Below, one piece after another: positions 1 to 64,000 of a DNA stretch of 64,000 nt (positions are counted from its first letter, which is position 1; every line of letters starts with the position of its first letter). Below the pieces are notes generated by a model. The model had not been told where the DNA came from. It was given only the letters and a program-made list of their open reading frames with translations, and made no database searches. The stretch spans positions 329,718 through 393,717 of the forward strand of contig CAZUHV010000001.1 of assembly GCA_964620965.1 (NCBI GenBank), written 5' to 3'. Made by a program: the position numbers and the translations under genes. Source of the DNA: an uncultured Pseudomonadales bacterium (lineage in GTDB: Bacteria; Patescibacteriota; Microgenomatia; UBA1400; PJMF01).

Positions 1-269
1 GCTTTTACTTCGTCCTCTGTAACATTTTGATGAAATCGAATTCCACCTTTGTATGGACCAACCGCGTTATTATGCTGAGATCGAAATGCCTGAAAAGTCT
101 TAACTTTTCCGTTATCCATTTTGATTCTCAGTTGACCTTTAATCACCCTGTCTGGAGTTTTAAGTTGCTCTATTGCAGCATCAAATGCTTCTGTATCCTT
201 ATACGACTTTCTTAAAACTGTTGCGACAGTTTCAAGTTGCTTAATTGCATTTTTATGAGGATTACTCAT
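1..269 (-). CDS. gdh: Glutamate dehydrogenase (Glu/Leu/Phe/Val dehydrogenase family), N-terminal part; gene runs off window start
   Basis: Reverse-strand translation from ATG at 267-269 gives MSNPHKNAIKQLE...GPYKGGIRFHQNVTEDEVKA. GPYKGGIRFH is the classic GDH active-site Gly-rich motif. Confidence 0.8.
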   Translation of the reverse strand, partial: MSNPHKNAIKQLETVATVLRKSYKDTEAFDAAIEQLKTPDRVIKGQLRIKMDNGKVKTFQAFRSQHNNAVGPYKGGIRFHQNVTEDEVK

Positions 270-395
270 ATGTTTCTCCTTATTCTCCGTATGACTTACA
301 AAATATCATACTTTTTCATACTTTTTCAAGTACCATAAATTAAACCAGTCACTTTGTGGCCACTTACCATTCTTTTTTACTCTTTTTGAGTTTCT

Positions 396-1463
396 TTATT
401 CTTGCGTTTCTAGCCACCGTTCTGCATCTAAAGCAGCGCTACAGCCTTGTCCAGCAGCTGTTATTGCCTGTTTATATCTAACATCTACACCATCACCTGC
501 AGCAAACACACCTTCTACAGAAGTCATAGTTGGAAATGTCACTAATCCATCTTCATTAATAGCAGAAACTGCTAAATCAGTACCATTTTTTGTTGCACTT
601 TGTCTAGTCACAACGTATCCTTTTGAATCCAACTGAACTTGGTTAGTAAAGATCAAATTCATTGGTCTATGGCCAATTGCCATAAAAACACCTTGAGCAT
701 CATATTCTGCAGGTGACCCATTTTCTGTGACACGAATTTTCTCTACAGATTTTGTACCCATAATTTCTTCAAGGGTTGTGTTCCAATGAACTGTAATTTT
801 TGGATTATTAAGCACACGCTCCTGCATTATTTTACTTGCTTTAAAGCTGTCTCTTCTATGCAAGATGTGTACTTCACTTGCAAATTTTGTCAATGCAGTC
901 GCGTCCTCCATTGCAGAATCTCCTCCGCCAACAACAAACACTTTTTTCTCTTTAAAAAATGCTGCATCACAAACTGCACACGCACTCACACCTCTAGACC
1001 AAAATTCTTGTTCACCTTTAACACCAAGAGTAATTGGAGCTGCACCGGTAGCAATAATCACAGACTCTGCAACAACTGCAGGTTCGACACTTTCTTTTAC
1101 TTTTTGTGAAAAGGCTTCAATCTCTTCTGGTTTTAACTTAGTAAATTGTTGAGGATCAAACCCTTCTGGAAAATTTGTCCAAATTTTGAATGGTCGAGCA
1201 CTAAAGTCAACTGCAGTAACGTATTCATCTCTTATTACTGTTCCAAACTTTTCTGCTTGGGTTCTCATGCCAATCATCAAATCTGGCCCCATGATTCCCT
1301 CCGGAAATCCTGCAAAATTTTCAACATCGGTAGTGTTCATGAGCTGACCACCACTTGCAAATCCTGCAAATAAAACCGGAGCCAACTGAGCACGAGAATT
1401 ATAAATAGCTGCAGAATACCCTGCTGGACCAGACCCAATAATCACTACCTTTGTATTTTCCAT
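396..1463 (-). CDS. trxB: Thioredoxin-disulfide reductase (FAD/NAD(P)-binding, CAVC redox centre), about 355 aa, somewhat longer than typical TrxB
   Basis: N-terminal GSGPAGYSAA FAD motif, CAVCDAAFF redox-active disulfide, GGGDSAMEDA NADPH motif, C-terminal GVFAAGD. Confidence 0.9.
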   Translation of the reverse strand: MENTKVVIIGSGPAGYSAAIYNSRAQLAPVLFAGFASGGQLMNTTDVENFAGFPEGIMGPDLMIGMRTQAEKFGTVIRDEYVTAVDFSARPFKIWTNFPEGFDPQQFTKLKPEEIEAFSQKVKESVEPAVVAESVIIATGAAPITLGVKGEQEFWSRGVSACAVCDAAFFKEKKVFVVGGGDSAMEDATALTKFASEVHILHRRDSFKASKIMQERVLNNPKITVHWNTTLEEIMGTKSVEKIRVTENGSPAEYDAQGVFMAIGHRPMNLIFTNQVQLDSKGYVVTRQSATKNGTDLAVSAINEDGLVTFPTMTSVEGVFAAGDGVDVRYKQAITAAGQGCSAALDAERWLETQE

Positions 1464-1534
1464 ATACTTCCTTTTGTTTCAACTGCACCCACATTTCATG
1501 GTTGCACAATCACACAAATTTACTTAATCAAAAC

Positions 1535-1894
1535 TTATGCAACCTCATTCATTGCATCTTCAAGCATTTGGACATAGCCTTGCTTTCCAGCAAATCCAAT
1601 TTTTCGGTCAACTTCTTCGCCATTCACAAAAACAATAACTGTTGGAATAGACATAACACCGTGTTGTGCTGCCAATTCATTTTCTGCATCGACATCAACT
1701 TTTGCAATAACTGCTGTATCAGCATATTCACCAGCGAGCTCTTCAATTACTGGAGCAGCCATCTTACATGGGCCACACCACTCTGCAAAGAAGTCAACTA
1801 AAACTGGTTTACCAGCTGCCGCCTTAATTGTTTCTGCAAAACTATCTGTTGTAAGGTGTAAAGCACCTTTTGTTGCTTTTTTGTCGTCTGACAT
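1535..1894 (-). CDS. trxA: Thioredoxin
   Basis: WCGPCK active-site motif, 119 aa, directly upstream of trxB on the same strand. Confidence 0.9.
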   Translation of the reverse strand: MSDDKKATKGALHLTTDSFAETIKAAAGKPVLVDFFAEWCGPCKMAAPVIEELAGEYADTAVIAKVDVDAENELAAQHGVMSIPTVIVFVNGEEVDRKIGFAGKQGYVQMLEDAMNEVA

Positions 1895-1976
1895 ACTTTC
1901 TCCTTTTTGTATTACAAATTACTTTTTACAGTACTACTACTTTTTTACTAGCTTTCCGTGTAGTACACAATATGAA

Positions 1977-2255
1977 CTAATACCTAAAAATTTCCTTCAA
2001 AATTTCATTTAATTCATCTGGTTTTCTTTCTTTAGTACAGCGGGTTGCTTCATTAGAAAGGAGTGATTTTGCTACACTTCCCAACGAGCTTCTGGCTGCA
2101 ATCACTTGGCGAACGATATCGACACACATACGTTCGTCTTCGTACATTTTGATAATGCCATCGATCTGGCCTCTGATTCTTTTGAGTTGAGCTAAAACTT
2201 TGTCATTTTGCATAATACGAGCATACCCCTGAGGGGTATATTTGTAAAGAGGCAA
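1977..2255 (-). CDS. CsoR/RcnR/FrmR-family metal-sensing transcriptional repressor (DUF156)
   Basis: 92 aa all-helical protein with the conserved Cys (RMCVDIV) and C-terminal Cys characteristic of the CsoR-like family. Sits between dnaG and trxA. Confidence 0.6.
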   Translation of the reverse strand: MPLYKYTPQGYARIMQNDKVLAQLKRIRGQIDGIIKMYEDERMCVDIVRQVIAARSSLGSVAKSLLSNEATRCTKERKPDELNEILKEIFRY

Positions 2256-2256
2256 T

Positions 2257-4071
2257 TTACTTTAATTTTTCTTTTACATTGAGCTCTGCGAGGGTTTTTA
2301 AAAGTTGGTTGTGTTCAGCTTCCTCTTGAGGAGTGAGCTCATCTTTTTCGTCTAGAATAGATATTTTTTTGATAATTTCTTTTTTCTTATCTGTAAGTGC
2401 AATTGTCTTTAGTTTTTTGATGCTCCCATTCCACTCTGCCTGCACATCAAGATTTTGTAAATCCTTCACAAAGTCCTGATTTGAGTGAATATCAAAGAGT
2501 GTTTCCTGTAGTTCTGCTGGAAGAGTACTCGCAAACTTCTTTAAAACAAAAACGCCATCAAAATTGTCCAGTTCCGTAATGATTTTTTGTAACACTGGGT
2601 TAGAAAACTCAACCGATTTTTTATGCAAATCCCGCACATACTCAAAAATCTTGGTAGTTTCTGACTGGAACAATAAGAAAATAATATAGCGTTCTAATCG
2701 ATCTCTTACAGATAGTTTTGGTTCTAGAGCTTCTTTTTTTGATTGCTTCACAACTTCACCCCCAAAACTTTTTCCTCTTTGGAAATTTTGAATATCAGCC
2801 TTAACACTTTCTAAATTGACTCCCAATTTTTGTGCAACTTCTCTGCTGTAGTGTTCTCTTTCCACTGCATGGTCAATCTCTGATAGCACAGGTAATAGTT
2901 CTCTCATGATCGCCTGCTTACCCTCTGGTGTAGACGCATCATTATTTTTAAATGCAACTAAGATTAAAAATTCGTGTGCTGTAACTGATTCTTTTACTGC
3001 TTTTCGCCAAAGCTTAGAGTCTGTTTTGATAAGTTCATCAGGATCTTTTCCGTCTGGAATTACAATCACACGAAGCTGAAGCTCTGTTTTTTTAAGAGCC
3101 TCAATTGCTTTTTTTGTTGCAGCAACGCCAGCACTATCAGTATCTAAAGAAAGCAATACTTTTTCTACTGTTCGTGCCAATAACTTTGCATGATCTTCTG
3201 TTAATGCCGATCCTTTAATTGCAACAATAGAGTTCATGTGAGCTTGAGTTGAAGACACAACATCAAACTCACCTTCAACAACAACTACAAATCCAGCTTT
3301 GCGAATTTCTTGATACAACTCGGAAAAACCAAACAACATTTTACTTTTGTGATATAACACTGTTTCTGGAGAGTTAATGTATTTTGCGTCTTTTTCATCT
3401 CCCTGAATTTTTCTTCCAGAAAAACCAACAACTCTCCCTCTATGATCTTTTAATGGAAAAATAATTCTGCCTCTAAATCGGTCGTAATATTTATTATTTC
3501 TACCTTTAATAATCAAACCAGCCTGTTCAAGTATGCTTAAACTATATTTTTTCTTTTTATGCAAAAAGGTAAGTAAACCTTCCCACTGATCCAAAGCATA
3601 GCCCATTTGGAATAAAGTAACCGATTCTTTAGTTACTTTTCTTTCTTTGAGATACTCACGGGCAACTTCTCCAGACTTGTGGTCTGTTAATAAATAGTGA
3701 TAATACGAACGAGCCAGACTTAAAACTTCTAAAATTTCTTCTCTGAGTGTGTCATCTTTTGATTTTGTATATTTTTTTAAAGTAATTCCTGCTTTTTGTG
3801 CAAGCTCTTCTAGTGCTTCTGAAAAGCTCATACCCTCATACTTTTCTAAAAATGTGAGAACATCACCAGATTCTCCACAACCAAAACACTTATAACGTTG
3901 TAAAGCATCGTCAACAAAAAATGAAGGACTCTTCTCTGAATGAAATGGACAATTAGCTTTAAAATACCTGCCTGCCTTTTGTAAACCAATCCGAGCACCT
4001 ATGACTTCAACAATATCTGTAGCCTCTTTGACCTCTTGAACCTGTGACATATTTACCCCAATTTTAACCAA
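2257..4071 (-). CDS. dnaG: DNA primase
   Basis: CHC2 zinc finger (CPFHSEKSPSF...CFGCGESGD), Toprim domain (VVVEGEFDVVS...DTDSAG), 604 aa. Confidence 0.9.
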   Translation of the reverse strand: MVKIGVNMSQVQEVKEATDIVEVIGARIGLQKAGRYFKANCPFHSEKSPSFFVDDALQRYKCFGCGESGDVLTFLEKYEGMSFSEALEELAQKAGITLKKYTKSKDDTLREEILEVLSLARSYYHYLLTDHKSGEVAREYLKERKVTKESVTLFQMGYALDQWEGLLTFLHKKKKYSLSILEQAGLIIKGRNNKYYDRFRGRIIFPLKDHRGRVVGFSGRKIQGDEKDAKYINSPETVLYHKSKMLFGFSELYQEIRKAGFVVVVEGEFDVVSSTQAHMNSIVAIKGSALTEDHAKLLARTVEKVLLSLDTDSAGVAATKKAIEALKKTELQLRVIVIPDGKDPDELIKTDSKLWRKAVKESVTAHEFLILVAFKNNDASTPEGKQAIMRELLPVLSEIDHAVEREHYSREVAQKLGVNLESVKADIQNFQRGKSFGGEVVKQSKKEALEPKLSVRDRLERYIIFLLFQSETTKIFEYVRDLHKKSVEFSNPVLQKIITELDNFDGVFVLKKFASTLPAELQETLFDIHSNQDFVKDLQNLDVQAEWNGSIKKLKTIALTDKKKEIIKKISILDEKDELTPQEEAEHNQLLKTLAELNVKEKLK

Positions 4072-4146
4072 AACTTACCGAATTTAGTAGTGCGAGTTTG
4101 CCTGAGGTCATTGTATAGTATAAAAGTGAGAATAATTGCACAAAAA

Positions 4147-5778
4147 ATGAAACAGTTTTGGCCCCTGATTGTTCTAGTGCTCTATTTTTCATTGTTTTAT
4201 TTTACTTACATTAACTTACACAATTCTGACATTGGCAGGCATATCACAAATGGTAGGCAGATTTTTTCTGGTTCACAACAAGAATTTTTTTCACTACTTC
4301 ATACTAATTTTTATTCGTTCAGCGAAACTAATCGATCTAATATAAATCATCACTGGTTTTTCGGGATAATTGCATATGTAATTGAGCAAACTGGAGGATT
4401 CTCTGGATTAACAGTATTTAATGTTTTTGCAAATACAGCTGCATTTAGCTTGATACTTGTAACGGCTTTGCAAGCTGTCCATAAAAAAAACCACTCAGTA
4501 TCGAAAATAGGTTTATATCTTGTTACTGTAATTGGTTTTCTTGTACATCCACTCATTACACAAAGATTAGAAGTGCGCCCAGAATCTGTGAGTTTATTAC
4601 TCTTTGCTTTTTATAACTATGTTTTAAATACAAAATTAGTGTACAAACAAAAGTGGCTTTTGCTGCTGCTGTTTGCTCTACAAATAGTTTGGGTAAACTC
4701 CCACCTCTTTTTTATACTTGGGCCATTACTTGTTGGATACTACTTGTTTCAAGAAATACTACAACTTGTTTTTGAAAAACAAAAAATACTAGAAATAACA
4801 AAAAACAAAACTGTGCGTTTGTTAGGAACTCTATTTTTTGGATTAGTAGTTGCGAGCTTAATAAACCCATTTTTTATGGAAGGACTGCTTACACCTCTCA
4901 CTATTTTTAATAATTATGCGTATAGAGTTGCAGAAAATCAATCAACATTTTTTATGATCAGTTATGGTAGTAAAGTATTTTACTATTCGTATGTTGTTGG
5001 ACTAAGTACAATAAGTTTAGTTCTATTTTTTTATTCTTTATTTAAAAATAAAAAAATTGTTGGGCAGAAAATCTATGGAAAAAAAGTTGCACAACTAATT
5101 TTACTTTTTATCTTTATATTTTTAGCAAATAAAGTTAATAGAATGACTCCATTTTTAGCAGTCATTATAGTTCCGCTTCTAGTTGAAACTATTTATAATG
5201 CTGTACAAGACTTTATAGAAAAGCATAAAACAAAATTAAATAATACTGTTACAACTTTATTGCTTTCAACTGTTTCATGTATTTTATTATTTTTAGTTTT
5301 ATTTTCTGGAATTTTTACACCACATATTCCAAATATCGGAGCAGGTCTAATACCAAATACATTTGCATCAGCAGAGTTTTTTAAACAAAATTCTATAAAG
5401 GGCCCAATTTTTAATAACTATGATATTGGAGGGTATCTTGCCTACACACTTTTTCCACAAGAAAAATTATTTATTGATAACCGCCCAGAAGCATACTCTG
5501 AAAACTTTTTGCAAAATGAGTTTCTTGCCGCGCTAAATAATGAATCAAAATGGGAAGAGCTTGAAAATAAATATCAGTTTAACGCAATTTATTTTTATAG
5601 ATTAGATCAAATCGATGGAGCTCAAAACTTTTTATATGAAAGAGTAAGAGATGAAAGTTGGGTTCCAGTATATGTAGATCAATTCGTACTGCTTTTTGTT
5701 AAAAATTCTCAAAACAACCAATCTGTAATAAAAACGTATGAGTTGCCAAAAGAAATGTTTGGCATGACTTCCTTGTAG
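4147..5778 (+). CDS. Polytopic integral membrane protein, possible GT-C-fold glycosyltransferase-like; function unknown
   Basis: More than 10 predicted hydrophobic helices with a soluble C-terminal domain. Start placed at MKQFWPLIVLV (the ORF track's upstream extension is less likely). No catalytic motif recognised. Confidence 0.45.
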   Translation: MKQFWPLIVLVLYFSLFYFTYINLHNSDIGRHITNGRQIFSGSQQEFFSLLHTNFYSFSETNRSNINHHWFFGIIAYVIEQTGGFSGLTVFNVFANTAAFSLILVTALQAVHKKNHSVSKIGLYLVTVIGFLVHPLITQRLEVRPESVSLLLFAFYNYVLNTKLVYKQKWLLLLLFALQIVWVNSHLFFILGPLLVGYYLFQEILQLVFEKQKILEITKNKTVRLLGTLFFGLVVASLINPFFMEGLLTPLTIFNNYAYRVAENQSTFFMISYGSKVFYYSYVVGLSTISLVLFFYSLFKNKKIVGQKIYGKKVAQLILLFIFIFLANKVNRMTPFLAVIIVPLLVETIYNAVQDFIEKHKTKLNNTVTTLLLSTVSCILLFLVLFSGIFTPHIPNIGAGLIPNTFASAEFFKQNSIKGPIFNNYDIGGYLAYTLFPQEKLFIDNRPEAYSENFLQNEFLAALNNESKWEELENKYQFNAIYFYRLDQIDGAQNFLYERVRDESWVPVYVDQFVLLFVKNSQNNQSVIKTYELPKEMFGMTSL

Positions 5779-6211
5779 TCTTTTTAAATAAAGCTATATT
5801 ACAGTTTTTGTAAGAATGTTCAGCTATGCTGAGCATGTATGACATGTATACAAAGTTCCGAAATCTATAACTATACTCAAAATAATTTGAAAAAATTAAG
5901 CCTAACAGAAAAAAATTGCAATTTGCTTTTTTTTCTTGATAATAATTATTCCATAATTTCAACTCATACTTATTTTGAGAATCTAGAAAAACCTTTGACA
6001 ATAACTGATGTATTTATTCCAGGTTTTTATGTACACGCAACATATGTTATTTTGGCAAAATATTTTCCCAATAGAAAAAATCTGCTACCCAAAAATGAAG
6101 AAACAGAGTTTTATTCAAAACTTAAAAAAACAGAAAAATCCTTTGGAATAGTTTTACAAGATTTTTTAATTATTTCAAAAAAGAGTTATTTTTCTTTTTA
6201 TAAAAATAAAA

Positions 6212-7894
6212 TTATTTCACACGTTTAAATAATTGATCCAAATACAAAATATCCAACTCAACTTCAACAGGCCTACCATGAGGACAAGTATATTTTTCAT
6301 CAGTTTGTAATAGTTTTTCTAGTAGTCGTTTTCTCTCTTTTGCTGTTAATTTTTCTCCAGCTTTAATTGCAGTTCTGCACGCTAAATATGCAATAGTTCT
6401 GTGTGTTCCAACATCAAGCTCCTTAGGTGCAGTAGCATTTATACAATCATGCAATAATTCTTGAATTAATCTTTGTATATTTCTTGTTTTAAAAACAACA
6501 GGGATTGTTGTAACAAAAAACGAATCTTTTTTTTGTATAATCTCAAAACCTAGATCTGTAAATGTTTTGAGTTGCGTTTTCAAAAATGCTAGTTCTGCTT
6601 TTGGAAAATCTAATTTAATTTGTTGATCTAGCTCTATTGTTTCAAAACGCTTTTGATTAAATTTTTCTAAAAATTCTTGATATAAAATCCGTTCATGTGC
6701 AGCATGTTGGTCTACGATTAAAATGCCTCGTTTTGTTTGAGCAACCAAATATAAATTATGGACCTGCAGAACTTCTGTGTCCTCAATAAGTTCTGCGTCT
6801 TTTATGTTCCAACCGTCACTCTGATTTCTCACGATTTTTGCTATTCCGGCATCCATTGTGTACTCGTCATAAAATCCATTACTTCCCCTTTGAGAATAAG
6901 TTAGGTTTGCTTGTTTAAGAATATTTTGTATTTCTGTTTCAAGAGTTTTAATAATCTCAGAAAGGTTTGTAAATTTAACTTGTGTTTTTTGTGGGTCAAT
7001 ATTTACATCAACTAAATCCGGAGAAAGTTCAAGATGCAACAAAAATGCTGGGTAGCTTTTTGGTTCTAGCAAAGTTGAAAAAACTTCTTTAATTTTTTGT
7101 GCAATTTCTTTACTGTAAACACTTCTGTTATTTACAAACAAAAACTGTCTATTTTTAGATTGAGTTCCAATTTGTGGCTTTCCAATAAATCCAGTAATTT
7201 TAAAATGATCTCCAAGAATTTTTATTGGCAATAAATTTTCACTAACTTCTTGTGATAAAAGTTCTGTTGCACGCTCTAATAACTCTTGGCTTGCTGGTAG
7301 TTCAATCACAACTTTTTTGTTATGAATCAAAGTGAATGCAACTTCACAATGTGCCAATGCCTGTTGCGTAATTATTTGTAGTATATGTGCAAACTCAGTT
7401 GTATTTGATTTTAGAAACTTTTTTCTAGCGGGAATTTTTGAAAATAATCCAGAAACAGTAACTCTTGTTCCAGTTGGCATCCCAACAGATCCTTTTCGAT
7501 GCATCATTCCATCAACAAGTTCAATATACTTGCCTGCCAACTCACTTTCAGGTTTAGACTCAATGCGAACTTGAGCAGAAGCTACAATGCTAGAAAGTGC
7601 TTCACCTCTAAAACCAAAGCTAGTAATGTGAAGCAAATCATCTGAATTGAAAATCTTGCTAGTCGTGTGATGCTGAAAACAAAGCTCAAGATCAGCTTCT
7701 GACATCCCCAAACCATTGTCAGTCACAATAATCTTTTTTTTACCTGCAGACTCCAGTTCCGCAATAATATGAGTAGCTTTTGCATCTAGGGCATTTTCCA
7801 CCAGCTCTTTGATGATACTAGCCGGCCGCTCAACAATTTGTCCTGCGGCAATTTTTGTTATAACTTCAATAGGTAATTGCTTAATTTTTGCCAT
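6212..7894 (-). CDS. mutL: DNA mismatch repair protein MutL
   Basis: N-terminal GHKL ATPase motifs (ELVENALDA, VTDNGLGM, GFRGEALSS), 560 aa. Its start overlaps the mutS stop (translationally coupled operon). Confidence 0.9.
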   Translation of the reverse strand: MAKIKQLPIEVITKIAAGQIVERPASIIKELVENALDAKATHIIAELESAGKKKIIVTDNGLGMSEADLELCFQHHTTSKIFNSDDLLHITSFGFRGEALSSIVASAQVRIESKPESELAGKYIELVDGMMHRKGSVGMPTGTRVTVSGLFSKIPARKKFLKSNTTEFAHILQIITQQALAHCEVAFTLIHNKKVVIELPASQELLERATELLSQEVSENLLPIKILGDHFKITGFIGKPQIGTQSKNRQFLFVNNRSVYSKEIAQKIKEVFSTLLEPKSYPAFLLHLELSPDLVDVNIDPQKTQVKFTNLSEIIKTLETEIQNILKQANLTYSQRGSNGFYDEYTMDAGIAKIVRNQSDGWNIKDAELIEDTEVLQVHNLYLVAQTKRGILIVDQHAAHERILYQEFLEKFNQKRFETIELDQQIKLDFPKAELAFLKTQLKTFTDLGFEIIQKKDSFFVTTIPVVFKTRNIQRLIQELLHDCINATAPKELDVGTHRTIAYLACRTAIKAGEKLTAKERKRLLEKLLQTDEKYTCPHGRPVEVELDILYLDQLFKRVK

Positions 7895-7895
7895 A

Positions 7896-10508
7896 CTACT
7901 TTTTTGTTTTTTGCACTTTTTCCAAAAATTGTAATGCTTGCATTGGGGTCATATTTTTCAAATCTAGTTGCGCAATTTCTGCTTCTAAATCTGTTTTTTG
8001 TAACTCTTTTTGCATTTTATAACTGTGATGTTTTTGAGAATTTTTTGCCTCTAATTTCTGTAATATTTCTACTGCATTTTGAGTTACAATTTTTGGAACT
8101 CCAGCTAGTTTTGCAACAGCAACACCAAAACTATGGTTTGCCCCACCTTCGATTACTTTATGCAAAAATACAGGCTCCCCATTATTATTTTCTATTGCAA
8201 CCTGATAGTTTTTGATTTTCTCTGGGTACAGTTCTGCTAGTTTTTGTAGTTCGTGATAGTGAGTTGCAAAAAGTGTCTTTGGTTGTAGTTCACTTGTAAC
8301 TAAATACTCGGCAACTGCCCAAGCAATGCTAATGCCGTCATACGTACTTGTTCCGCGACCAATTTCATCCATAATAATCAAACTTTTATTCGTAGTATGA
8401 TTCAAAATATGGGCAGTTTCTACCATCTCAACCATAAATGTCGAAAGACCACTCGCGATAATATCGCTCGCTCCACTCCTCACAAAAATTCTATCCACTA
8501 ATGAGATTTCTGCAGACTTTGCCGGAACAAAACAACCAATATGGGCAAGCAACACTATCAGTGCTGTTTGTCGCATATACACAGATTTTCCTGCCATGTT
8601 TGGACCAGTAATCAACAAAAGTTGGTGATCTGTATTATTAAGCAACGTGTCATTTGGAACAAACTGTGAGTCTTCGAGAACTTTTTCTACAACTGGGTGT
8701 CTGCCATCAATAATTTTTATCTCTCCAGAATTTTGCAGTTTTGGTTTTACATAGTTTTCTTTTTGTGCCAAAACTGCAAATGTAGCCAATACATCAACAA
8801 CTGCCAATACATACGCTACATCTTGCAAAATATTTGTGTGCTCTATAATCCCATCTACCGTTTCAAGAAAAAGCTCATACTCAATAACTCCGATTTCTTC
8901 TTCTGCGTTTAAAATCAAATCTTCATATTCTTTAAGCTCATCAGTAATAAACCGTTCTGCATTAACTAAGGTTTGTTTTCTATAATAATCGCTTGGCACA
9001 CTCTCAAGATTTGCTTTACTAATCTCTATATAGTATCCAAAAACTTTATTGTACTTAACTTTTAACGAGTTAATTCCTGTTCGCTCACGTTCTTTTTGCT
9101 CGAATGACTTTATCCAAGTTTTTCCTCCACCAGAAATTTCTCTTAGTTGATCTAGTTTTTTGTGTAGCCCTTGTTTTATTATTCCACCACTTCGAATATC
9201 AATTTTTGGAGTATCCAAGATTCTTGTTTCAATCCACCCAATAACTTTCAAAATATCGTCTGAAATTTTTTCTAATAATTCTTTTGCTAAGTCATTTTTT
9301 AGTTCAAAGAGTTTTGCTTTAATTTCTATACTTTTTTGCAAAGAAATTTTTAAATTAATAACATCACCAGGATTAGCAATTCCAACCGCTAACTTAGCAA
9401 CTATTCTTTCAATATCATATATTGAACTAATAATTGCTAAAACTTCTGAGCGAACGTTTCTGTTGTATAAAAACTCTTCTACAAAATCCAAGCGTTTTTC
9501 AATTTCCTTTTTCTTTTTAAGTGGATGCGTTACCCATCTCTTTAGTAATCTTCCACCAGCTGCACTTACAGTTTTATCAATCACATTTAGTAGTGACCCA
9601 CTTTTTTCACCTTCTCTGATTGTTTCAAATAGTTCTAAGTTAACAATTGTTGACCTATCTAAAACCACAAATTCGTGAGGCTTATATGACTCAATTTTTT
9701 TAATATGAGAAACTGTTTGTTGCTGCGTATGGGTTAAATATCCAAGTAGTGTTGCACTTGCAACCGTTGCTAGTTTTTTTGATTCAATCCCAAACCCTCG
9801 CAAACTTTGAATGCCAAACTGCTGCTTTAAATACTGAGAAGCATCGCTTTCAAAAGCATCCCAGTTATCAAATGGAAAAATATTCATATTTGGAACTTTT
9901 TGTAACAGCCCCAAAAATTCAGTACTATTATAAAAATTCGTAGAAACAATACACTCACTTGGACGAAATCTCAGGAGCTCTGTCAGCAACAATTGGCTGA
10001 AATCTTGCCATGAGTTTGCCTCCAGTTGCGTTGTCACAAACATACCAGTAGAAAGATCTGCAAATGCCAACCCAACCACGAATTCTTTATTTAAGTTACC
10101 TGGAGAAATACTCACAATATGGTTATTTTCTTTTTGAACTAAAGAGTTCTCATTTAGAACAGTTCCTGGAGTTACTATTCTGACAACTGCACGCTCAACA
10201 ATTCCTTTTTTGTCTGGCTCCGTAATTTGCTCACAAATTGCAACTTTATACCCAGCTTGTACCAACTTTGCTAGATACTGCTCTGCAGCGTGGTATGGCA
10301 CTCCAGCCATTGGAACTTCTCCATCTTTTCCACGAGGGCGAGCTGTTAAAGTAATATTTAAAACCCGTGCACCAACCAAAGCATCATCTAAAAAAAGTTC
10401 ATAAAAATCACCAAGTCTAAAAAATAATAAACAATCAGGATACTGGCGTTTTACGTCCATGTATTGAATCATCATTGGCGTTGAGAAAACTCTATCCTGC
10501 ATATGCAA
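7896..10508 (-). CDS. mutS: DNA mismatch repair protein MutS
   Basis: N-terminal mismatch-binding TPMMIQY motif, Walker A GPNMAGKS, MutS domain V ([19 protein letters not shown]), 870 aa. Confidence 0.9.
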
Positions 10509-10552
10509 ACACTACTATAACAGTATCAGCATAGTTTTGAAAAACAAAATAT

Positions 10553-11200
10553 CTATTCAAAATCTTGAGAATTAATTTTTCTTAATTTAAACGAGATTCT
10601 CTTCTTTGCAAGTTCTTCTTCAAGGTAACTATTTTTTTGGTATGAGCTTAATAGATATATTGTTGTATCACCGTTCTCCCGCACTTGTCCTTGCTCCAAA
10701 ATTCCATAGTTTTGTAGTAAGTTCAAAACCCTGTTTAAATTTTTTGTTTTTACTATTAAAACGTATGGCTTTGCTTTTAACCCAGTAACAAACTGCAGTT
10801 TCGCAATTGGCTCAAGCAATAACACAATTAACAACATAGAAGCAGAGACCAAATACATCCCTGCTCCGATAGCAATGCCAATGGCTGCTGTCACCCAAAT
10901 CATTGCAGCAGTTGTCACTCCAAGAACTTTTCTATCACTTTTTAAAATCACACCTCCACCAACAAAACCGATACCTGTAACTATTTGTGCCATTAACCGT
11001 GCTGGATCAGCATTTGCAGAAGGATACAAATCTCGAAGATGAATAGAAATTGCGCTTATTAAAGTTGCTCCAACACAAAGCAACATTTGGGTTCTCATCC
11101 CTGCTGGTTTTCCACTTACAGTACGCGTATACCCAATTGCCCCTCCAATAATAAAGGCAATACAGAGTTTAAAAATAATATCTAGTTCTAAAATAGTCAT
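10553..11200 (-). CDS. MgtC/SapB-family membrane protein
   Basis: N-terminal MgtC-type transmembrane domain (CIAFIIGGAIGYTRT...GMRTQMLLCVGATL) plus a C-terminal ACT-like soluble domain. Confidence 0.7.
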   Translation of the reverse strand: MTILELDIIFKLCIAFIIGGAIGYTRTVSGKPAGMRTQMLLCVGATLISAISIHLRDLYPSANADPARLMAQIVTGIGFVGGGVILKSDRKVLGVTTAAMIWVTAAIGIAIGAGMYLVSASMLLIVLLLEPIAKLQFVTGLKAKPYVLIVKTKNLNRVLNLLQNYGILEQGQVRENGDTTIYLLSSYQKNSYLEEELAKKRISFKLRKINSQDFE

Positions 11201-11228
11201 AGTGATGCATACTATACTACTAATAGAA

Positions 11229-11453
11229 TTAATATGTCAAAACTTCAAAGACTTTATCTTTTGATTTTGATCCGGCCACTAAGTAAACTTGTGACTTTCG
11301 AAGGTTAAGGTGTTTAGCCAACAAAACTTGCACAGCGCGATTTGCTTTATCTCTTTCTGGGGGTTGTGTTGTCGATACCTTGAACACATTCTCAGAAAGT
11401 TGCACAACCTTGTCCTGCTTTGCTTGCGGTGTTACACTTACAGATACTTTCAT
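11229..11453 (-). CDS. DUF167/YggU-family small protein
   Basis: 74 aa; pattern V.V.P.AK...V.....L.V.V...P..G.AN..V..LLAK is typical of the YggU family. Confidence 0.5.
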   Translation of the reverse strand: MKVSVSVTPQAKQDKVVQLSENVFKVSTTQPPERDKANRAVQVLLAKHLNLRKSQVYLVAGSKSKDKVFEVLTY

Positions 11454-11529
11454 TATGCATATAGTACCATAAAATCACTGTATAACAAGAAAAATATAAA
11501 GTTGAAAATATAACGTTTGGGAGACCACT

Positions 11530-11904
11530 ATGGAATTTAACCAAAAAACATTAATTACTCTTGTTGGGGTTTCTGCAAATCCAGAAAAATATGGCCATAA
11601 AATTTTCAGAGATCTGCTTGCTTCTGGATATAACGTGGTTGGAGTAAATCCAAAAGGTGGAACTATTCTAGAACAAGCAATTATTCCAACTTTAGAAGAA
11701 GTCTCCAGACCAACAGAACTTTTATTAGTCGTTGTACCACCAGAAATTGGAATCACAGTGCTTACGCAAGCAAAAAAACTTGGGATACAAAATGTTTGGC
11801 TACAACCAGGTGCAGAAAGTGAAGAACTAATTCAATATGCTCAGCAAAACAACTTAAATCTTGCCTACAACAAATGTTTTATGGTCAATCAAGGAATTTG
11901 GTAA
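11530..11904 (+). CDS. CoA-binding domain protein (YccU/YneT-like)
   Basis: 124 aa; ITLVGVSANPEKYGHKIFRDLL...GYNVVGVNPKG...LLLVVVPPE matches the CoA_binding_2 fold. Confidence 0.7.
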   Translation: MEFNQKTLITLVGVSANPEKYGHKIFRDLLASGYNVVGVNPKGGTILEQAIIPTLEEVSRPTELLLVVVPPEIGITVLTQAKKLGIQNVWLQPGAESEELIQYAQQNNLNLAYNKCFMVNQGIW

Positions 11905-11908
11905 ATAC

Positions 11909-12766
11909 TTATTTTTTTTGTGGCAACGGAAAAAAAATACTCGTTCTTTTTTTGTACTCTATAAAATCTGGCCTACCCTCATATTTTTTTTCTAGTAAAG
12001 GGACTCCCGAAACAAACAAAATTAGATATGTAATTGTGAGAGGGCTAACAATAAAAAGATAGTTTTGAGTTGCAAAAAAACTTATCAGAAATATTCCCCA
12101 CCACATAGTTACTTCACCAAAATAATTCGGATGCCGACTATATTTCCATAATCCTTCTGTCATTATTTTCCCTTTATTTTCTGGTTTTTTAATAAACTCT
12201 TGTAACTGCCAATCTCCAACAGATTCAAAATAAAAACCAATCAACCAGATAGCAAAACCTAAAAAGCTGTACGCAGTAAAATTACTTGCAGCTATATTAA
12301 CTCCAAGAATAGGTAAAACAATCATGAATAAAAACACACCTTGTAAAATGAAAACCTGTAGATACGATCTGATAAAGAAAAAATTTTTCCAGTCCTTTCT
12401 CCATTGGACATATCGTTTATCTTCATCACTTCTTTTTAGACGATTAAAAATATGTCCTGCTAAACGCAAACCCCATACTGTAACTAAAATAACTAGAAAC
12501 AGGCCTATAAAAGACTTCTGCAATGAAAGAAAATATGCAAACCAAGAAAGTGTAACAAATCCAAGACCCCAAGCTAGATCAGCAACATCATTTCTTTTAA
12601 GTATTACAGATACTATAAACCAAAAGTTCATATACAGAAATAAAATAATGGCTAGCAAAAAATATAAGTTCATAATTTGTTTGATAAATAATAGGTAGAC
12701 CCAGAAACAATAGCAGACAAAAACATTCCCCAGACAATATCTACAAGCGTAATATATATTGGCCAA
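11909..12766 (-). CDS. DUF1295 / steroid-5-alpha-reductase/ICMT-like membrane protein
   Basis: Multi-TM protein with the C-terminal RHPNYFGE motif typical of the DUF1295 / isoprenylcysteine carboxyl methyltransferase superfamily. Confidence 0.6.
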
Positions 12767-13065
12767 TCTTTAAGCACTGCCAGGTTAGTAAGGTCGTATG
12801 TTGAATAAGTAATTAATCCAAAAAAAGCTCCTGTGAGTAGTGCAGTTTGTAGTGAACCTTTTTCTAACGCAGGATTAATCACAAAATAGACTAGCCCAAA
12901 AATAAAAATTAAATAAAAAATTATTGCCGCAAACCAATTAATATTAGTCTTCATTAAAAAACCAATTTGTTGTGAATAAAAATTTTTTGCGAAAATCCCA
13001 AGCCATAACATATCCATAACAAAAAATACTAATAGAGCAATAAAATATGATTTCATAATACTCAT
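12670..13065 (-). CDS. Small integral membrane protein (DUF2177-like)
   Basis: About 130 aa hydrophobic protein. Start chosen at the internal MSIMKSYF to avoid overlap with the upstream NUDIX gene. The 3' end overlaps the DUF1295 gene by about 95 nt, so boundaries are uncertain. Confidence 0.4.
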
Positions 13066-13078
13066 TGTAACAAAAAAA

Positions 13079-13645
13079 TTATCGACTGAAAATCTTGGGA
13101 AACTTCTTTTTTGCCAGCTCCCATTCAGCAATTGTTTGGGCACAATAAACCGTGCCATTTGCTATCAACCTATCTAGCTCTTCAAAATCTAAAACTTTAA
13201 CCTCAATTTCTTCTGTAGGATCAAAATGTTGCTGTGAATTAAACTCACAATCTACTGCCAAATAACAGTAGACTATCTCTGTAGCCTTTGTGGAAAAACC
13301 AGAAAGCTTTGCGAACTGAGTTAATTGGTCTAAACTAACTCTAATTCCAACTTCTTCTTCTAATTCGTGTTGTGCAGTTTCATCCATACTTTTATGATTT
13401 TTTTCGATTCTTCCAGCTGGAAACTGCATCATTACTTCGTCAGTCCCTGGCTTATATTGATTCGCTAAAACAACTTTTTTGTCCTTTGTGATTGGGACAA
13501 TCATGGCAACATCAGCTAAAGTTGTTACCGTAAAATCATCAACTATCTTGCCACTTGGCATTTTATACACACGCTCTTCTATTGGGAACCATTTGCTTGG
13601 TGATACATCTTTTTTTGATAGTAATTGCCATTTTTTAATCTGCAT
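13079..13645 (-). CDS. NUDIX hydrolase (ADP-ribose pyrophosphatase-like)
   Basis: Nudix box FPAGRIEKNHKSMDETAQHELEEEVGI (G-x5-E-x7-REuxEExGu). Confidence 0.85.
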   Translation of the reverse strand: MQIKKWQLLSKKDVSPSKWFPIEERVYKMPSGKIVDDFTVTTLADVAMIVPITKDKKVVLANQYKPGTDEVMMQFPAGRIEKNHKSMDETAQHELEEEVGIRVSLDQLTQFAKLSGFSTKATEIVYCYLAVDCEFNSQQHFDPTEEIEVKVLDFEELDRLIANGTVYCAQTIAEWELAKKKFPKIFSR

Positions 13646-14399
13646 TCTGTACCTCTAAAACTTCTAAAGTTCTTTGTGATAAAAGCTCTTTTGCTTTCTG
13701 TTTTCCAATTTCTGTTACAAAGTAACTATCTAAATCGTTACCCAGATTCTCTAAATATTCTTGTGCAGGGACACCCTTTCTTTGAACATCTTGCCAAAAA
13801 TTAAGTTGTGTAAAAGACCAAACATGATCTAAATCTACTAGTAATTGCACCTCTATTGGCATTTCATTCCCTAAACCTGCAACTGCCTCTGGCTTATCAT
13901 GAAATAAAATTGCTTTACAAATTATTTCTATTTCTTCGTTTGATAAACCTAAAGCTTCCTGTTCTTTATATAAAATATCTCTTGCAATTGCTTCTCCCAA
14001 AACTGCGTGTTTTTCTTTGGGACCCATAGCAGTTTCACTTAAAGCCAAACCCTTAACACCTAAACTTGCTGCTATTTCTGATTCAGACATTTTGCTCCAA
14101 CCAGAATCATGTAACATCAGTGCATATGCCAAAATATCTCTGTTTGGCTGATGCCCATTTTTTTGAGCCTGCAAAATAAATTCATCTAAATACTGCATAC
14201 AAACAGCAGTGTGCACATCTGTAGTTCTAGCAGATAAAAAAGGAAGAATTTGTTTAAAGAAATTTTTGTATTCCTGTGGCACAAAATCTAGATACGTATC
14301 TTGCCACGGTATGTATAGAAGAAAATGTTGTTCGGATTCTGGCAAGTTACTATCTGGAGGAAGTTTTAAAGTAATAAAAGCAGTAATATTATTTTTCAT
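13635..14399 (-). CDS. HD-domain phosphohydrolase
   Basis: H...HD motif (LMLHDSGW) and a second metal-ligand motif (ILFHDK). Tandem with a second HD protein. Confidence 0.6.
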   Translation of the reverse strand: MKNNITAFITLKLPPDSNLPESEQHFLLYIPWQDTYLDFVPQEYKNFFKQILPFLSARTTDVHTAVCMQYLDEFILQAQKNGHQPNRDILAYALMLHDSGWSKMSESEIAASLGVKGLALSETAMGPKEKHAVLGEAIARDILYKEQEALGLSNEEIEIICKAILFHDKPEAVAGLGNEMPIEVQLLVDLDHVWSFTQLNFWQDVQRKGVPAQEYLENLGNDLDSYFVTEIGKQKAKELLSQRTLEVLEVQNAD

Positions 14400-14985
14400 T
14401 TTCACTTTTTTTTGTTTCAAATACTTCTAATAATGCAAGGTATCGATCTGAAACTTCATCTTTAACTTCTTCAAAGAAAATCTTTTTATTAAAATCTCTC
14501 TCTAACTTTTCTGCAACCCACTCTAAAAATTCTGAATATGTTTTACCTTCTGGAAGATGCATCCAAGTAAATTGCAGATAAAAGTCTGTTGTTAGGTGAG
14601 CAACTGCATCTGCTGTTGCCAACACTTTTGCTTCTAAAGTTTCTGGCAGAAAACCGTCTCTACACGAATGTGGAGCAATTATTTTTTCTAAAATTTCTAC
14701 AACTTCTTCTTGGGAATATTCTGCTTTTTTTAAGGCTTCAATTGCCTTAGCCTTTGAGATTTTTTCATGATCAGAATGAAACCTATACACAAACGCATCT
14801 CCAAAATCGTGTAACAAAGCTCCTGCAACTGCTAAATCAACATCTGCTTCATATTTTTGTGCAAGCAATTCTGCTTTTCTTGCTACAATCGGAACGTGAT
14901 TTTTCCACATCCACTTGCCAAAATACTCAGGACATTTTGTATATGCTAACTCAACCAAATGGAAAACTTTTTGATGCCTGTTCAT
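14389..14985 (-). CDS. HD-domain phosphohydrolase
   Basis: ALLHDFGD motif, HD superfamily, 198 aa. Confidence 0.6.
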   Translation of the reverse strand: MNRHQKVFHLVELAYTKCPEYFGKWMWKNHVPIVARKAELLAQKYEADVDLAVAGALLHDFGDAFVYRFHSDHEKISKAKAIEALKKAEYSQEEVVEILEKIIAPHSCRDGFLPETLEAKVLATADAVAHLTTDFYLQFTWMHLPEGKTYSEFLEWVAEKLERDFNKKIFFEEVKDEVSDRYLALLEVFETKKSENEK

Positions 14986-15031
14986 ACAACTTGCTTTCTT
15001 CTATATGAAATTATAGCAAACATCATAAGAC

Positions 15032-16093
15032 TTAAACAAAATACCCAAGTGTTGTACTGATTATGTAGAAAAGATAGGCAATATATAAAAGAATAAGTAA
15101 AAATCCTGCTTTTCGACCTATTGTCCAGTTTCTAGTAATTAAAATAAATAATATAGCAACAACTGTAGCTAGTAACAAAAATACACTGCTCATCAAGTTG
15201 TCTCTTCCAACTGATATTACACTTTCACCCTTAAGAAGAAAAACCAATATCCATGGAAAGCCTAAGCCAAAAAGAATATCAAAAATATTTGAACCAACAG
15301 CGTTACTAACTGCCATATCACCTCTGCCTTGCTTTGCAACAATGATAGAAGAAAGCAAATCTGGAATAGAAGTTCCAGCGGCTAGAACCGTGAGAGCAAT
15401 AATTGTTGGATTAATACGTAAAATATCTCCAATACCAACAGCTGCCTCGACTAAAATATAACTCAAAACTGCTAATAAAATTATAGAAATTCCAAATGTA
15501 AGCATAAATGCATTTGGTTTTTTTACTGGGTCGGGAATAATAAATGAGAGAAGTTGTTTTGAAGCCTTCGCAAATGCATTCTTTTTCTGCCCCTCTTCGA
15601 CCATTTCAATTATATCTGTATCTTTATAAGGAAGAATTTTCTTCCATATAACAACTGTAAAAACATACAACGCATATCCCAAAACAAAAATGAGGGCCTC
15701 TGCAAAAACAACCTTACCATCCCAGAAAACAGCTAAAAGCAACAAAATTGTTAAAACATAAAAAATTGTGTCACGAATCACTGGTTGCCAAGTGAGTTTT
15801 GCTCTTTTAAATGCAGCTGATGCTCCAATAATGACCAAAATATTAAAGATTGCAGATCCGACAATTGTTCCTGCACCAATATCTCCATGTTCTCCAGGTC
15901 TAAAAACTGCAAAAAGTGAAGTGAACAGTTCTGGTGCACTTGGGCCAACTGCCATAAACGTTGCGCCAGCAACGTCAGAAGGAAGTTTTAATCTCTTTGA
16001 GATCTCATCTAGAGAACCAACAAAAAATTCTTCACACACAACTGCAAGAAGATAAAAAGCAAGAATAAGGATAAAAATATAAACTATGATCAT
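15032..16093 (-). CDS. Na+/Ca2+ exchanger (CaCA family, YrbG-like)
   Basis: Two alpha-repeat motifs (GATFMAVGPSAPELFTS and AAGTSIPDLLSS; GSNIFDIL), 10 TM helices. Confidence 0.85.
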   Translation of the reverse strand: MIIVYIFILILAFYLLAVVCEEFFVGSLDEISKRLKLPSDVAGATFMAVGPSAPELFTSLFAVFRPGEHGDIGAGTIVGSAIFNILVIIGASAAFKRAKLTWQPVIRDTIFYVLTILLLLAVFWDGKVVFAEALIFVLGYALYVFTVVIWKKILPYKDTDIIEMVEEGQKKNAFAKASKQLLSFIIPDPVKKPNAFMLTFGISIILLAVLSYILVEAAVGIGDILRINPTIIALTVLAAGTSIPDLLSSIIVAKQGRGDMAVSNAVGSNIFDILFGLGFPWILVFLLKGESVISVGRDNLMSSVFLLLATVVAILFILITRNWTIGRKAGFLLILLYIAYLFYIISTTLGYFV

Positions 16094-16121
16094 TCGGTTA
16101 TTATAAACTATCTTAGGTCAA

Positions 16122-16850
16122 TTAAAAATTTCTAAAATGATCCCAATCACGAATGTCTTTTTTTGTAAGTTTTACTACACAAAAGTCTAATTTGCCAAGC
16201 CATTTTTTAAGTAAATAACTAGATATAGTTGAAGGAAAAAACCTTATACAGCTATTTTGAAAAGTTGTTAAGTTCTTAAAATACACTGGCAAGTTTTTGC
16301 TGTAAAACAGTAAAACTTTTCTAATCGAAGGGTTCCAAATATTTCTGAAAACAATCTCTCCTTTTTCATCTAAAATTCTGAACGCAAAATAAGAATCTAC
16401 CAACAACCCATCAAACTTCTCTTCGGCATCCATAAAAATAAGATCTGCCTTTTTACCTTGAAAATCAAGGTGAGCCAAAAATTGTTGAGTTGTGTATTTT
16501 TCAATAAATTCTACACTTTTACTTTTAGTAACTATTTTGTAAATAAAATCTTTTACAACTTCTTTTTCTCTATATGAGTCAATAATGTAATACTTTTTTG
16601 GCAAATAGTTTGCAGAAAGCATCCATAAAGATGAGATTCCAAACCCAAATCCACACTCAACAATTACTTTAGGCTTTTTTTTATCAACTGTATTCCGTAA
16701 AAATGTACCTTGATTAAAGTTAATAGAAATAGGAAACAAACGAGCCGATATTTTTGCTGAAAACTCTTTTTCTGAGTATATCTTTTTAAGCAGTTTTCTT
16801 ATCATTAATTTTCTGTGTTTCATGAGCAAAATCGCATTATACTGTATCAA
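16122..16850 (-). CDS. Class I SAM-dependent methyltransferase (O-methyltransferase-like)
   Basis: Motif I VIVECGFGFGISS and an acidic post-beta4 motif LIFMDAEE resembling the family-3 O-MTase LIFIDADK. Confidence 0.5.
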   Translation of the reverse strand: MIQYNAILLMKHRKLMIRKLLKKIYSEKEFSAKISARLFPISINFNQGTFLRNTVDKKKPKVIVECGFGFGISSLWMLSANYLPKKYYIIDSYREKEVVKDFIYKIVTKSKSVEFIEKYTTQQFLAHLDFQGKKADLIFMDAEEKFDGLLVDSYFAFRILDEKGEIVFRNIWNPSIRKVLLFYSKNLPVYFKNLTTFQNSCIRFFPSTISSYLLKKWLGKLDFCVVKLTKKDIRDWDHFRNF

Positions 16851-16936
16851 ATTGAAAAATTAAAATATCATCTCAAAAAGAGTAACGTTCCTACTTTTGA
16901 TTTTTTTCTAAGTTTATTTAATAATGGCAGAATCAT

Positions 16937-18304
16937 ATGAAAAAAAATGACCTAATCGGATTAAAATCGAACCCTAAAGAATTAAACCACTTTTTAAAAA
17001 CCAGTACTGTTACTGACTTACTTAAGTTACTCAAAAATTTTGGGCACATAAATAAAGAATTTGATTATCAGCCACTCCTTTCTGCTTTGAAACATTCAAA
17101 CGATAAAATAAGATCTTTAATAATAAAAAATTTAGCAAAGTCTAAAGATACCTCTTTAATCAATTTGTATGAAGATATTATCAATAGTGATAAAAGTAAT
17201 GATGTTAAAAAAGAAGCTGTCTCAGCAATAGGAAGAACCAGAAATGAAAAGGTCATTCCAATACTAACTAAATACCTAAAGCATAAGAACCCTGAGATTG
17301 TCCTTCAAGCAATTAGGGGGTTACTTGTCTTTAAAACCAATTTAGAAGTTTCTACTAATTTAAAGAAATTGAACAAACACAAAAATGAAATTGTTCGGAA
17401 AGTTATAAATATAGAATTTGGAGAAAAAAAAACTAGCAAAAAAAATGATCAAGTAAATTCACCATCTTTTTTGAAAAATTTGGCAGTACAGGGAGATGTT
17501 CTCCAAGTTCTAAAGAATGTTCCAGAAGAATCAGTACATTTAACATTTACTTCTCCTCCTTATTATAATGCTCGAGACTACTCTATATATGAGAGTTATG
17601 AAGAATATCTGGAATTTCTTTCAAGCGTTTTTAATGAAGTTCATCGAATAACAAAAGAGGGAAGATTTTTCATTCTAAACACTTCTCCAATAATAATCCC
17701 AAGAGTCGGCAGAAAATATTCAAGTATTAGATACCCTATTCCCTATGATATACATACAAAAATAATAAATAATGGCTGGGAATTTATAGATGACATAGTG
17801 TGGGTAAAAAATGAAGCTAGTGTAATTAATAGAAATGGAGGATTTTTTCAATATAGAAAACCATTATCCTACAAGCCTAATGCTAGAACAGAGTCAGTAA
17901 TGGTTTATAGAAAAAAAACCAACAAACTAATAGATTGGAATATTGACCAATACCCTGAAAAAATTATAGAAGAAAGTAAAATTAAAGGTAAGTATGAGTC
18001 ATCGAATGTTTGGGAAATCGATCCTTCTTCAGATAAAAACCATAGTGCTGTTTTTCCTGAAGAACTGTGCAATAGGATTATAAGCTTCTACTCATTTGTT
18101 GGGGATTTAATATTTGATCCATTTAGTGGAAGAGGAACTGTTGGAAAAACCGCACAAAAGTTAAAAAGAAATTATTTTTTGACTGAGATAGATGAAAAAT
18201 ACTTTAATTTTATGAAAGAATATATCGGAGAAAAAAAAGGAAATAATTTTATTTCTGTAAAGCAATTTAATGAATTTAAAAAAAATAAGGAAATACTCAA
18301 ATGA
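16937..18304 (+). CDS. DNA methyltransferase (beta-class N4-C/N6-A amino-MTase) with N-terminal HEAT/PBS-lyase repeat domain
   Basis: Residues about 20-130 form HEAT-like repeats (SLIIKNLAKSKDTSLINLYEDII...EAVSAIGRTRNEKVIPILTKYLKHKNPEIVLQAIRGL). The catalytic motif IV is TSPPY (HLTFTSPPYYNARDY) and precedes motif I FDPFSGRGTVG, i.e. beta-class permutation. Confidence 0.75.
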   Translation: MKKNDLIGLKSNPKELNHFLKTSTVTDLLKLLKNFGHINKEFDYQPLLSALKHSNDKIRSLIIKNLAKSKDTSLINLYEDIINSDKSNDVKKEAVSAIGRTRNEKVIPILTKYLKHKNPEIVLQAIRGLLVFKTNLEVSTNLKKLNKHKNEIVRKVINIEFGEKKTSKKNDQVNSPSFLKNLAVQGDVLQVLKNVPEESVHLTFTSPPYYNARDYSIYESYEEYLEFLSSVFNEVHRITKEGRFFILNTSPIIIPRVGRKYSSIRYPIPYDIHTKIINNGWEFIDDIVWVKNEASVINRNGGFFQYRKPLSYKPNARTESVMVYRKKTNKLIDWNIDQYPEKIIEESKIKGKYESSNVWEIDPSSDKNHSAVFPEELCNRIISFYSFVGDLIFDPFSGRGTVGKTAQKLKRNYFLTEIDEKYFNFMKEYIGEKKGNNFISVKQFNEFKKNKEILK

Positions 18305-19227
18305 CAATAACAGATGCTGCTGGTAAAAAAATAATAACCAGATTATTAGCTGGAGATGATTATAGAATTGAAGTACAAAACATACTAAATGCTGTATTTT
18401 TAGATTATGTTTTGGATTTTTTCAAAAAAGTTATTGATGCAAAATTAAATTCAAAAAAAATAGACACAGATTGGTATAAAAACAACTTCGTTATTGATTA
18501 CTCAGTAAAACCAGAAGATATTGCTATTTATTCTGGAATAAATAAAAAAACCATTACAAACATGTATAACTCAGGCACAAAACAAATTGTGATAAATGCA
18601 TCTGAAAACCATTATGATACTTTATTTCAAACAATTAAAGATTTAGTGAAGTATGACAATGGAATCAATATTAATTTAACAATTAAAATGAATGGTGTAA
18701 GTGTTGAGTTAGACTTAACAGAAACATTAATAGTTATCAACAGCATAGCTGTGAAAAGAGCAGCTTTCGCCGGAGGGCTATGGAGTTCAGCAGGAAAAAG
18801 AGTCGAAAAACCTTTAATGGAAACATTATGTAAGTTATATGATGTTCCAAGAGAATTCTATGAACTCAGGATAAAAAATGAAACTGTTCAAGATTTTGAT
18901 AATAATTATTTCGAAAGAGAAATTGATTTTTATTTAAAAAACAAAACTAACTTATATAAGTGTGAAGTAAAGTTGATGGGAAAAGGAAATCCTGAAAGCG
19001 CTGATGCTGTAATTGCTAGAGATAGTAGCGTTTTTATAGCTGATAAGCTTTCGGATACCAATAAAAAACAACTCAATTCACTTGGTATACTCTGGGTAGA
19101 AATGAGAAGCGAAAAAGGATTCAAAAAATTTGAAGAAATCTTAGATCTTTTAAAAATTCCCCATAAAAAACTGACAGACAATTTAAGTGAAAAAATTGAT
19201 CAAATTTTTTCTGAAATATACAATTAA
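18301..19227 (+). CDS. Putative Type II restriction endonuclease (cognate of the upstream MTase)
   Basis: Start overlaps the MTase stop (ATGA). No similarity recognised by eye, but possible PD-(D/E)xK elements (EREIDFY ... CEVKLMGKG). The call rests on operon context. Confidence 0.4.
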   Translation: MTITDAAGKKIITRLLAGDDYRIEVQNILNAVFLDYVLDFFKKVIDAKLNSKKIDTDWYKNNFVIDYSVKPEDIAIYSGINKKTITNMYNSGTKQIVINASENHYDTLFQTIKDLVKYDNGININLTIKMNGVSVELDLTETLIVINSIAVKRAAFAGGLWSSAGKRVEKPLMETLCKLYDVPREFYELRIKNETVQDFDNNYFEREIDFYLKNKTNLYKCEVKLMGKGNPESADAVIARDSSVFIADKLSDTNKKQLNSLGILWVEMRSEKGFKKFEEILDLLKIPHKKLTDNLSEKIDQIFSEIYN

Positions 19228-19328
19228 GAATCAAGCGTTTAATCATATCACTCCTTAAGTAAAAATGCTTCTCTTCCGCTAAAATAAAGTTAGAACTATA
19301 TTTTTAACAAACATAAGCCATTATAATA

Positions 19329-19793
19329 ATGTATATGCAAAATGAAAAATCAAATAATAAAGAGCAAATAAGTATTGTTGAGTATAACTATAAATTACAG
19401 CAAGCATTAATTACTCTTTTCTTATGGGGAGCCCCCGCTGGGTTTTTAGAATATGTTCAAGAAAATGCATATAATCGGCCGAATGTTTTTTATCAGTTAA
19501 GCGAATCAATGGGTCATCAAAATTCCTTAGCTGGAGCAGCAGTTTTTGGTGCAGGAGAACATATCTTAGATTTTTTAGCAGAATCATTTTTTCCTGAAAA
19601 TGAAAAGCTGAGAAAAATAATCCCTTGGGTTTTATTTACAATAGCGACAATTTATAATCTTGCTCAACTAATAGAACCTCAATACGCGGATAACGCTGCA
19701 GCGGACATTTTTTGGTCTGGAACTGCGATTGGTATTTCGAGATTAATACGCAAAGTGTTCTCTGGAATTTATAAAAGGAAAACTGAGCAATAA
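19329..19793 (+). CDS. Hypothetical protein
   Basis: 154 aa ORF with two hydrophobic segments; no recognisable motif. Confidence 0.35.
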   Translation: MYMQNEKSNNKEQISIVEYNYKLQQALITLFLWGAPAGFLEYVQENAYNRPNVFYQLSESMGHQNSLAGAAVFGAGEHILDFLAESFFPENEKLRKIIPWVLFTIATIYNLAQLIEPQYADNAAADIFWSGTAIGISRLIRKVFSGIYKRKTEQ

Positions 19794-19880
19794 TCCTTAA
19801 GAAATTTTTTATTAATAAAAAAATGGTAGCGGAGACATAATGTCACTTTGGAACTTAATTTTTCAGAGTTTTTATAAATT

Positions 19881-20291
19881 TCAATTTTGTTCAGATAATA
19901 AATCTAATACGATTTGCTCAATTTCATCTCTGATCTGTCTAACACCCTCGATTGTACTTTCATAAGGGTCATCTACATTTTTGAAAACGATGTTTATACC
20001 GCTTGCAATTAAAAATTCTGGAATTATGTCTGGGTTACAAAGAACTACGATCATCTCAATTCCTTGTAACATTTCTTCAGTTACTTGTTTGATTTTTTGT
20101 TCAGAAATATCTATTCCTTTTTCCTTCATAACTTGAATGATATCTTCTCTAGGTTTGAAATTGTATTTCTGTCCGTAGTCATTTACGCCTGCACTTGTTG
20201 CGAAGTTTCCTTTTGCAAAGTGATTATAAAAACCCTCTGCCATTTGGCTTCTGCCAACATTCCCTTCACATATAAATAAAGTTTTTTTCAT
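19881..20291 (-). CDS. arsC: Low-molecular-weight phosphatase / ArsC-type (thioredoxin-coupled) arsenate reductase family
   Basis: N-terminal CEGNVGRSQMAEG P-loop (C-x-G-N-x-x-R-S), 136 aa. Ends with a TGA stop. Confidence 0.8.
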   Translation of the reverse strand: MKKTLFICEGNVGRSQMAEGFYNHFAKGNFATSAGVNDYGQKYNFKPREDIIQVMKEKGIDISEQKIKQVTEEMLQGIEMIVVLCNPDIIPEFLIASGINIVFKNVDDPYESTIEGVRQIRDEIEQIVLDLLSEQN

Positions 20292-20354
20292 AATAAATTT
20301 GATGAATTATATCATTCTTGGCACAAAAAAGTTCCAATTTCATCCCACGCTCTC

Positions 20355-20402
20355 CTGATGTGCGGAGCATGTGGGTCTGGAACCAGTGTGTCCCATAGCA
20401 CA
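20355..20402. repeat. Intergenic repeat copy 1 (core TGCGGAGCATGTGGGTCTGGAACC) followed by AGTGTG-N8-CACACT hairpin
   Basis: 24-nt core identical to the copy at 21257-21280. Lies between the cupin stop and arsC start. Confidence 0.7.
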
Positions 20403-20732
20403 CTATCTAGCCATAGTGAGCAACATCTTGAACTGTTTTGCTGCCTGCAAAGCATGCGGTGTATTGGCAGGTAAAATAAGTACCTGACCTTCGTTAACTT
20501 CGTATTTTTTTTCATCAACTGAAATAATTGCTTCACCATCTAGAATTTGCGCAAAAGCAGTAAAAGGAGTTGTATGCTCACTTAAACCTTGTCCTTTAGC
20601 AAAAGCAAATGCAGTGATAGTAGTTTTTGTGGTTTTAATAAGTTCCCTGCTCACGATAGAGCCACTTTGGTACTCGACGACATTTTTTAGAACATGCGGC
20701 GATATGGTTAGATTATATGTTACTTCTGTCAT
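20403..20732 (-). CDS. Cupin-domain protein
   Basis: 109 aa; GQGLSEHTTPF...ILPANTPHAL cupin motifs. About 60% aa identical to the paralog at 25320-25673. Confidence 0.8.
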   Translation of the reverse strand: MTEVTYNLTISPHVLKNVVEYQSGSIVSRELIKTTKTTITAFAFAKGQGLSEHTTPFTAFAQILDGEAIISVDEKKYEVNEGQVLILPANTPHALQAAKQFKMLLTMAR

Positions 20733-20754
20733 AATAATATCCTATCATGAAAAC

Positions 20755-21201
20755 CTATTTCAATTGGGTGAGTATACTATCTGCCCATTGTCTACTTTTT
20801 TGATATGTAGCCTGGTTTGGGTAGCCATCAATTTGAAGAACTGGTTCAAGAATATTTCCTTGCATTGGCTCAATTTTTTCACTACTTATTTTTCCGCTTG
20901 TTGCAAAATGGGGATAACTAGAATCACCAAGTGAGAAAAAAGCAAAATGTGTATTGTTGCAATTATGATTTTGTTGATCAGCTGTTGAAAAAAATAATTC
21001 AGTAATTGGGTTTAAGTCTCCATCCCCATACGTAGAGCTACCAAAAAAAACCAACTCATGCTCTTTTAGTTGATCGGGATTGGTATTAATAACATCAAAT
21101 AACTCTGCTTTGTGACCATTATTATTTAGATAATCAACGAGATCATTAGCTACAAGAGCCGTATTTCCCGATAGAGTAGAAAATGTTACTGCAATTTTCA
21201 T
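20755..21201 (-). CDS. Flavodoxin
   Basis: MKIAVTFSTLSGNTALVANDL FMN-phosphate-binding loop, 148 aa. Confidence 0.8.
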   Translation of the reverse strand: MKIAVTFSTLSGNTALVANDLVDYLNNNGHKAELFDVINTNPDQLKEHELVFFGSSTYGDGDLNPITELFFSTADQQNHNCNNTHFAFFSLGDSSYPHFATSGKISSEKIEPMQGNILEPVLQIDGYPNQATYQKSRQWADSILTQLK

Positions 21202-21227
21202 ATGACTTTTATTTTAGTTTCACAAGT

Positions 21228-21285
21228 CCTCGTCACTGTAGTTCGAATCTTAGGATGCGGAGCATGTGGGTCTGGAACCCTATTA
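21228..21285. repeat. Intergenic repeat copy 2 (TCACTGTAGTTCGAATCTTAGGATGCGGAGCATGTGGGTCTGGAACCC)
   Basis: About 50 nt nearly identical to copy 3; core identical to copy 1. Confidence 0.75.
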
Positions 21286-21340
21286 TCGCCATAACATATT
21301 TACTGTGATTCAATTAATCTTGACCTTATTATTCATCAAA

Positions 21341-21841
21341 TTACTTATCCAATAACATTTCCATTAAATATTTATCATAGAATTCATCCCCAACCCTTAT
21401 AGCCATTTTTTGCTCACCCACCTTTTTAAAGCCTACTGACTTGTATAAATTGTAAGCTGCAGTTTGAGTAGTCATTACTCCCAATTGTAATTTTTTTATT
21501 TCTGGTTTTGATTTTATATCTTCAATTATGGTTAGCAATAATTTTTTCCCGATACCTTTTCCTCTATCTTCTGGGCGGACATATACCCGCACAATGTTCG
21601 CTATATGAGCAAGTTTTTTCTTTTCTTCACAATAAAAACCAGCCATGCCTATGAGCTTATCATCATCAATAGCAAAATACATGTTTTTGATTCTATCTTG
21701 CCACTCTGAATCCTTTTTTGAATCTATTTCTTCTGTACTCCATAAAAATGCTTGTGGTGAATCAATAGTAGATTCTATGTAGAATTTCTTATAATCTTGC
21801 CATCTTGAAATTGGTAATGTAGTAATTTTCATACAACTCAC
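21341..21841 (-). CDS. GNAT-family N-acetyltransferase
   Basis: Motif A RGKGIGKKLL, 166 aa. Confidence 0.85.
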   Translation of the reverse strand: MSCMKITTLPISRWQDYKKFYIESTIDSPQAFLWSTEEIDSKKDSEWQDRIKNMYFAIDDDKLIGMAGFYCEEKKKLAHIANIVRVYVRPEDRGKGIGKKLLLTIIEDIKSKPEIKKLQLGVMTTQTAAYNLYKSVGFKKVGEQKMAIRVGDEFYDKYLMEMLLDK

Positions 21842-21873
21842 ATTTTAACAGATAGTTATCAAAACCTGGATAT

Positions 21874-21928
21874 CACTGTAGTTCGAATCCTAGGATGCGG
21901 AGCACCCGGGTCTGGAACCCGTGCGTCG
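21874..21928. repeat. Intergenic repeat copy 3 (TCACTGTAGTTCGAATCCTAGGATGCGGAGCACCCGGGTCTGGAACCCGTGCG)
   Basis: Matches copy 2 except TGT to CCC in the centre. Read on the minus strand it has tRNA 3'-end architecture (T-arm-like stem-loop plus a 7-nt acceptor-like strand plus G). Confidence 0.75.
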
Positions 21929-22316
21929 TTATAGCTGTCCCGTTCCAGAATAGAGCTTCCAGGGTAATTTTAACAAAAATGGGACAAATGGGACACTATA
22001 AAAAGGGTGTGTCTTGTTTTTGAAGCTCGATCATTTTGCTATTTTCACCACAAGCAGTTGTTATATTATTTTGCCTATTCATCCAACCTTTGGTTGGAAT
22101 CAATTAAAGAAATGTTTTACAATTTTCACAGATAACTATTGGGGAGTTTGGAGCTAGCCTTCAAAAAGAACTGTTAGGTTTAACAAAAGATTTTAGTTAT
22201 AATGGTCTAGCATATCTTGCAACTCAAGTATTTATTTCGTCGCTCTGAATAAAGAATAGTAATTGAATCTGCCCTATGGCTAACAACCTACTACTACAAA
22301 CAATAATTTATATCGT

Positions 22317-23238
22317 ATGCTTTTTTTGGTATGGATTGGAGCTGGCCTAGTTGTTTCTCCCATATCCGATCTCTCCAAATCTTGGAGGCTACCACGATTT
22401 ATTATCTCTTTTTTCCTACTAGGCATTCTTACTTCGCTCCCTGAAATCACGATTAGTACCATAGCCATCTTGAACAACGACCCGGTCATAGTCGCTGGCA
22501 ACTTATTAGGGGGGAGTTATTGTTATGTTCTTGGGAGTAATTCCTCTTTTGGGTTTAGTGGGCAATGGAGTAAAAATGCCCACTCAGCTCAACAAGAAAC
22601 AACTCATCATTACTCTTTTAGTTGTGGTTGCTCCGGCTTTCCTAACTGCTGACCAAAAAATTGGCCAATACGAAGCGATTTTCTTGATTTTGCTTTATCT
22701 TAGTTTATTCGTCATGTTTTCTTTCAAGCAATCATTTTTTGAAAAGATTAAAACTGGAATAATCAGCAGGAAAAAGAATAGCATGAGACATCTCTTTAAG
22801 ATTGTGCTTGGGGTTTCAATTTTAATTGGAGCTAGTAATCAAATTGTCAATTCGACTCTGTTTTTTGCAGATATGTTTAAAATATCTCCATTTTTTGTTA
22901 GTTTGATTGTAGTTGCTTTGGGGACCAACATACCTGAAATATCAATTGTTTTCCGCTCAGTTTTGAGTGGTAAAAAAGACATTGCACTAGCTGATTATCT
23001 TGGCTCTGCTAGTGCGAATACATTACTTCTTGGTATTTTCACCCTGATGCATGGAGAAACCATCCAGCTGCCCAACCACTTTTTTCAACGATTTTCTTTC
23101 TTAGCAGTAGGACTTATCTTATTTTTCTTCTTTGCTCGATCTAGAAACACGCTGTCTCGAAAAGAAAGTGCCATTTTACTCTCGCTATACCTGGGATTTA
23201 TCATGTTTGAAATGTTGCTCATTGCACGTTTGGCTTAA
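22317..23238 (+). pseudogene. Na+/Ca2+ exchanger (CaCA family) interrupted by a +/-1 frameshift at a poly-G tract (about 22505-22512)
   Basis: ORF 22317-22652 encodes the first alpha-repeat (GNLLGGSY) and ORF 22525-23238 the rest (ALGTNIPEISIV...) in another frame. The frames switch at the run AGGGGGGAG. Confidence 0.6.
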
Positions 23239-23293
23239 CTTACACGGCTATTAGGCAGAAAAAATGTTCAGATCTTTGACAAGTTTATCTGAA

Positions 23294-23773
23294 TTAAGTA
23301 CTTAGCTCTTGGAGTATGCTTTGCAAATCAAGCGGCTCTGTCACCATTTCTACCATTCCATCATTTCTGACTTTCCACTCCTTACGTGGACGGTCTACAT
23401 ATAATTCCACACCATTGTCATCCGGATCTCTTAGATAGATTGCCTCGCTTACACCATGATCCGCTGAGCCTTCAAGTGGATAGTTTGTGTCTATCAATTT
23501 TTGTAATACTTTTGCCAGCTCTTTCCTTGATGGATATAAGAAAGCCACATGGTACATACCTGTGTAGCCTCTTGGTGCTGACTTAGCACCTTTGCCCGAC
23601 CAAGTGTTGAGTCCAATATGATGATGATATCCACCTGCCGAAAGGAACACTGCTGAATCGCCGTAACGAGCCGATATCTCAAATCCTAGAAGGTCGCGAT
23701 AAAAAGCCAGTGACCGATCTAAATCAGAAACAGTAAGATGAATATGTCCAACGATAGTATCTTTATGTGCCAT
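23294..23773 (-). CDS. VOC-family (glyoxalase/bleomycin-resistance/extradiol dioxygenase-like) protein
   Basis: IGHIHLTVSDLDRSLAFYRDLLGF and a second beta-alpha-beta-beta-beta module (YHVAFLYPS...), 159 aa. Confidence 0.75.
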   Translation of the reverse strand: MAHKDTIVGHIHLTVSDLDRSLAFYRDLLGFEISARYGDSAVFLSAGGYHHHIGLNTWSGKGAKSAPRGYTGMYHVAFLYPSRKELAKVLQKLIDTNYPLEGSADHGVSEAIYLRDPDDNGVELYVDRPRKEWKVRNDGMVEMVTEPLDLQSILQELST

Positions 23774-23790
23774 ATATGTTGTTGCGGAGA

Positions 23791-24414
23791 TTAAAATCCG
23801 AGTTTTTCCTTTACCAGGATAACAGTTATTTTTCTTCCTATCATGGGATTTTCCTTGTGAAGGATAAGTGTTTTGGCGTGTGTGGTGTGAGCGTTGTAGA
23901 CACTCATTAAGCGCTTATCCTCAAGCGGAATGACGTGTTCTTCGAGTCTTTGAAGGGCGCTTTCAAGTGTGGGCGTTATCTTTTGGGCACCAACCACCAA
24001 AATGATATTTGGTGAGGTAAAGACAAGATGTGGTAACTGACTACCCGAATTTGAAGCGATGACCACCTCTCCAGTTTCAGAAAGGGCATGGACACTTCCA
24101 AGGTAATAATCTGAGAAAGCAGATTCGCGTCGGAGCTTACTTTGCTTTTCAGGATCTTTTTCAGCCAGAATGTTCGCATGAAGATTGTTCCATCCATGCG
24201 TATCAGATTTAAGATAATCAACAAAACCGATCTCTTTGAGAGTTATAGATGATCCATTATGAATCGATGCATTGGTTGGAATGAGTGATTTGATTTTTTC
24301 CAGCGCCTCAGTCTTGGTATCAACCACTTCTGCCTGAAAACCATTAGCAATCAGTGACTTCACTGTTTTGTTAATCGATTCCTGTGACGCGAGCGTGTTA
24401 AATGTGTTTGTCAT
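23791..24414 (-). CDS. LUD-domain (DUF162, LutC/YkgG-like) protein
   Basis: 207 aa; overall pattern including the C-terminal IILVVGAQKI...LILHKENP resembles the lactate-utilisation LutC family. Confidence 0.5.
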   Translation of the reverse strand: MTNTFNTLASQESINKTVKSLIANGFQAEVVDTKTEALEKIKSLIPTNASIHNGSSITLKEIGFVDYLKSDTHGWNNLHANILAEKDPEKQSKLRRESAFSDYYLGSVHALSETGEVVIASNSGSQLPHLVFTSPNIILVVGAQKITPTLESALQRLEEHVIPLEDKRLMSVYNAHTTHAKTLILHKENPMIGRKITVILVKEKLGF

Positions 24415-24439
24415 ATATCTCCTTTGAAGATAAATATCA

Positions 24440-24715
24440 TCAAGCTAAATTAGCCGTGAGTTTTTTTAATAATGTGGTCATAAAATTGGCATTTACAAAA
24501 TAAAATATTTCCTGCCCTTTGCGGGAGCTTTCTACAAGATTTACTGATTTAAGCACGTTTAAATGTTGAGAAACTGCTGGTTGTGATAATTTGGAGAGTT
24601 GTGCTATCTCTCCAACAGTTCGTGGTTTTTTCATTATTGTCTGGAGGATGGTAAATCGATTCTCGTTACCAAGCCCTTTCCCCAACATTGCCATTTGTTT
24701 ACATGTTTCTGACAT
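24440..24715 (-). CDS. ArsR/SmtB-family HTH transcriptional regulator
   Basis: 91 aa; RFTILQTI...PRTVGEIAQLSKLSQPAVSQHLNVLK winged-helix motif. Divergent from the cupin pair. Confidence 0.85.
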   Translation of the reverse strand: MSETCKQMAMLGKGLGNENRFTILQTIMKKPRTVGEIAQLSKLSQPAVSQHLNVLKSVNLVESSRKGQEIFYFVNANFMTTLLKKLTANLA

Positions 24716-24901
24716 ATTTATATATTAGCATATATGAATATATTTATGCAAGTGATAGATAAATGTCTACTGCCAACGTTTGTCTTGCATCGAGATTGAG
24801 AGGGCTAAGCCAAAGCTCTTCAGGAAAGATGATGCCAAGAAGCTTAAAGTTTTTTATCCCCTACAAACATCAGATAAATTCGTTACAATAGTAGAGAGGA
24901 G

Positions 24902-25306
24902 ATGCATATGAAAGGGGTTCACACAAATATTGATAGAGCGACTACTGAGAACCTGAATTTTCGTCAGGTACTCTATACAGGTAAACACACACAATTGGTG
25001 TTAATGTCTTTGCTGCCTGGGGAAGAAATTGGTCTTGAAACACACCTGGAAAATGATCAGTTTTTCCGTTTTGAGCAAGGTGTTGGTAGGTGCATTATTG
25101 ATGGGAACGAGTATGAAATAAAAACGGACGATGCTATCATTATTCCGGCTGGAGCTGCGCATAACATTATCAATACTTCAGAAACTGAAGCACTTAAAAT
25201 GTATACTCTTTATAGTCCTCCACATCACAAAGATAGTATCGTCAGGTCGACTAAAGCAGAAGCAGAAACTCACGAAGCAGAGTTTGACGGAATTACAACT
25301 GAATAA
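24902..25306 (+). CDS. Cupin-domain protein
   Basis: 134 aa; G.E.GLETHLEND...IIPAGAAHNIIN cupin motifs. Confidence 0.8.
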   Translation: MHMKGVHTNIDRATTENLNFRQVLYTGKHTQLVLMSLLPGEEIGLETHLENDQFFRFEQGVGRCIIDGNEYEIKTDDAIIIPAGAAHNIINTSETEALKMYTLYSPPHHKDSIVRSTKAEAETHEAEFDGITTE

Positions 25307-25319
25307 GAAAGAGATTTGT

Positions 25320-25673
25320 ATGTCAAAACCAACATTTAGCTTAGAAGTTAAACCGTTTGTAGCTGAAAAACTCATTGCCTATCAAGATGGTTCTGTAGTG
25401 AGTAGAGAAATATTAGCCACTCAAAATACCACTATCACCTTGTTTGCCTTTGCCCAAGGACAAGGACTCAGTGAGCACACCACTCCATTTAATGCCCTCA
25501 TGCAGATCTTGGATGGTGAGGCTCACATCACCATTGGCAGAGATGAATACGTGGTCAAAGCCGGAGAAATAATCATTGCTCCAGCTAACACGCCACATGC
25601 CCTTAAGGCTAGCAAAGCTTTTAAAATGATGCTGACAATGGCGCGCGATCCCAAGCCTCCCAGCACTGAATAG
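25320..25673 (+). CDS. Cupin-domain protein (paralog of 20403-20732)
   Basis: Start at ATG 25320 (MSKPTFSLEV...). GQGLSEHTTPF...APANTPHALKA; high identity to the 20.4 kb cupin. Confidence 0.8.
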   Translation: MSKPTFSLEVKPFVAEKLIAYQDGSVVSREILATQNTTITLFAFAQGQGLSEHTTPFNALMQILDGEAHITIGRDEYVVKAGEIIIAPANTPHALKASKAFKMMLTMARDPKPPSTE

Positions 25674-25903
25674 TTTTATCACACTTATTTTTGGTGTTCC
25701 CGAATTTTGATTCTTACTTCATTTTCTCGCCAATAGCTTTCACCATACCGAGAGTTTCTAAGCATTCTCGGATAGTGCCGATGTCATAGCGATCTTCGTA
25801 GTGTTGTTGTGGTTGCAAATATTGAAACGACATAACTCCTTTCGCTAACTATCACTTAGCAATAAGCATATTCGCTTTTGCCTGCTTTACCTATATAATT
25901 CAC

Positions 25904-27325
25904 TTGATGAAACTGACCAAATCACTCTTCTTAAGCTACCTGGAATCACCACTGCATATGTGGTTGTCAGTGCACAGCGATACTCCACCAAAGCCACCAT
26001 CCCTGTATGACCAGCACACGATGAAACAAGGCTACAGTGTTGAAAAATTGGCCAAAGAATTTTTAAGAGCGAAAGTTGCGACTCAGTATCCTGCTGGCAC
26101 CACACTCAGCTTTGAAGCGACCCTGACTGACGGTAACTATGAATCGCGCATTGATGCGCTAGTACATGACACCGTGAACAACACCTATGACTTGTATGAA
26201 ATCAAAAGTAGCACCACCATCCACACTGAGCATAAATATGATGTGACCTTTCAGTATTTAGTTGGCAAAGTCACTCTTCCGATCAACAAAGTTTACTTAG
26301 TCAGAGTTAACAGTGACTACCAACGGGCTGGGGAGATTGATATCGATGAACTCTTCATCGTGGAAGACATGACAGATCACATCGCCAAAAAAGAAGATGA
26401 GGTGTATCAACTCAGGTCTGAAGCATGGGGAGTGATGCGACTTGAACAAGAACCAAGTGACGAGCATTGTTTTAATCCTGGTACCTGTGTCTATCCTGAC
26501 CACTGTTTCCCCAATCTACCCGATGGCTCAATTTATGAACTAGGCAGAGCCAGCAAAAAACAATATAGCGAACTACTGGATATGGGCGTAGAGTCGGTCA
26601 GAGATATTCCCGATACGTTTACCAGTAACTATAAGCAAAGACTGCAAATTCAATCTGCCAGACAACACCAGCCAATCATTGACCACGATGCCATTGCAGA
26701 AGAATTAAGTAGGCTGGAATATCCCATCTACTTCTTAGACTATGAAACCTATGGTGAAGCTCTACCCATGTACGATGGCTATAAGCCGTATCAGCAGGCA
26801 GTCACACAGTTTTCCATCCATGTGGCTCGACATCCTGACAGCGATGAATTTGAACACTACGAGTTTCTAGCAACTGAAGCTGGCGATCCAGCCAGACACC
26901 TCGCCTCAGAGTTGTGCAAAGTCATTGGTGAGACTGGTTCAGTGATTGTGTGGAATAAGGGCTTTGAGTGTGGCAGAAATGATGAGCTGGCTGTCTTATG
27001 CCCAGATTTAGCTCCACAACTCAAAAGCATTAACGAGCGAGTCTATGACCTGATGGATATTTTCAAAGATGGTTTGTATGTCGATTACCGCTTTCATGGC
27101 AGTGCCTCAATCAAAAAAGTCTTACCCGTGCTATGTCCTGAGCTGAGTTACAAAGAATTAGAAATTGGTGAAGGAACCAAAGCTATGTTGGCTTGGTATG
27201 AGATGGTACATGGGAATTTAACTGCTGAAGCAAAAGAGCAGATCAGACAAAACTTGCTGACCTACTGCAAACTGGATACTTGGGCGATGGTGGAAATTTG
27301 GCAAGTCTTACATAATCTGATGTAG
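25904..27325 (+). CDS. RecB/Cas4-like PD-(D/E)xK nuclease domain fused to DUF2779-like C-terminal domain
   Basis: N-terminus has D-x(n)-E-x-K (IDALVHD...YDLYEIKSS) followed by a Cys cluster (CFNPGTCVYPDHC), as in Cas4/RecB-family nucleases. The 270-aa C-terminal part matches the usual architecture of DUF2779 proteins. GC clearly higher than flanking core. Confidence 0.5.
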   Translation: MMKLTKSLFLSYLESPLHMWLSVHSDTPPKPPSLYDQHTMKQGYSVEKLAKEFLRAKVATQYPAGTTLSFEATLTDGNYESRIDALVHDTVNNTYDLYEIKSSTTIHTEHKYDVTFQYLVGKVTLPINKVYLVRVNSDYQRAGEIDIDELFIVEDMTDHIAKKEDEVYQLRSEAWGVMRLEQEPSDEHCFNPGTCVYPDHCFPNLPDGSIYELGRASKKQYSELLDMGVESVRDIPDTFTSNYKQRLQIQSARQHQPIIDHDAIAEELSRLEYPIYFLDYETYGEALPMYDGYKPYQQAVTQFSIHVARHPDSDEFEHYEFLATEAGDPARHLASELCKVIGETGSVIVWNKGFECGRNDELAVLCPDLAPQLKSINERVYDLMDIFKDGLYVDYRFHGSASIKKVLPVLCPELSYKELEIGEGTKAMLAWYEMVHGNLTAEAKEQIRQNLLTYCKLDTWAMVEIWQVLHNLM

Positions 27326-27517
27326 ACAAAACCCGAAAAGACTTTTATATTCATTTTCAGATCTTTAAAAAACTGGCGAGGAAACCTCCAGCCCTTATTA
27401 GGGGGTATTAGTCTAGCTCACGCCTTCCCTCCTAAGGACATCACTTGGTGTTTTTAGGCGGGGGAGCGTTTTAAGTAGCAAGCTTCCCTTTAATACATTG
27501 GAAAGGAGGTGAGAAAA

Positions 27518-27694
27518 ATGGTTAGATTCCAAATCTATATTGACCAAAATGGTGAATACAGATGGCGTCTTGTCGCTGCAAACAACGAAATCGTTGCTTG
27601 GAGTGAAGGTTATAAAACCAAGCAAGGTGCTGTCGATTCAGCAAATTGGGTCAAGACCAACGCAAGTTGGGCCCCAATCCATGATTTAACCTAG
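27518..27694 (+). CDS. DUF1508 (YegP-like) domain protein
   Basis: MVRFQIYIDQNGEYRWRLVAANNEIVAWSEGYKTKQGAVDSANWV is a typical YegP/DUF1508 repeat. Strong RBS AGGAGGTG 7 nt upstream of ATG 27518. Confidence 0.75.
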   Translation: MVRFQIYIDQNGEYRWRLVAANNEIVAWSEGYKTKQGAVDSANWVKTNASWAPIHDLT

Positions 27695-27701
27695 TGTTAA
27701 A

Positions 27702-28241
27702 TCACTCCTCGTCAGTTTTTTGAGGATAAACCATAAAAGCAAGTCTTCTACGAAACATAGACCAGTTGTCCCATTTCAAATCTGACCAATATCTCCAACT
27801 TAACTTTTTCTTATATTTGTTACCTATTGAATCAATGAAAACTAAATTATCAACTGATTTTCTTTCATCTATACATGCTTGTTTAACCAAATCATAATTA
27901 AGTGTTACTGTTATTTGCTCATTCTCGTCCAACTTTTTTGGCAAATCATAAACTAAGTAATCATTAGGAAAAACAAATAAAGATTTTTTATCAGATGTTT
28001 CAAACTCAGCACTTTCCACTACGATTGGTCTTCTGCCAGCATTTCTTATGACTAGAGATAAAGTATCAATCTGCTGTCTCATTCCCACAGTAAATCCTCT
28101 TTTTATACCAACTTTTATTTTTGGTTTATCTTGTAGATAAATGATGGTAGATAAAATTGCACCCCAACCGGCCAGAACAACAGTAGTAATTCTATCCCAA
28201 TTTGCACCAATATTTTGGATAAATGAGTTTAGATCGACCAT
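27702..28241 (-). CDS. Hypothetical membrane-anchored protein
   Basis: 179 aa; one N-terminal TM helix (ITTVVLAGWGAILSTIIYL) and a soluble domain; no motif recognised. Confidence 0.45.
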   Translation of the reverse strand: MVDLNSFIQNIGANWDRITTVVLAGWGAILSTIIYLQDKPKIKVGIKRGFTVGMRQQIDTLSLVIRNAGRRPIVVESAEFETSDKKSLFVFPNDYLVYDLPKKLDENEQITVTLNYDLVKQACIDERKSVDNLVFIDSIGNKYKKKLSWRYWSDLKWDNWSMFRRRLAFMVYPQKTDEE

Positions 28242-28260
28242 ATATTTTTTTATAAATTTT

Positions 28261-28402
28261 CTAAGATTTCAATTTGTACGTCCTCATCAAAATCATCAAT
28301 GTTATCAACTAAATCATTTGCATTATCTTGAATGATTTCTTCAGTTTCGTCGGTTGAGCCTTCTTCTTGTATTTTTTCAATGAGATCAAAATCATTGGGC
28401 AT
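28261..28402 (-). CDS. Possible small highly acidic protein (47 aa)
   Basis: Not in the ORF track (under 60 aa). The minus-strand ORF gives MPNDFDLIEKIQEEGSTDETEEIIQDNANDLVDNIDDFDEDVQIEIL, immediately downstream of hsdR. Weak RBS. Confidence 0.25.
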
Positions 28403-28462
28403 GTTAGCTACTTTCAGGTTTTTTCATTTGTTCTAATTCTAATTTTTTTGTTTATAAGCTAA

Positions 28463-31432
28463 TTAATAGTATTCTTTAATATACTCATAGCATTTATTAA
28501 ATAACTCAGTTTCTTTGTGCAATTTATATTTCAACAACGTTTTTCTTAAGGCTCTCTGAACCTCACGCTCACCAGCATTAGTTGATTGCCATCCTGGAAA
28601 GCGAACAATTTTTACAATTTCATCAATGTCATTGACTATTCTCTCAACGATAGCTGGAGTAGCATCAGTTTTTACTTCCAAGAAAAGCTCTGTTAATGCT
28701 GTTTTTGCATTATTTCTTTCCTCTTCTGTTTGAACTTCTTTTTCAATGGCAACTACATCACGAGCTATATCAACTAAGCCTTTTAAGAAATCAACACTAC
28801 TGATTAAACCCTGAATAGCTTTATCTCTGAGTTTTTCTAATCTCTCACTGAGAGCAACAAATTGGGGATCATCAGCATGCTTCTTTAATCGTTTCGATAT
28901 TTCCTCTTCCATCTCTTTAATCTTTTTACCATCAGAAACTTGCGTTAAGCTTTCAATTAAATCTGCATCTAAGATTACTTTCTCCAAATCATCATTCACC
29001 GTATCAATATGAATGTGCTCGTGCATCATTTTGGTTGTTTGAGCACCAAGAGCATGCCAGAGCAATCTACCAGTATCTCCAGATGGTGGCTTGATAGATT
29101 CATATACTTGGGTAATCCATCGATAATCTTTTTCATACCTATTTAAAACTGGGTCAGGTGAAATAGCCTCCCATAGCTTTGATAAGTATTTGTAGTCAAC
29201 TGCGAATGCATCTTTCTTTTCATCAGAGTGTAAGCAGTCTTGAGCGAGCTGTAGTCCTTCAAAACCTTCTACATCTCTATCAACATCGGGGAAGTGACTC
29301 AAGCATTTCTCAATTGCATCAGGCAATTCAGATTTCAACTCTGCCAAATTAGTTACTACTCTTTGAACTCTTTTATCATCGAACTCAAGTGATTTAGCTA
29401 CGTCATCAAACACACCAAAGTAGTCAACAATTAATCCATGAGATTTATCTTTGTAAACACGATTTGTCCTACAGATTGCTTGTAGAAGATTATGATCTTT
29501 AATAGATTTATCAAGATACATGCATTGTAAAATTGGAGCATCAAAACCAGTCAATAGTTTTGCAGTAACAATCAAAATCTTCAATGGATTTGATTCTTCT
29601 TTAAACTGATCGAGTAATCTTTCTTCTTGGTCTTTGCTTAATTCATATTTCCTTCTGAACTCAAGTTCATCTGATGCAGAAGTAGACATGACAACTGCAG
29701 ATGACTCTGGAGGGAATATTTCATCAAGTGCTTCTTTATAAATTCCACAAGCTTCTCTGTCTGGCACCACAATCATGGCCTTAAATCCTTGAGGTTCAAC
29801 TCTTTGAGTGTAGTGCTGCACGATATCTGCAACAATTTTCTCAATTCTTTTTGGTGATTTTAGGAACGCCGACATCTTTGCAGCTTGGTCAACCAGTTGC
29901 CTGCGATCTTCATCAGTCAAGTGCTGAGTTATTTTGGCAAAAGCTTCATCCACTCCAGCCTTATCAACGTGGATATCAATTAATCGTGGCTCGAAATGTA
30001 GTTTAAGCGTAGCTCCATCGCGTACAGACTCATGGAAAGAATATAGAGACATGTAGCCCTCAGTATCTTCTGGAGATCCAAAGGCATAAAAAGTATTGCG
30101 ATCAACCTTATTGATAGGAGTACCAGTTAAACCAAAAAGGAAAGCGTTTGGAATTGCCGACCTCATCTTCCTGCCCAAATCACCTTCTTGTGTTCGGTGA
30201 GCCTCATCAACCAATGCAATGATATTTGATCTTTCATTCACAGCTTCAGAGACATCTCTAAACTTATGCATCATGGTGATGATAATTTTTCTGGTGTCAT
30301 TCTCCAGTAATTGTTGGAGTTCTCGAATACTGTCCGCGGAAACGACATTTGGTATCTCAGTAACAGAGAAATTATTAGACATCTGACTATCCAAATCTTG
30401 ACGATCAATAATCACCAATACTGTTGGGCTTTTTAATTCTGGGGAAAGACGTAGTTTTTGAGCAGCAAAAACAATTAAGTACGATTTACCAGAACCCTGG
30501 AAATGCCAAATAAGACCTTGTTTAATTTTGCCTTCTTTAACTCTTTCGACAATTTTATTTGCACCTTCATACTGTTGGTAACGTGCAATGATTTTGATAC
30601 GTCTGTTTTTATTATCGGTAGCATAGAGGGTGAAGTAGCGTAGTAAATCAAGCAACCTCTCAGGTTTAAGATGGTCTTCCAGTGCAATATCAATTTCTTT
30701 TAATTGAGCGTGTTTCTTTTTGCTGTCTTCTGTTTTCCATGGACCCCAAAGTTCCAATGGCATACGAACAGACCCATAGCGATACATCTTTCCCTCAGTG
30801 GCAAATGAAAATAGGTTAGGAACAAATAGTTGTGGAATAGTGTTCTCGTAATCATCGTGGATATCAACTGCTCCATCAAACCAAGAAATGGCTGGACGAA
30901 CTGGAGTCTTTAATTCACCAATTACAATAGGAATACCATTAATCAAAAATGTTAAGTCGGGTCTTTTTTCTGTTTTTCCTAGAACTGTGTATTGGTTGGT
31001 GACAATGTATGAGTTGTTATCGACATTGTCAAAATCAATTAATCTTACCGGAACATGCTGGTTATTTTCTCCAAACGGCATGGTTTTGTCACCAGAAAGC
31101 CATTTAGAAAATTCTTCGTTTGCTCTGACCAAACCAACAGAATCAACTGACAATAAAACAGCTCTGAGTTTATATAAAACCTCATCGGCTCTTGACGGAT
31201 TTTCATTAATTTCAGGATTAAGTCTCTTAAGAGCTTCGATTAACTCATCTTCTACTAAAATATCGGTTTCACTTCGCCTGAGCAGTTTGGGATGAACATA
31301 TTTCCATTGATAATCACCATAAATTTGCTGTTCCTCACCCAACGTGAAAGCATTGCCTTCTGGTGGCAATGAATAACCAGTAAGTTTCTTTATGATATAT
31401 GGTTCGATGGTGTTTAATTCGTTGAATGACAT
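28463..31432 (-). CDS. hsdR: Type I restriction enzyme R subunit (HsdR)
   Basis: 989 aa; SF2 helicase motifs (HFQGSGKS Walker A, DEAH-like VDEAHRTQ, motif VI QAICRTNR) and an N-terminal nuclease region. Confidence 0.9.
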   Translation of the reverse strand: MSFNELNTIEPYIIKKLTGYSLPPEGNAFTLGEEQQIYGDYQWKYVHPKLLRRSETDILVEDELIEALKRLNPEINENPSRADEVLYKLRAVLLSVDSVGLVRANEEFSKWLSGDKTMPFGENNQHVPVRLIDFDNVDNNSYIVTNQYTVLGKTEKRPDLTFLINGIPIVIGELKTPVRPAISWFDGAVDIHDDYENTIPQLFVPNLFSFATEGKMYRYGSVRMPLELWGPWKTEDSKKKHAQLKEIDIALEDHLKPERLLDLLRYFTLYATDNKNRRIKIIARYQQYEGANKIVERVKEGKIKQGLIWHFQGSGKSYLIVFAAQKLRLSPELKSPTVLVIIDRQDLDSQMSNNFSVTEIPNVVSADSIRELQQLLENDTRKIIITMMHKFRDVSEAVNERSNIIALVDEAHRTQEGDLGRKMRSAIPNAFLFGLTGTPINKVDRNTFYAFGSPEDTEGYMSLYSFHESVRDGATLKLHFEPRLIDIHVDKAGVDEAFAKITQHLTDEDRRQLVDQAAKMSAFLKSPKRIEKIVADIVQHYTQRVEPQGFKAMIVVPDREACGIYKEALDEIFPPESSAVVMSTSASDELEFRRKYELSKDQEERLLDQFKEESNPLKILIVTAKLLTGFDAPILQCMYLDKSIKDHNLLQAICRTNRVYKDKSHGLIVDYFGVFDDVAKSLEFDDKRVQRVVTNLAELKSELPDAIEKCLSHFPDVDRDVEGFEGLQLAQDCLHSDEKKDAFAVDYKYLSKLWEAISPDPVLNRYEKDYRWITQVYESIKPPSGDTGRLLWHALGAQTTKMMHEHIHIDTVNDDLEKVILDADLIESLTQVSDGKKIKEMEEEISKRLKKHADDPQFVALSERLEKLRDKAIQGLISSVDFLKGLVDIARDVVAIEKEVQTEEERNNAKTALTELFLEVKTDATPAIVERIVNDIDEIVKIVRFPGWQSTNAGEREVQRALRKTLLKYKLHKETELFNKCYEYIKEYY

Positions 31433-31436
31433 ATGC

Positions 31437-41455: not shown

Positions 41456-41567
41456 GCCCTAATTGTTTAGTGAAAAGGTGTTTCACTCCACTTATTGACA
41501 GTTAGCAATTTAGCCTGGTATTGAGCTTGCTTTTATGCTAACTCTGGCTTATCATTAGTCAGGATAT

Positions 41568-42671
41568 ATGCCAATAATTGTGTCCCAAAATGGGAGAAAC
41601 GCCACTAAATTAGACAAAATCAGCTTCGGTTTGGAGAATAAACTACAAGCTTACATCTACGATAATCCAGAAAGCATTCCTTTGTATGACATTAAAGACG
41701 ATATTCGCTTGCTGATTCTGGCTCGGGAGTTTGGCACAACTAGTGGACCCATCGATGCTGTAGGTATTGATGGCGATGGTCAGCTCTATTTGATAGAAAC
41801 CAAGCTCTATAAGAATCCCGACAAACGAACAGTAGTTGCTCAGGTTTTGGATTATGGTGCTTCACTCTGGAAAAGCCTTAACGACTTTGATGACTTCCTT
41901 CTCCAGCTCAACGGTCATGTGCAAAAGAAATTTGGTATGTCAGCGACTGAAAAGATTAAAACCTTCTTTGGCATTGATGATGAGCGATTACAGACTGTAC
42001 TAGAGCAAATGAAGCTTAACCTAGATGAAGGCAACTTCAAGTTCGTAGTGCTGATGGACAGCATGGAAGACAGGCTTAAAGATCTAATCGTCTACATGAA
42101 CCAAAACAGCAAGTTCGATATCTATGGCGTGGAGTTGGAGTATTACCAACATGATAGTTTTGAAATTCTCATCCCGAAGATTTACGGTGCTCAAGTCAAA
42201 AAAGATGTGGGTAGCAAGCGAGTGAGTTCAACGGTTATCTCTGACGAAGAATTTATCCAAGCCTTTGAACAGCCAGTGCAGCCAGTTGTGCAAAGTATCA
42301 TGCAACTAAGTGCTGACATTTCCGCAGGGGGCATATCCATTCAGGGATTATCGAGTCGTAAAACTCCTAAAAACATCAACTTCTACTTCACCTACTCTGA
42401 CCAAGAGAAAAATGCACTAACTGTAACGATCGGAGTAAATGGTGGCATTGCTGGCAAAACACTAGACTTCTGGTGTAATAACCCAGAGAGATTGGAGCAA
42501 GTAACTACTTCTATTCAAGAGGTGCTCGGGATTGAAACTAAACACCTACCAACTGGTACAGGTTATGGCATTGTGGCAAAGTGGGATTTAAAGGAAGTGA
42601 GTATAGACAAGCTAATTTTATTGTTTGAACATATTGTGAAACTTAGAACAATCGAAAGTTCTAGTCTATAA
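41568..42671 (+). CDS. Hypothetical protein with N-terminal PD-(D/E)xK (NucS/RecB-like) nuclease-type motif
   Basis: 367 aa; IDAVGIDGDGQLYLIETKLYKNP...QVLDYG resembles the D-x(n)-E-x-K plus Q..Y core of NucS/DUF91-type nucleases. The C-terminal 200 aa are unrecognised. Confidence 0.35.
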   Translation: MPIIVSQNGRNATKLDKISFGLENKLQAYIYDNPESIPLYDIKDDIRLLILAREFGTTSGPIDAVGIDGDGQLYLIETKLYKNPDKRTVVAQVLDYGASLWKSLNDFDDFLLQLNGHVQKKFGMSATEKIKTFFGIDDERLQTVLEQMKLNLDEGNFKFVVLMDSMEDRLKDLIVYMNQNSKFDIYGVELEYYQHDSFEILIPKIYGAQVKKDVGSKRVSSTVISDEEFIQAFEQPVQPVVQSIMQLSADISAGGISIQGLSSRKTPKNINFYFTYSDQEKNALTVTIGVNGGIAGKTLDFWCNNPERLEQVTTSIQEVLGIETKHLPTGTGYGIVAKWDLKEVSIDKLILLFEHIVKLRTIESSSL

Positions 42672-42678
42672 TGAGCAT

Positions 42679-42876
42679 ATGAATAAAATAATGATTAGGG
42701 TGTTTCTGCTATTAGCTGGTATTGCTATCACATTTCATTATTTACTCCCTGCGTTTGCGAGAAACCAGTGTGCTCACAACCTTCAAGACAAGTCTAACTA
42801 TCAACTGGAACGAGAGAAGGATGTTTATAGATATCGCTTCTTCACTTGCCTTTCGTATTATGGAGTTGAAAAATGA
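42679..42876 (+). CDS. Small membrane protein (1 TM)
   Basis: 65 aa; hydrophobic segment VFLLLAGIAITFHYLL. ATGA overlap with the next gene. Confidence 0.35.
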   Translation: MNKIMIRVFLLLAGIAITFHYLLPAFARNQCAHNLQDKSNYQLEREKDVYRYRFFTCLSYYGVEK

Positions 42877-43283
42877 CAAGAAAACAACTTTTATTATCTG
42901 ATCTAAGAGAAAAACTAAATAAAAACAAAGCCTTTCCGATTTATAAGAAAAAGATTAGTAATGATGATTTGAAGTTGGTATTTACTGACAAAGAACTCAA
43001 GAAAAAATCTGGTCTCAAAACTTATACGCTTATATTTGGAATATTTGTTTTACTAACTGGCTTATTTTCAATTGACCTTGTACGAATGTTTGTTGGATTA
43101 GTTTTTGTATTTGTGTCAATGTTTATGGAAAACCCAAATATTAAATTCTTGAAGGAAAGAATTAAAAAAAGCCCAGATCATCTGATTAGTGCATTTGAAA
43201 ATGGTTTAGTAACTTTTCACCTAATGGGCGGTTTCGGAACTATTTCTAAAGATGATACCCAGTTGGTTGAAGATGAGGAATAG
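42873..43283 (+). CDS. Membrane protein (2 TM)
   Basis: 136 aa; hydrophobic helices TYTLIFGIFVLLTGLFSI and FVGLVFVFVSMF; acidic C-terminus. Confidence 0.4.
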   Translation: MTRKQLLLSDLREKLNKNKAFPIYKKKISNDDLKLVFTDKELKKKSGLKTYTLIFGIFVLLTGLFSIDLVRMFVGLVFVFVSMFMENPNIKFLKERIKKSPDHLISAFENGLVTFHLMGGFGTISKDDTQLVEDEE

Positions 43284-43286
43284 CAT

Positions 43287-44204
43287 ATGAGTAAAGTTGT
43301 GAAACATGGTGACTCGCATGGTATCTATAGAACTGAGGATGGTGAGATTATTTATGGAGAAAGTCGTTTTGTTTTCATCAAAAACTTAAGCTATTACCTC
43401 GCTGAGTTAAAAATTTATGCCGATGGAATGGTTGATTGCTGGGGGTTGATTGATCTTGATGAATTAAAAGAAAAACTTGATAGTGGTTGGATAACCTTAA
43501 GTATTCCCAATGGAGCAAGTGTTGATATCCACATGTTAAGCTCACTTAAAGTCAGTGAAGCAAATAACTACATATCAAATCAGGAATTCCTCAAAGAAAT
43601 TCAAGACACCATCTCTGATTTAAATGATCAGCCGACTTCTTTAGAATTGTGCAGAAATGCATATGAAAAATACCTAGACGATAAAAGTACTGAAAACAAA
43701 ATAAAGTTAAGAAAAGCTTACTATGCTATGCCGAAGCATATGAGACACTTTGTTTTGGGAGATATGCAGGCGAAAGATTCACCAATTACATCAATTATCG
43801 ATACAGTGGACTTAGATGAAGTTGAACCAAAATTTCCATTTAAAAAAGATGAAAAATTCATTGAGTTATATAAGCAAGTTGCTCAAGATAAAATTCCTTA
43901 TTATTGGGCAGTGATAAAAATTGATGGCATTAAGCCGTTTAGTGATGCTGATGTTGAAATTGAAGATAGTTTTAGAAAACATTTCTTAGAAAAATATACT
44001 GAGGGCAAGCCTATTTCAATTCATGTATATCAGGATGGTGATGTTTTCATTATGAGTGATGACTATATGAGTTTTACCCTTTATAAGGGACTAGGTGTGA
44101 AGACAATACCTTGTTTAGTAATGGGAGATCCTGTCGGAGACCACGTGATAGATAAAATGAAAATCCGCTTTCAAGCACCAACAGTTGTAGTTAATCAGGA
44201 GTAA
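43287..44204 (+). CDS. Hypothetical protein
   Basis: 305 aa soluble ORF; no motif recognised. Starts 4 nt after the previous gene. Confidence 0.4.
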   Translation: MSKVVKHGDSHGIYRTEDGEIIYGESRFVFIKNLSYYLAELKIYADGMVDCWGLIDLDELKEKLDSGWITLSIPNGASVDIHMLSSLKVSEANNYISNQEFLKEIQDTISDLNDQPTSLELCRNAYEKYLDDKSTENKIKLRKAYYAMPKHMRHFVLGDMQAKDSPITSIIDTVDLDEVEPKFPFKKDEKFIELYKQVAQDKIPYYWAVIKIDGIKPFSDADVEIEDSFRKHFLEKYTEGKPISIHVYQDGDVFIMSDDYMSFTLYKGLGVKTIPCLVMGDPVGDHVIDKMKIRFQAPTVVVNQE

Positions 44205-44213
44205 CTTTCTAGC

Positions 44214-44246
44214 CTAGACTTTCCATCCTTTCGCGGTACCTTGTCG
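44214..44246. repeat. Direct repeat copy 1 (CTAGACTTTCC...TCGCGGTACCTTGT) upstream of the serine recombinase
   Basis: Shares CTAGACTTNCC-N7-TCGCGGTACCTTGT with a second copy at 44413-44445. Followed by CTTGTC-N8-GACAAG inverted repeat. Confidence 0.6.
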
Positions 44247-44384
44247 CTGTATGGACAAGACTACATTGCTAAAACTCATTAAACGGTGTGAGTACTATTT
44301 CTATCGCTATCTCGTAACTGGCGACAAACGGCTCATCGATAAGTTTTTCCAACACAGTAGACGACTCAAAAATGAGGTTAGCAA

Positions 44385-44627
44385 ATGATGCCAAAAAACC
44401 TCGATTCCACAGCTAGACTTACCCAAGAATCGCGGTACCTTGTGTCCTTGATGAAAGACATAATACCAGATCATAAACTTCAAAAAGCAATCAAGATTTT
44501 GGACCAATGCATATTTGCCATCAAATTTTATGAAAAAACTGGGCAAGACAAGTACATTGATGAACTTACTTGGGCGGTACGAAGACTGAATCAATTTTTG
44601 AACGAGAAAGGAGAAAACCATGACTGA
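44385..44627 (+). CDS. Small hypothetical protein upstream of, and overlapping, the serine recombinase (possible excision/directionality or regulatory factor)
   Basis: 80 aa ORF. Contains direct-repeat copy 2 inside its 5' end. Function is inferred from position only. Confidence 0.3.
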   Translation: MMPKNLDSTARLTQESRYLVSLMKDIIPDHKLQKAIKILDQCIFAIKFYEKTGQDKYIDELTWAVRRLNQFLNEKGENHD

Positions 44628-45924
44628 TATTCGCTACTGCCTATATGCCAGAAAATCGAGTGAGTCGGATGAGCGCCAAGCAATGAGTATTGATGGACAA
44701 ATTAGTGAGATGCTCAAGATTGCCAAGCGGGAAAAAGTAAATGTGGTTGAAACAATTACTGAAAGTCATTCCGCCAAAGAGTCTGGTCAGCGACCTGAGT
44801 TCAACATTCTACTCAGTAAACTATATGAAGGAAAGTTCAACGCTATTTTAACTTGGGCACCCGACCGTCTCAGTCGTAATGCTGGAGATCTAGGAAGAAT
44901 AGTTGATTTAATGGATCAGGGAAAGCTCATCCAAATAAAAACCTATTCGCAATCATTCACCAACAATCCTAACGAAAAATTCCTCCTCATGATTTTATGT
45001 AGTCAGGCAAAGCTTGAGAATGATAATCGAGGCGTGAATGTAAAACGAGGTTTAAGAAATAAATGTGAGTTTGGCATCAGACCAGGACTTGCTCCAATTG
45101 GTTACACCAATGTGTTGAAAGCTAACCGCATCTCAACAGTTGAACAAGATACACAGCGAGCACCCATTATTAAAGAAATCTTTGAAAAAGTTGCGTACCA
45201 AGGATACTCAGGCAGAATGGTTAAAAAGTGGCTCGATGACATCGATTTTCGAACCAAAAGTGGCTGTCGGATGCCTCTGAGTAAAGTCTATGTAGCTCTG
45301 CAAAATTCATTTTATTATGGTGAATTTCAATACGGCGATAAGTGGTACAAAGGAACGCATAAACCTCTGATCAGTAAGACTCTATTCGAGAAGGTACAGA
45401 TCCAACTACAAGTTGCTCCCAAGCAATGGAATAAACAACTTTTCCCATTCAAAAAGATTTGTAAATGCGGATCATGCGGTGGAAGCGTGACAGCTGAAAT
45501 TAAGTATCGAAGAACAAAAGCAAACCAAGTGAATACTCACATTTACTATCATTGTAATCGTATCAAAAAATATGACTGCAAAGAGCCATACATTACAGAA
45601 GAAGAGTTGATTAAACAGCTGATTGGTCATCTACCTGCAATCAAGCTCAACACAAAATATTTGATAGCTGAGTTTGAAACTGAAGTTAAGCGACTTCAGC
45701 ATCTAAAAGCTACGGTGATAGATAAATTCACGCCAAGGTTTGAACTAACACAGCATAATACTGGAGCTGAAAATACTGATGAAGTATCTAGCTCGCAAAC
45801 AGAAATCATTAGAGAATATTTGCTCCATGTACTTCAGTACGGAACTCCCGAGGAGAGATTGAAAATATTGGGTGGGGTGAAGTCAAAATTTGAATTGAAA
45901 GATAGAAAAATTGAGTTACTCTAA
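44620..45924 (+). CDS. Large serine recombinase (resolvase/invertase catalytic domain plus recombinase domain plus zinc ribbon)
   Basis: N-terminal YARKSSESDERQAMSIDGQ catalytic Ser motif, central recombinase domain, CKCGSCGG...YYHCNR zinc-ribbon; 434 aa. Confidence 0.85.
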   Translation: MTDIRYCLYARKSSESDERQAMSIDGQISEMLKIAKREKVNVVETITESHSAKESGQRPEFNILLSKLYEGKFNAILTWAPDRLSRNAGDLGRIVDLMDQGKLIQIKTYSQSFTNNPNEKFLLMILCSQAKLENDNRGVNVKRGLRNKCEFGIRPGLAPIGYTNVLKANRISTVEQDTQRAPIIKEIFEKVAYQGYSGRMVKKWLDDIDFRTKSGCRMPLSKVYVALQNSFYYGEFQYGDKWYKGTHKPLISKTLFEKVQIQLQVAPKQWNKQLFPFKKICKCGSCGGSVTAEIKYRRTKANQVNTHIYYHCNRIKKYDCKEPYITEEELIKQLIGHLPAIKLNTKYLIAEFETEVKRLQHLKATVIDKFTPRFELTQHNTGAENTDEVSSSQTEIIREYLLHVLQYGTPEERLKILGGVKSKFELKDRKIELL

Positions 45925-45929
45925 AAAAA

Positions 45930-46472
45930 TTAAAGAACTGGTTCAAAATCCCATTTCGATTCGTAGTCTACAGCCAACGGGGTGTCAATTGGATAGCCAT
46001 CATTTTCCAAGCCTATTCTAAATCTTCTCAAATTTGTGTCGCTTTCCTCAGTCTTTGTAGACAACCAATATTGATGTTGTTCTCTAACGTAGTTAGCCAC
46101 AATATTGCTTGGTACAACAAAAAATCTAAATACTTGTTCAGAAGAGATATTTACGAAAATATAAAATAGATTGGGATCAACAATAGTTTCATGCTTCTCA
46201 GACATCATTCAGTCAAATGTATTGCCAAACATTCTTGATTTATATGCGTTGTCTCTATAGTGAGTTTTAACCTCAATTTTAAACATTCTTCCTGTTTCGG
46301 GGTCAGCCACCAAGATATCAACGCTTTTAGTATTACCCAATGTCATGTTGGCATCATAACCATACAGAGTAAGTTGAGATAAAACAGCAAACTCACCTGC
46401 CAAAGCAATAGAATTATTTGAAAGATTACGCATTCCTTCAGTATAACAAGGAACAAAAAAGCTTAGAACCAA
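45930..46472 (-). pseudogene. PD-(D/E)xK nuclease-family (Hjc/restriction-endonuclease-like) gene split by an in-frame TGA (46209-46211)
   Basis: ORFs 46209-46472 and 45930-46208 are in the same frame, separated only by TGA (...MFGNTFD*MMSEKHE...). The N-terminal part has the VDILVADPETGRMFKIEVKT motif. Confidence 0.5.
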
Positions 46473-46618
46473 CGACTTTTCCTTCCAAGCGTTTTTAGGC
46501 GATTTTCTAGCTTACAGGCCTCTTTTGCGACCCCCATGCCTTTTGTGGAAAATTAAGTAAGATACATCAATCTATTTGAGCATAGTAGGTGGGTCTTGGA
46601 GCAACCAAGGGGTGTTTG

Positions 46619-46702
46619 CGGAGGTGAAGGGATTCGAACCCTTGAATCCAATAAGGATCACGCTTTCCAGGCGTGTGCAATTGACCACTATGCGACACCT
46701 CC
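46619..46702 (-). tRNA. tRNA-Ser (anticodon GGA), class II with long variable arm; CCA not encoded
   Basis: Minus-strand sequence GGAGGTG-TC-GCA-TAGTGGTCAAT-TGC-A-CACGC-CTGGAAA-GCGTG-(15-nt variable arm)-AAGGG-TTCGAAT-CCCTT-CACCTCC-G. All stems pair. Confidence 0.85.
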
Positions 46703-46760
46703 AAAAAGTTCTGGTAAGAAATTTATTATAACAAAAAATCCAATAAAAACCTGAGAAGAT

Positions 46761-47243
46761 TTACTCAATATCCAGGTTTTCAACAGCCTTTACCATTCCA
46801 GGATGTCCTAAGAAACTGTCTTGCTTCTCTAAAATTTCTTCTCTTGAATACCACCTCGCTGCATAAATATCTTCTTGAGCTGGGTTGTGAGAGACATCAA
46901 GTGCTGGATCGCCCACTACGCTACATTGATATCCAATACAAACTATATGGACTCCACTTTTTTCTGGAGAATCGTGCTCCTTTTCTCCCAGAACAAAATC
47001 CCATGCTCCTACAACTTTTCCGACTTCAATTTCTAAACCAACTTCTTCTTGCACTTCTCTTTTAAGTGCAGAAAGTAAATCTTCACCAAACTCAATTCCT
47101 CCTCCAGGAAAATCAATTATTTCAACTGGATTACCTTCTCTCATAACATTTTCATGAATCATGAGGATCTTCCGCTCGTGCACAATCAGTGCTTTTACAC
47201 CAGGACGCATTCTTTGTTTTTGTTGCAAATGATCTGTAGACAT
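46761..47243 (-). CDS. NUDIX hydrolase
   Basis: Nudix box GGGIEFGEDLLSALKREVQEEVGLE, 160 aa. Confidence 0.85.
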   Translation of the reverse strand: MSTDHLQQKQRMRPGVKALIVHERKILMIHENVMREGNPVEIIDFPGGGIEFGEDLLSALKREVQEEVGLEIEVGKVVGAWDFVLGEKEHDSPEKSGVHIVCIGYQCSVVGDPALDVSHNPAQEDIYAARWYSREEILEKQDSFLGHPGMVKAVENLDIE

Positions 47244-47315
47244 ATAACAGAATTATCTCACAAATATAAAATCGTTTATGAAGAAAAAACAACCAAAATT
47301 ATTTGAGCAAATAGA

Positions 47316-47738
47316 CTACCAAGCACCTAAAACGAAGCCAAACATCGTGAATAATACAAGTTGGTATCCAGCTTGAATAAGAAATCGTGCTCTTTTATTT
47401 TCTGATTTTTCATTTGTCCACATTGCTGAACCGGCAAGTGTAGGAACAATAAATGCAATCCAAACCCAAAATGCATTGGTTATACCAGAAACATCACTCC
47501 AGCCCTTAACATAATATGCAAAAACATATACCTGGAACAAAGTAATCAAAAACTGAACCATGTACATTGGACCAGCTTCCTTCTGCATTTTTTTAATTGC
47601 TTTTGTATCTTTTGGATCTGTTCCAAGAATTTCCATCCACTTTTTACCAAAAAGCGGACCATACCAAACCGCACCTAGAACCATAGAAAGTACAGCACAA
47701 ACAAAAACTGCCATATAATTAATTTGTAAATATTCCAT
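47316..47738 (-). CDS. DUF1761-family small membrane protein
   Basis: Start at MEYLQINYMAVF (RBS AAGGATCG upstream). Four hydrophobic helices; conserved GAVWYGPLFGKKW-type N-terminus. Confidence 0.5.
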   Translation of the reverse strand: MEYLQINYMAVFVCAVLSMVLGAVWYGPLFGKKWMEILGTDPKDTKAIKKMQKEAGPMYMVQFLITLFQVYVFAYYVKGWSDVSGITNAFWVWIAFIVPTLAGSAMWTNEKSENKRARFLIQAGYQLVLFTMFGFVLGAW

Positions 47739-47834
47739 ATACCGATCCTTTTTTATATAACTACTCACTCAAGTTTAGCATATTCTAATACACAACGAAA
47801 ATGTTATAATTCAAGTCTGAAGAAAATTAACAGT

Positions 47835-47922
47835 GGAGGCATCGCATAGTGGCCAATTGCAACAGGTTGCTAACCTGTACCAGATTTCTGGTTCCTGGGT
47901 TCAAATCCCAGTGCCTCCGCCA
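47835..47922 (+). tRNA. tRNA-Ser (anticodon GCU), class II; CCA encoded
   Basis: GGAGGCA-TC-GCA-TAGTGGCCAAT-TGC-A-ACAGG-TTGCTAA-CCTGT-(variable arm ACCAGATTTCTGGTT)-CTGGG-TTCAAAT-CCCAG-TGCCTCC-G-CCA. Confidence 0.85.
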
Positions 47923-47928
47923 AGAAAT

Positions 47929-49251
47929 ATGCAAAGTAAGATTGAGTCTTTAGTTGAAAAGGCTCTCCCGTTTTCTTTAAAAGAAAAAGAGACCCTGCCA
48001 CATTTACAAACTAGCTTTTCTCAAGAATTAGAGAAACTATTAGGAACAGAGTTTGCAGATTGGGCGCTCACGCTCCCAAAAGAAATCTTCCAACAAATAG
48101 AAGCTTTACACCAACCAAGTATTCTTAATAACAAAAATGAAAATAATCATTGGCAGTACGAACTAAATATGGTTCGAGCTGTCTGTGAATTACGGCGAGA
48201 AATACTTCTCTTCTTTAATGTCCCAGAATCTGGTCCCGAATACACACAATTCATGCAAGAATTGCTATTTATGATTATCATTAGTGATATTGGAAAAGCC
48301 GGTCCAGAAAAATATTCAGAAAAAAAACCTTCTGCAGTTGCTGCAAGGATTTACAACAATGTAATTTTAGAAAATAAACATGGAGAAAAAATAAAAGAAG
48401 TTGGTATAAAAGAACTATTCTCAAAAAGTAGTGAACAATTTTATGGATCAACGGTAATCACACAAAGAGTGAGACAAATTATTTACCAAATTAGCGGAAG
48501 CAAAAAAAAGTCATTTCGTGAGTTTGCAGCAGCAATTACTAATTCACAAAAAAGTAATACTACGCTTATATCAGAAATGAGTGAGCAACTACAAGAAATT
48601 TTAGAAGGTGGCAAAGTAAGATCTCTCCCAATAGAACTTGCACTTATTGTTGCAAGAAAAATAGCAATTACCGAACTCATTGAATCAGAACAAAACGGAC
48701 AAAAACTTGGCATTCGTAAAAAAAGAAAACAAATTACTCAAATACGAAAAACATTTAGTTTAACTGATGCGGAAAAACAGTTTCTAGATTCTCACGGATT
48801 TGCAACAGACACCCGCCCAATTGGAGATTTTTATTCTCAATCCCACATACAATTTGGAAAACAATTTTTGTTTTCGCTTAACCTTACTGGCCGGCTGAGG
48901 AATCGTGCGCTTCTTGGACTCAAACATCATTTTGTTCAAGGTGTTCTTCCAGATTCAAGAGAAAATAATGCACTTTTTATTCGCAGATCAAAAACTGATC
49001 CAAATATCCTCCGAGATTTAAAAATTGTAGCCTTCCTAGAAATGCTTGATAAAGTTGAAGCATCTGTTCATCGGCCACCATATGGAAATCCATTTACTGG
49101 TGAAAATCCAGAAAAATTCATGCAAGCAATTAAACAAAACTTAAAAACTAACTATACAAAAAACCATGAATACTTGGCTTCTGTTTATGAAGAAGTGTTT
49201 ACTGCCATGCAAAATATGGGGATATTTCAGTTCGTTAGAGCACTCAAGTAA
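47929..49251 (+). CDS. Hypothetical protein (about 440 aa)
   Basis: Long ORF. Start moved to MQSKIES at 47929 because the ORF-track start overlaps the tRNA. No motif recognised. Confidence 0.45.
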   Translation: MQSKIESLVEKALPFSLKEKETLPHLQTSFSQELEKLLGTEFADWALTLPKEIFQQIEALHQPSILNNKNENNHWQYELNMVRAVCELRREILLFFNVPESGPEYTQFMQELLFMIIISDIGKAGPEKYSEKKPSAVAARIYNNVILENKHGEKIKEVGIKELFSKSSEQFYGSTVITQRVRQIIYQISGSKKKSFREFAAAITNSQKSNTTLISEMSEQLQEILEGGKVRSLPIELALIVARKIAITELIESEQNGQKLGIRKKRKQITQIRKTFSLTDAEKQFLDSHGFATDTRPIGDFYSQSHIQFGKQFLFSLNLTGRLRNRALLGLKHHFVQGVLPDSRENNALFIRRSKTDPNILRDLKIVAFLEMLDKVEASVHRPPYGNPFTGENPEKFMQAIKQNLKTNYTKNHEYLASVYEEVFTAMQNMGIFQFVRALK

Positions 49252-49253
49252 CT

Positions 49254-50453
49254 TTACTGTAAATAAAAATCAACACTTCTTTGCATCGCTTGAGTAAATG
49301 CTGAACCAGTTAAATTATGTCCCCCGTTTGGATATTCAAAAAGCTCATGAGGCACTTGTGTTTTATCCAGAACACTCATTAAGTTTCTGCTATACCCGAT
49401 ATCTACTACAGTGTCATCGACAGCATGATGTACCTGGACAGCTCCAGCTACACCATCTAAATAGTTTGTTGCAGGCACTTGTTGCCAAAACCAAGAATCA
49501 GAGCTATATCTTCCATACAGTTCAAACAACTCATCCCGTTTTCTTTGACGTTCTGTATTTTCTCCTGGTGGTCTATAGCTATTGTCATCAATCCCAAACT
49601 CTGCAAAATCATCATAGGTGTACACAGCTCCTGCCCAAATTACCACTTTTGGAATATTTGGTTTAACTGCAAGTGCTCTAAATACAACATTCCCTGCCAT
49701 AGAATGTCCCCAAAGTCCTATTTTTGAAGAATCAACCTCTGACATATTTTCTAGTGCTGAATAGGCATTCAATACATCAACTACATAGTCTCCAGAATAA
49801 TATGCTCCACTTGCCTCTCCTTCTGATTCATCATGTCCACGTAAATCAATCTTAAAAACTACAAATCCACGACGAGCAAAATAATCAACATAGCTGGCAT
49901 AGTTTTGTTCGGTTCTATAAAGGGTCGGTGGAATATATCCGTGAACAAACACTATCGCAGGATACCCATTTTCTGGTTTTTGGGTCGTTGGAATTGTTAG
50001 TAAACCATTTATCTGTAAACCATCAGAGTCATAACTTGTGAGAAAACTTTCATAATTATTTTGAGAGTTATATTTTGTGAGCTCACCAATCTGACTTTCA
50101 TATGCCCTCTTTTTTAAATACGATATAGTGAGTTCTTGAAACGGAAAAGGGGTAGCAGAAGCAAATGAATCTGCTACTTCGGATCTGTCGGCGCTTTCAT
50201 GAGACTTAGAAAAAACAAATTCTTCTAAAATACTCGCTTCATCTGAAACAACAGTTCTTTTTTGATACACAACTCTAATAAAAATTCCAATTAAAAACGC
50301 ACAAAGTAACGAGAGACTGATCAAAAAAACAATTTTCTGTTTTTTCGAAATTCCTTCGTTTAGTTCTGTTTGAATTTTTTCTGAAAAATCGTTCTCTAAA
50401 ACTGACTCAGTATTTTGGTTTTTTTGCTGATTGGTCAGATTAATCTGTTGCAC
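49254..50453 (-). CDS. Alpha/beta-hydrolase fold protein with N-terminal TM anchor (S9 peptidase / dienelactone hydrolase-like)
   Basis: GxSxG nucleophile elbow GLWGHSMAGN, catalytic Asp/His region (HHAVDDTVV ... NGGHNL), N-terminal TM helix. Confidence 0.7.
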   Translation of the reverse strand: MQQINLTNQQKNQNTESVLENDFSEKIQTELNEGISKKQKIVFLISLSLLCAFLIGIFIRVVYQKRTVVSDEASILEEFVFSKSHESADRSEVADSFASATPFPFQELTISYLKKRAYESQIGELTKYNSQNNYESFLTSYDSDGLQINGLLTIPTTQKPENGYPAIVFVHGYIPPTLYRTEQNYASYVDYFARRGFVVFKIDLRGHDESEGEASGAYYSGDYVVDVLNAYSALENMSEVDSSKIGLWGHSMAGNVVFRALAVKPNIPKVVIWAGAVYTYDDFAEFGIDDNSYRPPGENTERQRKRDELFELYGRYSSDSWFWQQVPATNYLDGVAGAVQVHHAVDDTVVDIGYSRNLMSVLDKTQVPHELFEYPNGGHNLTGSAFTQAMQRSVDFYLQ

Positions 50454-50493
50454 TAAAATAGTATAACAAAAAATTTCATGTTACAGTTAATTA

Positions 50494-51750
50494 ATGCAAA
50501 AAATTTTTACTTGGTTTATAACTTGGCGTTTACTACTCTTTATTCCAGTATTCTTAGGAATTTTATTTTTACCGTTTAGAGAGAATTCGCAATTTACTAC
50601 CCTCTGGCAGTACACAGAAAAACATCCGATTATTGAAAACGAACTCGTATCTACATGGTCTAACTTCGATGGAGTTCATTATATTGCTATTGCTTCAAGA
50701 TGGTACAAAGACGAAGGTCGATTTTTACCCCTGTTTCCTGTTGCAGTTGGAGTTGTTGCAGCACCACTTTCCCTAATTTGGCCGATAGTTCCCTATGGAC
50801 CAGCTACATTTTGGGCTGGTCTTTTTGTAAGTACAATTGCTTGTTTACTTGCACTCTATTTTTTGCAAAAACTGCTACTTTTGGATTTTAACAAAAAGAT
50901 AGCTCAAAAAACATTATTTTTCTTACTGATTTTTCCAACTGCATTTTTCTTTGGAGCAATTTATTCTGAAGGGTTATTTTTGCTTTTAAGCGTGTTAGCT
51001 TTATATTTTGCACGCAAAAAACAGTGGTTTTTTGCTTGTCTTGCTGGAATGTTCTTGAGCATAACAAGGCTATCTGGAGTTTTAATTATCTTCCCTTTAC
51101 TAGTTGAATACTATATTTCGGAAATAAAATCTAAAAATGAAGTTAGTGCATTTTTTACAAAAACAAAGTTGTTTTTATTACAACTTTTTGGCAAAAAACA
51201 ATCATTTTTACTAAAAAAACATACAAAATTACTCTATTTTTTACTTATTCCACTATTATTATTTATTTATAGCTATTTTAATTACATAAAATGGGGTGAT
51301 TTTTTATATTTTGTGCATGCACATGGAGCATTAGGCAATAGTAGAGAAACCGGAATTATCGTATTTCCACTTATCACTGTTTATAGATACATCAAAATTC
51401 TCTTTACTGTTTCTCCAGGTATTTACGAATTTTGGGTTGCACTTTTAGAATTTGGCTCATTGCTTTTTGCAGTTTGGGGAGTTTTTATTGCTTGGAAACA
51501 AAAAATTCGCTTGAGTTACCAACTCTATGCTTGGGTGATGATTGCTCTACCACTTTTATCTGGAACGCTCTCTGGATTTCCAAGATATATATTGCCTATT
51601 TTTCCATTTTTCTTGGCACAAGTATTGTGGTTTGAAAAACAAGAAAAAACAAAACTTGGAATAATTTTTTTTTGGGTTATTTGTAGTTTATTTATTGTCC
51701 TGCAAGGGCTACTTTTAGCACTTTTTGCTAGAGGGTATTATGTTTCGTAG
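50494..51750 (+). CDS. Polytopic membrane protein, possible GT-C / mannosyltransferase-like (DUF2029-like)
   Basis: 418 aa with at least 10 hydrophobic helices and conserved-looking loop FDGVHYIAIASRWYKDEGRFLPLFP; assignment tentative. Confidence 0.4.
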   Translation: MQKIFTWFITWRLLLFIPVFLGILFLPFRENSQFTTLWQYTEKHPIIENELVSTWSNFDGVHYIAIASRWYKDEGRFLPLFPVAVGVVAAPLSLIWPIVPYGPATFWAGLFVSTIACLLALYFLQKLLLLDFNKKIAQKTLFFLLIFPTAFFFGAIYSEGLFLLLSVLALYFARKKQWFFACLAGMFLSITRLSGVLIIFPLLVEYYISEIKSKNEVSAFFTKTKLFLLQLFGKKQSFLLKKHTKLLYFLLIPLLLFIYSYFNYIKWGDFLYFVHAHGALGNSRETGIIVFPLITVYRYIKILFTVSPGIYEFWVALLEFGSLLFAVWGVFIAWKQKIRLSYQLYAWVMIALPLLSGTLSGFPRYILPIFPFFLAQVLWFEKQEKTKLGIIFFWVICSLFIVLQGLLLALFARGYYVS

Positions 51751-51785
51751 ATTCGTAAAAATAAAAAATCGTTTATACTACAAAT

Positions 51786-52760
51786 GTGATTTTACCACTA
51801 CTAATTGAAACCACTGAACGTGCTCAGAATCCTGAAACTGGTCAAAATTTTAAAGAATTTCCTATTCCCGAATTGCCAGAATCTGTTGTGCAACCAATTC
51901 GAGAAAAAAATGCACTGATTTTAGAAAAATTTAAGCAAGATAAAAGGGAAATCCCACAAGTTGTTATCATTTTAGAGAGATCCGCAGTACTACCATCATT
52001 AAGTATTACAAAAAAAATTACAGAAAGTTTTCCAAATACTACAATACTTAGAGTACCTATTGGAAAAGTCCTCCCTGTTATGTTTGCAGAAGCAAAAATG
52101 CTAGAAGATGATGAATTTGACGAAGACGATCTAGATTTGAATAACCCAACACAAGCTGCGGAATTCATTGTTTGGCTTAAAAATACTTCCGATCCCACAA
52201 TTCAAAAACTACTTCAGGAACTTACACAACTGCAACTAAGAAATAAAAATATTCTTGTTCTTGATGATGCAGTTTCATCTGGAGAAACTATTAAATTAAC
52301 ATTGCCATCACTACTCAGAGCTGTTTATACGAGAACAATTGACTTTGAATCAGAAGCTTTTTTCTCTGCAAATTTTTCTTGGGAAAAAACTATAGTAGAA
52401 AGCTTTGGACTAGATCTTACAACAGCTGAAAAAAAACTTATCGCAACATTGATAAAAGGGACAATTGATATTAGGAGATTTAAAATAGAACTAGAATCTG
52501 GATTTTATGATATTCCAACAGGAGAACAGGAACAAATTGAAACATTTATAAATGATAACTATGAAGCAGGAAATGTAATTGTGGAGCTGGATTCTGATTT
52601 ATCAATCAAAATTGCAGGATATCAAGCTTTGTTTAAAACAAATGCATTAGGTACAGAAAAAGAAACACAAAATCCCGCTGACAGGTTACTGTCTGAATTT
52701 GGAATACATAATTTAACAAAAATTACTAAAGAAATTTCAGAAAAATTTTTAAATATTTAA
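51786..52760 (+). CDS. Phosphoribosyltransferase-domain protein
   Basis: PRPP-binding motif ILVLDDAVSSGETI (hydrophobic-hydrophobic-D-D-hydrophobic-x-S/T-G-x-T) at residues about 158-171; 324 aa. Confidence 0.5.
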   Translation: MILPLLIETTERAQNPETGQNFKEFPIPELPESVVQPIREKNALILEKFKQDKREIPQVVIILERSAVLPSLSITKKITESFPNTTILRVPIGKVLPVMFAEAKMLEDDEFDEDDLDLNNPTQAAEFIVWLKNTSDPTIQKLLQELTQLQLRNKNILVLDDAVSSGETIKLTLPSLLRAVYTRTIDFESEAFFSANFSWEKTIVESFGLDLTTAEKKLIATLIKGTIDIRRFKIELESGFYDIPTGEQEQIETFINDNYEAGNVIVELDSDLSIKIAGYQALFKTNALGTEKETQNPADRLLSEFGIHNLTKITKEISEKFLNI

Positions 52761-52782
52761 AAAAAATTTGAGTTATGGTTTT

Positions 52783-52816
52783 GAAACGGACGGGCTGGCT
52801 AGAACGCGTCCGTTTC
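52783..52816. terminator. Bidirectional terminator-like hairpin between convergent genes
   Basis: Perfect 10-bp inverted repeat GAAACGGACG ... CGTCCGTTTC with 14-nt loop; about 23 nt after the plus-strand gene stop and about 36 nt after the minus-strand gene stop. U-tract is weak. Confidence 0.5.
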
Positions 52817-52851
52817 TGTTGAGAACAATATTGACTTAGACTTGAAACGAA

Positions 52852-53880
52852 TTATTGAGTGACCACCCGCGGCATTGGCGGGCAATTACCCGGATCAATC
52901 GGGGTAAACTGTGAAAAATCGTTTCCTCCCGAATTACCGGGATCTGGCAGGCCACCAGGAGTGGCAGGAGGTTTAACTCCAGTGAGGATGGTGCTCAGGT
53001 GCGCGCCACCGGTGTTAACGATGGCTGCGATGCCTTGATACACCCTGCCTGTTGTAGTGACGATCTGTTGAGCGGCAAAAAAGATCAAGATTGCGCCGTC
53101 CTCTCTCTGACCACACCAGTCGGGTTTTGGCCCACCGGTTTCAGTGGCAAGCCAAGAGGTCATAACCGCAACCCACCCAAGCATTTTCAACTTAGATGTG
53201 TAAGGACCACGGTCATGGTTTTGGAGGTGAGGGGGAGGTGCCGGAATGCTGGGCGGAACCACAACATCCGGGAGGAGGTTGGGGTTGCGGGCCATAAGCA
53301 CCCGCGGCATCTGCGACAAAGCATAGCCGGTTGTCAGAACCAACGCTCCAGAAACGAAAATGTAAAGCACCGACCCAATGTCGGCAGGTCCTGGTTCAGG
53401 ACCATCAAGCAAAGCAATGCCACCTGCCGGAACAAAAACGGCGGCCATCATAGACATGTCTGCTCCTTCACCAGGACAGACAAACGCTATTCCTTCTTCA
53501 GTAAGATATACCTGTTCCTCGGGGCACTCAACGTACCCCTGTGTCTGTTGGCGATACACAATCTCCTCGTAAGATGGACCGGAGTAGCTCCGATAGATCT
53601 CACTACCTGGTGCGGCCGGAGCAGGCACCGGAGTGATAATCAACTCAGAGTCTTCAGGCAAAAAATCAGGCCGGGGAGTGCTAGTCCCCGTAGGAAAATT
53701 CTGATCCACGCTCACGGGAGAGGTAGAAGATGAGCTTTCAGGAACAACAGGTTCCGGATGGGTTTCAACCACTGGACTGGAATTCTGAGAAACTTCCATC
53801 GGGACGCAACCAACAAGTAAGCCCAACACTACCAGAATGGTAAGGGGCTTGTACAAACGCTTGAACAATCGGGTTAACAT
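52852..53880 (-). CDS. Secreted Pro/Gly-rich lipoprotein, function unknown; strongly GC-rich gene
   Basis: Signal peptide with lipobox (ILVVLGLLVGC). 342 aa rich in P/G/T. Nucleotide composition visibly much higher GC than every neighbour. Confidence 0.65.
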   Translation of the reverse strand: MLTRLFKRLYKPLTILVVLGLLVGCVPMEVSQNSSPVVETHPEPVVPESSSSTSPVSVDQNFPTGTSTPRPDFLPEDSELIITPVPAPAAPGSEIYRSYSGPSYEEIVYRQQTQGYVECPEEQVYLTEEGIAFVCPGEGADMSMMAAVFVPAGGIALLDGPEPGPADIGSVLYIFVSGALVLTTGYALSQMPRVLMARNPNLLPDVVVPPSIPAPPPHLQNHDRGPYTSKLKMLGWVAVMTSWLATETGGPKPDWCGQREDGAILIFFAAQQIVTTTGRVYQGIAAIVNTGGAHLSTILTGVKPPATPGGLPDPGNSGGNDFSQFTPIDPGNCPPMPRVVTQ

Positions 53881-54223
53881 GAGTCACCTTTTTCTGGCAG
53901 CCAGCCTGCATATCTTCATACATATGCAAAAACATGCAGGCTGGCACCAAAAAGTAATTAGCTTCTCAAGTCAATATTATTTTATTAATGTGCTGAACAG
54001 TTATTTATTTATAACTATTCCTAACCATTTTTTTGTAAAGTCGCTTCAAAATCGCAAAGATTCTTTAGCAAGAATTTACAAAGTAATTCTACCAAAAAAC
54101 AATCTCTTTGTCAAGTATTATAGGACTATATCGTAGTGTGTCAAAATATCAATCAAATAAAAAAAACTGGGATTAAATCCCAGCTAAAAGGAACATATAT
54201 CTTCTGTAAACAAGTGATTGTTA

Positions 54224-55504
54224 TCACATTTTTGAAACACTTTTATAGAGTACTAATGTATATTCCTCTCCATCATCATTGTCTTTTATTCTGTAGTCCA
54301 TATCTGGATGTTTTGTTTTCATATACTCAAGACTGGCAATCAATGTTTCATCTACTTTATAGTAGTAATTCAAGGGAAAAATATAAGCTGTTCCATTATC
54401 TTTAAGAACTCTGTGTACTTCATCCCAAAGTACTTCGAATCCTTCCTCATCTAACTGAGCAAACATATGGGCAGAGATCGACCAAGAAGCAACAAGTCTA
54501 TCAAAAGATTCACTTTTGAAAGGTAGCTGGGGGAAAACTGCTTCTACGACATTTGATTTTTCTGTGTGTTTTTGTAATCTTATTGATTCAACCCAGCTTC
54601 GAGTCTCATTTGCAATTGTTTTTTTTCTCTGGTCTTTGGGAAGGTGTGCTAGTTTTCGCGCTAAAGCATCTACTTTTGGCTTAATAATATTATTCCAATC
54701 AGGAATATCTGTAAAACCTCTTTCTCCTTTTACGCAAACATACCAAGCATCTTTTTTAAAATCACTTAACTCATCCCCATTGTTTTGTTGATCACTTTCT
54801 TTTTTCTTTTTATTGCTGTTTTCAATATGCTCTTTTGCAGCCGCCCATGCTCGAGCAGCAGTGGCATACTCAGCATCAGATTTAGCTATTTGGGATAACT
54901 GATTTGCTTTTTGAACTAATTCATAGAACTCTGCTAACCATTGAGCGTTTTCTTCCGTATAGGATCTTAATGCCTCAGGAGCTGTCATCGAAAAAAGTTT
55001 ACTCGATAAACTAACCCCATTTTCAGATATGAATTCTCTAAAAGTTTTATTATCCCTTACAAAAGAAGCTACTTCACCATACTCATAATCTATTATTGTT
55101 AAATTACTCCCATGAGATTCATCTAATTCTATTCCCATTTTCTGCCAAGGGTCACCAACATATAGTATTTTACTATCTACAGGGAACATGTCTTCGGCAG
55201 GAATTCCCGTTTCTTGTTCTATATCAGCGGGCGTTCTTCCTGTTAGAGCTTTATCGTTTGCGTCCGTCTTATAAATTTGTCCAGCTATCTCTTGAGCTTT
55301 TTCGCCATTATGTCTTTCAAAACCTTGACCTTTGAATGTTTTTTCCAAATGGGTGTTTACCCTACTGCGACCTTTTGCTTTTTTGCCTTCTGAAGGTGGA
55401 AGATAATGGTCTAACATTTCTTCAAAACTTAGAAAATCTTCAGAATCATTGTGCTCTATAGACATAATGTTATGATAAACTATCGATTTGAAAACTACTA
55501 CCAC
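54224..55504 (-). CDS. Protein with C-terminal class I SAM-dependent methyltransferase-like domain; N-terminal region unknown
   Basis: 426 aa; C-terminal FDRLVASWSISAHMF...VHRVLKDNGTAYIF resembles the methyltransferase type 11 core. Confidence 0.4.
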   Translation of the reverse strand: MVVVFKSIVYHNIMSIEHNDSEDFLSFEEMLDHYLPPSEGKKAKGRSRVNTHLEKTFKGQGFERHNGEKAQEIAGQIYKTDANDKALTGRTPADIEQETGIPAEDMFPVDSKILYVGDPWQKMGIELDESHGSNLTIIDYEYGEVASFVRDNKTFREFISENGVSLSSKLFSMTAPEALRSYTEENAQWLAEFYELVQKANQLSQIAKSDAEYATAARAWAAAKEHIENSNKKKKESDQQNNGDELSDFKKDAWYVCVKGERGFTDIPDWNNIIKPKVDALARKLAHLPKDQRKKTIANETRSWVESIRLQKHTEKSNVVEAVFPQLPFKSESFDRLVASWSISAHMFAQLDEEGFEVLWDEVHRVLKDNGTAYIFPLNYYYKVDETLIASLEYMKTKHPDMDYRIKDNDDGEEYTLVLYKSVSKM

Positions 55505-55971
55505 CCAAACTCACTATACATTTGTCCCTTTTTGATTCCCTCAAGTGCAAACCGTATATATGGTATCGTATTTTCTGGTAAATTCTCAAAACTAAACCAA
55601 GAAAGCTCATCACATTTGTCTGGCTCACAATTAAAAACCTCACCAGTCCAATTACGAACAACAAAAAAAACGTCTACCCTCTCGGAACCATCACTATCAG
55701 ATTTTCGATGCATGATATGTCCAACCTCAGCACTTTCAGGCAAAATTTTTAGGCCAGATTCCTCAGCTGCTTCTCGAAGCAATGCTTGAGTAAAATTTTC
55801 ACCTGCATCAACATGACCTGCCACAAGACTATACATCCCATCGTTATATCCTGTGTTAAAACGACGTAATAACAAAACCTCTTCTTTATCATTCACCAAA
55901 ACCAGATACGAAGCTGGAATATTCATGTGACGATTGATAGAATTTTTGCTCCAATTTTGCATATATCTCAA
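55498..55971 (-). CDS. NUDIX hydrolase
   Basis: Nudix box GHVDAGENFTQALLREAAEESGL, 157 aa. Confidence 0.85.
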   Translation of the reverse strand: MRYMQNWSKNSINRHMNIPASYLVLVNDKEEVLLLRRFNTGYNDGMYSLVAGHVDAGENFTQALLREAAEESGLKILPESAEVGHIMHRKSDSDGSERVDVFFVVRNWTGEVFNCEPDKCDELSWFSFENLPENTIPYIRFALEGIKKGQMYSEFGW

Positions 55972-56042
55972 ACAACTTTTAACCCTTAAAAATTGTCTTT
56001 TCTCTCTTCACCCCTTTAGAAAATCAAACCTCGTTTACATCC

Positions 56043-56372
56043 TTATTTCTTCTTTTTCAACTCTTTTTCTGCAGAAGCTTTAAAATCAATTTTTTCTAAA
56101 CCTAAACCTTTAAAGCCAAAGTATACAACTGCTGCAATTACAACAAAATCAATGAGCATTGAGACAAAATTTCCCCATTTAAGCTCTGCTCCACCAACAT
56201 GTAAACTATAGCTCGTTAGATTTCCAGCGGCCCCAAGAATAATTCCAAGTAAAGGATTAATAATATCTTCAACAAAAGAAGCTACTAACTTTGAGATTGC
56301 ACCACCTAAAATAAAACCCGTTGCCAGACCAACAACACCTTGTTTTCTAATAAATTGAACAAAATCTTTCAT
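56043..56372 (-). CDS. mscL: Large-conductance mechanosensitive channel
   Basis: MKDFVQFIRKQGVVGLATGFILGGAISKLVASFVEDIINPLLG, the canonical MscL N-terminus plus TM1; 109 aa. Confidence 0.9.
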   Translation of the reverse strand: MKDFVQFIRKQGVVGLATGFILGGAISKLVASFVEDIINPLLGIILGAAGNLTSYSLHVGGAELKWGNFVSMLIDFVVIAAVVYFGFKGLGLEKIDFKASAEKELKKKK

Positions 56373-56442
56373 ATAAAAACCTCTCTTAATTTTTTTGTAA
56401 TATCAGGCTATTATAGTATATAGGAAATAAAAAGAATTTTTT

Positions 56443-57810
56443 ATGAAAGTAGTTGAAACTGATCTTGATACAATTAGCACTCTATCCGAGACTGAAATAA
56501 ACCGTGAAGCATTCATTCTGCTCGAAAAAGTTAGTGATGTCTATGACAGCATAGACCTACATATAAACTTTATAAATCAAGATCCACACGTAGAACAAAA
56601 AAGAAAAAAATTTCTATCTAGAGCTGGGTACAAAGTAAAAACAGAAATTGGTCTTGTAGGAAGAAAAAAACAATCTCTACATGATTATTGGATTCGTTCC
56701 AATAACGAAAAAGAAATCTCTACACAAGAACAAACTCTTTTAGAGACAATTAGTCAAGACAAATTAGAAAAAAATCCAAGAATTGTTGCTGAGATTGTTA
56801 ACATACTCCTTGCAGCACAAAGACTAAATCTTAGTAACAGACACGTTAGTTCCACTGAAACAGAAATGGCACATATTGAAGAAGTAACAAGGAATTCCCA
56901 AGCTATATATCCTGACTTACCAATTTTACACCTTGCGGCAGCAGTTCATGATTCATATAAATTTAACCAAAAAGGAGGCTTTGAACTTGGTTTGCATGAA
57001 TTAACTAGTACTATAACAGGAACCGCTTTAGTAGAAAAAATACTTGAAAAGTACAAAAGAGATCTTAATTTAAACCCAAGAGAAATTAAACTGATAGTCA
57101 AACTGATTAAACGAGCAATTCTCACACATGGAACTGATGAATTCCCAGAAAGAGAATCAGACTACAAAAAAGGAGCTGTTGGAACTCTAAAAAATATTTG
57201 GATATATGCAAAAAATAAAAAAAGATCATGGATACTATTTGAGAAAAAACAAAATAAAGCAACAAAAACTATCGCTGCATTAAATTACCTCGATGCTTTA
57301 ACTGGAGCAACGGCAAATTCCTTTGTTAAATATAACAACCCTGCGACATATCCAAATGCAATACTTCTAGATAGTTATGCACCATATAGAGTAGGAATTA
57401 AAACGTTAGGTGCATTTTTTGAAAAATGTTTATTTAAAAGCTTTCAAGACAACTTAGAAATGAAATCGGGAAAACTACTAAGGAGTGAAAATAACCCTCA
57501 ACTTGATCAGAAAACTAGGGAAATTGTGTTTATTAAAACTGCTATTGAACTAACAGTTCATGGAAATCAAAAAAAGTTAGGACAACTCATAGGGGACCAG
57601 AATGCTCAATATTTAATACAAATTTGTAAAGCAACTGCTGGTGCATCTTTTAATAAATTACTAACAGCAGTTGAAAGAAAAAATAATCCAGATTTGGCAA
57701 CTAGAGAAAGATCTGAATTTGATAATTCTGTGAAAGTGCTCATTCAAGAGTGTCAGTCAGTTTGTGAACGGGTCCTAGACCAAAAAAAAGCTATCTTCGC
57801 CCAAAAATAA
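56443..57810 (+). CDS. Hypothetical protein (possible HD-like domain)
   Basis: 455 aa; HLAAAVHDSYK could be an HD motif; otherwise unrecognised. Confidence 0.35.
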   Translation: MKVVETDLDTISTLSETEINREAFILLEKVSDVYDSIDLHINFINQDPHVEQKRKKFLSRAGYKVKTEIGLVGRKKQSLHDYWIRSNNEKEISTQEQTLLETISQDKLEKNPRIVAEIVNILLAAQRLNLSNRHVSSTETEMAHIEEVTRNSQAIYPDLPILHLAAAVHDSYKFNQKGGFELGLHELTSTITGTALVEKILEKYKRDLNLNPREIKLIVKLIKRAILTHGTDEFPERESDYKKGAVGTLKNIWIYAKNKKRSWILFEKKQNKATKTIAALNYLDALTGATANSFVKYNNPATYPNAILLDSYAPYRVGIKTLGAFFEKCLFKSFQDNLEMKSGKLLRSENNPQLDQKTREIVFIKTAIELTVHGNQKKLGQLIGDQNAQYLIQICKATAGASFNKLLTAVERKNNPDLATRERSEFDNSVKVLIQECQSVCERVLDQKKAIFAQK

Positions 57811-59188
57811 TTACAAAAAATCCATTTTGGTTCCTCACACACGCATGTGTAAATTCTGTACTTAACTGTGCTTCTCTGTGCCCCGCTGTTGAAGAATCGA
57901 AACACCACTCTATAATCGCAGCTCCGGTTTGTGCAATAAAGCCATCACCTGTCGTCATGTTTCTGCAACTTTGATACGCAAGATTTTCTCCAATTTTCTC
58001 TCCATTAAAATCTTTTATTGGTTGTGGCAAATTATTTGGATCTTCCCAGTCTTTTCTAAACCCTTCGTGGTTATCAAGAGCTCCAAGTGCCACCAAGTCT
58101 TGCACTCTTTTCTCTGCATACTTACATAAATTTTCATCTAAGTTGAGTTTGTAAATGTTGTGAGATTGGCGATAGTTATTGAGTGCATCAAAAACTGATT
58201 CGTTTGCAATTGGCGGAAACGGTGCGTTTGTTTTTACCATTACCGTAGACTGAGTTGGTTGCGTATTTTGTGTTTGACTTACTGGACGTTTTGGAAGTTC
58301 TGTTCCCAAAACCTGCATTGTAACTCCCAATGTTTCGTTATATTTTGTTTTGATTATTTTAGTCGCAAAACCAACCTCCTTAAAATCACTATCAAATAGT
58401 GCACTCACTTGAGCTTCATTAGAAAACCAAGCGTCAATTACAGCATCCTCAAGTAAAGGACCAACAACCATGTTTTGGCTTACATGCTCGTAGTTATATC
58501 CTGCAGTATTAAGTGCTTTGATAAACTCATCTGTGAATGATCTATTTTCTAGTTCATATTCATACTTTTCTGCCTCTTGCAGTAACTCTGCTGCAGCTGA
58601 AGCAAGTCTGTCGCTATATAAAAATGGCTCCTTTTCTCTAATAACTCGCTCTGCATTTAGTTTTTCAAAAATAATTTTTGGATCTAAACTTGGTTCCTCG
58701 CCCTTTAATTGTGGAGGAACATACTCAAAGCTATAGTCTTCTTTATTTAAAACTCCTGCAGAATCTAGTAAACTCATAATTTCATCGGGAAGCTTTACAC
58801 GAGTTGTTTTTAAAAAATGTGGTAAAAGTTGTATATTCAACCCAAGAAAAAAACAAATAATAACGATCCTTGTGAAATATGGATTTGAAAGTAGTTTATT
58901 CTGCTGAATTTTTTGATGTAAATCACTAAAAAAATGTTTAATTGATTTTTTACCCAATACAGCAGTAGAAACTCTGTGAGTTACATCGTGTTTTTTACTT
59001 TTAAAGTGAAAATGTGAAAAAAATGAATAAAGTTTTCTTGGAATTTTTTTTAAAATTGTGAAAAAAGAAAAATCTTGAAATCTTCCAAAAATTGATTTAA
59101 AAATATGTCCCGTTTTCTGCCCAAAGCCATGAAAAAAACTCTGTTTCTTTCTAGATTTACTCAAGTGTTTTAAACTAATTTTCTTCAT
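57791..59188 (-). CDS. Membrane-anchored protein with C-terminal CAP (SCP/PR-1, YkwD-like) domain
   Basis: N-terminal TM helix. C-terminal YRQSHNIYKLNLDENLCKYAEKRVQDL...HEGF...GENLAY pattern of CAP-superfamily domains. Confidence 0.55.
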   Translation of the reverse strand: MKKISLKHLSKSRKKQSFFHGFGQKTGHIFKSIFGRFQDFSFFTILKKIPRKLYSFFSHFHFKSKKHDVTHRVSTAVLGKKSIKHFFSDLHQKIQQNKLLSNPYFTRIVIICFFLGLNIQLLPHFLKTTRVKLPDEIMSLLDSAGVLNKEDYSFEYVPPQLKGEEPSLDPKIIFEKLNAERVIREKEPFLYSDRLASAAAELLQEAEKYEYELENRSFTDEFIKALNTAGYNYEHVSQNMVVGPLLEDAVIDAWFSNEAQVSALFDSDFKEVGFATKIIKTKYNETLGVTMQVLGTELPKRPVSQTQNTQPTQSTVMVKTNAPFPPIANESVFDALNNYRQSHNIYKLNLDENLCKYAEKRVQDLVALGALDNHEGFRKDWEDPNNLPQPIKDFNGEKIGENLAYQSCRNMTTGDGFIAQTGAAIIEWCFDSSTAGHREAQLSTEFTHACVRNQNGFFVIIFGRR

Positions 59189-59762
59189 TAAAAATTCCAG
59201 ACTTTTCTAGTAACGGAATAACTACTTCCATTGGCAACCCATGACTAAATGCACTTAAAGAACCTGCAACAGCACGAACCATGTTGATACCTTCTGGGTA
59301 TGCAGGACAAAAACCAGCGGACCAAGTTAACACAGGGTTATTTTCTACATATTTTTTTATTTCATTTTCACTTAGTTCTCTAAAAATAAATGTTGTTTCT
59401 ACAGTTGTAGAAAATTCAATTCCGTTTTTTGGATCTAAATAAGCACAGCCAGAATAACAAAGACCTTGTTGGTTTGATTGCTCACGTAGCATTTGAACCG
59501 CTTGCTCTAAATTTTCTGGTTTTTCGTAAGATTTTCCATTAAAAAAAGTAAATGTGTCGCCAGAAATCACAATTGCTTCTGGATTTTGCTTTGAAACTTC
59601 CTGAGCTTTTGTGAGTGCAATTAACCGAGCTCGTTCCTTTTGTGAGGTTGCTGTAATATTCTTTTCATCTATATCACTTGGGATAACTTCGAATGGAATT
59701 TTTAAAGCTTCCATCAGTATTTTCCTTTGTTGTGAGCCACTTGCTAAAATAATTTTTTGCAT
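59175..59762 (-). CDS. maf: Maf-like nucleoside triphosphate pyrophosphatase / septum formation protein
   Basis: MQKIILASGSQQRKILMEAL...SGDT; Maf family, 195 aa. Confidence 0.85.
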   Translation of the reverse strand: MQKIILASGSQQRKILMEALKIPFEVIPSDIDEKNITATSQKERARLIALTKAQEVSKQNPEAIVISGDTFTFFNGKSYEKPENLEQAVQMLREQSNQQGLCYSGCAYLDPKNGIEFSTTVETTFIFRELSENEIKKYVENNPVLTWSAGFCPAYPEGINMVRAVAGSLSAFSHGLPMEVVIPLLEKSGIFNEEN

Positions 59763-59926
59763 ATTTTTTCTGAAATATATAATTTAATTTTCTAATTACT
59801 GTTACTTTGATTTCTCATTCTTGGCTGTGTTGCTTGGATTAAACCTTTTTTGGAGTATACTATATTGTAGCAACTATTTAAGTTCGTAACAGGCGCGAGT
59901 ATTTCTAACAATTAGAGGGAGGTGCC

Positions 59927-62152
59927 ATGAACGATACTAATTTCAAAGAAAATCTCTGGCAAGATGAGATTAATGTTCGTGACTTTATATACACGAACAT
60001 CACAAGATATGATGGTGATGCGAAATTTTTAGAAGGTCCAACAAAAAACACAAAAAAATTGTGGGATGAATGTAAAAAACTTCTAGAACAGGAACGAAAA
60101 AACGGTGGAGTTTTGGACATTGATACCAAAACAATTTCTACTATTTCTAGCCACAAACCTGGATACATAGATAAAACACTAGAAAAAATTATTGGAGTCC
60201 AAACAGATAAACCTTTAAAGCGTGCAATCAAACCATTTGGTGGTTGGCGTGTTGTCCAAAAGGCATGTGAAGAAAATGGCTATGAGCTTGATCCAGAAGT
60301 TATTGAAATTTTTTCCAAATATAGAAAATCACATAATGATGGTGTCTTTGATGCTTATACCGAAGAAATGCGTAAATTAAGAAAATCTGGGCTTATCACG
60401 GGTCTTCCAGATAACTATGCGCGTGGCCGTATTATCGGAGATTACCGAAGACTTGCTTTGTATGGACTAGAGCGACTCATAGAAGCTAAGCAAAAAGACC
60501 TAGAAAAACTCGACGGAGAGATGACCAACGACTTAATCCAACTTCGTGAGGAAGTAAGTGAACAAATCAGAGCTCTTGAAATGGTTGGAGAAATGGCAAA
60601 AAGCTATGGAATCGATGTTTCTAAACCTGCACAAACAGCTCAAGAAGCAATTCAATTCACCTACATTGCCTATCTTGCAGCAATCAAAGAACAAGACGGT
60701 GCAGCAATGAGTTTAGGCAATGTGAGTAGCTTCTTTGATATCTATATTGAACGTGATCTTAAAAACAAAGTAATTACAGAGGCAGAAGCTCAAGAATTAG
60801 TTGACCACTTTGTTATGAAACTGCGTTTAGTTCGCCACTTAAGAATGGATGAATATAATCAATTGTTTGCTGGGGATCCAACATGGGTAACAGAAGTAAT
60901 TGGTGGCGTCTTTAAAGATGGCACACATAAAATTACCAAAACAAGTTTTAGATTTTTACAGACTTTATACAACTTAGGCCCAGCCCCAGAACCAAATCTT
61001 ACAATTTTGTGGAATGAAACACTCCCACAAGGTTTTAAAGATTTTTGTAGTCAAGTTTCTATTGATACTTCTTCTTTGCAGTATGAAAATGATGAACTTA
61101 TGAGTACTGCAGGAGATTGTGATGATTACTGCATAGCATGTTGTGTTTCCATGATGGAAACCGGAAAAGAGATGCAGTTCTTTGGTGCCCGCTGTAATTT
61201 AGCAAAGACATTGTTGCTTGCGATCAATGAAGGTAGAGATGAGTTTACAAACACAGAGATCATTCCAGGAATTGAGCCACTCCCAGAAGGAAAACTAGAT
61301 TATGTAGAAGTTGAAAGACGCTTTAATAAAGCAATGAGCTATATTGCAAAAGCGTATGTAAATACAATGAATGTCATCCACTACATGCACGATAAATACT
61401 ATTACGAACGTGCACAACTTGCATTTATGGATACTCACATTCATAGAAATATGGCCTTTGGAGCTGCTGGATTAAGCGTTGCTGCAGATTCACTTTCTGC
61501 AATTAGATTTGCTGAGGTCACACCTATTCGAAATGAACAAGGATTGGCAACTGAGTTTAAAATTGAAGGCGAATTTCCAATGTTTGGAAACGATGATGAT
61601 AAAGTTGATGATATAGCAAAAATGCTTGTCCACGATTTTAATCAAGAACTTTCAAAACATCATATTTATAGAGATGCAACACCTACACTTTCTATCCTCA
61701 CAATCACATCAAATGTTGTGTATGGCAAAAAAACCGGTGCAACCCCAGACGGAAGAAAAGCACACGAAGCATTTGCTCCAGGAGCAAATCCTATGCATGG
61801 CCGTGATAAATCTGGAGCGATTGCATCACTCAATTCTGTAGCAAAAATTGACTACAACGATGCTAGAGACGGAGTTTCAAATACTTTCTCTATAGTTCCA
61901 AAATCATTAGGAAGTAGTAAAAAAGATCAAATTACAAATTTATCTGGAATGTTAGATGGATACTTTTTAAACAAAGCACATCATTTGAATGTAAATGTTT
62001 TGAATAAAGATACTTTACTTGATGCTGTTGCTCACCCAGAAAACTATCCTCAATTAACAATTAGAGTTTCTGGATATGCGGTGAATTTTGTGAGATTGAG
62101 CAAAGAACAACAACAGGAAGTAATCGCAAGAACATTCCACCAGAGCATGTAG
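59927..62152 (+). CDS. pflB: Formate C-acetyltransferase (pyruvate formate-lyase)
   Basis: 741 aa; C-terminal glycyl-radical motif [12 protein letters not shown]; active-site Cys pair region ([10 protein letters not shown]). Confidence 0.9.
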
Positions 62153-62163
62153 TTAAGTGAAAA

Positions 62164-62895
62164 ATGTTAAAAGTTCATTCAATCGAAACCTTCGGCACAC
62201 ATGATGGACCAGGAATACGACTAGTGGTTTTCCTGCAAGGCTGTATGTTTCGTTGTGCGTACTGTCATAATCCAGATTCTCAAGAATGGGATAATCCAAA
62301 AGCAATTGAACTTTCTGCAGAAGATATCATTGAAAAACTAAACAAAGAAAAAAACTATTTTAAAAATGGCGGTGGAATTACCTTCTCTGGTGGAGAACCT
62401 ACTTTACAAGCAGAACAGCTATTACCTATTTGCAAAAAAATAAAAGAAGCTGGATTTCATATTACACTTGATACCTGTGGAGCAATTCATACAAAAACGA
62501 CTCAAGAACTGTATGATGTTTGTGATCTTGTCATGCTTGATGTAAAGCATATTAATCGTGATTGGCATATAAAGCTTACAAAACAACCAAATGACACTGT
62601 ACTTAAAAATGCTCAATACAGAGAAAAGACTGGTAAAGAGCTGTGGCTTCGATATGTTTTGGTTCCTGGTTGGACCGATCAAGCTGAGTACTTAGAGGAA
62701 TGGGCAAAATATTTTTCAAAATTTGCTTCTGTATCTAAAGTACAAATCTTGCCATATCACCTTTTAGGAGTTCATAAATACAAAGAACTTGGATTAGAGT
62801 ACCAACTTGAAGGAGTAAAAGCTGCCACACAAAAAGATGCGCAGCGTGCTCAAAAAATATTTGAAAAACACTTAAATCAAGTTGAGATTGCATAA
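62164..62895 (+). CDS. pflA: Pyruvate formate-lyase activating enzyme (radical SAM)
   Basis: CMFRCAYCHNPD radical-SAM CxxxCxxC plus GGE-type SAM motif (FSGGEPTLQ); immediately downstream of pflB. Confidence 0.9.
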   Translation: MLKVHSIETFGTHDGPGIRLVVFLQGCMFRCAYCHNPDSQEWDNPKAIELSAEDIIEKLNKEKNYFKNGGGITFSGGEPTLQAEQLLPICKKIKEAGFHITLDTCGAIHTKTTQELYDVCDLVMLDVKHINRDWHIKLTKQPNDTVLKNAQYREKTGKELWLRYVLVPGWTDQAEYLEEWAKYFSKFASVSKVQILPYHLLGVHKYKELGLEYQLEGVKAATQKDAQRAQKIFEKHLNQVEIA

Positions 62896-62964
62896 CAAAT
62901 TGAAATAACTCACTAAAATAGTGCATAATAAAGGTAATAACTAAAAAAATTAGAAAGACTTTTT

Positions 62965-64000
62965 ATGTCTTATCAGGCTCTGTTCTACCCAAAATCTATT
63001 GCTATTATTGGAGCATCTAGAAATATCAAGACTGTTGGAAATGATGTTATAAAAAACTTAGTTTCGCAAGGTTACACCGGCAATATCTTTCCAGTAAACC
63101 CAAAAGCTGATATTTTGTATGGGAAACAGGTTTATAAATCTATCCAAGAAATTCCTGAACAAATAGATCTTGCAATCATCGCAATTCCTGCTGCGTATGT
63201 TGCACAAGCACTTGTTGAGGCAAACGAAAAAGGTGCCACAGCAGCTGTTGTTATTTCTGCAGGTTTTAAAGAAGCGGGCAACCAAGATCTTGAAGAAGAA
63301 GTCGCCAAAGTGTGTATAGAAAGAGACATTACTCTAATTGGTCCTAACTGTTTGGGAATTATTAACCCTGAATCAAAAATGAATGCTTCGTTTGCTGGAA
63401 TCATGCCAAAAGAAGGAACTGTAGCGTTTGTTTCTCAAAGTGGAGCTCTGTGTACAGCCGTTTTGGATTACGCGGTCGATTTGCATGTTGGGTTTTCTAA
63501 ATTTGTTAGCACAGGAAACAAAGCTGTGACAGATGAATTAGCACTTTTGAAATTTTTTGCAGAGGACGAAAAAACAAAAGTAATTGCAATGTATGTAGAA
63601 CAGCTTGAAAATGCTCCAGAATTAATTTCTGTTATCAAACAAATTTCTTTAGGAGAAAATGCAAAACCTGTTATTATTTTAAAATCTGGAACGACACAAG
63701 AAGGTTCTAGTGCAATTGCATCTCATACTGGCTCACTTGCTGGTGGTGATGCTGCATATGAGGCACTTTTTTCACAAGCAGGAATTATTCGAGCAGAAAA
63801 TATGGCCGAGCTATTTGATTACATTCAAATTTTTTCTAAAAATAAGTTGAGCGAAGTAAAAAATGTAACAATTGTAACAAATGCAGGAGGGCCAGGAGTT
63901 CTAACTACAGATGCTGTTATTAATGCAGGTCTGAAACTTGCAAAACTAGAAGAATCTACAACACACAAGCTGCAAGAGTTTTTACCAAAAGCTGCAAATA
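62965..64000 (+). CDS. Acetyl-CoA synthetase (ADP-forming) / acetate--CoA ligase alpha-subunit-like CoA-binding protein; 3' end beyond window
   Basis: ATG at 62965: MSYQALFYPKSIAIIGASRNIKTVGNDVIKNL...VSQSGALCTAVLDYA, an NDP-forming acyl-CoA synthetase N-terminal domain. No stop before the window end. Confidence 0.8.
   Translation, partial: MSYQALFYPKSIAIIGASRNIKTVGNDVIKNLVSQGYTGNIFPVNPKADILYGKQVYKSIQEIPEQIDLAIIAIPAAYVAQALVEANEKGATAAVVISAGFKEAGNQDLEEEVAKVCIERDITLIGPNCLGIINPESKMNASFAGIMPKEGTVAFVSQSGALCTAVLDYAVDLHVGFSKFVSTGNKAVTDELALLKFFAEDEKTKVIAMYVEQLENAPELISVIKQISLGENAKPVIILKSGTTQEGSSAIASHTGSLAGGDAAYEALFSQAGIIRAENMAELFDYIQIFSKNKLSEVKNVTIVTNAGGPGVLTTDAVINAGLKLAKLEESTTHKLQEFLPKAAN

What the first reader, a model, noticed from the sequence alone, without database searches (positions are those of the whole stretch)
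16937..19227. Type II-like restriction-modification pair whose methyltransferase carries an N-terminal HEAT-repeat domain
The beta-class amino-MTase (TSPPY motif IV, then FDPFSGRGTVG motif I) has about 130 N-terminal residues forming HEAT/PBS-lyase-type helical repeats. That is an unusual fusion for a DNA MTase and could be a protein-interaction or regulatory module.

The downstream 308-aa ORF overlaps the MTase stop (ATGA). It has no recognisable family but is a likely cognate endonuclease (possible D...E-V-K).
Basis: partly seen in the sequence, partly recalled or inferred. Interest (0 to 1): 0.5.

Follow-up and report, generated by a model that had tools for sequence, protein, structure and literature searches.

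The report
CfrBI-family restriction-modification operon with HEAT-tagged methyltransferase
This is an intact two-gene restriction-modification (DNA self-marking plus foreign-DNA-cutting) system of the known CfrBI family. Its methyltransferase carries an N-terminal HEAT-repeat domain that is standard for a very large, horizontally mobile clade but whose function nobody has described.

Summary
16937-18304(+) encodes a 455-aa beta-class amino-methyltransferase: HEAT solenoid aa 1-161, flexible linker, then a PF01555 core with SPPY motif IV and FxGxG motif I. 18301-19227(+) encodes a 308-aa protein that overlaps it by ATGA.

It passes Pfam RE_CfrBI (73.9 bits against a cut-off of 25) and a PADLOC type II REase model (2.7e-102), and it has an invariant D209...E222-V-K224.

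The fusion is not rare. More than 5000 proteins and at least 591 species genomes, from DPANN archaea to Gammaproteobacteria, carry the same HEAT-MTase at about 60% identity. The REase follows immediately in about 72 of 77 loci, and the ATGA overlap is kept in 52 of about 70.

The MTase core is 46% identical to a classic CfrBI-type plasmid MTase (CCWWGG, m4C), but that enzyme has a different N-terminus and divergent, methylation-controlled genes.

Phage orphan copies 60% identical to the core lack HEAT, so HEAT is probably dispensable for methylation. Its role is unresolved: no conserved operator was found, and there is no special co-evolution with the REase.

Verdict: an ordinary RM system whose accessory domain is common but uncharacterised.

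The parts
16897..16925 (+). Candidate sigma-70-like promoter (TTGATT-17-AATAAT) 12 nt upstream of the MTase start
   Evidence: It matches 9 of 12 positions, and the number of such sites in the region is no higher than in shuffles, so this is only a candidate.
16937..18304 (+). HEAT-MTase gene (455 aa)
   Evidence: ORF. Pfam HEAT_2 + HEAT + N6_N4_Mtase. PADLOC MTase_II, 5.4e-80. More than 5000 homologues with the same architecture.
16937..17419 (+). N-terminal HEAT solenoid, aa 1-161: a three-helix cap (aa 3-33) plus four helix-hairpin repeats with a period of about 31 aa (aa 45-161)
   Evidence: AF2 model with pLDDT above 90 and 11 helices. Pfam. alphaRep, YibA and 6veh hits with the family profile. 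Repeat register. Invariant R59, K64, N65, K68, E93, S96, G99, R100, Q124, R127.
17420..17476 (+). Low-confidence, lysine-rich linker, aa 162-180
   Evidence: pLDDT falls to about 57 and column identity is 0.49. Phage HEAT-less homologues start exactly after it, at query aa 175.
17477..18226 (+). Beta-class amino-MTase core, aa 181-430, including the presumed target-recognition region at about aa 290-365
   Evidence: PF01555, 7.5e-39. Foldseek hits to TTHA0409, rotifer N4CMT, CcrM and M.PvuII. 46% identity to a CfrBI-type plasmid MTase.
17549..17563 (+). Motif IV, TSPPY (aa 205-209)
   Evidence: Invariant in 48 homologues. SPPY is the form typical of N4-cytosine MTases (established knowledge). 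M.CfrBI is an m4C enzyme (PMC6556831).
18113..18145 (+). Motif I, FDPFSGRGTVG (aa 393-403), the AdoMet-binding loop
   Evidence: F393, D394, P395, F396, G398, G400 and T401 are invariant.
18287..18304 (+). Translational-coupling junction: AAGGA (18287-18291), then ATGA (18301-18304) where the REase start overlaps the MTase stop
   Evidence: The same 4-nt overlap occurs in 52 of about 70 related loci.
18301..19227 (+). CfrBI-family restriction endonuclease gene (308 aa)
18805..18972 (+). Putative catalytic residues of the REase: E169 (18805-18807), D209 (18925-18927), E222-V-K224 (18964-18972)
   Evidence: All are invariant in 39 homologues. D209 and E222-K224 lie on adjacent predicted strands, E208-213 and E218-224. 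The catalytic assignment itself is inferred.

Best explanation
The locus is an intact, horizontally acquired Type IIP restriction-modification operon of the CfrBI family.

The first gene makes a beta-class amino-methyltransferase that most likely places N4-methylcytosine on a CCWWGG-like palindrome. The second gene is translationally coupled to it through an ATGA overlap. It makes a PD-(D/E)XK endonuclease that cuts the same site when unmethylated. Unlike archetypal CfrBI, expression is not controlled by a methylatable site in a divergent promoter; the genes form one M-then-R transcription unit.

The N-terminal 160 aa of the MTase form a four-repeat PBS/alphaRep-type HEAT solenoid joined by a flexible linker. 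This domain is ancestral to, and almost universally kept in, a huge mobile clade. It is not needed for catalysis or site recognition.

My best guess for its role (about 0.35-0.4, inferred) is an accessory binding module for a partner that travels with the system. The most likely partner is DNA, bound non-specifically through a conserved basic stripe on the B-helices, or the MTase itself through core docking or dimerisation. Such a module would raise methylation efficiency so that the host is protected when M and R are made together.

Shown: gene structure, family membership, conservation, operon linkage, and the absence of HEAT in orphan phage copies. Inferred: m4C, the recognition site, and the HEAT mechanism.
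For: Gene structure and motifs. Pfam and PADLOC assignments for both proteins.

The MTase core is 46% identical with 5 gaps in 281 aa, including the TRD region, to the MTase of a Klebsiella plasmid. That plasmid's system matches the published CfrBI layout: divergent genes, with CCATGG in the 76-bp intergenic promoter (CfrBI is CCWWGG and m4C per PMC6556831, and bioRxiv 10.64898/2025.12.04.692298).

The structural neighbours of both proteins are the same ones the CfrBI authors report for CfrBI.

The REase lies immediately downstream in about 72 of 77 loci with room, and the ATGA overlap occurs in 52 of about 70.

Operon GC is below flank GC here (0.284 against 0.352) and in 45 of 47 loci, and the flanking ORFs are not co-conserved.

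HEAT: AF2 pLDDT above 90. Mean net charge is +5.3, with invariant K64, K68, R92, R100 and R127. Phage homologues 58-60% identical over the core, with zero gaps, begin at aa 175 with a stop codon just upstream and no REase. HEAT loss is rare and secondary, since 114 of the 120 nearest relatives of the phage copy keep HEAT. HEAT divergence tracks the MTase core (partial r 0.68) far more than the REase (0.17). The host range spans archaea and bacteria, so a host-specific protein partner is unlikely.
Against: No activity, methylation or cleavage data exist for this clade in anything I could search.

The two REases (window against CfrBI-type) are only 21% identical, pairwise E 0.13, so the specificity could differ.

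Site avoidance does not single out CCWWGG. In the window it is 14 observed against about 29 expected, but the whole CCNNGG class is equally depleted (31 against 66). In 839 kb of pooled host flanks CCWWGG (O/E 0.71) is less depleted than GGCC, GATC or CCNNGG.

The REase model has low confidence (pLDDT 67.6), and Foldseek gave no significant hit.

The DNA-binding or self-association role for HEAT is not demonstrated. PBS/alphaRep-type HEAT repeats are classically protein binders. I had no access to model coordinates or to complex prediction. The phage copies are assumed, not shown, to be active.
Confidence: 0.8

Rival explanations
1. The HEAT domain is a REase-directed module. It binds the cognate endonuclease, forming an M-R complex or a sequestering, antitoxin-like complex, and so sets the timing or level of restriction. 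In this M-then-R operon it would replace a C protein or promoter methylation.
For: HEAT repeats of this type are classic protein-binding scaffolds, and the designed alphaRep binders are the best PDB matches. The N-terminal domain type co-varies with REase subtype across the superfamily: HEAT with the roughly 305-aa REase, the CfrBI-type N-terminus with the 355-aa REase, and no N-terminus with no REase in phage orphans. No other regulator is present, and the genes are translationally coupled.
Against: Partial correlation of HEAT with REase divergence, given the core, is only 0.17, against 0.45 for core-REase and 0.68 for HEAT-core. HEAT is retained in copies that have lost the REase: Microcystis L053 and viral L086. 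The co-variation can be explained by simple co-inheritance within clades. No fusion of HEAT to the REase was seen among 120 REase homologues.
Confidence: 0.2
2. The HEAT domain is a sequence-specific autoregulator, analogous to the N-terminal HTH region of M.SsoII or M.EcoRII. It would bind an operator in the operon's promoter to repress M and permit R.
For: There is precedent for N-terminal regulatory domains on type II MTases (M.SsoII, PMC3978073). The HEAT domain is basic, and a flexible linker separates it from the core.
Against: No conserved k-mer or operator-like element occurs in the 150 nt upstream of 77 loci beyond AT-rich words, and CCWWGG is present upstream in only 1 of 77. There is no HTH. 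With a single M-then-R unit and a 4-nt overlap there is no separate R promoter to activate.
Confidence: 0.07
3. The system is a genuine RM system but recognises a site other than CCWWGG, for example the broader CCNNGG or an unrelated palindrome, because the REase is only a distant CfrBI relative.
For: The REases share 21% identity. In the window all CCNNGG subclasses are equally depleted, about two-fold. In pooled host flanks CCNNGG (O/E 0.65, z -13.4) is more depleted than CCWWGG (0.71, z -5.9).
Against: The MTase core, including the TRD region, is 46% identical and nearly gap-free against the CfrBI-type MTase. GGNNCC, GGCC and GATC are similarly or more depleted, so the avoidance signal is generic.
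Confidence: 0.35
4. The pair is not a working RM system: either a solitary MTase next to an unrelated or inactivated gene, or a decaying remnant.
For: Orphaned or decayed versions do exist elsewhere: L053, L067 and L075 lack the REase, and L047, L063 and L087 keep only fragments.
Against: In the window both ORFs are full length and keep every family-invariant residue, including SPPY, FxGxG and D209/E222/K224. A REase 100% identical is found in four other assemblies.
Confidence: 0.04

Closest known systems
CfrBI restriction-modification system (Citrobacter freundii plasmid pZE8; represented here by Klebsiella plasmid NZ_CP063000.1, locus L084)
   Same: The REase passes the same Pfam family, PF09516. 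The MTase core is 46% identical, beta-class, with SPPY motif IV. Both proteins have the same structural neighbours. It is a type IIP system with separate M and R.
   Different: The CfrBI-type MTase (376 aa) has an unrelated N-terminus of about 100 aa with no HEAT. Its REase is 355 aa and only 21% identical. Its genes are divergent, with a CCWWGG site in the shared promoter that provides methylation-dependent control. Here the genes are co-directional with an ATGA overlap and no upstream site.
Type II MTases with N-terminal regulatory domains (M.SsoII, M.Ecl18kI, M.EcoRII; N-terminal HTH region)
   Same: An extra N-terminal domain joined by a flexible linker to a complete MTase, in a system that lacks a C protein (PMC3978073).
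   Different: Those enzymes are C5-MTases with an HTH that binds a defined operator. Here the domain is a HEAT solenoid, and no conserved operator was found.
CcrM and other beta-class MTases with an accessory DNA-binding domain (PDB 6pbd); TTHA0409 (2zig); rotifer N4CMT (8s9o); M.PvuII (1boo)
   Same: The same catalytic fold and motif order (Foldseek E 1e-14 to 1e-10). CcrM shows that a beta-class core can use an appended domain for non-specific DNA contacts (established knowledge).
   Different: CcrM's extra domain is C-terminal and is not HEAT. None of the solved beta-class MTases has an N-terminal solenoid.
PBS-lyase/alphaRep-type HEAT repeat proteins (alphaRep designs, E. coli YibA 1oyz, 6veh)
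   Same: A 31-aa helix-hairpin repeat with the V-R-x-x-A...L-G signature, hit strongly by the family profile (E down to 3e-52 for a multi-repeat design; YibA 6e-10).
   Different: Those are stand-alone binders or lyase subunits. Here only four repeats are fused to a DNA MTase. Family-invariant polar residues occupy the positions that are hypervariable binding positions in alphaReps (my mapping, based on recalled alphaRep design literature).
HEAT-like-repeat DNA glycosylases AlkC/AlkD
   Same: Precedent that a short basic helical-repeat solenoid can bind the DNA backbone (from memory, not tested here).
   Different: No sequence or profile similarity was detected. That repeat type is different.

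Membership tests
Type II (IIP) restriction-modification system | Adjacent, separate genes for a DNA MTase and a REase | tested here: met
   The adjacency is conserved in about 72 of 77 related loci.
Type II (IIP) restriction-modification system | The REase cleaves, and the MTase protects, the same defined sequence | not testable with these tools
   This needs cloning, cleavage mapping and methylome data. Site-avoidance statistics were inconclusive.
CfrBI restriction endonuclease family (Pfam PF09516) | Whole-protein score above Pfam's gathering threshold | tested here: met
   73.9 bits against a cut-off of 25, covering profile positions 5-254 of 257. The Klebsiella CfrBI-type REase scores 64.4 bits.
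CfrBI restriction endonuclease family (Pfam PF09516) | PD-(D/E)XK-type catalytic core | tested here: inconclusive
CfrBI-type system (as characterised) | Recognition of CCWWGG with cleavage at C^CWWGG | not testable with these tools
   Inferred only, from 46% MTase-core identity. Depletion of CCWWGG in the window (14 against about 29) is not specific.
CfrBI-type system (as characterised) | Divergent M and R genes whose shared promoter contains a CfrBI site, giving methylation-dependent control | tested here: not met
   The genes are co-directional with an ATGA overlap. There is no CCWWGG between 15256 and 19623 in the window. An upstream site occurs in only 1 of 77 loci. The comparator L084 does have the site.
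Beta-class N4/N6 amino-DNA-methyltransferase (PF01555) | PF01555 above threshold, with motif IV (S/D/N)PP(Y/F) N-terminal to motif I FxGxG | tested here: met
   134.4 bits against a cut-off of 26.7. TSPPY at aa 205-209 and FDPFSGRG at aa 393-400.
N4-cytosine-specific MTase | Transfers methyl to N4 of cytosine | not testable with these tools
   SPPY is the form typical of m4C enzymes, and the closest characterised relative, M.CfrBI, is m4C (PMC6556831). Solved m4C enzymes are among the best hits. The chemistry was not measured.
HEAT repeat domain (PF13646 / PF02985) | Pfam score above threshold and tandem helix-hairpin repeats of about 31-40 aa | tested here: met
   HEAT_2 48.1 against 27.7; HEAT 24.2 against 23.5. 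Four hairpins with a 31-aa period at pLDDT above 90. alphaRep and YibA hits.
C-protein-controlled type II RM | A small HTH controller gene next to R, with a C-box operator | tested here: not met
   No such ORF lies between or beside the genes. The flanking ORFs are a Methyltransf_24 protein and an unknown 154-aa protein, and neither is conserved with the system elsewhere.
SsoII-like self-regulating MTase | An N-terminal HTH binding a conserved operator upstream of the operon | tested here: not met
   The N-terminus is HEAT, not HTH. No conserved upstream element was found in 77 loci.

The most novel reading that the evidence does not exclude
The HEAT solenoid is a previously unrecognised control module of type II RM systems. 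It would be a portable protein-binding domain through which the MTase physically gates its own endonuclease, or senses phage anti-restriction proteins such as DNA mimics through its basic concave face. This would let a promoter-less, regulator-less two-gene cassette establish safely in hosts from DPANN archaea to Proteobacteria, and it would explain why phage copies, which need only self-protection, discard the domain.
Probability: 0.15. Interest if true: 0.6.

Novelty: new variant of a known kind. Interest (0 to 1): 0.3.

Why it matters
As an RM system this is routine. The useful points are three.

First, a single, very compact M-then-R cassette with about 60% protein identity is spread across at least 591 species in both prokaryotic domains. 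That makes it one of the more promiscuous RM lineages, and a candidate source of a robust m4C MTase and REase pair.

Second, its MTase always carries a four-repeat HEAT domain that no paper or solved structure accounts for. Phages that borrow the MTase delete the domain, which gives a clean natural experiment pointing to a non-catalytic role.

Third, relative to CfrBI, the textbook example of promoter-methylation control, this sister clade has swapped both the N-terminal domain and the regulatory logic. This could show how RM cassettes solve the 'methylate before you cut' problem without a dedicated regulator.

Tried and rejected
1. **Recognition site from site avoidance.** I tried the window alone and 839 kb of host flanks from 73 loci. 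CCWWGG is depleted, but no more than CCNNGG, GGCC or GATC, so I rejected this as evidence of specificity.

2. **CfrBI-style promoter methylation or an operator upstream.** Neither was found.

3. **Mirror-tree co-evolution of HEAT with the REase.** There was no specific signal.

4. **tblastn of the REase against PLSDB plasmids.** No hit. The comparator was reached through the MTase instead.

6. **AFDB fold search for the two-domain architecture.** The library was unavailable.

7. **HEAT-only exhaustive search for alternative fusions.** This specific HEAT module was found fused only to this MTase family, apart from generic giant HEAT proteins.

8. **Mobile-element boundaries such as direct or inverted repeats.** None were convincing.

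9. **Host identification.** Attempts through cluster names, encoding contigs and RNA genes failed.

10. **Literature on HEAT-MTase fusions.** None was found. The hits in the Microcystis, casposon and jumbo-phage papers were irrelevant.
Full report
**Observation.**
The second starts at an ATG whose last bases form the TGA stop of the first (ATGA at 18301-18304), and an AAGGA sits 9 nt upstream. The first protein has TSPPY at aa 205-209 and FDPFSGRGTVG at aa 393-403. That is motif IV before motif I, the beta-class permutation. The region has lower GC (0.28-0.29) than its surroundings (about 0.35).

**What the two proteins are.**
- MTase: Pfam gives HEAT_2 (aa 45-127, 1.4e-12), HEAT (aa 106-129) and N6_N4_Mtase (aa 200-427, 7.5e-39).
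- Second protein: PF09516 RE_CfrBI at 1.6e-20 (73.9 bits against a cut-off of 25).
- PADLOC: MTase_II at 5.4e-80, and a full-length REase_II match at 2.7e-102.

Its guess of a D...E-V-K motif is right: D209, E222, V223 and K224, plus E169, are invariant in 39 homologues.

The MTase model is better (pLDDT 81.3). Residues 1-161 are 11 helices at pLDDT above 90: a three-helix cap plus four hairpins with a 31-aa period. Residues 162-180 are a low-confidence linker, and the rest is an alpha/beta MTase core. The core's nearest solved structures are TTHA0409, the rotifer N4-cytosine MTase, CcrM, M.PvuII, M.MboIIA and M1.HpyAVI, and none of them has an N-terminal solenoid.

**How common it is.**
The HEAT-MTase is not an oddity. 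A homology search returned more than 5000 proteins, and the best 120 are all 435-515 aa (nearly all 445-480 aa), about 57-66% identical, with the same HEAT + N6_N4_Mtase architecture. Some are named 'HEAT repeat domain-containing protein' or 'DNA methyltransferase'. The REase has 4675 homologues of about 304 aa, some named 'CfrBI family restriction endonuclease'.

They span Woese-, Pace- and Altiarchaeota, Methanosarcinales, many CPR phyla, Ignavibacteria, Bacteroidota, Chloroflexota, spirochaetes, Bdellovibrionales, Gammaproteobacteria, Microcystis, Conservatibacter, Leptospira biflexa and Melioribacter.

In 80 fetched loci:
- The REase gene follows the MTase immediately in about 72 of the 77 with room. 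A few are orphaned (L053, L067, L075) or retain only REase fragments (L047, L063).
- The 4-nt overlap is kept in 52 of about 70.
- The operon's GC is below that of its flanks in 45 of 47 loci.
- Neither flanking ORF of the window travels with it.

The unit is a two-gene, highly mobile cassette.

**Relation to CfrBI.**
CfrBI recognises CCWWGG and its MTase makes N4-methylcytosine. Its genes are divergent and share a promoter region containing one CfrBI site, whose methylation switches transcription from M to R (PMC6556831; bioRxiv 10.64898/2025.12.04.692298; PMC12707154).

A 5.4-kb mobilizable Klebsiella plasmid carries just such a system: a 355-aa 'CfrBI family restriction endonuclease' divergent from a 376-aa MTase, with CCATGG in the 76-bp spacer. 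Compared with it:
- The window's MTase is 46% identical to that MTase over aa 152-428, with only 5 gaps, including the presumed target-recognition region. The plasmid enzyme's first 100 aa or so are unrelated and have no Pfam match.
- The two REases are only 21% identical (E 0.13 pairwise), though both pass PF09516.

The structural neighbours I obtained for both window proteins are the same ones the CfrBI authors list for CfrBI. I therefore file the pair as a distinct clade within the CfrBI family. The fold, and probably the chemistry and a related site, are the same. The N-terminal domain, gene order and regulation differ: no CCWWGG lies upstream of M here or in 76 of 77 relatives.

**Recognition site.**
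I tried to infer it from site avoidance. CCWWGG is two-fold depleted in the window: 14 observed against 28-34 expected under Markov orders 1-4. But the whole CCNNGG class is equally depleted (31 against 66). In 839 kb pooled from 73 carriers, CCWWGG (O/E 0.71) is less depleted than GGCC, GATC, GGNNCC or CCNNGG. This is not diagnostic. CCWWGG-like specificity rests only on MTase homology.

**The HEAT domain.**
It is under purifying selection but evolves fastest: mean Kimura distance is 0.69, against 0.29 for the core and 0.47 for the REase. Invariant residues include R59, K64, N65, K68, E93, S96, G99, R100, Q124 and R127. Its mean net charge is +5.3.

A family profile hits designed alphaRep proteins, YibA (1oyz) and anonymous HEAT proteins, so it is the PBS-lyase type. 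By my mapping onto the alphaRep repeat, which relies on recalled design literature, the invariant polar residues fall on the B-helix positions that form the binding surface.

An exhaustive search with the HEAT region alone found this module fused only to this MTase family, once with an extra Peptidase_S24 domain. The remaining hits were generic giant HEAT proteins.

Viral contigs give a natural experiment:
- Three carry the full HEAT-MTase, one of them with an intact REase.
- L088-L090 carry 251-284-aa ORFs that are 58-60% identical to the core with zero gaps. They begin at query aa 175, with a stop codon just upstream and no REase. They sit in phage replication or lysis neighbourhoods.
- The L089 protein nests inside the HEAT clade. 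114 of its 120 nearest relatives (63-72% identical) have HEAT, so the loss is rare and secondary.

HEAT is therefore probably dispensable for catalysis and recognition, yet it is almost always kept in cellular copies.

**Tests of HEAT function.**
- (a) Autoregulator: no conserved upstream operator was found.
- (b) REase partner: partial correlation of HEAT with REase divergence, controlling for the core, is 0.17 (p about 0.02). This compares with 0.45 for core-REase and 0.68 for HEAT-core. HEAT also persists in REase-less copies.
- (c) Across the superfamily the N-terminal type co-varies with REase subtype, but co-inheritance explains that equally well.
- (d) The host range across two domains argues against a host-specific protein partner.

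I therefore favour, weakly (about 0.35-0.4), an intrinsic accessory role. This would be non-specific DNA binding by the basic face and/or docking or dimerisation with the MTase core, improving protection in a cassette where M and R are co-translated. A REase-gating role is about 0.2 and an operator-binding role about 0.07.

**Literature and novelty.**
Full-text searches found no description of a HEAT-MTase fusion, and no solved MTase has one. Annotation pipelines nevertheless already label these proteins. The window's instance is one of thousands.

As a clade it is an uncharacterised variant of a known kind: a CfrBI-family type II RM with a different N-terminal domain and a different regulatory layout. 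Interest is modest (0.3). The RM call is ordinary. The open question is what a conserved HEAT solenoid does on a DNA methyltransferase.

Noticed in passing
L088:3971-4825, L089:3986-4834, L090:4001-4756 (viral contigs): Phage-borne MTases of 251-284 aa, 58-60% identical to the window MTase core, lacking the HEAT domain and any REase. L089 sits in a replication module next to another DNA MTase, and L090 lies near an endolysin. They look like captured, truncated copies used for self-protection against this RM family.
   Followed up: partly
P0372 (557 aa) and L087:3584-5275 (563-aa ORF, viral): Longer variants of the HEAT-MTase exist. P0372 has an N-terminal Peptidase_S24 (LexA/CI-like) domain before HEAT. 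The L087 ORF has an N-terminal extension of about 139 aa and only a 25-aa REase remnant downstream.
   Followed up: no
L053:5965-8124 (Microcystis aeruginosa NIES-4325); also L067, L075, L047, L063: Orphaned or decaying versions. Microcystis keeps an intact HEAT-MTase, but the REase is replaced by a 206-aa ORF with no Pfam match. L047 and L063 keep only N-terminal REase fragments.
   Followed up: partly
L091/L092:2018-4055 and L098:3608-6080 (viral contigs): CfrBI-type systems (MTase with the CfrBI-type N-terminus plus a 355-aa-type REase) occur on viral contigs in gene orders different from the divergent plasmid arrangement: M-then-R in L091 and L092, convergent in L098.
   Followed up: no
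window 16122-16850 (-): A 242-aa ORF with a Methyltransf_24 (class I SAM MTase) domain lies in the same low-GC stretch, divergent from the RM operon. It is not found next to the system in any of the other loci.
   Followed up: partly
window 19329-19793 (+): A 154-aa ORF with no family hit lies directly downstream of the REase. It is conserved in the near-identical Logan contigs L001 and L002 but not in other carriers of the RM system.
   Followed up: partly
window 52852-53880 (-): A GC spike (0.515 in a roughly 0.35 genome) coincides with a 342-aa Pro/Gly/Ala-rich ORF that has an N-terminal hydrophobic segment. No RNA gene is present there.
   Followed up: no
window, whole 64 kb: The whole CCNNGG class is about two-fold under-represented (31 observed against 66 expected), not just CCWWGG. 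AARYTT and AAATTT are also depleted.
   Followed up: partly
window MTase aa 34, 37, 116, 118: The window protein departs from near-invariant family residues in the HEAT domain: basic to N34 and H37, and acidic to H116 and N118, the latter two in the D-x-D turn of repeat 3. It is therefore a slightly divergent member.
   Followed up: no
L084:1108-2172 (-) compared with window 18964-18972: In the low-confidence pairwise alignment, the CfrBI-type REase has D-I-G where the window enzyme has E222-V-K224. The catalytic lysine may sit elsewhere in the archetype.
   Followed up: no

What the first reader, a model, noticed from the sequence alone, without database searches (positions are those of the whole stretch)
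20330..46620. tRNA-3'-end-like repeat family flanks single-gene modules and recurs beside tRNA-Ser(GGA)
What the sequence shows directly:
- Three intergenic copies (20355-20402, 21228-21285, 21874-21928) share 24-50 nt of near-identical sequence: ...TCACTGTAGTTCGAATCYTAGGATGCGGAGCA[TGT/CCC]GGGTCTGGAACC...
- Read on the minus strand, each has the layout of a tRNA 3' end: a 5-bp stem / 7-nt loop / 5-bp stem, then a 7-nt acceptor-like strand and a G (ACGGG-TTCCAGA-CCCGG-GTGCTCC-G). This resembles the 3' end of tRNA-Ser(GCU) at 47.9 kb (CTGGG-TTCAAAT-CCCAG-TGCCTCC-G).
- A weaker but recognisable relative (GAGCAT..GTGGGTCT.GGA..ACC, 20/23 core positions with three short indels) lies at 46575-46610, immediately 3' of tRNA-Ser(GGA). 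That position is next to the large serine recombinase and the phage-like module.
- A still more degenerate copy may exist at 19834-19860.
- The repeats delimit arsC | cupin+flavodoxin | GNAT modules, all on the minus strand.

Two readings, both inference:
- Serial integration: islands inserted repeatedly at a tRNA-Ser 3' end, leaving displaced partial att copies. The accreted island would span about 20.3-46.6 kb.
- Cassette array: a recombination-site-delimited array (integron-like, but with no tyrosine integrase in view).

A third option is a shared regulatory element, since each copy lies 50-140 nt upstream of a minus-strand start codon.
Basis: partly seen in the sequence, partly recalled or inferred. 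Interest (0 to 1): 0.75.

Follow-up and report, generated by a model that had tools for sequence, protein, structure and literature searches.

The report
Gene-cassette array anchored at tRNA-Ser
The repeats are junction scars left where mobile DNA, from a 25-kb recombinase-carrying island down to single-gene cassettes, has inserted one after another at the 3' end of a serine tRNA gene in an ultra-small (Patescibacteria) bacterium, each insert bringing a tRNA-end look-alike that becomes the next landing site.

Summary
The repeat family is real: three copies against zero expected by chance.

Read on the minus strand, each copy is a right end ('RE') with core GGTTCCAGACCC-nnn-TGCTCCGC, a diverged mimic of a tRNA-Ser 3' end. 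Two copies are followed by a conserved left end ('LE-i'), TCCTAGGATTCGAACTACAGTGA.

**Mobility**
- The 895-bp flavodoxin+cupin unit between two copies is 99.7-100% identical, end to end, in ten loci with at least six different left neighbours. Several sit directly on genuine tRNA-Ser(GCU/ACU) genes: ...CTTCCGC|A-TCCTAAG...GCTCCGC|CA-flank.
- Near-identical strains have tRNA-Ser(GGA) joined directly to the GNAT cassette. The window carries 24.7 kb at exactly that junction.
- That 24.7 kb is one large-serine-recombinase (LSR) element. A 26-kb syntenic relative has the same two ends.
- LSR homologues (58-98% identity) lie beside a tRNA-Ser gene or a tRNA-Ser-type 3' end in ten of twelve lineages examined (two exceptions).

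**Array in the window**
tRNA-Ser(GGA) | LSR island | GNAT | flavodoxin+cupin | arsC, spanning 46617 to about 19829.

**Verdict**
The recombinase is inferred to be the LSR acting in trans; this is not shown. I rate it a new variant of a known kind: tDNA-targeting islands, SCC-like accretion and integron-like cassettes.

The parts
46618..46702 (-). tRNA-Ser(GGA), the anchor of the array. Its 3' end reads ...CACCTCCGCA, followed directly by the island's left end.
   Evidence: ARAGORN; Rfam tRNA, 59 bits; sequence. The identical tRNA is joined directly to the GNAT cassette in L081, L112, L114 and L115.
46530..46617 (-). LE-ii(A), the left end of the LSR element (aacaccccttGGTTGCTCCAAGACCCacctactatgctcaaatagattgatg...).
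   Evidence: The same sequence directly follows tRNA-Ser(ACU) in L076, tRNA-Ser(GCU) in L087, and tRNA-Ser(UGA) and (CGA) in L120. It also follows ...CCGCCA at the start of the 26-kb UViG.
44620..45924 (+). Large serine recombinase, 434 aa, with the catalytic-serine motif YARKSS. Candidate recombinase for the whole system.
   Evidence: Pfam Resolvase + Recombinase + Zn_ribbon_recom. Homologues lie next to a tRNA-Ser gene or a tRNA-Ser-type 3' end in 10 of 12 lineages examined.
21897..46617 (-). 24.7-kb LSR integrative element. It carries the LSR, a ParB-methylase/terminase-like module, a type I restriction-modification system, DUF2779, cupins, ArsR-LUD-VOC and a CaCA pseudogene.
   Evidence: Absent at exactly this junction in L081, L112, L114 and L115. 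Syntenic over both ends, with the same termini, in IMG/VR UViG 3300025018_003594.
21897..22022 (-). 'Long RE', the right end of the LSR element. It holds the operator-like TATAGTGTCCCATTTGTCCC, an extended -10-like box TGTTAAAAT (21967-21975), and the tRNA-mimic core (copy 3, 21897-21919).
   Evidence: The operator-like sequence is in 50 of 98 REs. A TAnAAT box lies 40-80 nt upstream in 57 of 98 (16 expected), mostly at offset 42/43.
21257..21896 (-). GNAT cassette, 640 bp. A+LE-i (21873-21896), GNAT ORF (21341-21832), RE copy 2 (21257-21279).
   Evidence: The same cassette sits directly on tRNA-Ser(GGA) in four other assemblies.
20362..21256 (-). Flavodoxin+cupin cassette, 895 bp. A+LE-i (21233-21256), flavodoxin (20755-21201), cupin (20403-20732), RE copy 1 (20362-20384).
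   Evidence: 99.7-100% identical from base 1 to base 895 in 10 loci with different neighbours.
19829..20361 (-). arsC (LMW phosphatase family) unit. It has an inverted RE-like sequence at its left (GTTCCAATTTCATCCCACGCTCTCC on the + strand, 20331-20355). The degenerate terminal RE is at its right (19829-19860, GTTCCAAAGTGACATTATGTCTCCGC|TACCA).
   Evidence: Replaced by 5 kb of other content in L081, with homology resuming at 19835. L108 shows the inverted end as a CCGCCA-terminated RE on the other strand.
47835..47922 (+). tRNA-Ser(GCU), divergent from tRNA-Ser(GGA). It has an intact ...CCTCCGCCA followed by an ordinary flank, so it appears to be an unoccupied target.
   Evidence: The same isoacceptor is occupied in L074, L075, L077, L079, L076 and L087.

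Best explanation
**What the repeats are.** They are recombination-site junctions of a family of integrative elements found in Patescibacteria (CPR, mainly Microgenomates). These elements insert at the extreme 3' end of tRNA-Ser genes, within TCCGC at the discriminator.

**How an array forms.**
- Every element ends on its right in an RE: a conserved, roughly 25-45-nt mimic of the tRNA-Ser T-arm and acceptor strand, G.TAT..GGAC..A..GGTTCCAGACCC..ATGCTCCGC.
- After insertion the tRNA body stays intact.
- The RE presents a new copy of the target, so the next element can land either at the tRNA or at an RE.
- The result is a co-oriented array downstream of the tRNA.

**The array in this window.** tRNA-Ser(GGA) | 24.7-kb LSR element | GNAT cassette | flavodoxin+cupin cassette | arsC unit | chromosomal flank.

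**Two size classes.**
- Autonomous-looking elements of 3-26 kb carry a large serine recombinase next to their left end (LE-ii).
- Cassettes of 0.05-1.5 kb usually hold one ORF and have no recombinase. Many begin with LE-i, a 10/12 inverted copy of the tRNA T-arm placed symmetrically about a central CC.

**Shown.** The discreteness of the units, their mobility, the junction sequences, the tRNA-Ser specificity, and the adjacency of LSR genes to tRNA-Ser 3' ends.

**Inferred.**
- The LSR catalyses the reaction.
- It also acts in trans on the small cassettes.
- The crossover is the CC dinucleotide.
- The -10-like box in the long RE drives transcription into downstream cassettes.
For: 1. **Repeat is not chance.** Three matches against zero expected.
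2. **Family distribution.** 72 genomic stretches hold the core. Nearly all are titled Patescibacteria or are uncultured MAGs labelled Pseudomonadales/Gammaproteobacteria (at least two carry a 'PATE' isolate name). Three hits in high-GC sequence look like chance. tRNA-Ser genes are strongly over-represented nearby, and those abutting an element end are tRNA-Ser.
3. **One cassette, many contexts.** The same 895-bp cassette is 99.7-100% identical from its first to its last base in 10 loci. Host flanks between the same genomes are only 69-86% identical.
   - Left junctions: genuine tRNA-Ser(GCU) in L074, L075, L077 and L079; tRNA-Ser(ACU) in L082; four kinds of RE.
   - Right junctions...GCTCCGC followed by CA plus unrelated flanks.
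   - Only TCCGC is shared at both junctions, so the event was conservative site-specific recombination, not homologous recombination.
4. **Occupied versus empty site for the 24.7-kb island.** L081, L112, L114 and L115 have the identical tRNA-Ser(GGA) and upstream flank, joined directly to the GNAT cassette.
5. **The island is a unit.** UViG 3300025018_003594 is syntenic over both ends. It starts with CCGCCA|LE-ii(A) and ends with a long RE.
6. **LSR position.** The Pfam architecture is complete. The gene lies no more than about 1.3 kb from an LE-ii that abuts a tRNA-Ser gene or a tRNA-Ser-type 3' end in: window (GGA), L076 (ACU), L087 (GCU), L048 (GGA), L117 (GGA), L120 (UGA), L128 (GGA), L130 (GGA), L015 and L041. 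The LE-ii subtype varies with the LSR clade.
7. **Dense arrays elsewhere.** L045 reads tRNA-Ser(CGA)|LE-ii..RE|LE-i..RE|LE-i..RE|LE-i(53 nt, empty)RE|LE-i..RE|terminator. Forty distinct units lie between RE-type ends, and the small ones each hold a single sense ORF.
8. **Site geometry.** The tRNA|LE-i junction is GGTTCGAATCCC-N7-CC-N7-AGGATTCGAACT, a 40-bp dyad with 10/12 arm identity. Its exact centre lies inside the crossover zone (sequence). This size and geometry fit a serine-integrase attB.
Against: - No recombination was observed. The LSR's role is inferred from adjacency only.
- The presumed attP of the LSR element (long RE|LE-ii) shows no clear dyad symmetry. The RE motif has the same spacing from the centre as in the tRNA, so the canonical attP/attB half-site offset of serine integrases is not evident on the left side.
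- Canonical LSRs recombine only attP x attB. Insertion at attL-like or RE|LE junctions, and mobilisation of cassettes whose own site looks attB-like, do not follow simply from that rule.
- Some units have no conserved left end at all, for example the 714-nt unit on tRNA-Ser(UGA) in L045.
- The flank to the right of naive tRNA targets is not conserved.
- LSR genes are seen in only a minority of the 8-kb array loci (4 of about 80). Genome-wide co-occurrence could not be tested.
- Two related LSR loci are exceptions. In L088 (79% identity) the sequence left of LE-ii is not clearly tRNA-like. In L091 (47% identity) the LSR gene is 4.6 kb from the tRNA-Ser.
- Many supporting contigs are k=31 Logan assemblies, which could mis-join at 48-nt repeats. 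NCBI and JGI assemblies do show the same junction types.
Confidence: 0.8

Rival explanations
1. An integron-like system run by a tyrosine recombinase encoded elsewhere (IntI-like or Xer-like). The RE would act as an attC-type site at the 3' end of each cassette, and the tRNA-Ser 3' end would act as attI.
For: - Cassettes are co-oriented, mostly single-ORF, and lack a recombinase. Each ends in the site.
- Conservation lies almost wholly on the 5' side of the junction. Some cassettes have no conserved left end, as with attC.
- A promoter-like box lies upstream of arrays.
- A XerC/D-type gene is seen in one LSR locus, L117.
Against: - No tyrosine recombinase turned up among the ORFs scanned next to the arrays, and none was enriched in 80 loci.
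- The RE has no R''/L''-L'/R' palindrome. Its hairpin potential is only 2-3 bp, and there is no GTTRRRY at the crossover.
- The conserved arms are 16 bp apart, too far for a 6-8-bp tyrosine-recombinase overlap.
- The one recombinase that travels with the same ends is an LSR.
Confidence: 0.1
2. Single-strand 'peel-and-paste' transposition by a Y1 HUH transposase of the IS200/IS605 or RAYT type. The enzyme would recognise the T-arm-like hairpin and cleave a fixed distance 3' of it, inserting units 3' of TCCGC.
For: - Insertion is exactly 3' of a pentanucleotide that also ends the element, with no target duplication.
- The site is asymmetric.
- An IS200-type Y1_Tnp gene with HUH and Y motifs sits just upstream of the LSR in elements L120-L127.
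Against: - There is no Y1 gene homologue in the window (tblastn), nor in most LSR elements.
- The RE hairpin is only 2-3 bp and shows no covariation.
- No matching subterminal hairpin lies at the left ends.
- A 5-nt target alone cannot explain the exclusive use of tRNA-Ser and REs.
Confidence: 0.06
3. The repeat is primarily a regulatory or RNA element that plays no part in mobility. It could be a promoter or 5'-UTR element, a tRNA-like processing signal between cistrons, or a REP-like repeat.
For: - Each copy lies 30-140 nt upstream of a start codon.
- About half of the REs carry a TAnAAT box at a fixed -42/-43 offset: 57 of 98 against 16 expected.
- The sequence resembles the substrate of tRNA-processing enzymes.
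Against: - Unit boundaries coincide to the base with the repeat in many genomes.
- Copies are confined to arrays at tRNA-Ser genes and are not genome-wide.
- No tRNA-like fold is conserved.
- No fold is significant for copies 2 and 3 (z = 0.0 and -0.5).
- A regulatory role could coexist with the recombination role but cannot replace it.
Confidence: 0.04

Closest known systems
Genomic islands and prophages integrated in tandem at tRNA genes (tDNA-targeting integrative elements; Islander-type mapping, PMC4383910)
   Same: - An intact tRNA lies at one end and a tRNA-3'-like sequence in direct orientation at the other.
- Newer elements push older ones outward.
- Occupancy varies at strain level.
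   Different: - The recombinase is a large serine recombinase, not the usual tyrosine integrase.
- The crossover is at the very 3' end (discriminator/CCA), so the RE is a diverged mimic of the recognition half-site (16/23) rather than a displaced duplicate.
- Most units are single-gene cassettes with no integrase.
SCCmec-type cassette chromosomes: Ccr large serine recombinases at the 3' end of rlmH, with composite arrays and ccr-less pseudo-SCC elements (own knowledge; see also PMC6222049)
   Same: - LSR-type elements target the 3' end of a conserved gene.
- Each element carries a copy of the att core, so tandem composites build up.
- Recombinase-less members are presumed to be mobilised in trans.
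   Different: - The target is a tRNA-Ser gene, with any of five isoacceptors.
- Units can be as small as 53-900 bp with one ORF.
- The host is a Patescibacterium, and the autonomous element carries terminase-like genes.
Integrons
   Same: - Arrays of co-oriented, mostly single-ORF cassettes without a recombinase.
- Each cassette ends in the recombination site.
- The array is anchored at one fixed site, with a possible upstream promoter.
   Different: - No IntI is present.
- The site is not an attC hairpin and has no GTTRRRY.
- The anchor is a tRNA gene, and the associated recombinase is a serine enzyme.
Tycheposons of Prochlorococcus (10.1101/2020.12.28.424599)
   Same: - Cargo-carrying elements integrate at tRNA genes, including tRNA-Ser.
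- They leave partial tRNAs and build variable islands by repeated integration.
- A minority carry large serine recombinases.
   Different: - Tycheposons are multi-gene elements, mostly with tyrosine recombinases and replication modules.
- A conserved family of mini-cassettes with defined 23-45-nt ends is not described there.
CIMEs (cis-mobilisable elements flanked by att sites of an integrative element; own knowledge)
   Same: Units without an integrase, bounded by the att sites of a related autonomous element and accreted next to it.
   Different: CIMEs are usually decayed remnants of an ICE. Here the small units form a diverse, widely shared cassette pool, with one cassette 99.7-100% identical across ten loci in different genomic contexts.

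Membership tests
tDNA-targeting integrative elements / genomic islands | Intact tRNA gene at one boundary | tested here: met
   tRNA-Ser(GGA) at 46618-46702 is called by ARAGORN and by Rfam at 59 bits.
tDNA-targeting integrative elements / genomic islands | tRNA-3'-end-derived direct repeat at the other boundary | tested here: met
   RE copies are co-oriented with the tRNA. The terminal RE is at 19829-19860. It is a mimic (16/23 identity) rather than an exact duplicate.
tDNA-targeting integrative elements / genomic islands | Presence/absence polymorphism at the exact junction in relatives | tested here: met
   L081, L112, L114 and L115 lack the 24.7-kb block. L076 lacks the GNAT cassette. L081 lacks arsC.
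tDNA-targeting integrative elements / genomic islands | Integrase gene inside the element near one end | tested here: met
   True for the 24.7-kb element (LSR about 690 nt from the left end). Not true for the GNAT, flavodoxin+cupin and arsC units.
Large-serine-recombinase integrative elements | Recombinase with Resolvase + Recombinase + zinc-ribbon domains | tested here: met
   Pfam E-values 8e-21, 2e-13 and 1e-7.
Large-serine-recombinase integrative elements | att sites of about 40-50 bp with imperfect dyad symmetry about a 2-bp crossover | tested here: inconclusive
   The tRNA|LE-i junction has a 12-7-2-7-12 dyad with 10/12 arm identity, centred on CC inside the TCCGC crossover zone. RE|LE-ii, the presumed attP, shows no clear dyad.
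Large-serine-recombinase integrative elements | Recombination catalysed by the LSR (attP x attB, with RDF-dependent excision) | not testable with these tools
   Only adjacency is available: the LSR lies next to a tRNA-Ser gene or a tRNA-Ser-type 3' end in 10 of 12 lineages examined.
Integron | IntI tyrosine recombinase adjacent to the array | tested here: not met
   No Phage_integrase hit among 20 ORFs scanned around the array. None was enriched in the array loci. The rest of the genome was not searched.
Integron | attC: imperfect hairpin (R''-L''/L'-R') with GTTRRRY at the crossover | tested here: not met
   Only 2-3 bp of conserved pairing, with no covariation. The crossover lies in TCCGC.
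Integron | Co-oriented single-ORF cassettes, each ending in the site | tested here: met
   Window array, L045 array, and the census of 40 units.
IS200/IS605 (Y1 HUH transposons) | Y1 transposase gene and subterminal hairpins at both ends | tested here: not met
   No Y1 homologue in the window. Hairpin potential is weak. A Y1 gene does occur in the related elements L120-L127.
tRNA or tRNA-like structured RNA | Conserved T-arm / cloverleaf fold | tested here: not met
   No ARAGORN or Rfam call. Outer stem positions can pair in only 15-41% of 105 sequences.

The most novel reading that the evidence does not exclude
Patescibacteria may possess an integron-like gene-capture platform built from different parts.
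- A large serine recombinase, carried on a terminase-bearing helper element, would stand in for IntI.
- The 3' end of tRNA-Ser genes would act as the fixed entry site.
- A 25-45-nt tRNA-end mimic would serve as the cassette site, regenerating the target after each insertion.
- An outward promoter in the helper's right end would express the cassettes.

A shared pool of single-gene cassettes (flavodoxin, cupin, GNAT, arsC-like, HD and others) would then circulate between many CPR lineages.
Probability: 0.4. Interest if true: 0.85.

Novelty: new variant of a known kind. Interest (0 to 1): 0.66.

Why it matters
CPR/Patescibacteria have tiny genomes, and little is known about how they exchange genes.

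This finding gives a concrete, sequence-defined route. One 895-bp cassette is 99.7-100% identical across ten loci in unrelated genomic contexts (several of them separate MAGs), always at tRNA-Ser 3' ends or their mimics.

If the serine recombinase drives it, the consequences would be:
- a second, independently evolved cassette-array system alongside integrons;
- a natural set of tRNA-targeting serine integrases with short defined sites, which is of interest for genome engineering;
- a simple marker (the RE and LE motifs) for finding the flexible gene pool in CPR metagenomes.

Tried and rejected
- **Known RNA families.** Rfam at gathering and permissive thresholds found nothing at the repeats.
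- **RNA folding.** Only copy 1 folds better than its shuffles (z = -2.7), through pairing with the inverted RE-like end of the arsC unit. Copies 2 and 3 do not.
- **T-arm pairing and covariation.** No support beyond GG/CC, so I dropped the idea of a tRNA-like RNA.
- **Further copies inside the 24.7-kb island.** An nhmmer profile of 78 REs found none. Weak hits at 53727 and 19714 look like chance.
- **An enriched recombinase in 80 loci.** All-against-all clustering found only the LSR, in 4 loci, and no tyrosine recombinase family.
- **Integron attC features.** Not present.
- **Phages carrying the sites.** A scan of viral contigs for LE-i found none. A scan for the RE found only the provirus-like UViG.
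- **L088 as a free attP.** The junction is not clearly tRNA-like, so I left it aside.
- **An inversion model for the arsC unit.** Simple crossover models leave 7 extra nucleotides unexplained, so I recorded it as unexplained.
- **Literature.** Five full-text searches found no description of this system. A Patescibacteria horizontal-transfer paper mentions no tRNA, recombinase or cassette.
- **Two faulty regular expressions** for LE-i were corrected.

Full report
**1. Observation**

The core GCGGAGCAYNYGGGTCTGGAACC (+ strand) occurs three times, at 20362-20384, 21257-21279 and 21897-21919. None occurred in 100 shuffles. Copies 2 and 3 share 48 nt; copy 1 shares only the core.

All flanking genes are on the minus strand:
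- arsC-like LMW phosphatase, 19881-20291
- cupin, 20403-20732
- flavodoxin, 20755-21201
- GNAT, 21341-21841

ARAGORN and Rfam find only the two tRNA-Ser genes, GGA at 46618-46702 (-) and GCU at 47835-47922 (+). They find nothing at the repeats.

**2. Anatomy, read on the minus strand (cassette orientation)**

Each copy has a right end, which I call RE: GGTTCCAGACCC-nnn-TGCTCCGC. In copies 2 and 3 it is followed by A plus a left end, LE-i: TCCTAGGATTCGAACTACAGTGA.

A scan of one genome per species with the core found 72 stretches.
- Nearly all are titled Patescibacteria (Microgenomates, Shapiro-, Levyi-, Roizman-, Pacebacteria) or are uncultured MAGs labelled Pseudomonadales/Gammaproteobacteria, at least two of which carry a 'PATE' isolate name.
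- Three hits in high-GC sequence look like chance.
- Several stretches hold 2-4 copies.

Across 105 unique members the conserved part is G.TAT..GGAC..A..GGTTCCAGACCC..ATGCTCCGC. Conservation stops abruptly after CCGC(A).

The supposed T-stem is conserved only as GG/CC. The next four positions can pair in 15-41% of sequences. The element is therefore conserved as sequence, not as a tRNA-like fold.

**3. Mobility of the small units**

The exact 148-aa flavodoxin is indexed in 48 blocks of the contig collection, and the ten places shown have quite different neighbourhoods. The 895-bp unit ATCCTAAG...GCTCCGC (window 21256 to 20362) aligns from base 1 to base 895 at 99.7-100% identity in ten loci. 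Host flanks between the same genomes are only 69-86% identical.

| Feature | Loci | Sequence or neighbour |
|---|---|---|
| Left neighbour: genuine tRNA-Ser(GCU) | L074, L075, L077, L079 | ...GGGTTCGAATCCCATCGCTTCCGC\|A-TCCTAAG |
| Left neighbour: tRNA-Ser(ACU) | L082 | genuine tRNA 3' end |
| Left neighbour: RE | four different kinds | - |
| Right junction | all | ...ACATGCTCCGC followed by CA plus unrelated flank; for example CCA-agaatg, which restores the tRNA's CCA and its own downstream sequence |

Only TCCGC is common to both junctions. The event was therefore a conservative, reciprocal, site-specific exchange at the discriminator, with no target duplication. It was not homologous recombination.

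**4. The big insertion**

In L081, L112, L114 and L115 (four other sequencing runs), a tRNA-Ser(GGA) and upstream NUDIX flank identical to the window's are joined directly to the GNAT cassette...CACCTCCGC|A-TCCTAGG.

In the window the same tRNA is followed by a different left end, LE-ii(A): aacaccccttGGTTGCTCCAAGACCC.... Then come 24.7 kb, ending in RE copy 3, and then the GNAT cassette.

IMG/VR contig 3300025018_003594 (26.1 kb) shows this block is one element.
- It aligns with the window at 38.5-46.6 kb and 21.9-30.5 kb, at 68-79% nucleotide identity.
- It begins with CCGCCA|LE-ii(A) and ends with a long RE.

The element carries a large serine recombinase (44620-45924; Resolvase + Recombinase + Zn ribbon). 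It also carries a ParB-methylase and terminase-like module, a type I restriction-modification system and other cargo.

**5. Far end of the array**

L081 shares the window's chromosomal flank but has 5 kb of other content in place of arsC. Homology resumes at 19835. The two strains end in different degenerate REs, followed by the same TTTTTTTATTAAT flank.

The array therefore runs from 46617 to about 19829. BroJett025 (L076) is a closer-to-complete relative. It lacks the GNAT cassette, and its LSR element sits on tRNA-Ser(ACU) instead.

**6. The recombinase**

| Locus | LSR identity to window | Sequence abutting the element's left end |
|---|---|---|
| L076 | 97% | tRNA-Ser(ACU) |
| L087 | 89% | tRNA-Ser(GCU) |
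| L120 | 86% | tRNA-Ser(UGA) |
| L117 | 73% | tRNA-Ser(GGA) |
| L128 | 67% | tRNA-Ser(GGA) |
| L130 | 67% | tRNA-Ser(GGA) |
| L048 | 66% | tRNA-Ser(GGA) |
| L041 | 60% | tRNA-Ser(GGA)-like 3' end, at the locus end |
| L015 | 58% | tRNA-Ser-like 3' end, ...CTTCCGCCA |

- In every row the LSR gene lies no more than about 1.3 kb from an LE-ii variant that directly abuts this 3' end.
- Two related loci do not fit. In L088 (79%) the sequence left of LE-ii is not clearly tRNA-like. In L091 (47%) the LSR is 4.6 kb from a tRNA-Ser(ACU).
- The family is very large in Patescibacteria: over 120 clusters at 65% identity or more.
- L041 holds a minimal element of about 3.3 kb: LE-ii, LSR, long RE.
- No other recombinase family recurs in the array loci.

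The LSR is thus the best candidate, and the small cassettes would be mobilised in trans. This step is inference.

**7. Site geometry**

At a tRNA|LE-i junction the sequence is GGTTCGAATCCC-N7-CC-N7-AGGATTCGAACT. The right arm is a 10/12 inverted copy of the tRNA T-arm, and the centre (CC) lies inside the TCCGC crossover zone. A 40-bp dyad with arms 16 bp apart fits a serine-integrase attB. It does not fit a tyrosine-recombinase core.

Three things weigh against a simple LSR model:
- RE|LE-ii shows no clear dyad.
- The RE has the same spacing from the centre as the tRNA.
- Some units lack any conserved left end.

**8. Arrays elsewhere**

L045 reads tRNA-Ser(CGA)|LE-ii..RE|LE-i..RE|LE-i..RE|LE-i(53-nt empty unit)RE|LE-i..RE|terminator.

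A census found 40 distinct units of 47-2649 nt between RE-type ends. The small ones each carry one ORF in the sense orientation.

**9. Possible secondary role**

About half of the REs are 'long REs'.
- 50 of 98 carry the operator-like sequence TATAGTGTCCCATTTGTCCC.
- 57 of 98 carry a TAnAAT box 40-80 nt upstream, against 16 expected; 36 of these sit at offset 42/43.
- 28 carry the extended form TGnTAnAAT.

In the window this box is TGTTAAAAT at 21967-21975. It points into the cassettes, so an outward promoter is plausible but untested. The generic promoter scan was uninformative.

**10. Comparison and novelty**

The phenomenon belongs with tRNA-targeting islands in tandem arrays (PMC4383910), SCCmec-like LSR accretion and tycheposons. 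In its cassettes it behaves like an integron.

It fails integron membership: there is no IntI and no attC. It also differs from classical tDNA islands in three ways:
- the enzyme is a serine recombinase;
- the crossover is at the extreme 3' end, with a target mimic rather than a duplicate;
- there is a shared pool of mini-cassettes.

Five literature searches found no description of it.

**Caveat**

Many contigs are k=31 assemblies that could mis-join at repeats. NCBI and JGI assemblies do show the same junction types.

Noticed in passing
L076 5480-5567, L080 4107-4192, L082 9860-9945, L003 6033-6118, L091 11923-12010: ARAGORN repeatedly calls tRNA-Ser genes with the anticodon ACU, which is unusual for bacteria. 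These genes also serve as integration targets.
   Followed up: no
window 20331-20361 and 19829-19860; L108 440-500: The arsC unit has outward-facing RE-like ends. An inverted RE-like sequence lies head-to-head with repeat copy 1 and forms the only significant hairpin (z = -2.7). In L108 the same end is a CCGCCA-terminated RE on the other strand. Simple inversion models leave 7 nt unexplained.
   Followed up: partly
L120-L127, about 4079-4444 (-): An IS200-type Y1 (HUH) transposase gene sits just upstream of the LSR in one group of LSR elements. It has no homologue in the window.
   Followed up: partly
L041, about 400-500 (-): A tRNA-like gene lies between the promoter-like box and the RE. It has acceptor GCATCCA/TGGATGC, a good T-arm and a roughly 38-nt insertion in the anticodon region. 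ARAGORN does not call it.
   Followed up: no
L045 2111-2164 (-): An 'empty' 53-nt unit consists only of LE-i followed by RE. This may be the minimal recombination substrate.
   Followed up: partly
window 37203-41259; L117, L128, L130: A conserved module (ParB-N6/N4 methylase, small HTH protein, terminase-large-like protein, LSR) recurs without capsid genes nearby. The helper may be a satellite-like or defective phage element.
   Followed up: no
window 22317-23238 (+): The CaCA (Na/Ca exchanger) gene next to the long RE is split into two overlapping ORFs and is probably a pseudogene. In BroJett025 the same fragment plus the long RE forms a 1.4-kb unit on tRNA-Ser(GCU).
   Followed up: partly
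window 46618-47922; L120 7543-8620; L076 5480-8497: tRNA-Ser genes often occur as divergent pairs, each able to carry its own outward array. Between relatives the LSR element sits on different members of the tRNA-Ser set.
   Followed up: partly
window 33960-36934: Two tandem paralogous ORFs in the type I restriction-modification region (488 and 503 aa) are about 71-78% identical over stretches with a 1475-nt spacing (repeat families D1, D2 and D5).
   Followed up: no
window 19700-19723 (+), inside ORF 19329-19793: GCGGACATTTTTTGGTCTGGAAC partly resembles the repeat core (GGTCTGGAAC plus GCGGA). The nhmmer score is weak (E = 2.8), so it is probably chance.
   Followed up: partly
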